Below, in pieces: positions 1 through 64,000 of a stretch of DNA of 64,000 bases; position 1 is the first letter of the stretch, and the number at the start of each line of letters is the position of its first letter. The position numbers and the translations under genes are program-made. The DNA is from Epiperipatus broadwayi (Eukaryota > Animalia > Onychophora): positions 1,674,001 through 1,738,000 of the forward strand of contig JAQFVV010000011.1 in NCBI GenBank assembly GCA_028023455.1, given 5' to 3'. The notes beneath the pieces were generated by a model that saw only the letters and a list, made by a program, of their open reading frames with translations, did not search any database and was not told the DNA's origin.

Positions 1-8
1 TTTTATTT

Positions 9-260
9 GTTATTAAATTCTAAGTGCTAGAAACGTTAGATAAGAAAAGCCTCAGTTTAAGCATATCTAAAACTTTGAGTTAAGAAATTTTGATATCTTG
101 ATATTATATTCTTAGCAATAAGTAGTGGAAAAGAGAGTGGTAGGTGCTAAGAATAAGATATCATAACCAAGATATCGAAAGGACTTAGCTTAAAATTAAA
201 AAAAAGTTTATACTGAAGCTTTTCTTATTTAGCGTTCTTATGGCTTAGAATTTAATTACA
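9..260. repeat. Degenerate fold-back (inverted repeat), arms ~9-125 and ~145-260
   Basis: GTTATTAAATTCTAAGTGCTAGAAACGTTAGATAAGAAAAGCCTCAGT near the start is the approximate reverse complement of ACTGAAGCTTTTCTTATTTAGCGTTCTTATGGCTTAGAATTTAATTAC (212-259); GATATCTTG and CAAGATATC also pair across the centre. Confidence 0.7.
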
Positions 261-996
261 ATTCACTTAGGAAAAGTTTATCAACTTATATATTTTTGAT
301 CTAAATTTTTTTCCCATTTACTTTAGGGTTAAGGTGGACAATGAGATTTCTGATGAAATAGTAAATACTATGTACATCAAGTAATTTTTCAACACTTACA
401 ACATTATATTTAGAAATATATTTATGTATGACATCAAAACTATATCAAGCTTAGATGGATAAGAACATGGACTAGTGACATTTCAAGTGTGCTATCTAGT
501 AAATATTATATGCATCAAGTGATTTTTCAACATTTACAATGTTATATTTTGAAATGTAATATGTATGGTAGGTGCTAAGAATAAGATATCATAACCAAGA
601 TATCGAAAGGACTTAGCTTAAAATTAAAAAAAAGTTTATACTGAAGCTTTTCTTATTTAGCGTTCTTATGGCTTAGAATTTAATTACAATTCACTTAGGA
701 AAAGTTTATCAACTTATATATTTTTGATCTAAATTTTTTCCCCATTTACTTTAGGGTTAAGGTGGACAATGAGATTTCTGATGAAATAGTAAATACTATG
801 TACATCAAGTAATTTTTCAACACTTACAACATTATATTTAGAAATATATTTATGTATGACATCAAAACTATATCAAGCTTAGATGGATAAGAACATGGAC
901 TAGTGACATTTCAAGTGTGCTATCTAGTAAATATTATATGCATCAAGTGATTTTTCAACATTTACAATGTTATATTTTGAAATGTAATATGTATGG
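138..996. repeat. Near-perfect 428-bp tandem duplication
   Basis: 139-568 is repeated at 567-996 (period 428) with no difference seen by eye; TGG microhomology at the junction (138-140 / 566-568). Confidence 0.95.
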
Positions 997-1310
997 CACC
1001 AACACTATATTAGGGTTAGGTGAACAAAGAACAAGGACATTTCAAGTATGTTACTTTTTTGGTAAAATAATAAAATAGTAAATATTGTGTGAATCAAATA
1101 ATTTTTTCAACATGTATAATATTACATTTTTAAATACATTATGTATGACATCAAAATTCTCTTACAGTTAGGTGAATAAGGAATATAGACCAGTGATATT
1201 TCAAGTGTGTTATCTTTTTGGCAAAATAATAAATATAATGTGCATCAGGTAATTTTTCAACATTTACAAAATTATATTTTGAAATGTATTATGTATGACA
1301 CAAAATCTAT
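325..1310. repeat. Degenerate ~140-150 bp minisatellite
   Basis: Recurring AGTAAATA(T/C)T..TG(C/T)ATCAAGT.ATTTTTCAACA.TTACAA..TTATATTT.GAAAT motif at ~359, 497, 787, 925, 1076 and 1227. Confidence 0.8.
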
Positions 1311-1541
1311 ATTACTTATAAAAGCAATTTTTGGTAAAATGCATATGTTATATTTACAGATTTTTTGTAAATACATTCTATGAAAATATTTACATTTTTT
1401 GTTGTTCTTTTATACTGCATTTCAAAATAATAGTATTGCAAATCTTGGGGGAAAAAATAGTTTCATATAAAATATATATGAAAATCATTAGTATAGTTTT
1501 ATTGCTGTGTGTGTATATATATATTAATTCTAATATTTTCA

Positions 1542-1669
1542 CGGGATATTCCGTGTAGTGAAAAAGCTAAATGCTGACGTTTCAGTACAATATCAAGTAC
1601 CTTCCTCAGAGTACTTGATATTGTACTGAAACGTCAGCATTTAGCTTTTTCACTACACAGAATATCCCG
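1542..1669. mobile_element. Palindromic insertion (59-bp arms, 10-nt loop) derived from a hammerhead-bearing Penelope-like terminal repeat
   Basis: Arms 1542-1600 and 1611-1669 are reverse complements with one mismatch; the loop CTTCCTCAGA carries the HHR core on the minus strand. Confidence 0.8.
1569..1610 (-). ncRNA. Type I hammerhead ribozyme motif (family D), stem I 5' strand truncated
   Basis: Minus strand: T-CTGAGGA-A-GGTAC-TTGATATT-GTACT-GAAAC-GTC^AGCATTT; 5-bp stem II, palindromic ACGT stem III, GUC cleavage triplet. Confidence 0.7.
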
Positions 1670-1852
1670 CAAATAGTAATAATAATATGACATATATATA
1701 TATTACAACCTTTAGCAGAAACTAAAAGTCAAGTTAAATTTTGTAACAAGACATCTAAAACAAAAAAAGTGAATATAGTTTAATTCGATCATTAAGATTT
1801 TTATTAGTGTTTTGTAACGCCATAATTTTTATATATAAAAGTTACTATATCA

Positions 1853-1955
1853 GTATTTTGGTGGTCTAGAGGTCAGCACAGCTGCTTTACAAGCAGTTGT
1901 CCCGGGTTAGCGGGTTCGCTTCCCGGCCGATGCTATGACACATGAAGAAAAAAAT
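1853..1955 (+). mobile_element. tRNA-Gly(TCC)-derived SINE-like element (copy 1)
   Basis: A-box-like TGGTCTAGAGG, arm GCTGC-TTTACAA-GCAGT, B box GGTTCGCTTCC, 8-nt insertion in the T arm (GGGTTAGCGGGTTCGC), short tail TATGACACATGA plus A-run; matches copies at 31978 and 53162. Confidence 0.75.
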
Positions 1956-2604
1956 AAAATAAAATGTACACAGCATAAATTATAATAGTTTTAAGCTTAA
2001 ATAAGTATTTATCATACTAAAGTCTTTAAATTTTTAAATGGCTGGTAATGTAAATGATAAATAATTTGTACCAAGTGAATATTAATTTATTCCTAATTTA
2101 ATTGTTAAAATGTTTTGAAAAGCTTGCATTAATTTTAAGATAGAGTTCAAATCCTATATTTTGATTTTGTTGATAACAGAATTTTTCAAATGAAATGACA
2201 GGATCCCATTTTCCCCAGAATCCTGGGGGTAAAAAATTATCCCAGGATAAAAAACCAAATTTCCCGAGAATCGTTCTAATTCTTATTTTTTCACTTTTTT
2301 TAAAGATATCAAAAATATTCGCACTCGAAATTTTAGTATATGTATTTGCTCTACTTTTTCTGGTCGTATAATGAATTGCGAATAAAATTAGAAAAATGCA
2401 ATACATGTGCCACAGATAAAGAATTTGCCATACAAATTCAAATATATTGAATTATGGTCGCCTGTTATGTATAATGATATTTTACAAACTTGTCAGTAAT
2501 ATATAGGGTATATGAGCACAGACTTTCACACGCCCCATCACTCTCCACATTATCTCATAACACTGATACACTTGAGCACATATATGTCGAAAAGATAAGT
2601 AATC

Positions 2605-2648
2605 ACAAATAAACGTATTTCATGCTAAACCAGCAATCATCAGTTGGT
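2605..2648 (-). ncRNA. Hammerhead ribozyme motif, family A-I, degenerate
   Basis: ACCAA-CTGATGA-TTGCTG-GTT-TAGCAT-GAAA-TACGTT-TA^TTTGT; mismatches in stems I and III. Confidence 0.65.
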
Positions 2649-3068
2649 ACAGATTACCACTCTACACATATATGCTATAAGTGCTCAGATATATATTAAG
2701 ATAGCCAAACCTCATACTTTAATGGACAGGCTTCAATCTACTCCACACTCCAACTCTTCAACCATCCATCCAATTGAAAATCTGATTATGGAATGCCCAA
2801 AGGCCACCCTGAGGCCGAGATTATTGTCACACCCATGTTGACTAAGGTCAATCTGACCCCTCATGTACAAGTCATAATCCATTTAATACATATACAAGGG
2901 ATGGGCAGACATCTCTACAATGTAATAACTGAAACACAGGCTTATTATATACCTATGTCTATATATGTAATATATAGGGTATATGAGCACAGACTTTCAC
3001 ACACCCCACCACTCTCCACACTATCTCATAACACTGAAACACCATATATGTCGAAAAGATAAATAATC

Positions 3069-3112
3069 ACCAATATACATATTTCATGCTAAACCAGAAA
3101 TCATCAGTTGGT
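3069..3112 (-). ncRNA. Hammerhead ribozyme motif, family A-I
   Basis: ACCAA-CTGATGA-TTTCTG-GTT-TAGCAT-GAAA-TATGTA-TA^TTGGT; stem I intact, stem II weakened. Confidence 0.7.
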
Positions 3113-3602
3113 TCAGACTACCACTCTACACATATATGCTGTAAGTGCTCAGATACTCCACACTCCAACTCTTCAACCGTCCATCCAATTGAAAATCTGA
3201 TGATGGAATAAACTTATTGTTATGAAACCCATTTTCCACTTTGAAATTCTTTTTAATACAAATTTGTAAACAAAAATGTTGTATATGAAATTTGACTTTA
3301 TTAAATTCAAACTCAGGAAATGCCCATATTTGTAATTATTTTTGATAAATACAGGTATTTTATTTTATTGTTATGATTATTACTGTGGGTAATTTATTAT
3401 AAAGAAAAACATACCTAAATAAAGAAGTGCTTAAGTAATATTTGAACATTTTATTTTTAATTCTTAAAGACAAATCTTTAAGATTAGAACTTTTTTAAAA
3501 AATAAAAAAGATTTTTAAGCACGTTTTGAAAATCAAATTGTAACTAAGATTATTTGGTTTAGTTTTCATTGTTATTAAATAAGATATTAAATTAACCCTA
3601 TA

Positions 3603-4810
3603 ATGTCAATTGGAAGTGCATCTAAAGCATGGCAGTATTTTACACAAGATAAAAAATAAAAAACAGAATCTTCCATTTGCAATAAATGACATGCAACTAT
3701 AATATTTAAAGGGTTTTCAACAAATGGACTTCTTCTTCATTTAAAAAAAGTTCATAAGGAAGTGAAATTAAAGTAAATTAAAAAAGACCAAATGACACAG
3801 ATTTGGAATTAAGAAATTTTCAATGTAAAATTACATCATTTAGAAAAAAGGAGGAATTGTTTCAAAATTGGCAGCTGTTGATGGGTTTTCTATTAATGCC
3901 AATATTAATGCCAAACTTTGTCTAATAAAGGGATATTACTGAAAAAGTCTTCGCATGTTATGAATATGGTAAAAAGCCAATGCCATTTGGCAAAACAAGG
4001 TGTAAGGAAATAAACATACAAATTATAGGTGGCTCAAGATTTTCTATTTTGATGAATGAATGTACATATTTAAAAAATTGTTGCAATATGAATTCAAATG
4101 TGCATTCATCAACTAAGTTTTGGAACTTGGGTATGATTTGCACATTTGGAAGCCTTCCTGCAGAAAAAATTGATATGGTTGAAAATCAACTGTCAGAGTT
4201 TAATTTATCTATAAAGAAAGATATAATCTCTTGTGTGACTTTATGAAAAAAATTGGCAGATTAAGTGGTATGGAGCACCAACTATATTATGCAAATGAAC
4301 TACATTTAGCAGTTTCTGATGTTCTCTATAAAAATGGTGATTTATGATATATCAATTAATGAATGCTATAATCATGAGTGGAATTTTTCCAAATACTGTA
4401 GTGAAGATGACGAAACTGATAGTAAAGAAAAAAAGTTCATAACTTCAATGGATTTTCAATCAAGTGAAAATGATGATTTATTTAATTTAACAAACATTGA
4501 GCTCACTGATGAGCTTGCTCAAACAGTTCAAAAAGTCCATAAAATTGTACAAATGTTTTGTAAGTCATCACTCAACTTTTTTAATTCTATACAAATATGT
4601 AAAAATTGAGTACAATACAGAACTCAAGTTGCTACTTGATGTAAAAACAAGATGGAACAGCCTTCTTACAAATACTGCATTGAAAACTTGCATAATAAAG
4701 CCTTTGCTGGATTTTAATTTGAATAGCCTCAACAATATTGAAAACATATGAGGAAAATTAATATTGAAAGACTTGGTGAATGTAATATAAACCTATTTAA
4801 AGTAGAGGGT
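3603..4810 (+). pseudogene. Decayed hAT-superfamily transposase with N-terminal BED zinc finger
   Basis: Manual translation across stops and frameshifts: SKAWQYF..ICNK*..STNGLLLHLKKVH (BED finger); VSKLAAVDGFSINA; RFSILMNECT (first catalytic D region) ..FWNLG; DIISCVT; ANELHLAVSDVLY (CxxH-region motif); KVHKIVQMF; LLLDVKTRWNSL. Confidence 0.85.
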
Positions 4811-7800
4811 ATATTAGTATTTATTTGATCATTATTTATTGCATAATGTTAATGGAGTTACATTTGGCATTAATTATTATTAATATTTATCATCTTTCAC
4901 ATTCATTTGCTATAATATTTTTGTTAGAGATAGTAGATTTATTGTCTATTTATGAATGCTTATGTATGCCAGTACATTTAATGATGATAGCATTGTCTCT
5001 TATTATTTGTTTTGCTATAGTATGTATGCTCATATGCCTATATTTTTGGAGATAGCACCTTAAACTCTCTATTTTAAGGCAATTGTCCATGATATGGATT
5101 TTCATCATTTTCCCTGATTAATAACAAAGTCCTAGATCCTTTTATTAGCCCTCAAAAGTAGGTGCACTTTTGAGCTAGACCAGCATACTTTTCAGATTGC
5201 CTTAATTAATTTACTTCAAAATGGATTTTGTTTGTAGTATGTTTAGTAAAGCATGTGTAATATTTTACCATGGCTTTATCTGACCTTTTAATGGTTTTTA
5301 TCAATCTATTGAGGAATCCTATCTTACCTCTGTAGTATTCTTGGTTGGTTTAGATATGAATGATTCATTGTAGATGTGTAAGTCCTACATTTAAGCTTTG
5401 CTAATAATGAGAACAAAATACAATAAATAATTTACTACTTTATCCCCGAATTGATAAACTATTATTATTACTGAGTATATTAAATAATCATAAAAGGGAC
5501 ACTACTTATATGAAGGTTATTATTAATTGAGAACTTTTGATAATTAAGCAATAGAAAGTTTATTTTATTCTGCTAGATTATTTTTTACTTAATCCTATTG
5601 AATTTTGTTTTTATAAAACATGATGTAAAATTTTAATCCTTCTGTTATAAATTTTGAGGAAGTAGTGTTGTGAAAACCTTTAGCTATGTGGACTCAGATA
5701 TGGAATATTTGTAATTTTGTATTTGTTTTTCTGTGGAATACATATTTGTTTTTTGTTATTTAACAAATTTCTCATTGTTGTTTGTTCATTCCACTTATCA
5801 ACTAGAAATCATTCCACTTATGAATAAAATATAAGTACTTATAAAATGTTATCAATTATTTTAAGTGTATTTGCTAAAAGAGTACATGAACACTGAAAAT
5901 AGTAAGAGTCTCTTTATTGAATTATTTAAGCATTATTGAAACGTTTAAGAAAGATGAATTTTGTTTCATAAAGAATTATAATCTGATATATTATTTTGGA
6001 TCACATTAACTAATTTGATTTGCTTAGTTCAAATTACTATACATTTTTATTTTAAATCATTTTCATATTTGAAGATCATATTTATTATTCTATGATAAAA
6101 TTTAATTTACAAGAACCAAGTTCATATTTAGGAGAGGTTTAAGTAGATTTATTCTACGATATTTAGAATGACTATTAAATCATTACACATTCTTAATGCC
6201 CGAGTGTAATCTTCAATTGTCCATTATCTTATTTTAAAACTAAGAGATCACGTTTATGTTATTTAAGTTAGCAATAGTATTATTATTACCATAATTATGA
6301 TAAAACATCAGTTTAGAGGAAGTGTATGTCTTATTTATTTTCTAGAATTTCATTCAATATTGAATAGATCAAAAGAGTCAAAGATAATTTACTTTATAAT
6401 TTAAATAAGATCATATTACCCTGAGATACCCTAATTTGTTTCATAAACCATATTATTTGAATTTAGTTTGACAATGAAGAAATTACATTTAAAAGATGGA
6501 TATTAAGTAGCATAGTTTTCCAAATAACTTTTCTATATTTTAAAAGGCTTAAATAATGTTTTATCTGACCAGAGCAATGAGATGCTGAGAAGATACTGAA
6601 GAAACGGATTACATGCTAATTGTAGTAAATATTTGTAGAAGAAATTTAAATGTAATCTCAATGGCATATGCTCATAATATTAAGAGTCTTTTATGTATGG
6701 TAGAATGAGATGAGATTTCTCCTCTTCTTAAGTTATTAGTAATGTTGCTTTGTATTTTATTATAATGCTTACCCTCATATCTAAATTTTTATTGTAGCAT
6801 ATGGAATTTATATAAACCCATGGAGTTTAACTATATCATGTGACATTTTAGCTTATACTTTATGTATTGTCATCTAGCAAAGGCTGTGTTTTATACCTAC
6901 TACCAGCAGTTTGGATCAATAGCTCACTTTCTAGATTACAATATATTATTTAAAATTGTATTATAAGTCTATTTCTTTTTGCCAGTTTTGTTAAATTAAA
7001 AAGTCTAAAAAACCATTTGAACCAGTTTTTTTCATGTTTTAATATATATATGTTTTTTTTTAAAAAAAAAACTGATGTCAATATCAGTTAGATAGCTGCA
7101 AAAGAATGGGGGAAAGCTAAAGGAAGTCCACGATATCACAAACCTGAAAATCATTCAATTAAACCATGGTTACTAATTAATAGAAAATCTATAGTTTATA
7201 AGTTGGAAATAAAGTTTACATTTGATGGTGAAAAAAAAAAGCTAACCCGTAAAGAATCTAATAATCTCTTTCAAAATAAATTGATTCCTCAAACTTTACA
7301 GAATCAAACTATATACCTAACTACATAACATCATGCTTATTTCTTACTTTACATTCTTGATTTATTCACCCATAACCTTATATAGAGCAATAAATGGTCA
7401 AAAAATATCAAACAGCATAGAAGATGCTTTTTTCTATTTACTGGTTACTCCTAAAATGAATATCTGCAATGTAGAAACTAGTAATATGAATTTAACAGCC
7501 TTGACAACAGTATCATTAACATTAAGTGCCTATTCAATGCTTATGTAAAGACCTATGATATAGTTAGTTATTTAGGAGTTAAAGAAGTGGAAAATTATTA
7601 CTAAGATTTTTTTTTTACTTTGATAAACCATTAACCCCTAACCTCTGTCATTTCCCCACTATTTAACCTCTCGACAGATAGCTTCACTTTATAAAACTGA
7701 AGAAATTTGATGAGAATTCATTTAATGTGCTCTAATTTAATTGCTCAAAGTCACTAATTTTGAATTTTCTTTGGGTGGTACAATAGCATTGTTATTGCTT

Positions 7801-9303
7801 AGGCTTTTCTTCACTATTTTGTGGTTATCTATGTTAGTAAGCTGATACATATTTTTTTGCTTAGAAATGATAATTAAAATTATTACTTAAAAAAAACTGA
7901 AGTTGTCAGTATTATACAAATCTCTTACAAAATTTGAATATGAAATCAATCTAACAACATCTTCTCTGGATCTCAAAACAAATTGACAATGATTATTTGG
8001 CCTCAAGGTAATTTTGATATGTGTTTTGTTTTAGTACTTCAAAAAGAAAAAAAATATAATTTTCAGTAATTTATTTACATATATTTGACTCAAATTTGCA
8101 AACATTTGTCCATTTGCATACCTAAGTCACTTTTTTCTTCTTTATAAGCTAATGTTAAGTGCACCTAGCACTAGATTATGAAGAAGAAAACCACTTCAAT
8201 ATGCAGATGAACAAATGTTTGAAAATTTAAATTACAAATACAAACGGATGTTAAAAATCAATATTACATAAATTTATGCTTAATTATGTAACATACTTGT
8301 AAAATATTAATTTAAATAAAAAACAATTGTAAAAATGTATTTATGATAAAAGAGGAACTTGTTTTACAAGCTCCTGATAATTGCTTTCATAAATACTGGA
8401 CAATACTTTTTTGTGAAATTTTAATAAAAATGTAATTTTTATTTTAAGCATATTTTTATTCTTTCACAAAGTCTCAATTAATGTTTATATTTTAAAAATG
8501 GAATTCAAATAAGAAATATTTTATTCTACAATTTTTATAACCAGATAAGATTATGTCCAGTAACAAAAAGTGTCATTGCTATAGTTAAAAATGCCTTTCA
8601 GCACTTTATTTTTCTATTTTGCAAAGTTCAAATAAGAATTTTTAGAATGACTTTCATTTATAAGCTTACATTTGTAATAAATAATGTAAAGAATATTAAT
8701 ATGATATTGAAAAAATGTTTAATATTGCAAATATGGACAAAGTTATGATTGGAATCTTTCAGATACGACCGGGTGGAGTTGGACCTTGAACCGGTTAAAA
8801 TTGAAATATATATCTGTATTTCTAAAATGTCTCTATTTATTACTGATTTTACAATAACCAATATGTATATATTTCAAATTTCAATCATAAAAATTGTCTA
8901 TAATGTCGTTTATGATTATTATTTTACAAACATATATATATAGTACCAAATGAGCATTATGTTGAACTGGTATGTAAATTTAAAATTAATTCAAGTGGAG
9001 TCATTAATAATATCCATGTGACATTGATTTATTTATCAATTTAGACTTGTAACAGGAAGTGAATTCATTTTTATGTAAAATCGAAAGTTTAGTTAGTAAG
9101 TTAAAATATGGTTCTTTGCACAGTTTATATAAATATGTACTCTATTAAAATGTGTGCACGTTTATTTAATAATAAAAAGCTAATTCCAGAATAGTTTTAT
9201 TTTTAATTCTGTGGTACTGTAAGAATTTATAAACAAAACACAGAAAAGTGCAAAGCTAGTAAATTTTGAATAGTAACTTATCTTTTTTTACATGATAAAA
9301 TTT

Positions 9304-9525
9304 AAAAGATATTATATATGGGGAAATAGAAAAGCACGTGGAATTACTCGTGCGTGTTCGATTAAAAAAATCAGATATATTAATCATTAAGTAAGATTTA
9401 AAGCTTATATTTGGGATAGAGATAATCCCTAATTTAATACATGGTTAGTGATAATCACTACTATATTTATCTAAAGTGTATTGTGTTAAAGTTGTGGGTG
9501 GAGTAAGTTTGACACTTATAAATTA
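9304..9525 (+). repeat. Fragment of HHR family C unit body (no ribozyme core)
   Basis: Aligns by eye to 11721-11935 (AAAAAATCAGATATATTAATC..AGATTTAAAG.TTATAT..AGAGATAATC..AAAGTTGTG.GTGGAG.AAGTTTGACA). Confidence 0.75.
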
Positions 9526-10283
9526 ATAATGTAAAAAATCATTACCTTTTGAAATGTCAATAGATTTTACTTTTTTTTTTTAAAAAAAAGTAACGATATA
9601 TAATCGTATTTTCTATCTAGTGAATTTACCAAATGATTCAGAGCAGTGAAAGAAAATAATTTTGAAAAGACATGCAACCCCCCCCCCCCCATAAAATATT
9701 AATATGATAGCACTTCGATGGTCCCAAATTGATTCGTTATATATATAAACAACTTTGTGGGTGTTTGATTAATATTGGAAAAAAAAAAAACATGGAAGAA
9801 GATGGTTTTATAAAAGAAAGTTTAAATTTATATATTATTAATGCTTGATAAATTTTTAATGGGATTTTATATAAAAGTCTGCTAATTTTAAAATCTGTTC
9901 TTTGGATATTATAATTTTAAATTTACAAATTACAAGTTAAACTATTTAACTATTTTTGGAAAGAAAAAAAAAATTATAATAATAAATGTTACTTTTAAAA
10001 AAGATCATTCATTAATTTGTACATTAGAAGTTGTAAAAAAGTAAATTTTGAAATATTCTCTTTTCTTAATGTCACATATAAAGCATATAACAGACAAATG
10101 GTCTGCTCGGGAGTATAAGAAATTCGAACAATGAATCTGACAGAGCTAAGTTGTGGCCTGTGGATCATGAGTCTATACTGTATCACTACAGTAAACCACA
10201 CACAAAAAAAACCTACAAAAAGTTAGATCATATGTAGATTTAAAAAAAATAGTTTCAGATTGACTAGATATTTATTTAAGATA

Positions 10284-10595
10284 ATGTTGGCATCAGCATG
10301 GGATTTGGCTTTCCATCATCAGATTTTCAATGATATGGATGGTTGAAAAGTTGGAGGTAGGAGTAGATTGAAGCCTTTCCATTAAAGTGTGAAGATTTGC
10401 TATCTCAATATAAACTGAGCACTTATTATATATATGGTGATGATAATCTGGACCAACTGATGAGTGCTGGTTTAGCATGAAATACTTATATTGGTGATTA
10501 TTTATCTTTTCTATATGTGTGTGGTCACGTGTATCAGTTTTATGAGATAGTGTGGATAGTTGGTGGGTGCATGAAAGTCTGAGTTCAAATCCCCT
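10284..10595 (+). mobile_element. HHR family A (A-II) 5'-truncated monomer with 16-bp TSD
   Basis: Homologous to 42590-42898; flanked by ATATTTATTTAAGATA at 10268-10283 and 10596-10611. Confidence 0.9.
10452..10495 (+). ncRNA. Hammerhead ribozyme motif, family A-II
   Basis: ACCAA-CTGATGA-GTGCTG-GTT-TAGCAT-GAAA-TACTTA-TA^TTGGT; predicted cut after 10490. Confidence 0.8.
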
Positions 10596-11439
10596 ATATT
10601 TATTTAAGATAGATGAAACAGTGTTTACATAGCAATGTCCAATAGCATCGTGTAGATAAACAGTTCTCACAAAGCTTGCCAGTTTCCTAGTGATAAAAAA
10701 TTCCATCCTTGTTTTATAATCTAGTTAAGAATAGCCAGAAACCCATTTGCTGACCAATATCAGATGGTTTTTCTATCTAAAAAAATCTAAGTTTATTTGG
10801 CCTGGATTTGAACCTAACATGAGGCAAGGTCAATGGATGTGCTACCAATTCAGTATGAGGTTCTTAAATATTTAATATATATTAAAACAAATACATTGTG
10901 ATGTCAAAATAATAGAACATTCTTCAGATCTGTGCTGCACTAATCTCACATTTCAGGTTCAAATTAGTTAATTTACATTCCCAAAAATCACCAGGCATCC
11001 TTCAGAACCTAGCAGTTACAGTCTTATTCAGATTACACCTCTTAGCAGTCTGTTAATATTTTTTAAATCTCAATTATTATAATTCCCCCCCCCCCCAATC
11101 TGACTTTAAAGTCAGCAAACACAGCTTATCCATTATTATACTTCTTAATGTTGATAGATTTTAAAATTGGAAAATCAGTCGTGGCGTACTGTAAATACTT
11201 TTGTAAATATTGCCTCCTTCAAATAATCAAAAACACTTTGCATCTCAACACTGATAACACTTGGTTCAACTTGTACATTTTGTAGTCAAGTTTACAGATT
11301 TTTCCATTACTTCTTATCTTTACCTATATAATTTCTAAACGATGATTTATATAAATCATCATGAATACTTATTTTCTCACAGTTTGTCGAATATTCCATT
11401 CTAAATTAGTTTTTTTTTTTAAAAAGACTAATAGCTTCA

Positions 11440-11512
11440 TTGCTAAGTTCGAGCACCATAATTGATCCCGGGGCCTACCGATCCCAAGTCGGACACTCTA
11501 TCACCTGTGCCA
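11440..11512 (-). mobile_element. tRNA-derived SINE-like element, TGG-loop family (copy 1)
   Basis: Minus: TGGCACAGGTGATAGAGTG-TCCGA-CTTGGGA-TCGGT-AGGCCCGGGATCAAT..GGTGCTCGAACTTAGCAAT; similar to 30634-30733 and 30769-30855. Confidence 0.6.
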
Positions 11513-11605
11513 AAACATAGATGGAATAGATTCTGAATTAATGATTTAAAAGATGCAGTTGTTGTTTTTAAAATCTCTGATACAACCATTTAAGAATCTT
11601 TTGAA

Positions 11606-12137
11606 GATGAGTGCTGGTTTAGCACGAAATGCATCTTGGGGGTCATTTGTCTTTTATTGTATCTTTATTTATATGAATTTAAGAAGAATGGGAAAGTATG
11701 GAGGTGTTTATTATTTCTATAAAGATATTACATACGGGACTGAGAAAGGTGAATAACTCCGTGTGTGTAAATTTAAAAAATCAGATATATTAATCTTTAA
11801 CTGAGATTTAAAGTTTATATCTGTGCTAGAGATAATCTCTAGTTTCGAAAATGATTAGTAATAATCATTTGTGTATTTATCAGAAATGGATGGCGTCAAA
11901 GTTGTGAGTGGAGGAAGTTTGACAATGGTAAATGAAAAAGTAACAATTTACTCTAGATAAATACTTTGCATATAATAAAGATATATATGAGAGATAGTGA
12001 TCTAGGCCAACTGATGAGTGCTGGTTCAGCACGAAATGCATCTTGGGGGTTATTTGTCTTTTATTGTATCTTTATTTATATGAATTTAAAAAGAATGGGG
12101 AAGTATGGAGGTGTTTATTATTTCTATAAAGATATTA
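11606..12137 (+). mobile_element. HHR family C1, ~1.3 tandem units of 407 bp
   Basis: GATGAGTGCTGGTT.AGCACGAAATGCATCTTGGGGG..AAAGATATTA at 11606-11730 and 12013-12137 (period 407, about 4 differences); first copy is truncated inside CTGATGA. Confidence 0.9.
12007..12046 (+). ncRNA. Intact minimal type I hammerhead ribozyme, family C1
   Basis: CCAA-CTGATGA-GTGCTG-GTT-CAGCAC-GAAA-TGCA-TC^TTGG; canonical core, G10.1-C11.1 pair, palindromic ATGCAT stem III, AUC triplet, cut after 12042. Confidence 0.9.
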
Positions 12138-12189
12138 TTATTACTGATTTAATCAAAAATCACTCAATTCACATGGTGTGTGTGCAAAA

Positions 12190-12503
12190 GTGATGTGATG
12201 CACTGTGACTTCTCCTTAAACGGAGTCGGGAATCTCTCAGCAACCATGCCCTGAGAAACCTGTTAGCCACTTTACCTTCCATTCCCCACCCTAAGTTTTC
12301 CCGTATTCTGCTCCATCCCATTTCCACAACATAATCGTTGTCAACTCTATGGCCTTTATATCTAAATCTCTCTTATCTTTTCCCAAACCCAGCATAAAAA
12401 CCCATAACCCACTTTCTGTATAATCACTTTTTCCATATTTATTCTTCCATGACTTCATTATTTGTACCCTTTCTATTTTCAAGCATTTACATTCAATTAA
12501 CAG
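12190..12503 (-). mobile_element. 3' end of a non-LTR retrotransposon (copy a)
   Basis: Closely similar to 61963-62301 and 62303-62640; the minus strand ends in a short (ATCAC/ATCTC)n tail; minus ORF 12291-12482 is the C-terminal remnant. Confidence 0.8.
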
Positions 12504-13944
12504 TACGGCTTATAATACACTGCTTTCCGCCTATAGTACCAATAGTGAGTTCTGCAATGTATAATCCTAATTTTTTTAAAAAAAACAACTTTTTTATATC
12601 GTACTAACATCTGAGAAAGTTTGACGTACATTAATGTGACATTTCTACTGAAAATAGCAATCATGTTTTCAGATGCATTATTCCACACGCACATACACAA
12701 TATATATATAAAGAGAGAAAATAAATATAATGACATCTTTCATTATTACATTCTTTTGCACAACTTATACCGAAGTTATTTCAATATCATCTTTCAAAAA
12801 CAATCTTACCATTCTGTCAGCCGAATTCTCTTTTGTTCAAAAAAAACCATTCTGGCATAATGTCCCCTTAATCCATGATAAAATTGATTAGACAGTTTTC
12901 TTTGTACTAATAATATTTACCATAAAAATAAAGAAATATTATTTTGAAAAAAATAAGCATTTAGAAACATTAGCATATTTTGCTTATCAAAATCTGGTTT
13001 GAGATTAGTTTCAAAAGGGCATTAGCTTACTGCTGATAATGAATTTGCTGATAATAAAAACCATTATTAGAATATAAAAATGCCAACATAATAATAAAGT
13101 ATGAACTACGGTGTCAAAGAAACATAAATAATATTTATTTAACAAAATATTTAATACATACTTTCAATAATCAAGAGAATATTTTATTTTTTATACATAC
13201 TTATAGAAGTTAAAACATTTCGTTTGAATATATTATAATTACTATTTATACAAATTAAAAATGTATGTGTGTATATATACGCACACATAGAAATATATGA
13301 ATTCTAGCTGGAAATATTGTTTTTATTCATGCTTATAATGTACGATATTCGGAGATTATATTTTTAACCAGGGAATTTTTATCTGAAACGTAGATAAAAG
13401 CAGCACTACATGAGGTTTCGCCTTTAAATTTTTGTTATGAAGATATATATATATATAATGTTTCTGTGATGTGCCATCTATACAAACACATAATAAACAG
13501 TGTGTAAGTATATCAAAAATATAGGAAGAACATTTAATTAAGATATGGAGTAACACCTCACTTTAATGCATATTTATAGTTACATATTTTAAAAACATAG
13601 ATCACACTTTTTTCTCTAAAGGAAGTATTGAGAATGGTAAAATAATAATCATCACGCGATTGCAATAATTTATTTCACAACCTTCTCAACCAGATTTCAA
13701 ACTCGAAATTTAACACACACATATATTACTCTTATACAATAAACATTCAAAATCATTTTATTGCAAGATATATAATTTTAAAGTATAAACATCACATGAC
13801 CACCACTTCTTATGCTTGTATATAACTGTTGTTAAAACAGGCAAAACTCACTATAAGTATTGCCACACACAGCAAGCTAGAGTAATCCATGGATACCAGA
13901 AGGCTTGTGCATAAAACCCCCATCTAGTGCCTACTCATCTAATA

Positions 13945-13986
13945 TTCCCAGACTAGTTTCTGGCTTGTGGCCTTCATCAGTGAGGA
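13945..13986 (-). ncRNA. Hammerhead ribozyme motif, family B
   Basis: TCCTCA-CTGATGA-A-GGC-CACAA-GCC-A-GAAA-C-TA-GTC^TGGGAA. Confidence 0.8.
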
Positions 13987-14064
13987 GCCTTGGATCTGAG
14001 AGCACTGCACTTACTCATCCAATATCCCTAGACTAGTTTCTGGCTTGTGGCCTTCATCCAAGGC

Positions 14065-14106
14065 TCCTCACTGACGAAGGCCACAAGCCAGAAACTAGTC
14101 TGGGGA
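14065..14106 (+). ncRNA. Hammerhead ribozyme motif, family B (best copy)
   Basis: TCCTCA-CTGACGA-A-GGC-CACAA-GCC-A-GAAA-C-TA-GTC^TGGGGA; 6-bp stem I, palindromic ACTAGT stem III, GUC triplet, cut after 14100. Confidence 0.85.
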
Positions 14107-14479
14107 TATTGGATGAGTAGGCCCTAGATGGGGATTTTATGCACAAGCCTTCTGGCAATCATTGATTACTGTAGCTTGCTGTGTATGGCAATACGTATAG
14201 TGAGTTTTGCCTGTTTTAATTTTAAAGTATAATATACCATTCACTGCTTTTGTCTTTTCCTCAAGCTTAAAATTTTAAATTTATTTCTAATTAAGTAATC
14301 AGATAATTTTTCATAAAATAGTTATGGAATCTTTTCGTTTATTTAACAATGGGGAGTTGGAGAAAAGCCTTGTATTTTCATAGTTTACTATTCAGAATTT
14401 ATTATATATATATATCTGCTAATATTTTGTTTGTTAGTGAATCCAGAATAGTCAGATCCAATGCTATGGATCATAATTA

Positions 14480-14597
14480 TAAAACCATCAAAACATTACA
14501 TGATCACCATCATATGCTTACACGGGCTGTTAATAACAGCTGCAAACTCTTCATACAATAGTGCAGCCAAGTGCAAGCTTTTATAATCAATGGATGT
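14480..14597 (-). repeat. Old family B fragment (tail plus terminal part); a second short fragment lies at 14839-14895
   Basis: AAAACCATCAAAACATTACATGATCACCATCATATGCTTACAC..CAAACTCTTCATACAATAGTGC..GTGCAAGC..AATCAATGGATG aligns to 46494-46610. Confidence 0.7.
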
Positions 14598-15850
14598 AGG
14601 AAATAACAATCACCCGAATTTCCACACCCATGTTGATAGTTCACTATATGACCATTATTCCCTTCTCAGTCAAATTAGGGAATAGTTTCTATCCACTATT
14701 AATACATTGTGGAAGGGTGAACAGTGAGGTAGATATTTATTTCCAAGGATTTAGTCATTTTTCATTAGTACATCCCTTATCTCATCTTCACCATGTTACA
14801 ACCATCCATCCACACAGAAAATCACTGAACCCTTTTTTAAACAGAGCAAAACTCTCCATACAGTATTGCCACCATGTGATGCTTAATGGTTTTGAACCCT
14901 TTTTTGTCATGCATGCACTTTACATACAACCCTTGCTCATCAGATGAAACATATTGGTATGTGTCTGACTTGCACTTTTACAGTATCTTAGACACATTTT
15001 TTTAAATAGAAATAACTGAATGAAAAGATGATCAACAATTGGCAATTTAAACAAATTCACTTATCTATTGTATTCTCCAAAGAATCCATATCACAGAGTT
15101 AAGACTTCAACTATAGTTGAAGTCTTTATATTAACATTCTAAGGAAGGCATTAAGGAATGGGGTAAAGAATTTAGAGCAAGTGTTAAAATGGATAAATAT
15201 TAATGTGAATGTGATATTATTTATATGTACTAAAATTTAAATTCAACATTTTGTTTTGACCGACTCTTTGGAAACCCTGAGCAACTGCTCAGCATAGGAA
15301 GAGTTTGCTGATGAACAAAAGTTCTTGTTTCAAGTTTTTTTTTTTTAATCAACAAATAAATAAAATACTAATTTGCACTGCAAATTTTTATTATCTTGAA
15401 ACACTATTTTAAAAATAATCTTCCTACCCCCCTCCCAATTCCAACATTCTGGGTAGATATTAAGTCTTAAACTGCTCAAAAAAAACAAAACAACTTAAGA
15501 CAGTTTAGGATGGTGAATAAACATATAAAAATACATCTGAAATTATTCCTTGAGATGCTTTGCTGTATTGGTACAATGGACAACTCTGGAGTTAAAAGTC
15601 TGTGGATTGTGGCTCGGCTCTGTCATGTTTAGTGCTCAAATTTCTTTTAAATTCCTGAAAAATAAACAATCAATGATTTTAATAACAGTGTTCTTTGTCA
15701 TTGTATTATAAAGGTACACAATTTTACACATTTTGGGAGATCCAGTAAGTTCCTTAAAATTTTTGCTATCAAGTTGTAGTATAATGTTTCAACTAAATGT
15801 TGCTATTGTGTAAATTTAGTGAACAAATGCAAATTTATCTTTAAAATGAT

Positions 15851-16129
15851 TAATCACATGATCACTATTTCTTATGATAGCACATAACTGTTATTAAAAC
15901 AGGAAAAACTCTCCATACAGTAGTGCCACTCAGTGCCAACTTGGATCTGAGAACAGTGCTCTCAGATCCAAGGCTACTCATTGAAGAAAGCCACAAGCTA
16001 GAAACAGGTCTGGAGATATTGGATGAGTAGGCATTAGATAGGTATTTTATGCACAAGCCTTCTGACATCCATTGATTAGTCTGGCTTGCACTGAATGGCT
16101 CTACTGTATGGAGAGTTTTGCCTGTTTTA
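15851..16129. mobile_element. HHR family B fold-back element (copy B2), degenerate ribozyme
   Basis: Tail, short minus arm 15896-15938, hairpin TTGGATCTGAGA..TCTCAGATCCAA, plus copy to 16129 with TTGAAGAAAGCCACAAGCTAGAAACAGGTC. Confidence 0.88.
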
Positions 16130-18439
16130 AAAAGAATTAAGAATATAAAATTATTAAGTACTCAAGAGCAACCAAAATATAGGCATAATCAATAACAAAG
16201 TAGAAAAAATAATTATTCACTGAAATCAAAGTGAAATTGCCATATCAAAAGTATTAATAAATAATTGAATGGTTTGTTTGGGAATTCATAAAAAATTCCA
16301 ATACCAGAAAGGCAATTAAGTGATAAACAATGATAACGCCCTCAAATAAACTGTTACAATAGTAAATTATTTCATTGGTTATGGCAATGATAGAATAGAG
16401 TATTTCAAAGCACTCAGCTCTATAACTTTATGCTCTAATGACATATGATCTCACAAATGACAAAGTATACTTCAATGATTAAATTTCATTATTTATCCTA
16501 AAGCTATATTTATCAATTTGCTTCAGGATAAAAATCTAAAAATTAAATAATCAAAAAAAATTAATTTAATTCATCCACTAATATGTAGTGGTCATTACAA
16601 TTGTACAACTCCACATCAATCACTACCAAGACAACTTTTAAGTAAATATATCCATTCTAACAGCAGAAGAAACAAAAAGAACAGCAAAGAATACACAAAA
16701 CATAAAAAAGGCAAATTGAAATCACAATAGCTGTGCATATAATTAAAAAATGGAAATGAAGTTACCCAAATACACAACTCCATTGGTAGATGATTAATGG
16801 TTTTGATGGATTGGTAACAACAAAAACCTATCTTAACTGATTGAAGATAGAAAGAAAAAAAGAAAATGAGGGGGAAATGAGATAAAAAAAACAACAACAA
16901 AGAGGTATATATATATATAATTCTCGTTTAAAATTATAAGTTTTATAGTAGAAGTTAAAAAACAAAGATAGAAATAATGGTTGTAATATGATGCCTCTTT
17001 TTAATCATTGTAACATAATATAAAACAAGTTAAGAAAATGGTTTCTTTAACCCTCTTCAGATAAAAAAAAAAAAAAAGGAATAGAATTTATTTAATATAC
17101 ATATATAGTTGTAGTTTTTCAGTTCTTGCCTACATCATATAAAATAAAATCAAAAAGGAAAGAAACTTAAAAATAAATAAATAAAACATACTTGAATGAC
17201 ATTAACATCATTTTTTATCGACAGGATTTATTTATAGAGTGTAAAAAATCCTGATATATATAATATTAAACATTTATATTATTCTCTGTGAGAAAATAAC
17301 TCCTATTGGTCACTAATTCAATCTTCATGCAATTTTTCTGGAACCAATCAAATGTGAGGAATGAGGATTCTTGTACCAAAATCCATAGACTTGTAATAGC
17401 TATTGAACATTATTAATTTCATATCTATGCTCAAATTTCAATTGATTTTCTTTCATAGCTATCACTTCCTTCAGAACAATTTATTAGCCCAGTTTATATT
17501 AGATAATCAAGACCAATGTTATATATTTATTCTCTGATATGTCAAATATGACACACAATTGCTTATATTATCATCCAGTAATAGCTGCATCACTAAAAAG
17601 AATTTAAATTAAGATTTTTAATCTATGATTATTTTTTAATTGTTTCATGATATTTTAACCAAGATACATAAAATATCTAGGCTAATACTATGACCAAGTA
17701 ATATTAGTTAAGCATTGTCAGTGAATGGTAACATGCTACTGATTCATTATATTAATTATGCCATTTAAATGTATAGTCACATCATATAATGAACATTTAA
17801 TTCTGTACAGATAGAAAAATAATTATTCAATTATCTTAAAAATTGTTTAGTTATGTGTGAAAGTAAATGTACAGGGTTAAATTTTCTCATCTTACCACTT
17901 ATATAACTCATATGTCATAAAGTGTATTGCAAATATGAGTTGTCTCTCACATACTCTTTTCATTCTTTAGCATGTAGTATTTCCATTTGAATTTCATCAA
18001 TTTACCATGATTTTCTAATTAAAATGTGCAAAATTTACTTAATGTAAATTCTTCAAGATCTGGACAAAACCAGGAAGTAGATCTCTTGCTGAATGAGGAA
18101 GACGCTACAATCATTGACTACACCAAAACCAATGTCTAGTGAAAATTGAAAGCTAGTTTAAGACTATATATGCTTGATATCATTAATATATAATACATAA
18201 AAGAATCATGAAATAACTGCCTAGTTAAATTCACCATTAATAGTTAGAAAGTGTATGTAAACAGATAGATGATCATAATTTTTTTTAAAAAAAGGCAGAT
18301 CCCTGAGTAAAAGAGACTACAGTAGGGTACTTTTTTGATGGTTATCAATGGAAGAAAGTGGTATTAAAATTTGTTTTGTGGAAAGATTCATCTGAAATTC
18401 AGAGAAATAAAAATTTACATTTGTGATAATCCAATACTA

Positions 18440-20165
18440 TCATTATGTTAACATCCTTAAAGAGGAGTTATTAAAGATAAAACTTAGTCCCAGCAGCTTC
18501 TTCCAGACTTAAATCCAGCTTGCTTTATAAGTAGATCAATCTCAACTATTGTCAAATTTTTTGTGCGATTCTTTCAAAAAGCTTGTAGGAAACACAAAAT
18601 TATGATATTGGGATATAGTTTTTTGGGTTTATTTCATTTTAAGACTGCTAAAGTTTTGCTTTTATGCTGAAATTTTGGGATAGCTTCTGTATAAATAGTG
18701 TTACTGATATAGTTTACTAACCATGATTTGATTTTAGGTCTTGAATTTTTTAGAAACTGGAAGATGGAACCATTTACTTCTGGGACCTTTCCTGGTTTTA
18801 AGCAATCAATATCAAGTTAAGTTCATGAATGTCTACAGATTTTATAAGACTGATACTACTGGAACATTATGAAAGAGAAGTTTGAAATTCTACTCCAATA
18901 ATGCTTTTTTTTTTTTCATTCTTTCAATCTCAGGTTTAGAAACAGATATAAGATCGAAAATCTCATTACCAACAATAGTCATAATTCTTTTAGGGATGGC
19001 TTTCAAAATAAATTAAAAACTGATGTGACCTTTATTAATCTAAATTCAGCTTATGGTCCTATTTGGCAAAATGGTCTTCTAAATCTTTCTAAAGTTTTTA
19101 AGTAGAAGAAAACCATTAATCTACTTGACAAAATTTTCTCCAGTAGCAAAACTCAAATGATACTAAATGATAATAGTAATACAAAATTGTATAGGATAGT
19201 CTTTCACGGGAATTAGTTCTTCCAACTACTTTATATTTATCAATGAGCTTCCTAAAACAGAATGTAGGAAAGACATTTTTGTTGATAATATTGTTTTGTC
19301 ATTTCAAAAGAGACCCTTTCCCGAAATAGAAAATTCTCTGAATATGAAACGATTGGAAATATATTTCAAAGACTGGGATCATATTCCTCATCTAATGATG
19401 ATCCTTATTTTGTTATCTGAACAACAGGAAATTATCTCATCATCTGAATATAACCTTTTGCAATAACGAATTGAAACACTATCATATTCCATGCTATTTA
19501 GGAGTAGCCTTGAATCATAACCTAACTTACTTTTTTCATTTAAGTAAGGTCAGATCAAAGTTAATTTTTAGAATTAACTTTTTGAAAAAACAGATGGCAT
19601 TATTTGTTATTATGATGCAAATAATTTACAGCCAGCTTTCTTAGCGATATCATATTCTGCTGATGAATACTGTGTGTGCCTCTGGTGAAAAGTTCATACA
19701 CTAAACTTATGGATACTCAATTAAACATCACCACGAGTAAATAATACTACTACACTCAAATCTACTCCATTGCAATAGCTTTATGTTTTTTTCAGAAATA
19801 ATGTATAAGAAGTTGCTAAGCAGACTTGTTTTGCCAATAATTCAAATATAGTTTTAATTGTCTAAGACTTGTTCCAAATCAAGACCATTTTTAGAGGTTC
19901 AACTAAAAAACTATAGAATGTTTATGCAGTTCCAAACAAATTTCTTTTTTCTGGAACCAACAATAAAGCCACCTGGGTTTGATCATCCTAAATGCAACTA
20001 GGGATCTCATGAACAAGCTCAGGATAATCTATGGTTGTTGTGCTCATGTACTTCATACATTCCATTCATCAGCCATTGAACTATATAACAGTGGGAAAAT
20101 ACAAACTATGAACCACATAGTTTGTGAATGACACCATCAATGGCTGAAGTGGTTAAAATTGAAAG
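18440..20165. mobile_element. Decayed RTE-X-like LINE reverse transcriptase, 5' part inverted
   Basis: Minus 18985-18440: LKPGKVPEVNG..SKTLAVLK..PIS*FCVSYKLFERI..QAGFKSGRSCWD. Plus 18990-20165: DGFQNKLKTDVTFINLNSAYGPIW..FIFINELPKT..IFVDNI..LAISYSADEYC..PPGFDHPK..NKLR..G..QTMNHIVC. Clade assignment from remembered motif patterns. Confidence 0.8.
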
Positions 20166-20193
20166 ATTCGATAAACTCTGGTAAATCTATTTC

Positions 20194-20447
20194 ATAAAGC
20201 ATCACATGATCACTATCTCTTATACTAGCACATAATTGTTTATAAACAAGGCAAAACTCCCTATACAGCACTGCCACCCTGTGCCAAACAGAGTAATCAA
20301 TGGATGCCAGAAGGCTTGTGCATAAAATCCCTATCTAATGCCTACTCATCCAATATCCCCAGACTAGTTTCTGGCTTATGGCCTTCGTCATTGATTACTC
20401 TGGTTGGCACAGAGTGGCAGTACTGTATAGGGAGTTTTACCTTGTTT
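20194..20447. mobile_element. HHR family B fold-back element (copy B3) with 13-bp TSD
   Basis: Tail, then a minus copy ending at TGACGAAGG (core truncated), then a short inverted arm 20389-20447; GTAAATCTATTTC at 20181-20193 and 20448-20460. Confidence 0.92.
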
Positions 20448-21359
20448 GTAAATCTATTTCCTGATTGGAAGTCTCTGCAGGTTCCTGTATAATTTTCTGA
20501 TAATAGTTAAACTTAAAACAAAATCCATACACTACCTTATCATTATAATAATAACGTTAGCAACATTAAAAGAACAAAAAAATTTTTTTTGAAAATTTTA
20601 ATGCACAATTGATAGAAATAGTATACTTTGGTTGGTTCAAAATTATTGGAAATAGGAATATTGATGCTTTAAATTCAAATTCTTAGGTGTTAACGAAGTT
20701 TAGCATAATACATACATGAATCCACCATTTGATGCACCCATACTTAAAAATAATGATAACTAACAGATAAAATTACAGATAAATCAGAATACAAAAAAGA
20801 ACACAGTACAAAAGCATTTAAAGGTGTATATAGTTCAACCGATCATATATTTCAAGATTAAAAGGATAATTATGTTCATGTCATAAACATGAAAGATATT
20901 TTACAAACTGTGGAACAATCTGACGGATTAGTCAAAAGCATGCTTAGGGAATAATATAGTAAATACGACTATACCTTTTCTTGTTTTATGTTTACAAAAT
21001 TGTATTTAAATATATACCCTATTCCAATCATATGAAATGATAATTTGATGCTCATTCTTTAAAAGCATCTCATATTCATATAGCGTTTTAACAATTACTA
21101 AACACTAAATGTAACAATTTAGACTTTCAAAATTGTTATATTCCTAAAGAATGAACAACTCTTAAAGAAAGTTTGATAAGTAAGTCTATTTTGAACTGAT
21201 TAAAGAACAAAAATCTTGCCTGGCTTATAACAATGATTCTGTTGATAGTGAGTTGAATAAAAAGAAACAAGTGGTATTCTCTGCTTGAATGAGAGCTCTC
21301 AATGATACATCCATCCTAACTACCCATTTAGACTTAGAAAGATATATCTTGATTAATGA

Positions 21360-21720
21360 AGTTTAACAGTTCTTAATTTTAAACATAGAAAGAGTGCAAA
21401 TCTGGATGAAATATCTGGGAGTAGTTCTAAAATACGACAGTGAAAGCTTGCTTCCATAACTACCGGAATGTGTGGACTCAAAGATATATTATCTGATATT
21501 AAGGATGCTTCTACTGTTACAATTTATAAAAACAAAAGGTGAAAAAGGAACTGTTATGGAATATCGTTACTATCCATTACAGTAAAGATACTTTAAAAAA
21601 AATTTGTTGAATGGATTGTTTCCAAAGATAGATAAACAGTTACAAGAGACTCAATACAATTTGATAGAATCAAAAATCATAATCATGGTCTTTGTTGCCA
21701 GAAAAAATACAAAAACTATT
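21360..21720 (+). pseudogene. RTE (BovB-like) reverse transcriptase N-terminal fragment
   Basis: KHRKSANLDEISG..DIKDASTVTIYKNK..NCYGISLLSITVKIL..LLNGL..LQETQ..MVFVARK, matching the RTE pattern DA.IV.LYK.KG....NYRGISLLS..GKIL. Confidence 0.7.
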
Positions 21721-23010
21721 TGAAGTGAAGGTGTGATAGATAAATTCAAGGTAATATTCTTAATTGTGATATATAAATCTTTAAGTGAATCTTTGTTGAG
21801 ATATGGAATAACGTTTTATGGTTTTGCAAGCTTTTCTAATATTATATAGATTAGCATTGCCAGAAAACATGGAAGAAAAATATATCAATAAATAAAAAAG
21901 TATATACCAAAATAATATTTTATTATTCAATCAAGTTCTGGATTAGATAATTATAGAGAAAAAAAATGGCAGCTAGTACTTTCAAGAAACCTTACATAAA
22001 ACAATTTGAAATGTGTCTAAGGAAAACAGATATATTCATAGTTTAAAAATATTGTAATAAATATGGAACTAGAGTAAAAAAATCATTAAATTATTTAATA
22101 ATTTACTTATTGAACTAAGCAACATTACAGGAAAAAAAAAAATATTAAAAAGGGAGGAAAAGGGGGGGGGGGAATCATTATACAGAAAAAAAATACGAGT
22201 ATCTAATGTCATATAATCAATATTTTTATTATATAATTACTATATTATAGAAATGAAATTGTTATTGTTATTATTAGCATATTTTATATAATGTTTACAA
22301 TTTCATCTAAATATCTAAAATGTTATAAAAATTTTCTCCTACATAAAAATGCAACGAGAGCTTAGTAGGAGAAAAATGGTTTTTGTATTTGTGTAAATAT
22401 ATTTTGATCTGTGTTTAAGTGAATGAATGCAATGAATGTTTTTATTTTAGTAAAGAGTATTATTATTAAAAAATAATAGCACGAATCTGTTACTAATACT
22501 TAAAAATACTTGGTAGTTTGCTAAAACTTCATATATATATCTGCTACATGAAGCATAATAAGAAACATTATTACTACAGATGAAAAATGAGAGATATTTA
22601 AAATAAAAACAAAAGATATATTCTAACTTCAGGAATGTTTTCATCATGTATGACGGTGATTTTTGGAACAGGTTTACACAACTTCATAGATCAAAAATCA
22701 AGAGGTGATTACCCACTTGATAGTGAAATTTTTGTTTGAATATTAAAAGATAAATCACAAGTCTTTATTGTCTATGTTTCTAGATTTACGTTATGCTTAT
22801 AACAATTTAAGGATTACTTACAGAATGCTACAACGTTTTGAAATGCAATTGTTATGTTCTTAAGCATACTAGTGCCAGAATATTCCAGTCATTCAATGAC
22901 ATACACCTCAATAATTAAATGTTAAGATATTTATTATATATATATTTATAATAATAAAAGATAATATTTAAATACAAGTATATTATATATACTTTTATGC
23001 TAGATGTAAT

Positions 23011-23161
23011 TATAAGGGTTTAAATCCAGGCTTTCAAGCCTCCTTTTGTCATCAGCTCCCATCTTATACAACCGGTATATGTATAGAGTCATGTGTATCG
23101 ATTGTATAAGATGGAGTGGATGACAAAAGGGAGCTTGGAAGTGTGGATTTAAACCCCTATA
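23011..23161. mobile_element. Miniature fold-back derived from the 3' end of HHR family A
   Basis: ~70-bp imperfect arms (23011-23080 / 23092-23161); the right arm aligns to CATGTGTATC..GTATGAGAT..GTGGATG..GCTTGAAAGT..AAATCCCCTATA of family A-II. Confidence 0.7.
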
Positions 23162-25107
23162 GTAACAAGATATATTTCACATATAAGATATATACAGCAG
23201 TTTCAGTACAAAGATTTGCCACTGTTATGGTTGGCAAATTGCTAATGTTTAATTGTTATCAGTACATGTGGAGACTCCCTTTTTGAATCCTAGCCCTCAG
23301 GTGGTTTGCCTCATACATAGGGATAGTGATATCAGTAGCTAGAAGTTTCCTGCCCCAAGTTTGAGCATGTTTCATTTATTTCTACCAAATAATGGACACC
23401 AACTTACTGTCCTTTGAAGTCAAGCAGTTATTTGAAACAAACTTCCTATATAATTGGATCCCTTTCCTTACAGGAAACAATGTGATTCACTGACCTAGTT
23501 CTCCAATTGCCCTGTTTAGGCCATTCTCTGTTTATTTATTTTCACTGTCATTTCATTGGCCAGTTATTCTGAATGTTCGGTGGAACCATTATTTGTGGGT
23601 AAGTTCAAGGTGAGTTTCATAGCAGTACTGGCAAAAACTTTAGTTATAATTATTTAAAAAATTAAGTCCTATATGATGAAATAATTTCTTTTTTATCATC
23701 GTAAAAATGTGAATTGATTTAAATTTCTTGGCAGCTCTTTAAAGTAAAAAGGCAGATGCAACTATTGGATGTGACGCAGGCTCCGATGTGCTGCTACATT
23801 TAATAAATTAAAAGTATATAAATAAAGTATCACATGATTTATATACTGCTATTTTAAAATAGGAATTTATTAAGCATTGTCATCTGGAAACTAACATTAC
23901 TTTCTAAAGTTTACAGTAAGTGGCAAAAAAAAAAAAAGACGTGGAAAAGTTTGCTATTAGAAGCATTTCATAAGTGATATAAATAGTAGCGCACAGAGCA
24001 GTTATTTTGTTTAATTTATTGTATAAAAGTTAGATTGGATTCCCTAGAAACAGTAAAAAATTTCATTTTCAAAATGTGATGGGAGAATCATAAGAACAAT
24101 TGGTGTGTTCTTTGGTTTGCTGGATAAGATGCTACAGGGTCTACCATTATTAGACCCCATTTTCATTGGATTGGGCATATGATGTGAATAAATGTATTTA
24201 ACGGTGAACTTTGAGTATGGCTTTTATAAGAGAAGTAGACTTCTTTTCTATACTGTGAAGAAAACAGTACTCAAGTTAAATAACAAACAACTTATTAGAA
24301 AGTTGAGATTTTGATCACCGAATCAAAATTCTTTGATGTCCTAATCAAATTAAACATGTATTCTCTATCTATATTGAACTTCTTCGCATTCAAAAGACAT
24401 TGCTGAGATTTTGAACATAAAATGCCATAGAGATATAAAAAAAATCATATTCTTTGAATGTGATTGTTTTGATAGCATTCATGCAGAAATTCATAGGCTA
24501 TTTAACAATTCAAATAGTAATATGGAATTTATTGTTTAACTCATATTCATTTGTTCTGATATCATAGCAAAAACCTTTGTATTAGATGCAATATGGTGTA
24601 CGAGATGCCCTTTTATGTAAAATCATAACCAAAGAAGATCTAAAAATATATTTTCCTACAAATTAAACACCTTTAGAGAAAGAGATAAAAAGATTATCCC
24701 TAATAAAATACAGCCATTTGGTCTGTAATAAACAGAATCTAAATCACTAACATTATAGTATCTCCAAAATAACATAAGAATAATTTTATGCTATCATCTC
24801 TATATTATTTGTCTACCAAGAAAACAAATTGTGATCTTTTGAATAGTCAATAAAATACTTTTGAAAATAAAAATTACTTCAAAAATTTTTTAAAGCAGTA
24901 CAATATCAAATATCTTCAGTGGGAAAATAATGGCTGAAAAAAAAGACAATAGCCACTTACTGTCATCACAGAAGTTAAAAGACAGCAAGAGAAGATATCC
25001 TACTTGTGATATACATTGAGGCATTTGTGGTTCGTGGATTGGTTGGTACAGTTATCACAAAACTCAACTTTAGTATATATTATGTGCATATTGTCTTTCT
25101 ATTTGCC

Positions 25108-25260
25108 TGAAGATTTGTGATGACGGTATATTAGATGTGATGTGTTGGACCATTTCCATCATCTATCATTAAATGTTGAATGTATAGAAAATTTCAAACT
25201 TTTCAAATACAAACAATATGTTAGTAATAATACACAAACAGACAATGCAGGTTAATAATT
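25108..25260 (+). repeat. Unclassified dispersed repeat (second copy at 63844-63995)
   Basis: CTGAAG.TTTGTG.TGA.GGTATATT..AGATGTGAT.TGTT.GGA..ATTTCCATCA is shared with 63844 onward; a shorter match lies near 34745. Confidence 0.65.
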
Positions 25261-25327
25261 ACACAACATTTTGAGTAGTATTATTCTCCCCTCTTCTTCA
25301 GGTGTTGCTAGCCTGACCAATGACAAT

Positions 25328-25410
25328 ATTAGCATAGGAGTCGAACTTACATTTTTAGATTCTTGAATATCGAATTCTAAGGCAACGCTCTAACCAACTG
25401 AGCTATACAC
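25328..25410 (-). pseudogene. tRNA-like relic (pseudogene or SINE head)
   Basis: Minus: TAGCTCAGTTGGTTAGAGCG (A box / D arm) ... AGTTCGACTCC (B box); anticodon region replaced by an extended hairpin; no acceptor stem. Confidence 0.55.
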
Positions 25411-28400
25411 TTAACATTTAATGATAGATGATGAAAATAGTCCAACATATCACATAATCTTTCTCTCTCTTTTTTTAAAAGTTATAATTGCCTCACTCAT
25501 TTATGAGTCTAATAAAGAGTTTTTATTGCATTTTTACACAATTAAAATTGTCTTATCTTTTTTATACACAAAATATTTTATTATCTATCGAATAAAGCTT
25601 TTTTTATCAGTACTTTTTTTATATCCTTTCAATATATTCTCCACTAATAACTTCTTATTCATTACTTCAATTCCTGTCAAATGTCTAAGATCGAGCTTTA
25701 TACCAACAGAAGTGTTTTACTTTATTATATATTAAAACAAATCTACTTTTTTTCCACTGCATTTCTTTTTTAACAACCATATATATATATAGCTCATATT
25801 TGATAATCCTCAGCTTGTTTATCGTTCTGTATATATCTTTTTCAGTATTTACATTTTTAAATTTATTCTTCTTCGCTATTTGTTATGGCATTGTTCCAGA
25901 GGATATTTTCTTTGCTGTTTAGCCTTGTTATATATTACCATTCATCTGCCCTGTATAGTTAAGTGTAGGGGTTAGAATGGCTTACTGTGGAATCCAAGAT
26001 CCATGGATTGTGGCCTAGCTGTCACTTCAACTGCTGAAACGTGTGAACTCCCAAGCAACCAACCATTAATTACACTTTTGCAGCAGTACCCCTTTAATTT
26101 ATTAATAGTTTTTTTTTTTTTAATTGTCTCAGAAATTCTTTTGCTCTTAATTAATTTAGCTGCTGAGCGAACAAATAATCTGTCCCATTTTCAGGACGTG
26201 GACATGTATAGCATTTTAAAAATAATTTCTGAATTTTTGAATTTTTCTATATGCAATATATGAATCACACAATGTGTTTTAATTAGTATTAGTTTTTAGA
26301 ATTATGATTAAAATTTTAATATTAATTTTATTTAGCAAAGTAAATATTATAAATGCTAACAAAAATAATGAAGTATATGCTTTCTATCTTATTTAATAGA
26401 GAGACTAACGAAAGAGAACTAGACTAATCTATTTCAAATTTTATTAGAAATCAGGCAGCCAGAATCAGGAATTCAATTTCAGTTGAGTTTGTTTGCGAAC
26501 TTTCTAAAATACTTTACAAATCTCTCATGTGCCCCCCCCCCCACTCCCCGCCGCTATAATCATTTTTATTATTATTGAAGAAACAGCTGTGCCGAACACA
26601 AAGGTAACTATTTTTTGCTTATTCAGATTTAAAGAGTATTGTTAATAATAAAATGCAATTTTAAAACTAGTAAAATAGACTTCATTTACCAATTCTGTGT
26701 TCTTTTATAATTTGAAAATAATAACTATTATATATCATCTTTCACTATACATAAGAAATAAAATCATGATCTATTTTTTTTAAAGGGTCTGGAAGTCCAT
26801 TAAAAATTATAGATAAAAACAATTCAATGATTGTTAATGGCAGAAGTATAATGTAAACCTCAAATTTTATCATTCAAAACAATCCATGCCTATTATTTGT
26901 AAAGTGTGAAGGAAGTCTGTATTTGTATTTATGGTGTGCTGGTAGAATGACAGACTAGCTGAGATCCATGGACAATAGGCCAACTCTGCTCAAACTTCTT
27001 ACAAACTTTCTAGCAATAAAACCATTAATTATTATTTTTCATATCAAAGTAATTATGTATAGTGTTTTAAATATCAAAATTAATATAAAGACTAGTGATT
27101 AGTCAATTGCAAATTTATTCATTTTTGTTTATAACAATCTCAATTTGATAACGTTTAGATTCATTAGAAAATGTGACTTGCTCACTTCTAAAAAAGTATG
27201 GTATTTCTGTTGCTTTAGAATGCTGTTTTAATGTTATTTTAAATGGTATTAGCATAGGCTTTTTTGCATAATGTAGCTGCCATCATATTGCTTTTATTTA
27301 TTTTTAAATTAAAAGATAAAATCTGAAGAGGTCAGAATCTTACATACTGCCAGTTAAGATCTAAGATCAGCCAGCTAAAATCTACAATCTTTATACTTTA
27401 TGGGGAAAAACCCAAATGATTAGAAACCATTCAATTCATTCTGATTTAGTTTACAAGCACAGCTTTTGGAGTAAAAGAAATGTGACATTTTTTGCTTGTT
27501 AATCAAATATTTTTGATTATTTTTACACACTAACTGGTTGCTTATTTATTTAAAGCAAAAGAAATACACATGTACACATTATCTTTTATTTTAGAAATAG
27601 AAGTTAATAAACTTGATTGTAATATAAAGATAATCACAGCATGTGATATTATTCAAATATAATTATAAAGCAAATATCAGATTTTAAAGCAGAATTTGAT
27701 AGATTTATCATATAACTGCATTTGTTTGTTTATATTTAAAAAAAAAACTTAAAATAAAAAAGAATTCATTCCTTTTTTGAAAGCGTTTAGACATAGCCTG
27801 TTGGTCTTATTTATAACTCAGTTTTTAAATATTTTAAAAGGACAAATGTGATTTTTTTAGAATATTATTCATTTATAAAAAAAAAATTAAAAAGAAATCA
27901 GGTCTAATTTATTGAGTTTTAGTATAAAATCAAAATTTTATATAGAACAGGAAGGTTGAGCAAGAAAATGTCAGATTTTGCAAGGACTAATTTAATTTCA
28001 TTCATAATAAACAAACTGGACAGACTTTGAAATCATGTTTTGGTATTTTATATATCTTAAAAAAATATTCATTAAAAAGTGTTTTAACCAACCTACATTT
28101 TGTGCAAACATGATGCTTCAATTCAAAGTGTGGTCTTTCACAATAGCTGCCACCATGTTCCATGTGTAGCGTTGGTTGTAAAAGATATGATGCAATGCTA
28201 AAACACAAAATATAGTTTATTCTTCAAAAGATTTCACTTTCAAGAGTGCTTCACAAGTATTTGCAGAATTAAGCACAGCATTCAAGTTCACCCTCTTCCT
28301 CTCTTTTATTTAATAAGGTAGTACAAAACTGCATCGTAACAGAACCAAGTTATAACATAAATCCATTACAATAAACCTGGATAATGAATAAAACCATGAT

Positions 28401-28943
28401 GCACACAAGTTCATACAGATGTGCCTGCAATGAATTCTCAAAATGAGTGCTTCTGTAGTTATTAGTGATGAGGTATTATTCTCAACTATGAGGGTTCCAA
28501 ATCTTCATTTAACTAAAAAAAAGGAATGGTGAGAAAATATTGGGAAACAGTTTCCCATTTAATGGCAAAATACTGTTTCAGGACCATGATTTGTCAATGG
28601 TTGGTGCAAAAAAACAATTTAAGATACGATGTGAACATTCTAAGCATGATTAGAATAAACAAAATTTAAGTCTATTTAGCTTATATATGAAATCAGATCA
28701 TAGACACTGCAGACATATATGCTACTGTTTTATCAAAAAGCACTTCCATATGGGTACCATATATTGGAGGACATATGTTCAAATGTATTTGACTTATAAA
28801 ATATTTATTTCACAATATAAAACAATCCAATTACATATTATTTTTTTTATATAATTTACATTAAATACATATTAAGAAACATTAAGTTGCCTAATTTAAA
28901 TTTTTAAAGATACGCAAATTAATATGTATAATAAAATGTTTAT

Positions 28944-29005
28944 TAAACAAGGCAAAACTCTCTCCATACAGTAGTGCCACCCTGTGCCAAACAGAGTAAT
29001 CAATG
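28944..29005 (-). repeat. Family B terminal fragment
   Basis: AAACAAGGCAAAACTC..CCATACAGTAGTGCCACCCTGTGCCAAACAGAGTAATCAATG closely matches 20244-20302. Confidence 0.85.
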
Positions 29006-29906
29006 TTTATCCAAAAGTTTGGGATACATTTTACTTGCAATTCTATATTGGCCCAATTTCATCATCTAGTAATAACTGTTTAAAGTTTTTTTTAAAAAAA
29101 TTCAAACCTTATTGAAACTTTTCATTATTAATAAATAGCATATAGGTTATTACATAATATAGTGTTTTGAATATTCTTCTTTTCTCTTCTTTGAGTGCTG
29201 TTGGACTGATCAGTGATAATACTAAGATGCTTTCTATTGACTGTTAACTAACCTCATTTTAAATTCAGTATTAATGAATATAAAAGTCCCTGGCTTGATT
29301 CCTTCGCTAGTATTATCATGGCGGCACTAAGAACACCTGAAGCCGAGAGGAGAACGATACCACTTGAAATGTTATATTATATACTAATCTGTGTGCCATT
29401 ACTAATGACTGAATTTATTTAAAAAGTTTATATACAATTTGATTTTTATCTAAAAGATTAAAATTAATAGAAGATGAAAATAGCCCAATGCATATTTAAT
29501 TATCGTAAATAGATTAATCATCCATTCATCCATCTATATAGGTATTCTAATTTTAATAAGTCAATAAACAAACAACAATTATTAAATATGTATTCATGAA
29601 AATATATAACCATCTAATGGAGATATTAACCCCATGAGAAATTAATAATAATAGTTTACAAGTCAAATTCTAATAAAATCATTTTTAAAAACTTGTATAT
29701 AACATTCACTTTCAATCTATTAGACAAAAAAAAAAGGAGGCTATCTTTTGTTTAACTAAAAGACGATTACTAATACGAAAAAGTGAATTTTATTTTAAAA
29801 TTTGTTAAAATGATTCTACTGGATATTTTTGCAGTATAATTTTCACTACATGACCCTCACACAGTAATACATCAATCAAACAGTAGTAATTGGCTATCTT
29901 TATATA

Positions 29907-30270
29907 AACCACTAAACATCACATGATCACCATTTCTTATGCTTGCTCATACTTGTTATTAAAACAGGTAAAAACTCTCCATACAGTAGTGCTACTCTGT
30001 ACAAGCCAGAGTAATCAATGGATGCCAGAAGGCTTGTGCATAAAATCCCTATCCAGTGCCTACTCATCCAATATCCCCAGACTAGTTTCTAGCTTGTGCA
30101 GTGCTGTCAGATCCAAGGCTCCTCACTGTCGCACAAGCTAGAAACTAGTCTGGGGATATTGGATGAGTAAGCACTAGCTAGGGATTTTATGCACAAGCCT
30201 TCTGGCATCCATTGATTACTCTGGCTTGCACTAAATGGCACTACTGTATGGAGAGTTTTGCCTGTTTTTT
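29907..30270. mobile_element. HHR family B fold-back element (copy B4), both cores deleted
   Basis: Tail plus inverted arms 29961-30098 / 30130-30268; TSD CTATCTTTAT(A/G)TA at 29894-29906 and 30271-30283; both arms retain GAAACTAGTC but lack an intact CTGANGA. Confidence 0.9.
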
Positions 30271-30300
30271 CTATCTTTATGTACTGAACAATAATAAAGT

Positions 30301-30540
30301 TATGTGTAAAACATTATGATCTGGGCCAACTGATGAGTGCTGGTTCAGCGTAAAATGTGCATCTTAGAATCATATATCTTTTTCAAATGTGTTTTGTCAT
30401 ATGTTTATGATTACACTCCTCCATAAGGTGTTAAAAGCAGATAAAAACAGTCATTTTCAATGTAGTGAAAATTACACTACAGAAATATTATACATTAAAT
30501 GGATAACCTCTAATTTAATAAATGACTAATAAAAATTATT
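30301..30540 (+). mobile_element. HHR family C2 copy, degenerate core (G12A) at 30326-30366
   Basis: CCAA-CTGATGA-GTGCTG-GTT-CAGCGT-AAAA-TGTGCA-TC-TTAG; body aligns to 52140-52392. Confidence 0.85.
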
Positions 30541-30633
30541 ATTATTCCATCGGAGTCTGAGCTGTGAATTATTATTAAGGTTTTAGTTTGTCTATAAAAT
30601 TATATATATATATATAAAAGGCATATGGCTTTA

Positions 30634-30855
30634 TTGCTCGGGAGTTCATAAGAAGTTTGAGCACCAGGTGTGCGAGTACCAGAATCAATCCTGGAACCTC
30701 CTGATCCCATGTCTGATGCTTTCCAAACTACACCTAACTGTGTAGGGCAAAAAAAGATCCACAGATTTTTGCTAGAGAGTTCATAAGAAGTTTAAGCATC
30801 AGATTCTATCCTGGGACTTCCGATCCCAAGACAGACGCTCTACCAATTATGTCAA
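30634..30855 (-). mobile_element. Two adjacent tRNA-derived SINE-like copies (TGG-loop family)
   Basis: 30769-30855 minus: TGACATAATTGGTAGAGCG-TCTGT-CTTGGGA-TCGGA-AGTCCCAGGATAGAATC followed by tail ..AAACTTCTTATGAACTC; 30634-30733 is a more decayed copy. Confidence 0.65.
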
Positions 30856-31977
30856 TATATATGCATTCATTTTTTAAATTAAATCATAGTAATATATTAC
30901 ATTTAAAAAATTAATATTAATTATGCATGCATTCAGCAAATTGTGAAGTGTTGTTAACAATAGTAACCGAGATTTTCAAATGTTTTAATGTGAGAAAATT
31001 GATCTAGGTTAGATAATCAAATTTGAATTTTTGCATTATCCTTAAGAATATAATTAAAATGGATATACACTGCATTGCTTCATTATAACTTTACTATGAA
31101 TCAGATTTATTTATTTTTTAAGTACTTGTTTATATCTCAGAGGCTAAATGATTCTGTCTGCATGGTTTGGTAAAATGGCAGAACATAAGACCCTGGAGTT
31201 CAATTCCATTTATCCAGCTCTAATTCAGTATTCAAACCTTTTCTGAATTTCCAAGCAAAAAAAACATTCAATTATTTTCTTTAATGGTTAGAATGATATA
31301 TAAGATGTTCTAAATATATTTAGACATATACGGTATAAGTAGGGTTAACTTAATTTTTATGTAAAAGACTAGAATATAAAACTCACTATTGGAGTAGCAA
31401 TTGATTGCTTTTATTAGAAATTCTAATTGCTGATATATTTTATGCCAGAGTTTGTCTACCCCCCCCACCCACACACTTGGTATATAATTTTAATTAATAT
31501 AGAATTCAAATTGCATGGTAAAAAAAAAATATTTCGCCATATCCAAAGGATAAAAATATTTTTATAATTATCAAATTATGGTATAGTTTTCAAATAATTT
31601 TTTTAAAAAAACTTTACATTATGCTTATTTCACAATAAATATATATTCCAAACTTTAAATTAATTGTTTAAATTCAGCCAATTTGATAGTTATTATCAAA
31701 TCATTTGAACTATAGTTCCTTTTTTTCTATAGTTCTCTTTAAGAGAGGGGGTGGTGGAGTATTTCTGAAAAAAGACCATAGAAAAATAACAGAATAGTTT
31801 GATATAATTATTAAATTGGGTGAATTTAAACAAAGTAATTTATAGTTTGAAATATGTCTTTATAATTGATATATTAATATTCACATAAATGTTCTGGACA
31901 TTTATACAAAAAAAAATTTATTCATGCTTAGCATAATATAAATGTTCTGGATATTTATAGAGAATAAGTGATGCCAT

Positions 31978-32049
31978 GCTTTGGTGGCCTAGCGGTTAGC
32001 ATAGCTGCCTTCGAAGCAGCTGGCCCGGGTTCGCTTCCCGGTCAACGCT
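31978..32049 (+). pseudogene. tRNA-Gly(TCC)-derived sequence with TCG anticodon (SINE-like copy 2)
   Basis: GCTTTGGTGGCCTAGCGGTTAGCATAGCTGCC-TTCGAA-GCAGCTGGCCCGGGTTCGCTTCCCGGTCAACGC is colinear with the metazoan tRNA-Gly-TCC pattern; acceptor mismatch, A58 replaced by C, followed by TGGCAT and an A-run. Confidence 0.8.
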
Positions 32050-32237
32050 TTGGCATATAAAAAAAAGTAGTCTCTATATTTTTTTTCTGATAACAGGTAG
32101 ATATTCAACTCAGCTAAGCAAACCGAATTGATTAGTAAATGGGTATTCAATTATTGTCGGATAGAAATAAAAGTTATAAGATAATCTAGATTCATAAGAT
32201 GAATATCAACAGACCATAAAACAAAATGCAATCATTT

Positions 32238-32241
<4 letters not shown>

Positions 32242-32334
<93 letters not shown>

Positions 32335-32352
32335 AAAATAATAATAATAATA
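32242..32352. repeat. (AAT)n microsatellite interrupted by poly(A)
   Basis: About 27 AAT units, an A-run, then 4-5 more units. Confidence 0.98.
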
Positions 32353-32600
32353 AAAAGATCATTAGAAAAAAGGACTGATGATAACCAGACTCTTAATAAC
32401 TCAAATAACAGAAGAGAATACGATAAAAGGATATAGAAATAAATAAAAAATATATGATAATAATTAATGGTGAACTAAGACAAGGTAAATTTTATTAATC
32501 TTCCATTCAGTCTTATGACTGACCTATAAGTGCCAAATTTCCTGGAGTCCTCTGACACATTCACATTATGCTAAAGATTATATCACTTTTAGCACAGATA

Positions 32601-32672
32601 TAAATTTTAACGCTAACAAAGATTCAGGCAGAGATACAAATTTTAACGCTAACAAAGATTAAGGCAGAGATA
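32601..32672. repeat. 37-bp tandem duplication
   Basis: AAATTTTAACGCTAACAAAGATT(C/A)AGGCAGAGATA occurs twice. Confidence 0.9.
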
Positions 32673-33039
32673 TGTCTTGGAGATTATTTGCCTTCTTAAT
32701 ATGTCTTTATTCATATGGTATAAGAAAGGTAAACTGAAAAGATTTTAATTCTAACATATATAGGAAACACTCAATATAAGCAAATGAAATACTGCCTTAA
32801 AAATAACAATAAATAAGTTTTGCAGTGACTATACAAATTAATCTATGAACCACAAATACCTTTATATACCACACATACAAACATGTTTCAATATTCTGTT
32901 TACTTATTTTACAATGTTGTTCTTTCAGTTTGTTAAACAGAAAAGTTTTCTTTTTTGAAATACTTCATTACCATATCTAATTTTAGTTCTCCAATGCATT
33001 CTACTCTCTGTCATATCTTGTCAATAGAAACAATTAACA

Positions 33040-33342
33040 TTACACTTCTTTAGCTTTGAGATAATCCTTATAACATAGATGAGATCTACCTCTCTTATGA
33101 AACACATGTTCAAGTGTGCCATAAAATACCCTTTTAGAAAATCTTCCATTGTTTATTCGGTTTATATGTCTAATCCAACAAAGATGTGATTTTATGCAAC
33201 TGGACCCAATAGTGCAAGAAGTTGAAGAATATACTGCTTTGGTTTGATGATGTTGCCATCGCCATTTTTGTAAAATTTTATGGAACATCCTTAAATGAGA
33301 CTTTTCTAATGCTTTTATACTGCAATACAATAAATTAGGCAA
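33040..33342 (-). pseudogene. RTE (BovB-like) LINE C-terminal fragment
   Basis: ORF LEKSHLRMFHKIL..W..HLCWIRHINRINNGRFSKRVFYGTL..RGRSHLCYKDYLK matches the RTE pattern LRW.GH..R....RLPK.IFYG.L...R..GRP.LRYKD.LK. Confidence 0.8.
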
Positions 33343-34242
33343 AATAGCAGCTTTATATACTGCTTAATTGTAGTTATATACACACATATAATGAAGCATA
33401 TACTTGTTTTTCACTAGTCAAAGAAGATCTGATGAGGGAGAATTGCAATATTAATATGTCAATGGACTTAAAAACTGGAACAATTCACAAACAAATAAAT
33501 AAATCATTAAACTGCATTTCAGCTTAATGAGAAAATGGTGATATTCATTTATCAGCAATTGAGTACTGATTGGGAAACAATTTTATTAAAACCTCTTACT
33601 AAGCATATTAAGACTATAACTTTATCTTTCCTATTGCATTGACAAATCCATATGATATTAATATCATCTACATTCTTTATTACTTTTACAATGCTTTTTT
33701 TTACAACTTAATATGACAGTTTCGATTACCCCAGCAATCTTCTTCAGAACTTCTACTAATTAAAACTGTCATATTAGGTTGTAGAAAAAGCATTGTAAAA
33801 AAGTAATAAAGAACATACATGATATTAATATTATTAATCATGTTTTATGTATGCTTAATTATAAGCACTCACTCAGACACAAAATACAGTAAGAAAAGAG
33901 AAGCTACCAATATCTAATAAAGAAAAAGTATGTTATGTCATATCTGAATAGGATTTCCATCTGCCCAGTCACAATACCTGCAACTGGTTTATAAATAGAG
34001 ATCACTAAAATATTATTTATATATGTCAAGTTCTTTGCTTAGAAAATAAGATACTATAATCAGTGACAACAATTGATGGTGTAAGACTGATAATACCTTC
34101 CACAATCTTGAGCCATTTTATTCCAACCTCTCAAAATATTGAGTCATACCTCCTAAACTTTAAAAATATGCCTTTAGTATCCTTAAGAGCATGACAACTA
34201 CCTTATCAGTATTAAAGGCTATATATATATATATATATATAT

Positions 34243-34483
34243 ATATTCACTAGAATAAAAACTACAAAATTTTAAAAAATGCCTGTATAAAATTAAAGAT
34301 TAAAATTCTTTGCTATAGCTAGCTTCGGTATATTCCACCATCTTAAGTAGCAATCCGTTAATATTTAACGGATTGCTACTTAAGATGGTGGAATATACCG
34401 AAGCTAGCTATAGCAAAGAATTTTAATCTTTAATTTTATACAGGCATTTTTTAAAATTTTGTAGTTTTTATTCTAGTGAATAT
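34243..34483. mobile_element. Perfect 241-bp palindrome (119-bp arms, TAT loop) carrying a mutated hammerhead in each arm
   Basis: Arms 34243-34361 / 34365-34483 with no mismatch seen; flanked by (TA)n; plus strand 34373-34416 reads TTGCTA-CTTAAGA-T-GGT-GGAATAT-ACC-GAA-GCTAGC-TA^TAGCAA. Confidence 0.9.
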
Positions 34484-34837
34484 TGTTATTATACTTATAT
34501 TATTTGATTTTATATATATATATATATATATTGTAACCCCTTCAATCTACACCTATATCACCTTACACACATATAAATGCCCAGGTGCCAATTCTATACA
34601 AGATAGAATAAAATTTATAATTTACGTTGTATCTCTAATTATGGATAAGACTCTTATTATAGTATTAATCTACAGCTAGGCTCAGTTGGGGATCATAGGG
34701 GCTCGTGGATGAGAGAAGCATTTATAAATAATAGTTATATAATTGTATTTTTATATTGGACTATTTCCATCATCTAATATGTGTGTTAAATGTCTTTAGA
34801 AGAGTTTAATTTTTAGTTAAATATTCCAAATGCATTC

Positions 34838-34955
34838 AACTGTTAGTAATATCACAGCAAACAGGTTAGTATATGCACCAACTGTTAATAATATCACAGC
34901 AAACAAATGTTAATAATATCACAGCAAACAGGTTAGCATATGCACTAACTGTTAT
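34838..34955. repeat. Short minisatellite (25/42-bp units)
   Basis: TGTTA(G/A)TAATATCACAGCAAACA occurs three times, with GGTTAG.ATATGCAC.AAC spacers after two copies. Confidence 0.9.
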
Positions 34956-35342
34956 AATGTTTATTTAGTTATACTATAGACACTTATTTAAGTTATCGAA
35001 AGAAAGCAATTCATGGATTAAATCAAGAATCATGATATGTTCAATTCTCCCACCATCCAAATACATGCTAGACCAATCACGCCACTCATCTAATATGTTT
35101 GGGGATCACTGTAACAATAATCAATCTACAGACATTTGATTTAGATTGCACAGCTATAACAATGTTTATTTAAATGATGAAATAATCTCAGGGCTCTATT
35201 ATATGAATAATAAGTCAATCCTATTATAAGATGATTATTAAGTAATGAGGATTGATGTGAAACTGACAATTATTGCAATGAAATAAAGGATAGATAATGA
35301 TAGAGATCGGGTGCATTTTTATCTCACATCACCATCTATTTC

Positions 35343-35553
35343 AAACAAGGTAAATTCTATATCTTGGCATTTTACAATGTTTGGATCAATTAATTCAGTA
35401 TTATTTAAGTAAAAGGCATATACTATTAAACTGATAAGTAATACAGTTTTTAAACAAGGTAAAATCTATATCTTGGCATTATACAATGTTTCGGATCAAT
35501 TAATTCCGTGTTATCCAGATAGATTGCATATACTATTAAAGTGATAAGTATTA
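35343..35553. repeat. Diverged ~109-bp tandem duplication
   Basis: AAACAAGGTAAA.TCTATATCTTGGCATT.TACAATGTTT..GATCAATTAATTC..GCATATACTATTAAA.TGATAAGTA.TAC occurs twice. Confidence 0.85.
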
Positions 35554-35759
35554 CCATTAGATTATGTTGAACATATGTGTGTGTGTGTGGAAATTGTCAA
35601 TCGAACGTATATGATAAAATAACTCAGACGTAATCTTACTTCCACAAACATTTATTACAAGACACATTCTTTTACAAACACATTGATGATGATTAACATT
35701 AATTTCACATTAAGTACAAACTTGACTAAACAACATTTAAATTACATAAATCCTATACA

Positions 35760-36667
35760 ATAACTGAAACACACAGGCTTATTATATACCTGTGTCTATG
35801 TAATATATAGGGTATATGACACAGACTTTCACACGACGCACCACTCTCCACACTATCTCATAACACTGATACACTCGAACACATATATGTTGAAAAGATA
35901 AATAATCACCAATATACGTATTTCATGCTAAACCAGCAATCATCAGTTGGTCCAGATTACCATCTCTACACATATATGCTATAAGTGCTCAGATATATAT
36001 TAAGATAGCCAAACCTCATACTTTAATGGACAGGCTTCAATCTACTCCACACTCCAACTCTTCAACCGTCCATTCAATTGAAAATCTGATGATGGAATGC
36101 TCAAAGGTCACCCTGAGGCCGAGATTCTTGTCACACCCATGTTGACCTAAGATCAATCTGACCCCTCATGTACAGGACATAATCCATTTAATACATATAC
36201 AAGGGATGGGCAGACATCTCTACTATGTAATAACTGAAACACACAGGCTTATTATATACCTGTGTTTATCCCTTGTATATGTATTAAATAGATTATATCC
36301 TGTACCTGAGGGGTCAGATTGACCTTAGGTCAACATGGGTGTGACAAGAATCTCAGCCTCAGGGTGGCCTTTCAGCATTCCAGCATCAGATTTTCAATTG
36401 GATGGATGTTTGAAGAGTTGGAGTGTGGAGGATTGAAACCTATCCATTAAAGTATGAGGTTTGGCTATCTTAATATATACCTGAGCATTTATAGCATATA
36501 TGTGTAGAGATGGTAATCTGGACCAACTGATGATTGCTGGATTAGCATGAAATACGTATTGGTGATTATTTATCTTTTCAACATATATGTGTTCGAGTGT
36601 ATCGGTGTTATGAGATAGTGTGGAGAGTGGTGGGTCATGCTAAAGTCTGTGCTCATATACCCTATAT
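35760..36667. mobile_element. HHR family A-I fold-back element with tail and 14-bp TSD
   Basis: Minus copy 35760-36266 (tail repeated at period 470), then an inverted plus copy 36268-36667 lacking the tail; ATAAATCCTATACA at 35746-35759 and 36668-36681. Confidence 0.93.
35908..35951 (-). ncRNA. Hammerhead ribozyme motif, family A-I (best copy)
   Basis: ACCAA-CTGATGA-TTGCTG-GTT-TAGCAT-GAAA-TACGTA-TA^TTGGT; perfect palindromic stem III ATACGTAT; U.U at 10.1/11.1. The mirror copy at 36522-36563 lacks 2 nt at the cleavage site. Confidence 0.85.
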
Positions 36668-39322
36668 ATAAATCCTATACACTTAATATTTGGAGGCTCT
36701 TCCTCCTATTTGTTATTTCAATAATACTTATAACTCTATCTCTTAAATTATTAGCAATACAAAATAATTATATATTCACATACCAATGTTTATATCATTT
36801 ATTCCCATTCTGTGCTCTTAATGAACTAAGAAAACGGTATTAAATAATCAACTAATGCCATAGAAATTACTTTCGCTTGCGTATAAATCTATATTTACTA
36901 TATGAAATTAAGTCATAATTTTATTAAAATTAGCACTAAATAAAGTAAAATTTTGTAATCCAATATTACATTCATACCGGGAGGGTGAATTGCCAGTAAT
37001 AATAATAAATGAAATAATGATAGTGTGGGTGATATGATTTGATAAGCTACTTAGAATTACAATTCCAGCGATGGTCTCCCTCCATATCTCTAAGTTTATC
37101 ATATCTCCAAATGTGTGCACATTTATAAATTTACAATCATAACGCATTTACTGATTACATTTTCTATCGGTTTACTTGCGGAATGAATAAACTTCACAAT
37201 ACGGATGGTACAATGAGCTAATCTTTAAATTATTAATCCAACCTCAAAGTATATTACAGAAATCACTAAAACATTTATCTGAAATAACTAACATATACTA
37301 CACAACGATAAATACGTGGAATGAAGAGGGAGAGCAAATGCTAATAAATATTCGCATACGGGCACGTGAGGGTTAACAAGACTTCAAACATCAATTTAAT
37401 TCATCAACTTAATAACTACCAATCTTTCTGGCACAAATGGCGTGGAACCCAACCAATTAATCATAAATAAACGGGACATCTACCACTTTACTTTAAGGAA
37501 TATAATCACCACATAATATACTATCAAATAAGGAAATATACTACCACCCATGGCTCAATAGATAAATAAGTAAAATGAGCGTTACTTAATCCGAATCATC
37601 CTTTCAATCACCTCTCCACTCAAAAGGTATCTAAGGCATTTCATACAGGACAAATCCATAAACAGATAAACTCTTAAATTTTCACAATCTTTAGCCCATA
37701 ACACCAGCCGCAACCGATAGAAAACAAATAAGCATAAATTTAACTCTTATAGAATAGCTTCTGATAGCGAACACACGCGAATATAAGATCATGTATGAAA
37801 TCTTTTCGAAATCACATCAGACAATAAAATATTACATTAGCATTAATTAAATTATAAATGAATCTAATATCTATGAAAAATTATGAACATCGAATTTCAA
37901 ATTAGCGTAAATACTATCAAGTAAGCCTAACTATCCGGCAATACTGGCATAAATATTTTCATGTATCTATTTATTATTACCAACTAATGAATGATGATAA
38001 AGCATGCAATTTGCACCAATAATATGAGCAGGGGAATATATAATATTTTACATAATACAACAAAAGAAAATATTACCAGTTTGGTATAACTTATACCAAA
38101 ATCTCCTAGACGTTCTAGAGGAGATTGGGTACACAAATATATAATAATAAATCAAATTAATATCAAAATAAACAAAAAAGAAAATAAATAAATAAATACA
38201 TCTATATATCTATCATATGCAATGAAAGAAATGCATATCAAACCTTCTGTCATTAAAATAAAAGTTCCCTTTTTATTTTTTTAGTTCATATTTGAAACTT
38301 TAAAAGTAAAACGTACACATAGCTCATAGCTCACGATGATAAGACGAATAAACAAACATTAAAACATATAAACATTTCTCCTGCAGGATAAACATGAATT
38401 TGGCAAAATAGCAATAACCTTCAATGTTCTTAGGGCTTCCTAATGGAAATTACAAGCAGCTTTTGTACATTATTGAATCAAGTTATTTTTTTATAAATTT
38501 TACACAGCTCAGCAAGATCATCCAAGTAAATGTTTATGATCCACGCTATTTTTACCTCTGTTCTGTCTAAATTTTTAACATTTAATAAATTTAAGACGAT
38601 TAAGATCAGGGTTATTTGATCATCCATGCTTACACACATTTCTAATAAATAATTATCAAATATCCTTAAGTACACATTCTATCACTCATTTATAAGTGTG
38701 AATGGTAAGGTAATTTAGTATACATAATTATCCCAATAATGTAAAGTATTAGAATGAATAATTTCTCTTTTTTCAGCCTTATTTTACACAATAAAATAGA
38801 AAACTTATTAAATGAGGCAATACAATATGCCATTGCACAGTTCAGCATAGCTTTTCCAATTGTTATCACTATTGTTAAATTTATGTATCTCCAGTGGCAC
38901 ACTTTTTATTATAAGTAAATCATAGCAAAATTGTGTTAGCATTTTTTTTATATAATATCCATGCATTATGAATAAAAGTAAATTCAAATTGTTAGTGGAT
39001 AAAAGTTGGAACTGGTGTACCTTTAAACTTTTAGCCTTCCATATTGGGCAATTCTATCCTGTGTCCTTCACAATTACACATTGGCATTTATGCTTGAGTA
39101 GTATGAGAGAAGTTTCCTTAGTAAAAGGGGATAGTAGAGAATTCAATGAAAATATTAAGTTCACTTGATTTATTATATTTCTTTTTTAGAAAAATATTTC
39201 ACCTTCTCTAAAACTTTTCTGAAGTATTCTGTCTACTTAGCCATGCCTCTTTTTTATAGTTATAATGAGGCAACAATATGCAAGAATTTATTAGTAGTAA
39301 AAAAAATGTTAGGAATAGAGCA

Positions 39323-40125
39323 CACCTGGGTCTCGTTTTATGCAGATTATTTTAATGCGATTTTGAAGTTATGCGATTCCTGTTTCTTTTTAATATCTTT
39401 CATATTTCACTATATTTATTAGATATCAAGAAATGTAAATTATTAATAACTTATTTTAACTTGAAATACTTTTTTTTTTTTTCAAAAATATAACGTTATT
39501 ATATTAGCAGCTAACTTGAATATGGCCTGAAGCTGTATTTAGAATATTAGCTTCTATGTAAATAACCTGCTTATACTAATGAGTAAAGAATAATAATAGA
39601 TTTATATTTACATATAAAAATATCGCAATAAATAGTCAAAAATTTTAAACTTTTAAAACGTATTTTGTTAATTATAATGAAGATTTTATAGATTTTATAA
39701 ACTGAAAATAATTTTGTTTTGATTACAATCTCATTTTTTAAATATAGAAACAAAAAACCATGAACAGAGAGCTCAAGACTGAGGAATCTGATTTCTTAAC
39801 ATTTCACAAACGAACGCATATTGTCAAATAGCCAAACAAAAATGTAAATTTAAATACTGTAGTTAATAAAAAAAGTAAAAAAAGTTTGTCTTGTATTATT
39901 TTTTTTCAAATATTTGAAATTTTTTATTAGTCATACTTTATTTCATTATTTTTTTAATGCGAATTTTAAAGTAATTTTTCCTTCTCTGCTTTGCTTTTAT
40001 GCAATTTCTGAAAATTACAACCTCCTATTCCCATTTTTCAAAGTAAGTTAAGTCTATTTTTGTGCAATTTCTTTTGTGTGCATTTTCTGAGGAACCTATC
40101 TACCGCATAAAACGAGACCCAGGTG
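39323..40125. mobile_element. pogo/Tigger-like (Tc1/mariner) MITE
   Basis: Perfect 21-bp TIRs CACCTGGGTCTCGTTTTATGC (39323-39343) and its complement (40105-40125); TA on the right, CA on the left; no ORF. Confidence 0.75.
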
Positions 40126-41455
40126 TATTGAAAAAAAAAAAGATACTTAAGTCACAAATACTAGCTAATAATAAATAAAATAAATAACTTTTACATTTTC
40201 AAATGAAAGATTTTATGCAATAAATAATTAATAAAAAAAATCATATTAACTGATGGTGTGTGTGTGCAGTCTTTCCATTAATCCAGAAATCTATTAATGA
40301 CTGAGCAATTAGAAATAACTATGACAAAATAAATAATGTTATTGCAAGAGAGATATTCTGAGTGATAATTAGAAATATGAACAAGGTGTGAAGTGTGAGA
40401 TGATGGGCATGCACCCACACATACAAGTTAGATTTTGGAATGGCAATAAACAATAAATTAGAAAATTAATGAATAAGCGCTCATCATGGCCTTGCAGACA
40501 AACAATACTTATTCTCACTAGTCTAGCTTTCATACCAACAACTCCTGATACCATTTCCTTCTCCCACTATTAGACATATATATATATATATATAAATTTA
40601 ATGATTGGTACACTCCAACAAACATCTTAAAAACTTTTCACCTGAATTATACATTAAGTTATATCACAATTTTTTTTTTATTCACTATTGGCACAATGTG
40701 AACTTCCCACATTCCTTCATGGTGCCAATCTGGAAGGTCACAATATGCACACCCAATACATAACTTTTTTTTTTTGTTGTTATTACAGTCAATACATCAA
40801 TACTTACCTAAATAACTGAAATAACTTAGATCTTTTACTCTTTAGTTAAAGTAGATAGATATTCATTTTCTGACTAACAGTAGATGGCTAATTATTTTGG
40901 CTATAAAACAACTATCTAAAAAAAATAATCCTAAACCTACTTAAAAGATGAGTGGCTTATAAACTTACTGAATATTAATGATGACTCATTAAAGCTTATG
41001 ATGTAGCACTGATAGTATAATATACTGTATCATAATGATGGCATGCAGTGAAAAATTACAAAAGATGATGAACAAATAGTATCATTTATCTAATACCTAA
41101 TTATTCAATTTGCTTTTAGGCTGAAAATTTCATGTATATATATATACACATACATATATTTGCATATATCATATATTTTAATATGCTCTCTACATCAGTA
41201 AGAAGCATAATGAAATTATAGAAATGTTTTCACTATTGTATATCTAGAAAAGAACGTTGGCTTGATTCTAAACCCTGGAGTCTTAAAATTTCCAAATCAT
41301 TAGATTGGATTACATAATATGAATAACATGGTACTGGCTGTCATTCTATCGGAAACTTGATTTATAAAAACAGTTAGCCAAAACTGATCCTGAGATTCTA
41401 TTGATTACATAATTGACTATGTAAAGTATGCATAGTTTGGTGCAGGGCTCTAAAA

Positions 41456-41895
41456 CAGGTGTTCTCAATCTTTTTTATCCTTGTACTCTCCCTTTGTTTT
41501 GAGTAATTACCTGGTACCCCTTATTTATTATAATAAGAAATAAGCAGTTGGAGAGTGAACTAGGCAATATGTCAATGCATGCACAGGAGATGCAAATGAC
41601 ATGGCAGTGAGCCTTGAGGCAGCATTGATCTGGCAATTTCACTAGCTATCTTGAATCTTAGCTAGGCATTTTGAGTTATTGGACCCTCAGTAAGAGAAAA
41701 TCTATGCAATTTCACTAATGTCCATGACCCAAGAGACCTGAAATGTTGCTAGTGTGGCTAACAGACAATACCAACATGGAATAGCCCAGAAATGTTAATA
41801 ACAACTATTTTGGAAATATATTAATAGCATAATATAACTATTTACCTGCCATTTCTGTATCTGGAAATACAGGTATCCTGGGTTGGGAACCCCTG
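41456..41895. mobile_element. hAT (Charlie-like) MITE, aged
   Basis: TIRs CAGGTGTTCTCAATC / GGTTGGGAACCCCTG; 8-bp flanks CTCTAAAA / CTTTAAGA (6/8 match). Confidence 0.7.
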
Positions 41896-42274
41896 CTTTA
41901 AGAGCTTAAGATCTATAAATTGCAGCTCAGTTCAGCCATTTCTCTGAGCTATTAAGGTTTTGAATATATATACTGACTATGTATGAAGATAGAGAAATAA
42001 ATTAACTAAGTAATTTTCAGCCATAAAATAGTACTTGCTTATCAAAACATACCTTATATTTTTGTACATACATACACAAAGCTCACAATTTTTCCACTTA
42101 TAAATACTCATTTGTGGAAGATAGTATTTTTTTTTCTTTCAATATAAAAGATCGTTTTAGTTTTACTTCAAATATAAGGGATTTGAACTCAGACTTTCAA
42201 GCATCTTCCACCATCCTCACTCTTTCATACTACTGATACACATGATCACACACATGCAGAAAAGATAAATAATC

Positions 42275-42318
42275 ACCAATATATGTATTTTGTGCTGAAC
42301 CAGCACTCATCAGTTGGT
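42275..42318 (-). ncRNA. Hammerhead motif, family A-II, G12A (predicted inactive)
   Basis: ACCAA-CTGATGA-GTGCTG-GTT-CAGCAC-AAAA-TACATA-TA^TTGGT. Confidence 0.7.
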
Positions 42319-42752
42319 CCAGATTATCATCTCCCATACATATATATAATCAGTGCTCAGTTAAGATAACAATTCCTTATACTTCAATGGATAGGCTTCA
42401 ATCTACTCCAACTTCCAACTCTCCGTACCATTGAAAATCTGATAATAGAATTCCCAAATTCCATGCTGATGCCAATTTTGTTATTAAGCCTGCATTCTGC
42501 CCATCCTTCTTCTGTGTATTTAAATGAATATTGTCCTATACGTGAGGGATCAGATTGACTTGAGGTCAATATGGGCATGATAACAATATTGGCATCAGCA
42601 TGGGATTTGGAAATTTTATCATCAGATTTTCAATGGTATGGATGGCTGAAGAGTTGGAGTAAATTGAAGCTTGTCCATTGAAGTATAAAGATTTGCTATC
42701 TTAATATAAACTAAGCACTGATTCTATATATGTATGAGAGATGATAATCTGG

Positions 42753-42796
42753 ACCAACTGATGAGTGCTGGTTCAGCACGAAATATGTATATTGGT
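42753..42796 (+). ncRNA. Intact type I hammerhead ribozyme, family A-II
   Basis: ACCAA-CTGATGA-GTGCTG-GTT-CAGCAC-GAAA-TATGTA-TA^TTGGT; canonical core, 5-bp stem I, 6-bp stem II, quasi-palindromic stem III, cut after 42791. Confidence 0.9.
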
Positions 42797-43212
42797 GATT
42801 ATTTATTTTTTCTGCTTGTGTGTGGTCATGTGTATCAGTAGTATGAGATAGTATAGATGGTTGAAGGTGCTTGAAAGTCTGAGATCAAATCCCCTACATT
42901 TATAATTCGGCTCCAGGTATATGAGTGCCTGGTATTTCAAATCTTACACATTAAGCCTGCCTTCTGTCCATCCCTCTTCTGTGTATTTACATGGATACTG
43001 TCCTATATGTGAAGGGTCAGGGTGACTTGAGGCCAACAAGGGCATGATAATATAAGCATCAGCATGGGATTTGGAAATTCTATCATCAGATTTTCAATGG
43101 TATGGATGGCTGAAGAGTTGGAGTAGATTGAAACCTGTCCATTAAAGTGTAAGGATTATCTTAATATAAACTGAGAACTGATTATATATATGTATGGGAG
43201 ATGATAATCTGG

Positions 43213-43256
43213 ACCAACTGATGAATGCTGGTTCAGCACGAAATGCGTATATTGGT
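43213..43256 (+). ncRNA. Hammerhead ribozyme motif, family A-II (A10.1.C11.1 mismatch)
   Basis: ACCAA-CTGATGA-ATGCTG-GTT-CAGCAC-GAAA-TGCGTA-TA^TTGGT; exactly 460 nt downstream of the previous HHR. Confidence 0.8.
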
Positions 43257-44479
43257 GATTATTTATCTTTTCTGCATGCGTGTGATCATGTGTATCAGTA
43301 GTATGAGATAGTGTGGATGGTTGAAGACGCTTGAAAGTCTTGAGTTCAAATCCCCTATATTTACAATTCGGCTCCAGGTATGAGTGCCTGGTATTTCAAA
43401 ATTTTACTTCAAATGTTATTGATTTCATAAGAACTGGTCATATTTTCAAAACATATTATGCCACGCAAATAAAATAAAAAGAAATACATTATTAAAATCG
43501 TAAATTTTTCAACAGGAAATACCTATACAATATTAATTATTTCAAAAGTTAATAAAATGTAATGGCATTTATGATTCTGGGGGGAATTTCAAAAAATGAA
43601 CTTAATCATTTACAAGAACAAATTTCTTTTCAGATTAATAATTCTTAATTTTCTTATTGAGTGAAATAACCTCAGTTAATTAAAAAAAAAAATCGAGATA
43701 TTTTTAAAATGAATCATTATATAAAAAAGATTTAAGAATTAAAAGTAAAATAAAATGAAATCTTTCTTGTAAGAGATTTCTTCTTCAATATATATATTTT
43801 CTTACAACGTGGTCTATAGAAGACAATAGCATTTAAATATCCATCAATGGAACAAAAACTTGTCTAATATGTCTTTATAGAACAACAGTTAACAACGTAG
43901 ACAACATTCTATAGGCTAACCAAACGATGGCAATGAATATTAACATTTTCCTTTTTTGTTTTACCCATTTACTGATCACTAATTAGATGATTAGTTAGTT
44001 TAACTATGAAACAAATGTTAAGCGTGTTTGGAACTTGGGAGGGGGGATCCCCAAGTCTGAATGTCAAGTAGTGTTAAACGGTATGTCTTAAGATCTTTTA
44101 CATATATCAGTACCTGGTTATTGCTGAATAATTTTAAAAAAAGTTAAACTGAAAGTGGTATTTCTTTAGTCAGTAGAATATCCAATCCAGCAACTTCTCA
44201 GTTTCTCAAAAAATTACAAATAATTATTCTTATTACACATGCTATCATAATAAAATATTACTTTTCTGCTTAATGTATTATAACATATTGGAGATTATGT
44301 AGCTTTTTGCATGTGTGTAATCATTTGTATCTGTTGCTTGACATAGGGTGGAGAATGTTTGAGATAAAGAGGAAAATAAATAGAATTAAAAATTCTGACT
44401 TCCAATCCCTCTATTTAAAAACAAAAACAGCAATATCCAATGGTATTTCAAAAAATAAAGATTGAGTAGCAATGAATTT

Positions 44480-44900
44480 AAAAAAAATAATAACCATAAA
44501 TACTTAGTCATATTATTAACACCAATTGAATATAATATATGAAATTAATCGTAGAATTAAACATGGAGTGTTTTTGGTCGAAATAACTCGGTATTAGGAA
44601 GAAATATACAGGTGATTTTAAAAAGATGTTTAATAAATGTATTTTATTAGTTCTTACTTATGACCACAATGGTTTGTCATTTAACAGAAGAGAAATACAG
44701 AGACTACAAGAAAAGGGTCAAAAGATGCACACTGAAAGATTAGCAAGAAGAGATCTAAAGCAAAATGTATGGATGAGAGAACAACAAATAACAATGATAT
44801 CACTGAAAAAATTAAAAGAAATGAAACTAGTCTGAAGAAATCAATCAGAAAAGATGATAACAAGTTATTAAATGAAAACTTAAATGATATCTTACATACA
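44480..44900 (+). pseudogene. RTE-clade LINE RT C-terminal fragment
   Basis: HKYL..EINRRIK..WSVFGR..KMFNKCILLVLTY..RREIQRLQ..RD..NVWMREQ, matching the RTE pattern YLG..EI.RRI..GW.AF..VFN.CILPVLTYG.ETW..W.REQT. Confidence 0.75.
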
Positions 44901-45804
44901 AAATATAAGGTAAAATTAGAAAAAGATACACTCAAAATAGATGAGCTATGCCTGTCCCTCAAAAGTTCTCAATCTGACACCCAGATATTTTCACAAATGT
45001 GGACATGTATAAAACTTCTATTTAAGCATACACATAGTGCAATGCAAATATTGAATTAAGAGTTAAGTAAAATAAAATATGTATTTTCTCATTCAACTAC
45101 ATCTTTTTCTCTCTCCAATTTTTATAATAATTCTACTTCATTCTACTAGTGGTGAAATATTCCAACAAATTATCTAAATTATGTGGTCGATGGATTTAAA
45201 CTGCAATGCTGGAAACATTTTATTGCCTTTATAGTGAAATGATGGATGTATACCTAGCAAAAATAAACCTCAAATTTTACTTCACTTAATTAATTAATAT
45301 TTTTTATTATGATGGGTAAATGGAGTAAGATAAATAAAACTAACACAAAAAATCATACATTTGAAAAAAAAAAAGTGGACCAATGCATATTTTTTTATAG
45401 AAAGGAATAGCAAATTGGTCTGTCTAATATATCTAGAAAGTATTTCAATTAATAAAGAATACCTTATTAAGAGACTATTTTCAAAACATTCTGATTCCAA
45501 CAAAAATTTTGGGGAAGAAAAAATATTAAAATAGAAAACTTGAAAAGGAGCTTGTCAAGTAACTGACAGGTTTTGCAAAAAGTATAAACAAATCAGAAAA
45601 ATTCTATGAAAGCAATTACAATTTTTTTTTTTTAAAAAAAGGAAGAAAATTCAAAACCATATTTTGAAAAAAAGTTTACAAAAGATTGCATTCTAGATGC
45701 ATAGAATTAATTTGTTCAGAACAGAAAAAGAAATATGAGAATAAATGCCACAAAGAAAAGGTTCATGGCGAATTGAAAAAAAATGTCATTAAATTTGAAA
45801 TAGT

Positions 45805-45940
<136 letters not shown>

Positions 45941-46493
45941 GTTACTTTATTTTTAATTCACAAAAATATGATGGCCCTTATTTAAAAAGAAAAGTTAAAA
46001 TTGGCCTGCCAATTGAAAAGGTTGCCTACTCTTAATAATCAGTGATAAGATAATTAAATTTTTGATCAAATGCATGTTAATTTTTAAGTTGATAATTTTG
46101 TATGGCCTGCAAATGAGATTATAAATATCCAAATGACCTTTGGTAGAAAAAAGGTTCCCTATCCCTGAACTAAGAAAATTTTCTGGAATAATGCTGAAAA
46201 AAGACTGTTATAGAACAAACAAATTGGATTAAATTTGGAGAGGTTTTCAATTTGCATTGGATTAATAACAGTGAAAATGATGAGGATAATGTGTTCAATC
46301 AAAATATTTTATTCACTATTTATAATCATGTAATTAATGTTTTAATATTTTAAGTCAGAAAGTATACTAATAATAATTTTCAATACAATGGATTAATGTT
46401 TTATGTCTAATGACAATTTATAAAAAGTATGTTCTCATAGAACTTGGATTGCTTAAATTACTTACTTCCAATTCATTCAGTTAATCAATTTTT

Positions 46494-46891
46494 AAATCAT
46501 TAAACATCACATGACCACCATTAAATATGCTTACACAAGCTTTTATAACAGAGGCAAAACTCTCCATACAACAGTGTCGCCCAGTGCAAGCCAGAGTAAA
46601 CAATGGATGCTAGAAAGTTTGGGTATAAAATCCCTACATAGTTCCTAGTCATTCAATATCTCTGGACTAGTTTAGCTTGTGGCTTTCATCAGTTGCATTA
46701 GATCCTAAGATACAGGTGCAGTGCTCTCAGATCCAAGGATCCTTATTGATGAAAGCTATAAACTAAAAACTAGTTTAGGGATATTGGAATGACTAGGCGC
46801 TAGATAGGGATTTTATGCACAAAGCTTCTTGTATCCATTGGTCACTCTGGTTTGCACTAGGTAGTGCTATTGTTTGGAGTTTTACCTGTTC
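46494..46891. mobile_element. HHR family B fold-back element (copy B5), aged
   Basis: Tail, minus copy with CTGATGAAAGCCACAAGCTAAACTAGTC, plus copy with TTGATGAAAGCTATAAACTAAAAACTAGTT; possible TSD ATCA(A/G)TTTTT at 46484-46493 / 46892-46901. Confidence 0.85.
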
Positions 46892-47374
46892 ATCAGTTTT
46901 TCATTATATAGAAAGACATAATGATTTAAGTAATACAAAGTTTTAACAATCACATACATATATGTACTTTAATAAGATAAAAATTATCTGCAGAAATTTT
47001 TAAAATTGATTTTTCAACTATCACAAATCAATAACATATAAGTTTATCACTATATATCTAAAATAGGATAATTCCTAATCTTTTGCAGTCTAAATAAAAA
47101 ATTTAACAACTGCCATTTATAGAAAAACGCACCCCCCCCCCACAAACACACATACAATTTGTATAGACTATGCATTATAGTAAAGTAAAAGAAGTAATAA
47201 ATGATTTCTTATCCAGGAGATAGTACGAGATTTAAGCATTAAAAGTGATATGGCCATGTCATGATTCATGGAACTTAAACTCTTAACCCTATCATTAAAT
47301 CATCACATTCAAACATGTAGGACATAATCTTGTAGCAAAAATGTTTCCATTACATGACTGTATATTTAAATCAT

Positions 47375-47528
47375 ATGTTATATATAGAGTACATAAAAAC
47401 ATACTCTTAACAAGCTTCAAAAATACCCTCAACCCCAGATGACGCTAGATGCAGAAACCGCTGTCTGGGGTTGAGGGTATTTTTGAAGCTTGTTAAGAGT
47501 ATGTTTTTACGTACTCTATATATAACAT
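47375..47528. mobile_element. Palindromic insertion (65-bp arms) whose 24-nt loop is a hammerhead core remnant (family E)
   Basis: Arms 47375-47439 / 47464-47528 with one mismatch; centre reads CCCCA-GATGA-C-GC-TAGAT-GC-A-GAAAC-CGCT-GTC^TGGGG. Confidence 0.8.
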
Positions 47529-50500
47529 TTGTAAATACGAGCTTTATTAAAATTAGGTCATATGACATCTGACTTGATTTTTTATCAATTTAAATCATGT
47601 TTGCACTGAAATTTTATTGTACAAATAATCCTATTTATGGATTGTAATTTACATGCAATAATATCAAATCTAAACATTATTCTGCAATGATAAAATTAAC
47701 GTATATGGTAATTTGATTGACAAACTAATGTAGTTTGTGCTGAATAAGATGAATGAAAGAGGAAGATCAAAGAAGCTGGTTCATTGCTAATGACTCCTAT
47801 ACGATTAACAAAAAAGATTCTTGCATTGCTTTGTTCAGAAAGTGGAATAGGTAAATTTATAAATCTGCATAATGCCTGCTGTAATGGTATTTTAAACTTA
47901 CCATGAATGTTAGCTCTGAGTTTGAGTGCTAAAATTTGACCAACTAGGCTGAAAGCATGCTCAACTAGATATTGAAAGTTTAAAATAAAAAAATCTTTTC
48001 TTTATGAGCAGGTAAAACATTTATGATAGAATTTAAAATGAACCTAAATATTATTACATACCAATACAGAAATATTTGGTCAATTGATCAAAAGATTACA
48101 AATACAATAAAAAGTAATGCATTTAAGTAAGCTATAAAAAAAATTACACCAGGAGAGATTAACGCATAAAAATAATTTAAAGAAGCAACACATTTCAAAA
48201 GCAAGGTAAGTTATAAATTTAATTTTTCTTTAATGATGAATCTTTGCCAAGCAGTATTCTTCTTTAAATTACCGTTTAATTATGGCACAATTAATACAGC
48301 ATTAATGCTGTTAAAAGCTTATTCTTTACATCATAAACAATCATAAATGTGAGTTTTTAACAGCATTATTAAAATACGTTTGTTTATATGCATGAAAGGA
48401 AGTTAGTTGAAGATTGAAGTTTATAATGTTTTCTAAAATTTATAGTTATACTGAAAACTTGAACTTTCATTTCTCAAGGGTCTAGAGAAAATAAATTAGA
48501 TGTATAAAATCAATAGAAGTCCGTAAAAATTATAGATAAAGAAGCAATTTAATGCTTAGTCACTGAAATATAGTACACATAAACTAGTAATCGTTAATTT
48601 TAAGTACAACTCAGATATTTAAATTCAAAACATTCCACACTTATTATCTGAAAAATGTGTGTATGTTTATACATATAAAATATAACATGTAGGTAATTTT
48701 AATATAATAATAATAAGTTTGTTGCTCAAAGGTTCATAAAAAATTTGAATACCACAATGATAAGTCATGATTAATGGACTCTGGGCTCTAGAATCCACAA
48801 TATGACCACTGCATTGAATTACGTGGGACAAAATAGGCACACATTAAAAAAAAAAAATCAGAATCAACACTAATTATTAGATTTTAAGAAAACAAATAGA
48901 CTTATCGAATCATAAATTTTTAAAAAAAATTAATTTACATTTACTTGCTTATGACAAATGTTACTTCTTTAATTATCTTTCAAAATGTTAAGAATAACTA
49001 CAAATAAAGCAAAAATCTCCATTTTTTAAAGTGGTAAAACTTTTACACCATTGGGTTTTGAATTCTGTGCAGTACAAGAAATTACAGTGAAGCTATGATA
49101 TCTATTATATTTTGTCCCAAACCCTTCTCATGTTTATTTCAGATAATAGTTAAGATTCTGTTGATAGAGATTTTGATCATGGTATAAAAAATGCATACTC
49201 ACACATAAATTAAGATTACATTGATTTTTCCCTTCATTTGTATTGAAAATTCAAACTGGCATATGGTTGTTCATCTGCTTAATGTAGTTCTCTCTTTCTT
49301 CTTTAAATCTGAGTGCACTTTCAATAAGTTCCACATAATCAAAGTGCATCTCGCCTTAGCGTATAAAAAAGAAAAAACCCACTTCCTTGCGAAAATGAAC
49401 AAACATATGCAAGCTAGAAATTAAGATTATAGCATAAAGTAAATTTTAAAAAATATAATAATGTAGTAATCGATAAAAAATTTAAGAAAGCACATTGACA
49501 TATATATTTACTGTGTGAATGTTCATTCATTCATGTTTAGTCAAACAATAAAAATAATTAAAAAAAACGTATGTACTATATCTTTATTTTTTTTACATAA
49601 AATAAAAAGAGAAGTATACAGATCTTTATCACAATTAAACATGCTCTGGATAACATCCTTGTTCTTCAATAACTCTTTTTCCTTATGGAAATATAACAGC
49701 CCATCTTGATGTCAATGTGCTACAACCTTCACAATTGTTTTGATGTTTTTAAGTCCATATCAACTTCAGAATCATAGTCACCCCTAACTTGCCATTACCC
49801 ATTTCCAAATTATCAAGTAAATCCTTCAAACTATACAAGAATGATCAACAATGATTTTTTTCAGTTACTAATAAATTTTATAAAATTTCTAGCTTTATAC
49901 TTATAAAATATTGTTTATTATGTAAAATACTAATCATATTAAACTTTTCAAAGAAATAAAATCAAAATAAATGCACTTTTGATATAATGCTAAGAAACAC
50001 TATTAATAAATATGTTGATGGTCTGTGACAATCAGAGATGAAAAATGACAGTTGCCATATCATAAATTTATTTAATTTGTAAATTTTAATGTTTTCATTT
50101 TGGTTTATTTACTTTTATTTTTAAGAGTATATGATTATATTGTGGCTTCCCTATATTTAAAATGCATCCATAAATAGTCATACTCTGACAGCATTTGTCC
50201 TCATAACACTCAATTAATTTGTAATTTATGTATTCATTTAAAAAAAAATTATATTTAGTTATATTTTTCATCAAAAGATGGAACCGCTTGTAAAAAATAT
50301 AACTGACATGCAATTTATAAATTTTGATTTTAGTAGTATTGCTTTGAAATAGTATTACAATAAATCATTTTGGTTTAATTTTTTATACAATTTGACAAAA
50401 GATAACTAATTATAGTTAATATTTATTAATAATTTATTACTTAACACAATTGTAATATTATTTATATATTTTTCATTTTTTTTGACAGTATAGACATTTA

Positions 50501-51952
50501 TTATTTTACTGAAAAATTCACAGCCAATATTCAAAACTTATTTTATTTAAAAAACTGGTAAATTATACTGGTTTAAATTTTTATATGCCTTAATTTCATA
50601 GAACTTTTTTAATTGAACATGTGTCCACCTCAGTATCTTTCTAGATATATCTGTGCTTTGCAATAATAAAATCAGTTTGAATTTAGCTTGTATATTATAA
50701 GTTTTATGCCCTCTTTTTCAGCATTAGCAGTATCTAATACCATTTGTAGTCTAAATGTAATTTTTTTTTGTTTTGGAAATTATGCTCTTTTTTCTACTTT
50801 TTTAAGCAAATATTATAATACTTACTGCAAATAATGCTAACAATAATAGAAAAGTAAATTTGCTACATTATAATAACAGACTGTAAGAAAGGAATCAACT
50901 GATTCACTTAGAAGCTATTTAAATAAAAGTGATTTTATTTCTCCATTTTCACAACTTTATGGTTATACTTTTTATACAAATATTATAATACTTATATGTA
51001 ATAAATTAGTGATATATTTTAATATTTGACAACTAAAAAGGTTTTTTATTATTTACTTTTTAGATAGAGCTTAAGCATGTTTTCAATGTGGTCTACCAGA
51101 ATCATAGATCTCACCAAAAAAAAAAATAGCCATCACAAGTAAGTAATAAAATATTTTTAATGTCTGACAATTAAAAAGTGCTTAGTTGTATTTAAAAAGT
51201 AAATAAAAGACTTTTCAGTTGTTGGAAGTTCTAAACGTTTTTCTAACTTATTATAAGTACACATGAAAAGAAAAATGAATATTATAATACTTATTTTAAA
51301 TAATACTTATATTAAAAAAAATCAAATTTGAAATGATAATTATATAAAACAAATATTTTTCTTAGGAGTAGTATGAGATACTGCTTGTAGTATTTATGTT
51401 ATCAAATCATTATAGCCATTACTCAGAGATGTTGCAGAAATGAAAATGCATATTTAAAAAATATACTTTATAGAAAGATAATAAAATACACATTTTTTAA
51501 ACAAATAAGCTAAAAAATTGTATGTAAATATTTTCAAACGCACTCAAAATAAATATTTTATTTCAAAAGTGTGTTGCTTGACAAAATCACAAATCCAACA
51601 GATTAATAAAAATTTGAAAACATTTTCTTTCTAAACTTTATTAAAATCTTTCTAAAATAAAAACAAAAAAGATGTAAGAAACAATTACTGCATTTATGAA
51701 TTATAAAAATTAAGAGAAAGAAGAAGATTATTATTATTTTTCATAAATAGAAATTGGATTCAAGTTATAAAAAACTATCCATGGTGATAATTATTTCATT
51801 GGGATTATAAATTGTCAATGATAGATATAAAAAAGAGGATACATATTTCTATAGCATACGTTTCTATAGCTATGAAGAAGAAATAATGGATATTGAAAAA
51901 TGTCGTATGCATTTCCTATAAATAGAAAGTTCACTAAATAAATGAAGGGGTG

Positions 51953-52392
51953 TAGTGAAAATTACACTACATAAATATTATTCATTAAGTAGATGTCCAG
52001 TCTAATGGATGACTAATAAAAATTATTAATATACTTCCATCAAGTAGTTTATGTCAAAATTGTGATGGCAGTAAGTTTGACACTATAGTAAATTTAAACT
52101 ATAGTAATTTACTATCTGGGGATACTAAACAATGATAATATGTGTAGAAGATTGTGATCTGGGCCAACAGATGAGTGCTAGTTCAGCATGAAATATGTAT
52201 CTTGGAAATCATACATCTTTTTCATCAGTCTTTGATCATACATTTATGATTGCATCCCTCCACAAAGTGTTAAAAGTGGACAGAAACCTGTCCCCATTTT
52301 GTATAAGAGTAGTATAATGAAAATTATACTACAGAAATATTCATTAAATGGATAATCTCCCACTCTAATGAATGACAAATAAAAAATATTAA
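51953..52392 (+). mobile_element. HHR family C2, ~1.2 tandem units (period ~362 bp); degenerate HHR at 52164-52205
   Basis: TGAAAATTA(C/T)ACTAC at 51956 and 52318; CCAA-CAGATGA-GTGCTA-GTT-CAGCAT-GAAA-TATGTA-TC^TTGG (U4A); body homologous to 30301-30540. Confidence 0.85.
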
Positions 52393-53161
52393 TTCACTGT
52401 ATATGTTATTTAATCTTTAAAAAAATGATTAAAGAGTATATTATTGAGAAAATAAATTAAATATTTCAAATACAGAGTTATCTGATCTTGAAAGTAATAA
52501 GAGAATTATGGTGATATTTAGAGATAGGCAGGCTTTGAAAAGCTGATAATTTAAATCAATTATTAAATTGAATAAAAATAAAATGTGAGATATAAAATAA
52601 GTGATGTAATCATTTTATGAAAAATTAGGTGGAATGTTAAGTAATATGCTTAAAAGTGTATTTCTTGAAAACTTTTATAAACTGAAGTTAAGCTAATGTT
52701 ATTCAAATTAATAATTGGCATTTTGAAACTTTTTTATGATAGAAACAAACACTGATAAACTTTTTCTTGTTAAAAACCTTCCTTATTTGTATCTTGATGC
52801 TTGGAAGTTCACAATAGACACAAATACTGGATGTGTATGATAACTATTTCTTTTATGTTATTATTAGTCTTACACTTTATCATTCAGTTTTTGAAATAAG
52901 TCTATAATCTATTTTGACCCATTTTTTTGGTACAAAGTTTTGGCAGATAGAACTTATTTTTGATTGGTTAAGTGTAAGTTGCTTGTTATCATCAATCTCA
53001 TTAATTGATTCTATTTGCTTTATCTTGATATCAGTTCTGTTTAGTTTTAAGATAGTTTTAAATTTGTTGATTTATTTATGGAATATCTTTTCAAATCATC
53101 AGTAAGTAGTGGCAAGCTTTGGATAATGGCTAGCTAAGCAAGAAGTTTCCATATCAATCAA

Positions 53162-53262
53162 GCATTAGTGGTCGAGAGGTACGACAGCTGCTTTACTAAG
53201 CAGTTGTCCCGGGTTAGCGGGTTCGCTTCCCGGCTGATGCTATGGCACATGAGAAAAAAAAA
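53162..53262 (+). mobile_element. tRNA-Gly(TCC)-derived SINE-like element (copy 3)
   Basis: GCATTAGTGGTCGAGAGG..GCTGCTTTACTAAGCAGTTGTCCCGGGTTAGCGGGTTCGCTTCCCGGCTGATGC plus TATGGCACATGAG(A)n; same 8-nt T-arm insertion as the copy at 1853. Confidence 0.8.
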
Positions 53263-56200
53263 ATTAAGATATTTATCTCCATATAGATAAATTGTAAGCC
53301 ATAACAGATCCTACTCATAAAAACCAGGCATTATAATTATATAAGTAAAAATGAAGATAATGTTCAATCCTTTTTATGTAACAAATTCTCTGCCCCCCCC
53401 TCCATATATTCATACACACACAGGTTACATTATATATATATAATCCCATATTCTAAATGGGTGTACATAGATCTGAAAAGTATTCTGAGTAACTGTATTG
53501 ACTGTACTTAAATCTTGAAAGAGTTGTCTGTCTGTTTTATTTCTTTGATGTGAAAAACAAAAATAATTTATTTAAAAAATATATAAATATATATGATGAA
53601 TAACAAAGGTTTCAATATGATTACACCACATTTCTTCAGAGGTTAAGAAATTGTGAAAAAAGTTTTCCAAACACCCACAGAAACATTAGCTGTATATACA
53701 CATTTTTTAAAAATACACAATTTCATTAGATATTCTTAGGTGTAGAATGTCCCTATCTGCTTCAAATAATTACATATTAAAAAAATTGAGCAACCCAATA
53801 TTGTTTTCAGAAGATTTGAGTACATTTCGGTCTACCAATGAAATTTTTTCAGTTAAAAAATCGTAAGCAATCACATGCACATATAAATATTAAACTATCA
53901 CTCCTTCGTGTAATATTCTCTAGAGCCATTTCTTTCCTTATCCATGTCTTTCACAACCAAACCTCGATCATCTGGTGATTAAACTTGACACAACCTCCAC
54001 ACATAAACAATATTTATGTTTTGATGACAAACCAATCTGATTTTTCAAAGTAAACATATTAGAATCATATATGACTCAGTCTATTTATTATATCTTCAAT
54101 ATTCATATTTCCTAATAAATGGTAATAAATAATATCTACATTATAGCAGCCAAAGAACAGAAGTTTCACACCAATAAAGAATTTATGTGTAATGAATTCA
54201 CAAATGCACCTGATAAATATTTGTAATCCAACCTATCAGATTTGTAAACTATTCAGCTAACCTTTAAAATTGAATTGATTAATCTTTAAAATAGAAAAGA
54301 TTAATCAATGCTTCTGTGTGAATGTTCAGGTGTTTCAAACCTCCAGCTCACCTGGAGAGCATAGGTTTATTATGTGAAATACAGATATAGTGAGAGAATA
54401 ATCTAGAAAATTTTACAAATGGAGAGAGTTTAAGATTTGTAATCTGCTCAGAAGATGTGTCAAAGATCTATCTGTTTGATTTCTTACAAATATTCAGATA
54501 CAATTGTCAATTCATATAGACACTACACACATATATGCAGGCAATAATGATATTTATGTTGAAATTTAATTAAGCATTATATTTCAAAACATTAACAGTC
54601 TTTCCTGTGTACACATATGATGTCTTCTTGATGTAATGGGTTTAGTACAGTTGATGAAACTGCATCTGTTGATGATCATGTCAAGTGTCACTTACTGGTC
54701 TTGAATCGTCTTTAACAGGTAGAAAACTTGACACAAACACACCCACGTATATATAATTAAGCCTTTATAAATAACTTTAATCAAGAATTATCTCACAATG
54801 TACTTATATTTGCCAAGAAAATAATAATCTAAGCTCCTGTTTGAAAGCTTTTATCTTCGAGATTAAAAGTGTTTGATCTTAAGACCTTAAGCTCCAGAGA
54901 CTGCTACTCTACATTGCACTTAACCATATAGAGCAATGCTTTAACAATGAAGTATTAAACTGCATGGTACAGAATAATCCGTGTATATTTATGTAGAATT
55001 TAAACAGATAAAGTATAACAATCTAAAACAGCATGTTGAATTTCTTTTTACCCCCCCCTACTTTTCTTTCCATATTTGATCCCCTCCCCTCGAACAATAA
55101 AATACCCATTTCCTGATCTAAATTAGATAAGCAGTTGAGTTAGTTATGGATCAACTATCTGTAAAAGTTATGAGCGTATTCAGGAATTTTCCACCTACCC
55201 GAAAACATTTCTGGGTTCTAATTTGCCTCCATTACAAGATTAAGTTAGGCTAATCCTTTAATCGCCATAATCTTGAGGTTATTATCAAATATATATATTA
55301 ACATGAATTCAAGACAAAAAGCTAGGATAATAATAGCATTTAAATAAAACAAATAGAATTATATTTGCATCTTCTGTAAATGACAGCTAAATGCTATTTT
55401 AAAATCTGTTTTGTAATGAAGATAAAACAGAAAATCACTTTACCTTTTGATTAGACGTTAAATTGTTTAGAATGTTTTGTTTTTATTTTTTACACAGAAC
55501 ACACATCTTATATTTCTTTTTTTTAAAACAAAAATTAAAATATAAGACCACAAACACACACAAAGTAAAATGTACAAATTATATACATAGACGCGTCTGC
55601 TTAGATTAACCATTGCCTAATATATCTACATTAAAGTTGAGGTTTGTGTGTTCAAAATCCAACAATATTCTCACTTATTTTCAAACAAGATCAAATATTA
55701 GGGCACATATAGAGTAGAATATTCCCTCCTCACTTCAGAAGGTATTCTTAACTCAGCTCTACATCTCATTATTAGAAGGTTCAATACTGGTTTCTTAAAT
55801 CAAAGTACTTGGACATTTTTTAAATAAAGATTAATATCTCAGAGCTTTTCCTACCAATATCTTTTTGAATTAACTACAATGAGATTATCCCATATTGATG
55901 CCACGTGTTTGTCAAATGGAAAAATGAAGAAATGATAAAATATTTTCCATATCAATAATAAAGACTTACAAAAATACTGAAGATTATAGTCACCAGGACA
56001 TGGTCCAACCTATCATTTTTAAACGTATTAATTAACAACTTAAAAAAAAAAAGTCTTTCTAAATATAGGCCGGTCATAGCTAATATTATATGCTGAGATA
56101 TACCATCTTTAAATACATTAATTAACAACATAGAGACAAAAGATTCATTCAAATGTTAGTCATAATGTTTAGTATTTTACTTACTTTACTCTGCGGTTTT

Positions 56201-58849
56201 TCTAAGATAGCATTCGCCTTTACCCCCCTCCCCCCGAAAAAAAACCCATTTCAAAAAAGTCAATATTAAAATTCGGGATCAAGCATTAACCCTTACCATT
56301 TCCAGATATTTAAGCAGTAACATGAAATCTTTTGCCACAGGGAAATATATGTTACTACCTTTCACGATCTCCATTCTTTACATTTTTTTATATATAAATT
56401 ACAGTTAGTTATACTCTATTTATATCTATAAAAAAAAAAAAAAAACCTTCTTAATTAATTAATCATTTGATATTTAATGAAAATCCGAACTATATTCATT
56501 TAATCATGCAATCACTCATATTGAAACAATAATTTTAATTTATATAATTTATTATCTCTGTATTATCAATAAATTTGTACTTTTATATATATCTTGCTTT
56601 ATACAAATTAACATTAGCGCCGTTTATCTCTTAAGACAGTTTAGTAATAATATATGACCAAGAACATTTACCCGCCCTCTATTATCTTTTTATTTAACTA
56701 ATATATAAAATAATTATGTTAATGATAATAATCAGTTACTAAAATTCTTACATCACATGTAATGCTTTCTAAAACACATTTTATTACAAAGTAAACAAAA
56801 AGTAATGAATATATCGTTTCAAAATAAAAAGTGACATCCAAAAATAGCTACCTACTACTTAATGTAAATAATAATAACCATAAGATTAGTTGTTTGGAAA
56901 GTCATGTGATATTTAAGAATCTCAATAGCAAAGTCAGTAATATTTGATTAGGCAAATTAGAGAAATTAAAACACAACACATTTATAACTAGAAGCCTGAT
57001 AAAACAGAAATTTCATTCTTAATAGTAGTAGCAACATATACCTATGATTAATTTACTGCTGAAACACATCAGTCAATTTAACGATCAATATTAAATAACA
57101 TTCTATTTTAATCCACAAAATCTGTTTTGTAAAACTGCTGTAAGAAGTTTTGGAGATAAAGAATCACCTTCTTTGAATCACCATGGATTTTAATAACTTT
57201 TTGAGAATGTTATGGATTAATAACTTGATGTTCCACAGCATTAATAATTGTGGACATAATTGTAGAGTCAGGCGCCACTAATCGGCAAGTTCAAAGCATA
57301 ATAGTAATTGCTATATTTTGCAGAATATATATATATACAGGCTTTAGTAACTTGATAGTCAAGAGTTATAAAGCTAAGTTTACTCCAGAGAAAAATAATA
57401 ATGAAAGATGAATACATATCTAAATGTTTAAAAATAATAATAAGAGATTGCTAATAAGTTTAAAAAGAAATGAAAAATAGATTCTATAAAAATAAACTTT
57501 ATTCTAGATAATTTTAGTTTAAGTTTAATAGCAACGAAGAAAGATGGATGACAGTTAAATTAAACTTAAACAGACAAAGATTATAAGTTTAAAAGCATTT
57601 TGCAAAGATTGAAGAAAGATAAGCCAAATGGTTAATTACAAGGCCAGATATAGCTAATGGATTTAAGATACAGAGAAACTGTTTATTGTTTTAAATCAAA
57701 CACTAAACTAATTTTAGAAACAAACAAATGGATAAAATGTTTAAAGCTAATTAAAAAGAAATGTAAGCGGGTGTAATTAAAAGCTGGATCCTAATCTTCA
57801 TTGCAAAGATGTATTATCCAACTGGATTTACAGTTACATTGGAATGTTAGGAATTTTATTAATGATATCAAGCAAGGAAAAAAAAAATATAAATAGTGTG
57901 CGCTCAAAAAGAGCAGAGTCATCAGTTTTTCTCTACTCATCGTAGGCTGCTGCATGCTGTGTTGTGGATATCATAAGAACCTAGAGAAAAGCTGAGGGAA
58001 AAGTGTCCTGACTTTTCTGCCATGATGGATGTTTCCCAGAGTCCATGTCTCTGAAGGGTCAAAGATAGCCGGCTAGGGAAAGTATTAATGGACCACATTG
58101 GTATTTTATTATTTATGTATGCCTAAGAAGGCCCAAATAGGATTGTGTTTTGTAAAATAACCATGAGTGTAAACTTTAGTATTCACCTAATGTTACTACT
58201 AATATAGTGGCAGGATTAGTTACTCAGTGGCAATATGGGCAGTGAAAGTAGAACTTTAAATCAAAGACTATTTTGTTATATGTATAAATAAAGTAAATAT
58301 GATCGCTACTCAGTTAAACCTTAACTTATGTGTATGTATAATATGTAAATAAATATATTTAATCATTATTAATAATTTAATCGTTATTTATAATGTTGTG
58401 GTAATTGTTGGTAGCCAGCTTCATAGCCGAGTACACAACAGTCATTCAAACTCATTGATCCTTCTTGGAGTAAATTAAACAAACATTATTTAATTCATGG
58501 AGATTTTGTAAATGGTGGCTTCAGATAATGTGACAAAAGTTATCAAATAAAACAAAGACCATAGGAGTAACAACAAGTATTAAAATAAGATATTGTTTTT
58601 TTATATAACGAGACTCAAGTGATACTTTTCTAGTATCTGGAGTGATATGATTTTTTTATATTAATCTGTCATCTCTGGCTTCCATTTTGCAAACAAATTT
58701 GACCAAATACAATTTCAAATGTTGCTGTATTCCTGCTATCAATTTCTGGAGTCACTGGATTTTCAACTCAAACTTCCAATTTAAGATACACATCTATGTA
58801 AAAAATTATATATATAAATAGTTAATAGAAGTCCACAAATACTGGTAGT

Positions 58850-59155
58850 AAAAAAAGAATTAATTTGTTAAGGCTCTAAAAATTTATTCGGGTAATTGGA
58901 GAGCCTATAAGATGGAAGAATTGAAAGAGGCTGGATTTCAACATTTCAAAGTTAATCATCGCTACAATTTTGTTGAACCTGACACTGTTGTCTACATTTA
59001 TAGTAAATTTATGGATCTACTAAATGGCAAAATAAATGACACAGGGGGACAATGTGGCAAAATTTGAATTCAAATTTGGTCGAATTTCATTGGCAGAGTG
59101 AAAGTCAGAGATGATTATGTATTTGAGTCACTTTTGAACACGATTAAATTCTAGA
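58850..59155 (+). pseudogene. Merlin (IS1016/ISXO2-like) DNA transposase C-terminal relic
   Basis: GSKIYSGNWRAY..GFQHFKVNHRYNFVEPDT, then after a frameshift GSTKWQNK*HRGT..LNSNLVEFHWQ..FESLL, matching the ISXO2 pattern SD.WRAY..H..VNHS.NFVDP.T..YL.EF.WR. Confidence 0.85.
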
Positions 59156-61962
59156 TAATATTTTGCCTATATATTAAAAAAAAAATTAAATGCTGAAAAA
59201 AATTAACAAATACCCTGGTCAAATTATTTATACAGATTAGAACACTATGAATAAAATTGATAAAAAAAAAAAAAAAAATCAAATGGTAACAGAACTGGAG
59301 CTATAATTGAAACCCACTACTCTACGATTTCAGAAAACCACATAAGCCTTGAAATTAATAATAAAATTAAATTTGAATTGAGTGCTTTTGGTAAAAATAA
59401 CTTGTTATTAAAAAAGATACTTATATGTTTGAAAAGAAACATTTTAATAAACATGTTTAACAGAATCGAAATACATAGATGTTAAACTACAAAATGAAAT
59501 ATGGAGATATATGTCGGAAGTAGCAAGAAAGAATCATCTTTGAAAAAAATTAAGATTGGACATGTTCTACAAGGTATAATAATAGATAGATAGATTAAGT
59601 TTTAAACTCGATTCCACAAGATTATAAAAACACTTTGAAACTATGGAGTAAAGTGGAAACGAGAAGCTGTGAATAAAAGAAACTAAAATGGCTTTCAATC
59701 TGCAAAAAGTTGATAATGTTTGAAATTTATGATGATTTAAAATATCTCATGGTATACTGATTAGAATATTTGTTTCTTTTGCCCACAAGCCATCTGATTA
59801 CCACCCCACCCCCCCAATTTAGTGGATTTGAGAACCGAAGATCCACATACCAAAGCTCAATTTATCATTTTTGGAGTTTGAACTTAAGATTTCAAAATGA
59901 TTATTTTACTTATAAACATTAAAGCAAATTAAAACATTTAGAATAAGATTAGTTCGTATAGGAATTATTTATAAAAAAGTGTAAACTGCTTATATTAATA
60001 TCTTTATTTTTTTGTAAACTCCACATTCTATATGCTTCAAAAATCTATTTTCTTTCTTATATTTTCAGTGGATTTTTTCTTTATATCATTTTAAAATCAA
60101 AATGTTGTCTTTTACCTCTTTTAATATCAATATAAGTAAAAAAATAAAACGGCCCTAAATAAACCACTATAGAACTAAGCCTCAGAAGAACCTCTTTGAA
60201 TGGAATTATGAATAAAAAGCCAACCCATTGCACTAAACAATTACAGTTTTTTTTTTGCTCCTTGTATATGAGTGTGAGGGTTAGAGGTTTTACTCTCTAG
60301 TTTAGAGATCAATTAACTATATGGCTATCTGGGGTATCTATGGTCAAATACTTGTAAAAATTTCCAAATTCCACCCAGACTATATTAATTCTTATGGGTT
60401 ATGAACTTTCCAAGAGTTTTTATGTAACAGTATCTTTGAGAACTCTGGAATAAAATATGAACATCTAAACAATGGATACATAAACTAAAATGGTCTGGAA
60501 GTAATGAATAAAGATTCTTACTAATTGAGATATATAGAATCCATTTTAAGAAACTTGCATAATTAGTCAACTATATCCTATTATTAATCGCCTTACTGGC
60601 AATTTTCAAATCTTATGATTTACTAGAAATTTCGTAAATAAGTTGGACAATCAGAATGAATACATCTAATTAAAAAAAAAATCCCATAAAAGTTTTCTCT
60701 CTGCAAACTTTATTGATAATTTACGAGGAAAATAACTTTTTTGATTGATTAAAGAAATTACTGCTTTGGAGAATTAATGGATTATTTCGAGATGAAACTG
60801 TCTTGAAGAATGTAAAGCAATATATATATATATGTGTAAAGGTGTATGAACATAAAGGTGATGGTGAATAAACACACAGGTATATATGAATATGGGTGTA
60901 ATGGTTTTTACAAATGAAAAGAAAATATATAATTGAGGTCTTTAAGAAATAAAATAATTATATTTTAAAAGACCTCGTTTATAAATTAATTTAAATAATC
61001 TATGAGTTTAAATATACACTATATAAACTCCAAATGAATCATGAAGATTATTATTCTATTTTATGCCCCTGTAAAGTTTAAAGTATTATGATGTATACAT
61101 ATGGGCTTAATTTATCTAATTTTCACAATTCGAATACATCAACAAAAATAGTAAAGTTAAAAAAATTTAAAACAAACAAACAAAAAAAAAAAAAGCTTAG
61201 ACAAGTACCCCCTCTTGTGATTATAATGTTTATTAAAATTAAAAAATTCACTTTTGTTCCATTTATATTTACATTTTTTTTTATACTTATAAGAACTGAG
61301 ATTCTTTTTAAATAAATAACTAAATCATTTAATTATGAATAAAATTTTATTTTTCACTCCACTTTAATAAACTAAAATTGATATTTATAAAACCATCTGT
61401 AATATTCTTTTTAAAAAAAAGAAATTCAATATAACCTGATATTATAGAATATAGATGGATAATTTTCACTAATTATCTTGCTAAAAACACCCATCTCTGA
61501 GACTACCTTGCAAAATTAGACTTCTTACTCAAAATTTTCTATTACATTTTTTCACCTGCCACAAATTTCTTAGGCATGCATATTCTTAGATAATTAATTT
61601 CCTTATTTTGTAAAGTACATCCAAATTACTTATTTTTAACTCTCTGTACAATTTTTTGAACATATGTTTGAATTTCTTTTAACTTTGCAATGCTCCCCCC
61701 CCCCCAATTCTTATTATTATTGCTTTCTCTTTCCTTATTTTAAATTTAATTCCATACTAGACATGTAGAAACACCTGTTAAAAAATAATCTTAGCCCATT
61801 TATATTTATATTAATGATTCTAATTATTCAGAAAAAGCACCTTTATAAATATAGATGATGTAATAAAAAAGGGAAAGGTCCATAAGTCTTTTCACATGTC
61901 ATTGTGCAAAAGAGAGGAACTTCAGTCTTTTTGAATAAAGGGTTGAACTTCTTATGTCGATT

Positions 61963-62301
61963 TGATATGATGAACTATGGCTTCTTTTTCAGAGTCAGGA
62001 ATCTCTCAGCCACTATGCCTGAGAAACCTGTTAGTCATCTTATCTTCCCTTTCCATTCCCCGGTCTAAGTTTTCCCATATTTTTCTCTATCCTGCTTCAT
62101 TCCATTTCCACAACATAATTTTTATCAACTATGGCCTTTATATCTAAATCTCCCTTATCTTTTTCCAAACCCAACATAAAAACCAAAAACCCACTTTCTG
62201 TATAATCACTTTGTTTATATTTATTCTCCATCAACTTCATTATTTCTACCCTTTCTGCTGTCAGGCATTTACATTCAATTCACAGATGCCTAATATTTTC
62301 T
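61963..62301 (-). mobile_element. 3' end of a non-LTR retrotransposon (copy b)
   Basis: Homologous to 12190-12503 and to the adjacent copy c. Confidence 0.8.
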
Positions 62302-62302
62302 T

Positions 62303-63045
62303 ATGATGAGATGAGATGCACTGTGACTTCTCTTTTATCAGACTCAGGAATCTCTCAGCTACCATGCCTTGAGAAACCTGTTAGCCACTTTTATCTGTCC
62401 TTTCCATTCCGTGCCCTAAGTTTTCCCCATATTCTTCTCTATCCTGCTTCATCCTATTTCCACAACAAAATCTTTGTCAACTCCATGCCCTTTATATCTA
62501 AATCTTTCTCCAAATCCAGCATAAAAACTAAGGACTCACTTTCTAAATAATTCCTTTGTTTATATTTATTTTCCCACAATTTCATTATTTATGCCCTTTC
62601 TACTTGCAAGCAATTACATTCAATTAATAGATGACTAATATTTTCTATGCCTTCCTTATACAACTTGCAGACTAAATCATCTACATTTTTCCATTTATGT
62701 GTATATTCCCTTGTTCTAAAGATCCTGCATGAGCCTTAAACAGTAAACTATATTGTTTACTTTTATACATATTTAAACTCTTTTCATTCTCCGTACTAGT
62801 TCGCCATCTCTCCAACTCCTTATTCTTTATTAATGCATCTATTCTATTCCATTCCTTGCAACTATTACACTCAACAATTCTCCTAACATGATCATCCTAC
62901 CTTTTGTATAAATATACTGACATAAATTCTTTATCCAAATTTCTGCATACTGTACCACCTTTCTCAACCATCTTATTGCCTGCCCTTCACTCATATAACC
63001 CAATTAAATACTATATATTTAATTGATTCTAAATGCCATTTAGTA
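62303..63045 (-). mobile_element. Longer 3' fragment of the same LINE with CCHC zinc knuckle (copy c)
   Basis: Minus translation LFKAHAGSL..RTREY..WKNVDDLVCKLYKEGIENISHLLIEC (C-x2-[C>Y]-x8-H-x4-C); tail of ATCTC repeats at 62303-62319. Confidence 0.78.
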
Positions 63046-63154
63046 GTGAACTCTCACATCAAGTTACCAATAATAAATACCTTTATCTTAGCATATGAAG
63101 AATTTTATGGGAAGACTTGTTATAGCACTTATCATCAATTTATACCCTCTACAA

Positions 63155-63549
63155 CAGGGGTCCCCAACCTTTTTGCATTTAAGAGCACATTCTATAATAC
63201 CGGCCAGGTAGCAGGCACCATTTATTTTTTTCAACCAGATGGCAGGCACCATTTATTTTTTCAATGTAAATTTATAGTTGGATATTGTTAATAATACACA
63301 TAATGTACAAAAAAATATTTATTTCAAAAATAAAATTTTACCATAATTAACGTTTATATTTTTACGCTGTAATTATAATATGCCCTACAATTTGATTACA
63401 ATATAATACAATAATTTATAAGAAATTTAAAAAATTAAATTTATTTGTATCAGATAAATAATTTTTTATCATGTTTGGATAGCGGCGGGCACACGTAAAA
63501 TGGTCTGCGGGCACCATGGTGCCTGCGGGCATAGCGTTGGGGACCCCTG
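63155..63549. mobile_element. hAT (Charlie-like) MITE
   Basis: Perfect 14-bp TIRs CAGGGGTCCCCAAC / GTTGGGGACCCCTG; 8-bp TSD CTCTACAA / CTCTACAT; internal GCGGGC repeats; no ORF. Confidence 0.92.
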
Positions 63550-64000
63550 CTCTACATCAACTTACAATCAATTATTTACTATAATGATCTTTTAAAAAAA
63601 ATTTCAAGACATTTTTTCTTTTAAAAAAACATGCATCATTTTGTAAGATCAATGACATCATAACATAATGACTTCATTAAAAAGCCACATCATCTGAGGA
63701 TAATATGGTGATCTTCACACTAAAAATGTACACTGCAGAGAATATAAAAATACAGTTAATATATTTACTTAATTTCCATCCAGGATCCTTGTAAAATAAT
63801 CAGTTCTTTCATATATGACAAATCCAAAGTAAAGATTTTCATCTGAAGGTTTGTGCTGATGGTATATTATTAGATGTGATATGTTTGGATTATTTCCATC
63901 AACATTCACTCATTCATGTCAGCTACACTCAGTACAATGCATAATCAAAAAATATTTTGAACACATACAATAACAATGTGCATTAATAATAAATTATTAA

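Follow-up and report, generated by a model that had tools for sequence, protein, structure and literature searches.

The closest described systems are the min-HHRs of metazoan Penelope-like elements (PLEs), for which "Dual min-HHRs 100-700 bp apart on opposite strands" are on record (PMC4209133), and the metazoan non-LTR retrozymes, for which a PLE origin and PLE-driven mobilisation have been proposed (Cervera & de la Pena 2020, PMC7229834; Li, Clavereau & Pollet 2026 preprint, 10.64898/2026.07.22.740005). The hammerhead of an autonomous PLE is located within the pLTR, close to the 3' end (PMC8557442, PMC4209133). Judged from its sequence, the 64-kb AT-rich stretch of DNA analysed here (the window) holds three confirmed families of comparable elements, A1, A2 and B, falling into two unrelated groups. 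It is probable that all three are short non-autonomous, PLE-mobilised retroelements, each with one type I hammerhead, in other words min-HHR elements or animal "non-LTR retrozymes". Elements of this sort have been described before (PMC4209133, PMC7229834, 10.64898/2026.07.22.740005), and the finding is real but ordinary.

Homology searches (nhmmer, with intact copies as queries) combined with descriptor scans recovered 21 hammerhead-homologous sites, 12 of group A and nine of group B. The core was intact in 10 of them, the B cores being parsed by eye for this tally, and mutated, deleted or truncated in the remaining 11. A preliminary description had counted about 25 motifs, a figure that was too high because decayed and look-alike sites had been included. 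The pattern CTGANGA-N6-30-GAAA matched 19 times against 3.3 expected. In the suggested check with a type I descriptor, the strict version (core, helices I-III and NUH) gave seven to eight matches in the window and none in 100 and in 120 shuffles (220 in total), and eight descriptor matches carry all 11 invariant core nucleotides, the three helices and the NUH triplet. With one core mismatch tolerated there were 12 matches against 0.22 expected. The same 12 A sites came back (E 2e-20 to 3e-6) with a covariance model derived from copies of A1. About four sites show no defect in any feature (42752-42797, 12005-12048, 10451-10496 and 14065-14106), and the copies at 12007, 14065 and 42753, earlier singled out as intact, are the best in the window.

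In the companion check with Rfam models, a hammerhead was absent over the whole window at the gathering score and at E<=10, and family B gave none even in local search. Searches restricted to 59-71 nt found Hammerhead_1 for A1 and A2 only, as the best or sole family, with the whole model aligned in the same register but below the gathering score of 34 (12.5 bits and model positions 1-45 for 42752-42797; 16.4 bits and E 0.065 for 12005-12048).

The A1 loci are the following.
2496-3209, minus strand: partial tandem with the tail between units; hammerheads 2604-2649 and 3068-3113.
10255-10603, plus strand: solo copy, 5'-truncated (reference positions 68-421); hammerhead 10451-10496, core intact, one helix III mispair.
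35760-36667, unstranded: head-to-head inverted pair with a flanking 14-nt direct repeat ATAAATCCTATACA at 35746 and 36668.
35765-36214, minus strand: left arm of that pair, with a left-end tail; hammerhead 35907-35952.
36268-36670, plus strand: right arm, without tail; hammerhead 36521-36564, with a 2-nt helix III deletion.
42161-42169, unstranded: left TSD TTTTACTTC of the largest composite (up to 13 nt with AAAT); right copy at 43402-43410.
42170-42490, minus strand: inverted 5'-truncated copy (reference positions 92-419), without tail; hammerhead 42274-42319, G12->A.
42483-42949, plus strand: full unit with a hairpin tail of about 38 nt; best hammerhead of the window, 42752-42797.
42950-43401, plus strand: second full unit with tail, in head-to-tail tandem; hammerhead 43212-43257, core intact, A10.1.C11.1.

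The hammerhead at 42752-42797 reads ACCAA/CUGAUGA/6-bp helix II with G10.1-C11.1/GAA/AUAUGUAU/A/UUGGU, with cleavage predicted between 42791 and 42792. The tandem to which it belongs (ribozymes 460 nt apart, 88.7% identical) is the only locus with two consecutive units with complete cores (42483-43401), and the 13-nt string shared by the flanks of the whole composite has a null probability of 0.002. The two hammerheads of 2496-3209 lie 464 nt apart and have intact cores and decayed helices II; a TSD was looked for at this composite and none was found.

Family A2 is represented by three loci.
11606-12137, plus strand: partial tandem (pLTR-like), a 125-nt copy (11606-11730) followed by a full 407-nt unit; intact hammerhead 12005-12048.
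30266-30551, plus strand: A2-like copy adjoining B4; decayed hammerhead 30324-30369, G12->A, helix I 3/5.
51951-52391, plus strand: A2-like copy; hammerhead 52162-52207, U4->A.

The 125-nt copy starts inside the ribozyme core and is 96.8% identical to the full unit over the part they have in common. The hammerhead at 12005-12048 has AUGCAU as helix III and an AUC triplet, and is predicted to cleave between 12042 and 12043.

Family B occurs as five composites.
13789-14216, unstranded (B1): full minus-strand copy with a left-end tail of about 45 nt, short minus-strand fragment 14012-14058, and plus-strand copy.
15850-16128, unstranded (B2): head-to-head pair; plus-strand hammerhead about 15975-16016 with C3->U and broken helix III; minus-strand arm without ribozyme.
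20194-20447, unstranded (B3): head-to-head pair; minus-strand arm cut at reference position 12, inside the ribozyme, plus-strand arm at 103.
29904-30270, unstranded (B4): head-to-head pair; minus-strand arm cut at reference position 26, plus-strand arm with a core deletion.
46500-46895, unstranded (B5): head-to-head pair; both hammerheads decayed, 46651-46694 (minus) and 46732-46788 (plus).

Both B1 hammerheads, 14065-14106 (plus) and 13945-13986 (minus), are intact and read UCCUCA/CUGAYGA/A-GGC..GCC-A/GAA/ACUAGU/C/UGGGGA, with predicted cleavage at GUC|U, between 14100 and 14101. Direct repeats flank B1 (16 nt, TAATTTTAAAGTATAA), B3 (13 nt, GTAAATCTATTTC) and B4 (10 nt, CTATCTTTAT).

A and B are unrelated in sequence and have the core alone in common. 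Their helices I, II and III differ yet pair, in agreement with the preliminary description, and the helix III palindrome is distinct in each lineage (AUACGUAU, AUGCAU and ACUAGU). Pair 10.2-11.2 differs between B sub-lineages in a compensatory manner, G-C being replaced by A-U, the version carried by B5, and the family has A.A in place of the usual G10.1-C11.1. Between A1 and A2 the hammerhead is the peak of identity (0.97 against 0.4-0.55 elsewhere). Pairing of two ribozymes as a double hammerhead was computed at -23.0 kcal/mol against -5.7 per monomer; monomer folds were no more stable than their shuffles (z -0.3 to -1.4), and self-pairing of the unit-length RNA was not unusual (z -0.67).

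Discrete units of about 0.2-0.47 kb, all non-coding, carry the A and B hammerheads, and all sites lie, as previously stated, within non-coding elements or composites of about 130-1230 bp. Copies have constant 3' ends and variable 5' truncation, and composites have inner junctions that vary between loci and outer ends that are fixed. Head-to-tail pairs are spaced at 460-464 and 407 nt, head-to-head pairs number at least five, and adjacent inverted 5'-truncated copies accompany the partial tandems. A heritable tail of about 40 nt, homologous between sub-lineages, is found where tandem units meet and, in each composite, at a single end. Direct repeats of 13, 14, 16, 13 and 10 nt bound five whole composites (null 99th percentile, 10), and TSDs were not found for the other five of the 10 examined. 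Taken together, the constant 3' ends, variable truncation, tandem and inverted copies, one-sided tail and TSDs make up a Penelope-like insertion signature. The earlier reading of the sites as type I hammerheads with palindromic helix III on small non-coding retroposons of the Penelope-like/retrozyme kind is partly supported: its core holds, and TSDs, constant 3' ends with 5' truncation, tandems, inverted copies and tail strengthen it.

None of the 84 ORFs of the window, the longest of at most 143 aa, contains an RT, GIY-YIG/EN or transposase domain, which agrees with the earlier statement that no autonomous helper is present there, and no related sequence turned up in the collections searched. 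By eye, the ORF fragments at 33043-33363, 19200-19641 and 44587-44832 resemble LINE RT C-termini, a likeness without Pfam or homology confirmation. The majority of copies are dead and show decay at CpG sites (CpG o/e 0.31), and the diverse community of ribozyme retroposons initially proposed was an overstatement for three families in two groups.

In the favoured model, A1, A2 and B would be inserted by PLE machinery (RT/GIY-YIG) whose genes lie in another part of the genome. A tandem or pLTR-like locus would be transcribed, and two ribozyme copies would pair through the palindromic helix III into a double hammerhead, whose cuts at AUA|U (A1), AUC|U (A2) and GUC|U (B) would free a unit-length RNA that a host ligase may close into a circle. 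This RNA would then be copied by the PLE enzyme at a staggered chromosomal break, yielding partial tandems, an inverted 5'-truncated neighbour, the one-end tail of about 40 nt and a TSD of 10-16 bp, after which the inserted copies would decay neutrally, chiefly by CpG deamination. The ribozyme consensus with its enrichment, the anatomy of the elements, the TSDs and the lack of coding capacity are read directly from the sequence; self-cleavage, its dependence on dimers, circular RNA and dependence on PLEs are what we infer for A and B.

It is unlikely that the motifs are hammerhead descendants whose catalysis has been lost or was never relevant, with the conserved block acting perhaps in RT recognition or as a promoter. 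Metazoan PLE min-HHRs are poor cleavers in vitro (PMC4209133), PLE clades without HHR proliferate well (PMC8557442), B is without G10.1-C11.1, and the youngest element of the window, the palindrome C listed below (arms 100% identical), has a dead core. However, the features common to A and B are precisely the catalytic residues and the base pairing, the helix sequences not being shared, and canonical invertebrate retrozyme hammerheads are efficient cleavers (PMC7229834).

Slightly less credible is that A and B are solo pLTRs, the 3' ends left by random 5' truncation of full-length autonomous PLEs with ORFs beyond the window. The pLTR location of PLE hammerheads would fit, as would heavy 5' truncation, which is typical of PLEs and seen in several A and B copies. 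Yet five of the eight A1 copies start within reference positions 1-21, the units at 42483 and 42950 both begin ATTAAGCCTGC and finish 465 nt later, the A2 unit is discrete at 407 nt, and no A or B copy adjoins an ORF remnant.

Further hammerhead-like strings are carried by the following elements.
1542-1669, unstranded (E): hairpin with 59-nt arms, 98%; minus strand CUGAGGA..GAAACGUC.
22979-23190, unstranded: inverted pair of 3'-terminal A-like fragments of about 100 nt, 70.7% to A1 reference positions 343-423.
33652-33834, unstranded (F): hairpin with CUGAAGA..GAAA at the apex.
34243-34483, unstranded (C): perfect palindrome in a (TA)n tract; 119-nt arms, 100% complementary, 3-nt centre.
47372-47531, unstranded (D): hairpin with 68-nt arms, 97%; apex CAGAUGA..GAAAC-CGCU-GUC|UGGGG.

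Some of these had raised the earlier estimate to at least five or six families, of which only A1, A2 and B stand, the TTGCTA/AGCTAGCT, CCCCA/TGGGG and ACGT motifs having core or stem defects. In each arm of C there is a module of hammerhead shape (UUGCUA/CUUAAGA/helix II/GA/AGCUAGCU/A/UAGCAA) whose core is defective at two points, G5->U and one A of GAAA missing. D, with an 11-nt direct repeat ATTTAAATCAT nearby (47364 and 47588), is doubtful, having one core mismatch (CAGAUGA), a 2-bp helix II and a helix I that is its own palindrome; E, with a helix I of 2 bp only, is unsupported. Neither of two other supposed carriers is one: in F helix I fails and a 91-nt Rfam search gave no hammerhead match, and at 22979-23190 the CTGATGA..GAAA match is fortuitous. 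D, E, F and G were rejected as hammerhead families: they are hairpin elements, and the supposed stems consist of the elements' own palindromes.

That the palindromic carriers in general are foldback/MITE-type DNA transposons with fortuitous hammerhead-like strings is very improbable; this likely applies to D, E and F, and possibly to C. C, D, E and F are single-locus, near-perfect hairpins with TA-rich flanks, their helices I/III are their own palindromes, either core or stems are faulty in each, and outside A and B the CTGANGA..GAAA pattern is in weak excess (9 against 3.3 expected). C, on the other hand, fully retains hammerhead geometry (6-bp helix I, 8-nt palindrome, G-C closing helix II), and A and B have locus-specific inner junctions with fixed outer ends, long TSDs of variable length, tandems, and the hammerhead as the block most conserved between subfamilies. 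Least probable of all is a SINE-like, LINE-mobilised origin of A and B with the hammerhead a passenger (cf. Schistosoma Sm-alpha elements), with which 10-16 nt TSDs, 5' truncation and the LINE-like but unconfirmed ORF fragments are compatible, but not the absence of any poly(A) or microsatellite 3' tail from the A and B copies, nor the two complete outward 3' ends, tandems and one-sided tail, which are unlike a LINE twin priming product.

Compared with known systems, the PLE-mobilised elements proposed here share with the min-HHRs, the minimal or atypical hammerheads of metazoan PLEs and of their scattered truncated copies (Cervera & de la Pena 2014, PMC4209133), the type I fold, a short helix I (4-6 bp), a helix II that is long (6 bp in A), palindromic helix III/15.2-16.2, the presence of several consensus families in one genome, the dimeric double-hammerhead design, and many solo copies together with opposite-strand pairs 100-700 bp apart; they differ in a 6-8 nt palindrome rather than a loop 3-less helix, in having no flanking RT ORF and in the A.A of B at 10.1/11.1. 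With the non-LTR retrozymes (PMC7229834; 10.64898/2026.07.22.740005) they share low-GC non-coding units 150-450 bp long, each with a single type I hammerhead, monomers and dimers, TSDs >4 bp, and the proposed derivation from PLEs and mobilisation by them. Here, however, dimers and partial tandems occur but long arrays do not, inverted pairs match tandems in frequency, self-pairing of the unit-length RNA is unremarkable, in contrast to that of published retrozyme circRNAs, and the tertiary contacts between loops 1 and 2 that canonical retrozyme hammerheads possess are not identifiable. PLE insertions (Craig et al. 2021, PMC8557442) have the same pLTR partial tandem, adjoining inverted 5'-truncated copy, tail of 30-40 bp confined to one end, and insertion into (TA)n or AT-rich targets, whereas the units described here measure a few hundred bases, contain no ORF and have clear TSDs in half of the composites. 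Rfam RF00163, in whose own consensus helix III is a palindrome with zero loop (ACGcgCGU), aligns over its full length with A1 and A2 in the expected register, at sub-threshold scores, and leaves B undetected. Newt satellite 2 and Schistosoma Sm-alpha are likewise genomic repeats, and their type I hammerhead forms a stable helix III only from two copies (partly PMC4209133), but they form long satellite arrays or are SINE-like with pol III features, whereas the present elements are dispersed, PLE-style composites.

A type I hammerhead descriptor, requiring an exact core, a helix I of at least 4 bp, a helix II of at least 3 bp, a helix III made of a palindrome or a short hairpin and a position H17 other than G, retrieved 7-8 sites in the window and 0 in each of two sets (100 and 120) of first-order Markov (base-to-base transition) simulations of it. 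When one core mismatch was permitted, the number of sites was 12 against 0.22 expected, and the plain core string CTGANGA-N6-30-GAAA was observed 19 times versus 3.3 expected. Searches with nhmmer, started from the best copies, yielded 12 sites of an element group designated A, comprising the families A1 and A2, and 9 sites of a second group, B. A covariance model trained on seven A1 copies regained all 12 A sites (E-values of 2e-20 to 3e-6, next match at about 15 bits); this model is family-specific and did not find family B, and a MAFFT alignment across families puts the helix III gaps wrongly for A2 and B. The descriptor check proposed in the preliminary description was positive for this window and the hammerhead sites it reported are largely real, its figure of about 25 motifs coming down to 21 homologous sites, 10 of which have the full core. 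Apart from these groups, a lone hammerhead-shaped site at 54346-54395 on the forward strand (CUCAC/CUGGAGA/6-bp helix II/GAA/../A/GUGAG, with A6 changed to G) scored 15.4 bits (E 0.07) with the A1 covariance model, its top match outside the families, and lies outside the intra-window repeats; it may be an ancient remnant of a further family or have arisen by chance.

The Rfam check that had also been proposed gave a divided answer. Over the whole window, zero hammerheads were returned at the gathering score or at E<=10, and they were likewise absent from sub-ranges of 400-700 nt, the output of these searches consisting of sub-threshold "miRNA" matches to long hairpins and one tRNA. With inputs of 59-71 nt, RF00163 (Hammerhead_1) was the best family for A1 (12.5 bits) and the sole family for A2 (16.4 bits, E 0.065), aligning to both end to end in the same register as the descriptor parse, with scores far below the gathering threshold of 34 bits. 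The consensus of this model also has a zero-loop palindromic helix III, like that of A. Family B had no Rfam hammerhead match even in the short-input search. Standard Rfam thresholds miss the whole class, so that genome annotations under-report such elements. The A and B ribozyme strings were not found in the searchable literature, and their relatives were absent from the scanned metagenome and viral-contig collections.

The A1 ribozyme reads ACCAA / CUGAUGA / GUGCUG-GUU-CAGCAC / GAA / AUACGUAU / A / UUGGU, and A2 shares its core and helix II, with AUGCAU as helix III and AUC as the triplet. The B ribozyme (UCCUCA / CUGAYGA / A-GGC-CACAA-GCC-A / GAA / ACUAGU / C / UGGGGA) has the classical GUC triplet, yet all B copies carry A.A in place of the G10.1-C11.1 pair, which is present in the A consensus and at 42752, 12005, 42274 and 10451 (in the last as G.U). 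Three helices surround the core and helix I is open, the 5' and 3' ends lying there; helix I has 4-6 bp, helix II has 6 bp in A and 3 bp in B, and a palindrome of 6-8 nt forms helix III. The invariant core (C3 U4 G5 A6 N7 G8 A9 ... G12 A13 A14, A15.1-U16.1, H17 not G) is exact in 8 of the 12 A sites and 2 of the 9 B sites, the states of the latter having been parsed by eye. The remaining sites show G12->A, U4->A, C3->U/A, core deletions or truncation within the ribozyme, and helix II of these sites is rich in C->T/G->A changes. Four sites, 42752, 12005 and 10451 in A and 14065 in B, have every feature intact or almost intact. The CpG ratio of the whole window (observed/expected 0.31, TpG/CpA 1.2) corresponds to strong methylation-type depletion at low GC, to which most C->T/G->A substitutions of the ribozyme helices can be attributed. 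Copies inserted together are 82-97% identical, meaning that most insertions are old.

Beyond the core, groups A and B show no relationship, and all three of their helices differ in sequence and still pair, as the preliminary description had stated for the stems; a common core with different pairing helices amounts to covariation at the family level, from few independent events. The helix III palindrome differs in every lineage (three in all), and at pair 10.2-11.2 the B sub-lineages have either G-C or A-U, a compensatory change. Moreover, identity between A1 and A2 is 0.4-0.55 across most of the unit and reaches 0.97 exactly over the ribozyme, which points to selection on the ribozyme in master copies. 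Helix III is limited to 2 bp in the monomer, and the double-hammerhead pairing is predicted at -23.0 kcal/mol versus -5.7 per monomer (42753-42796), and A2 and B give comparable energies. Dimer-dependent motifs have been described for Penelope-like elements (PLEs) and amphibian retrozymes (PMC4209133, PMC7229834), and the A and B ribozymes are, on these modelled energies, motifs of that type. Trivial swapping of helix II accounts for most of the cofold minimum free energy (MFE). The thermodynamic z-scores were not significant and are neutral toward the ribozyme reading; the unit-length RNA 42792-43251, a decayed copy, had an MFE z of -0.67 versus shuffles.

The ribozymes reside in discrete units of about 420 nt plus a hairpin tail of 38-45 nt (A1), 407 nt (A2) and about 200 nt plus a tail of about 45 nt (B). 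The copies of a group share one 3' end (A, ...CAAAUCCCCUAUAU; B, ...GAGUUUUGCCUGUUUU) and differ in their 5' ends, the 5' truncation points of neither A nor B coinciding with the predicted cleavage site. Units occur head to tail, with 460-464 nt between A1 ribozymes and 407 nt between A2 ribozymes (96.8% identity), and head to head at all five B loci and several A loci. The most complete arrangement, at 42170-43401, consists of a target-site duplication (TSD), an inverted copy cut at reference unit position 92 (92-419) and devoid of tail, two successive full units each with its tail, and the second TSD. Within it, 42483-43401 holds two consecutive 460-nt units with complete type I cores, a tandem as expected of retrozymes, whose units measure about 150-450 bp; the tandems at 2496-3209 and 11606-12137 are incomplete or decayed. 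A partial tandem resembling the pLTR of PLEs, with an inverted 5'-truncated copy by the 5' end, is seen at 42170-43401, and the five head-to-head pairs of B differ in their truncation points. Tails separate the units of a tandem, and in each composite just one of the two ends carries a tail, as in PLE insertions, where it measures 30-40 bp. Homology of the tail across sub-lineages indicates that the element itself provides the template for it. Direct repeats of 13, 14, 16, 13 and 10 nt flank 5 of the 10 composites, with P <= 0.002 for four of them (2000 random position pairs, 99th percentile 10); none was found at the other five. As these repeats enclose whole composites, each complex represents one insertion event. 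A homology of about 400 bp upstream of the B loci at 13789-14216 and 29904-30270 was discarded as a spurious AT-rich extension.

Two other origins were weighed for this anatomy. A MITE or foldback DNA transposon would have constant terminal inverted repeats, a constant interior and a short TSD of one length; the inner junctions of A and B vary between loci, those of B (reference positions 1, 12, 14, 26, 103 and 117) excluding a fixed foldback element, and TSD length, at 10-16 nt, is not fixed either. LINE twin priming, which yields two segments from distinct portions of a single copy and ends in poly(A), does not fit the anatomy of A and B. The carriers are, like retrozymes, non-coding and low in GC; they lack Pfam domains, and no open reading frame (ORF) in the window exceeds 143 aa. 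Among the 84 ORFs of at least 66 aa in the window, Pfam gave no reverse transcriptase (RT), GIY-YIG or transposase domain, and both the non-coding nature of the carriers and the lack of an autonomous helper in the window, claimed before, stood up.

The at least 5-6 families of the preliminary description were an inflated count. Given the defects of the candidates labelled C to G, the confirmed total is three families in two groups (A1 and A2; B), with one further family degenerate and no support for the others. Candidate C (34243-34483), the youngest element in the window, is a 241-bp perfect palindrome with 100% identical arms inside a (TA)n tract; both arms show the complete hammerhead geometry, yet their cores, which read CUUAAGA and lack an A of GAAA, are predicted to be catalytically dead, and C is a dead derivative or else a look-alike. 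Candidate D (47372-47531) is doubtful as a hammerhead owing to CAGAUGA, a 2-bp helix II and a helix I that is merely its palindrome, and its 3' half is similar to B. Helix I of candidate E (1542-1669) has just 2 bp. In candidate F (33652-33834) helix I fails and a 91-nt search gave no Rfam hammerhead match; a type III reading of F was rejected, since it requires one nucleotide too many at the site of cleavage and lacks an Rfam match as well. Candidate G (22979-23190) is an inverted pair of A-like 3' ends of about 100 nt with no ribozyme. D, E and F, which are single-locus hairpins, may be of MITE or foldback origin. Long near-perfect hairpins gave sub-threshold Rfam matches to miRNA precursors of many unrelated families:

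1542-1668, both strands, hairpin with miRNA-like Rfam matches
8094-8226, both strands, hairpin, same kind of match
14021-14110, both strands, hairpin, same kind of match
23010-23162, both strands, hairpin, same kind of match
33687-33797, both strands, hairpin, same kind of match
34309-34417, both strands, hairpin, same kind of match
47414-47489, both strands, hairpin, same kind of match

These are generic hairpin matches and provide no evidence for miRNA genes; transcripts of the loci would be long dsRNA.

The window (GC 0.24-0.31 along its length, 28% overall; about 24% intra-window repeats) probably represents gene-poor DNA of a CpG-methylating eukaryote, an animal. A tRNA-Arg(TCG) gene at 31978-32049 on the forward strand (Rfam 36.5 bits, also ARAGORN) lies within a small repeat family with further copies at 1825-2070 and 53143-53376, both holding tRNA-like remnants (1855-1934, Rfam 25.6 bits; 53161-53242, an ARAGORN pseudo-tRNA), and this family looks like a tRNA-derived SINE family. 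A 428-bp unit repeated 2.0 times at 99% identity (138-996), within a larger block (7-1315) of internal direct and inverted repeats, lacks a hammerhead core and is a very recent duplication or else a further element that forms tandems. An unclassified, non-coding 345-bp repeat without hammerhead forms a tandem of 1.9 copies at 61983-62646 (82%), with a third copy 50 kb off at 12191-12528 (about 80%), and a 110-bp unit is duplicated (85%) at 35339-35554, directly upstream of the A1 inverted pair 35760-36667. (TAA)n/(ATT)n microsatellites of 30-38 units at 32241-32353 and 45818-45940 are both embedded in a common low-complexity repeat (32166-32492, similar to 45667-46008). ORF fragments at 33043-33363 (reverse strand), 19200-19641, 44587-44832 and 4310-4748 (forward strand) resemble, by eye, LINE RT C-termini or a hAT transposase motif (..DVKTRWNS..), with no confirmation from Pfam or homology search.

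In summary, the hammerhead finding is real, the earlier reading is correct in outline and most copies are dead. We infer that A and B would self-cleave, may form circular RNAs and would depend on PLEs. The head-to-head pairs (all B, several A) would transcribe into perfect hairpins of 120-400 bp. Should C be a member of the PLE-dependent class to which A and B are assigned, the elements of this genome would be mobilised without need of ribozyme cleavage, and their main cellular output could be long hairpin RNAs feeding small-RNA pathways instead of circular RNAs. We regard this scenario as quite improbable; in it, the local density, 21 sites per 64 kb, would also greatly exceed the genome averages in the literature.

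Minimal and atypical type I hammerheads are known from PLE pLTRs and dispersed copies (PMC4209133), and non-LTR retrozymes have been described (PMC7229834). The composite anatomy of A and B agrees point by point with that of PLE insertions (Craig et al., PMC8557442), and inverted pairs recall the minimal hammerhead pairs reported in 2014 on opposite strands, 100-700 bp apart (PMC4209133). In contrast to described hammerhead PLEs and retrozymes, inverted pairs are here as frequent as tandems and long arrays are absent; helix II of family A is not preceded by a bulged base, positions 10.1/11.1 of family B are A.A, and the unit RNA, judged from one decayed copy, is not unusually self-paired. These differences are modest, and A and B are at most a new addition to the described kind, with no new kind of element or mechanism. 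They offer a clean, fully dissected case of hammerhead-bearing, PLE-style non-autonomous retroposons, combining TSDs, a heritable one-sided tail and inverted plus tandem composites from single insertion events. This anatomy supports the argument of a 2026 preprint (10.64898/2026.07.22.740005) that animal retrozymes are non-autonomous PLE derivatives, that is, parasites of PLEs.
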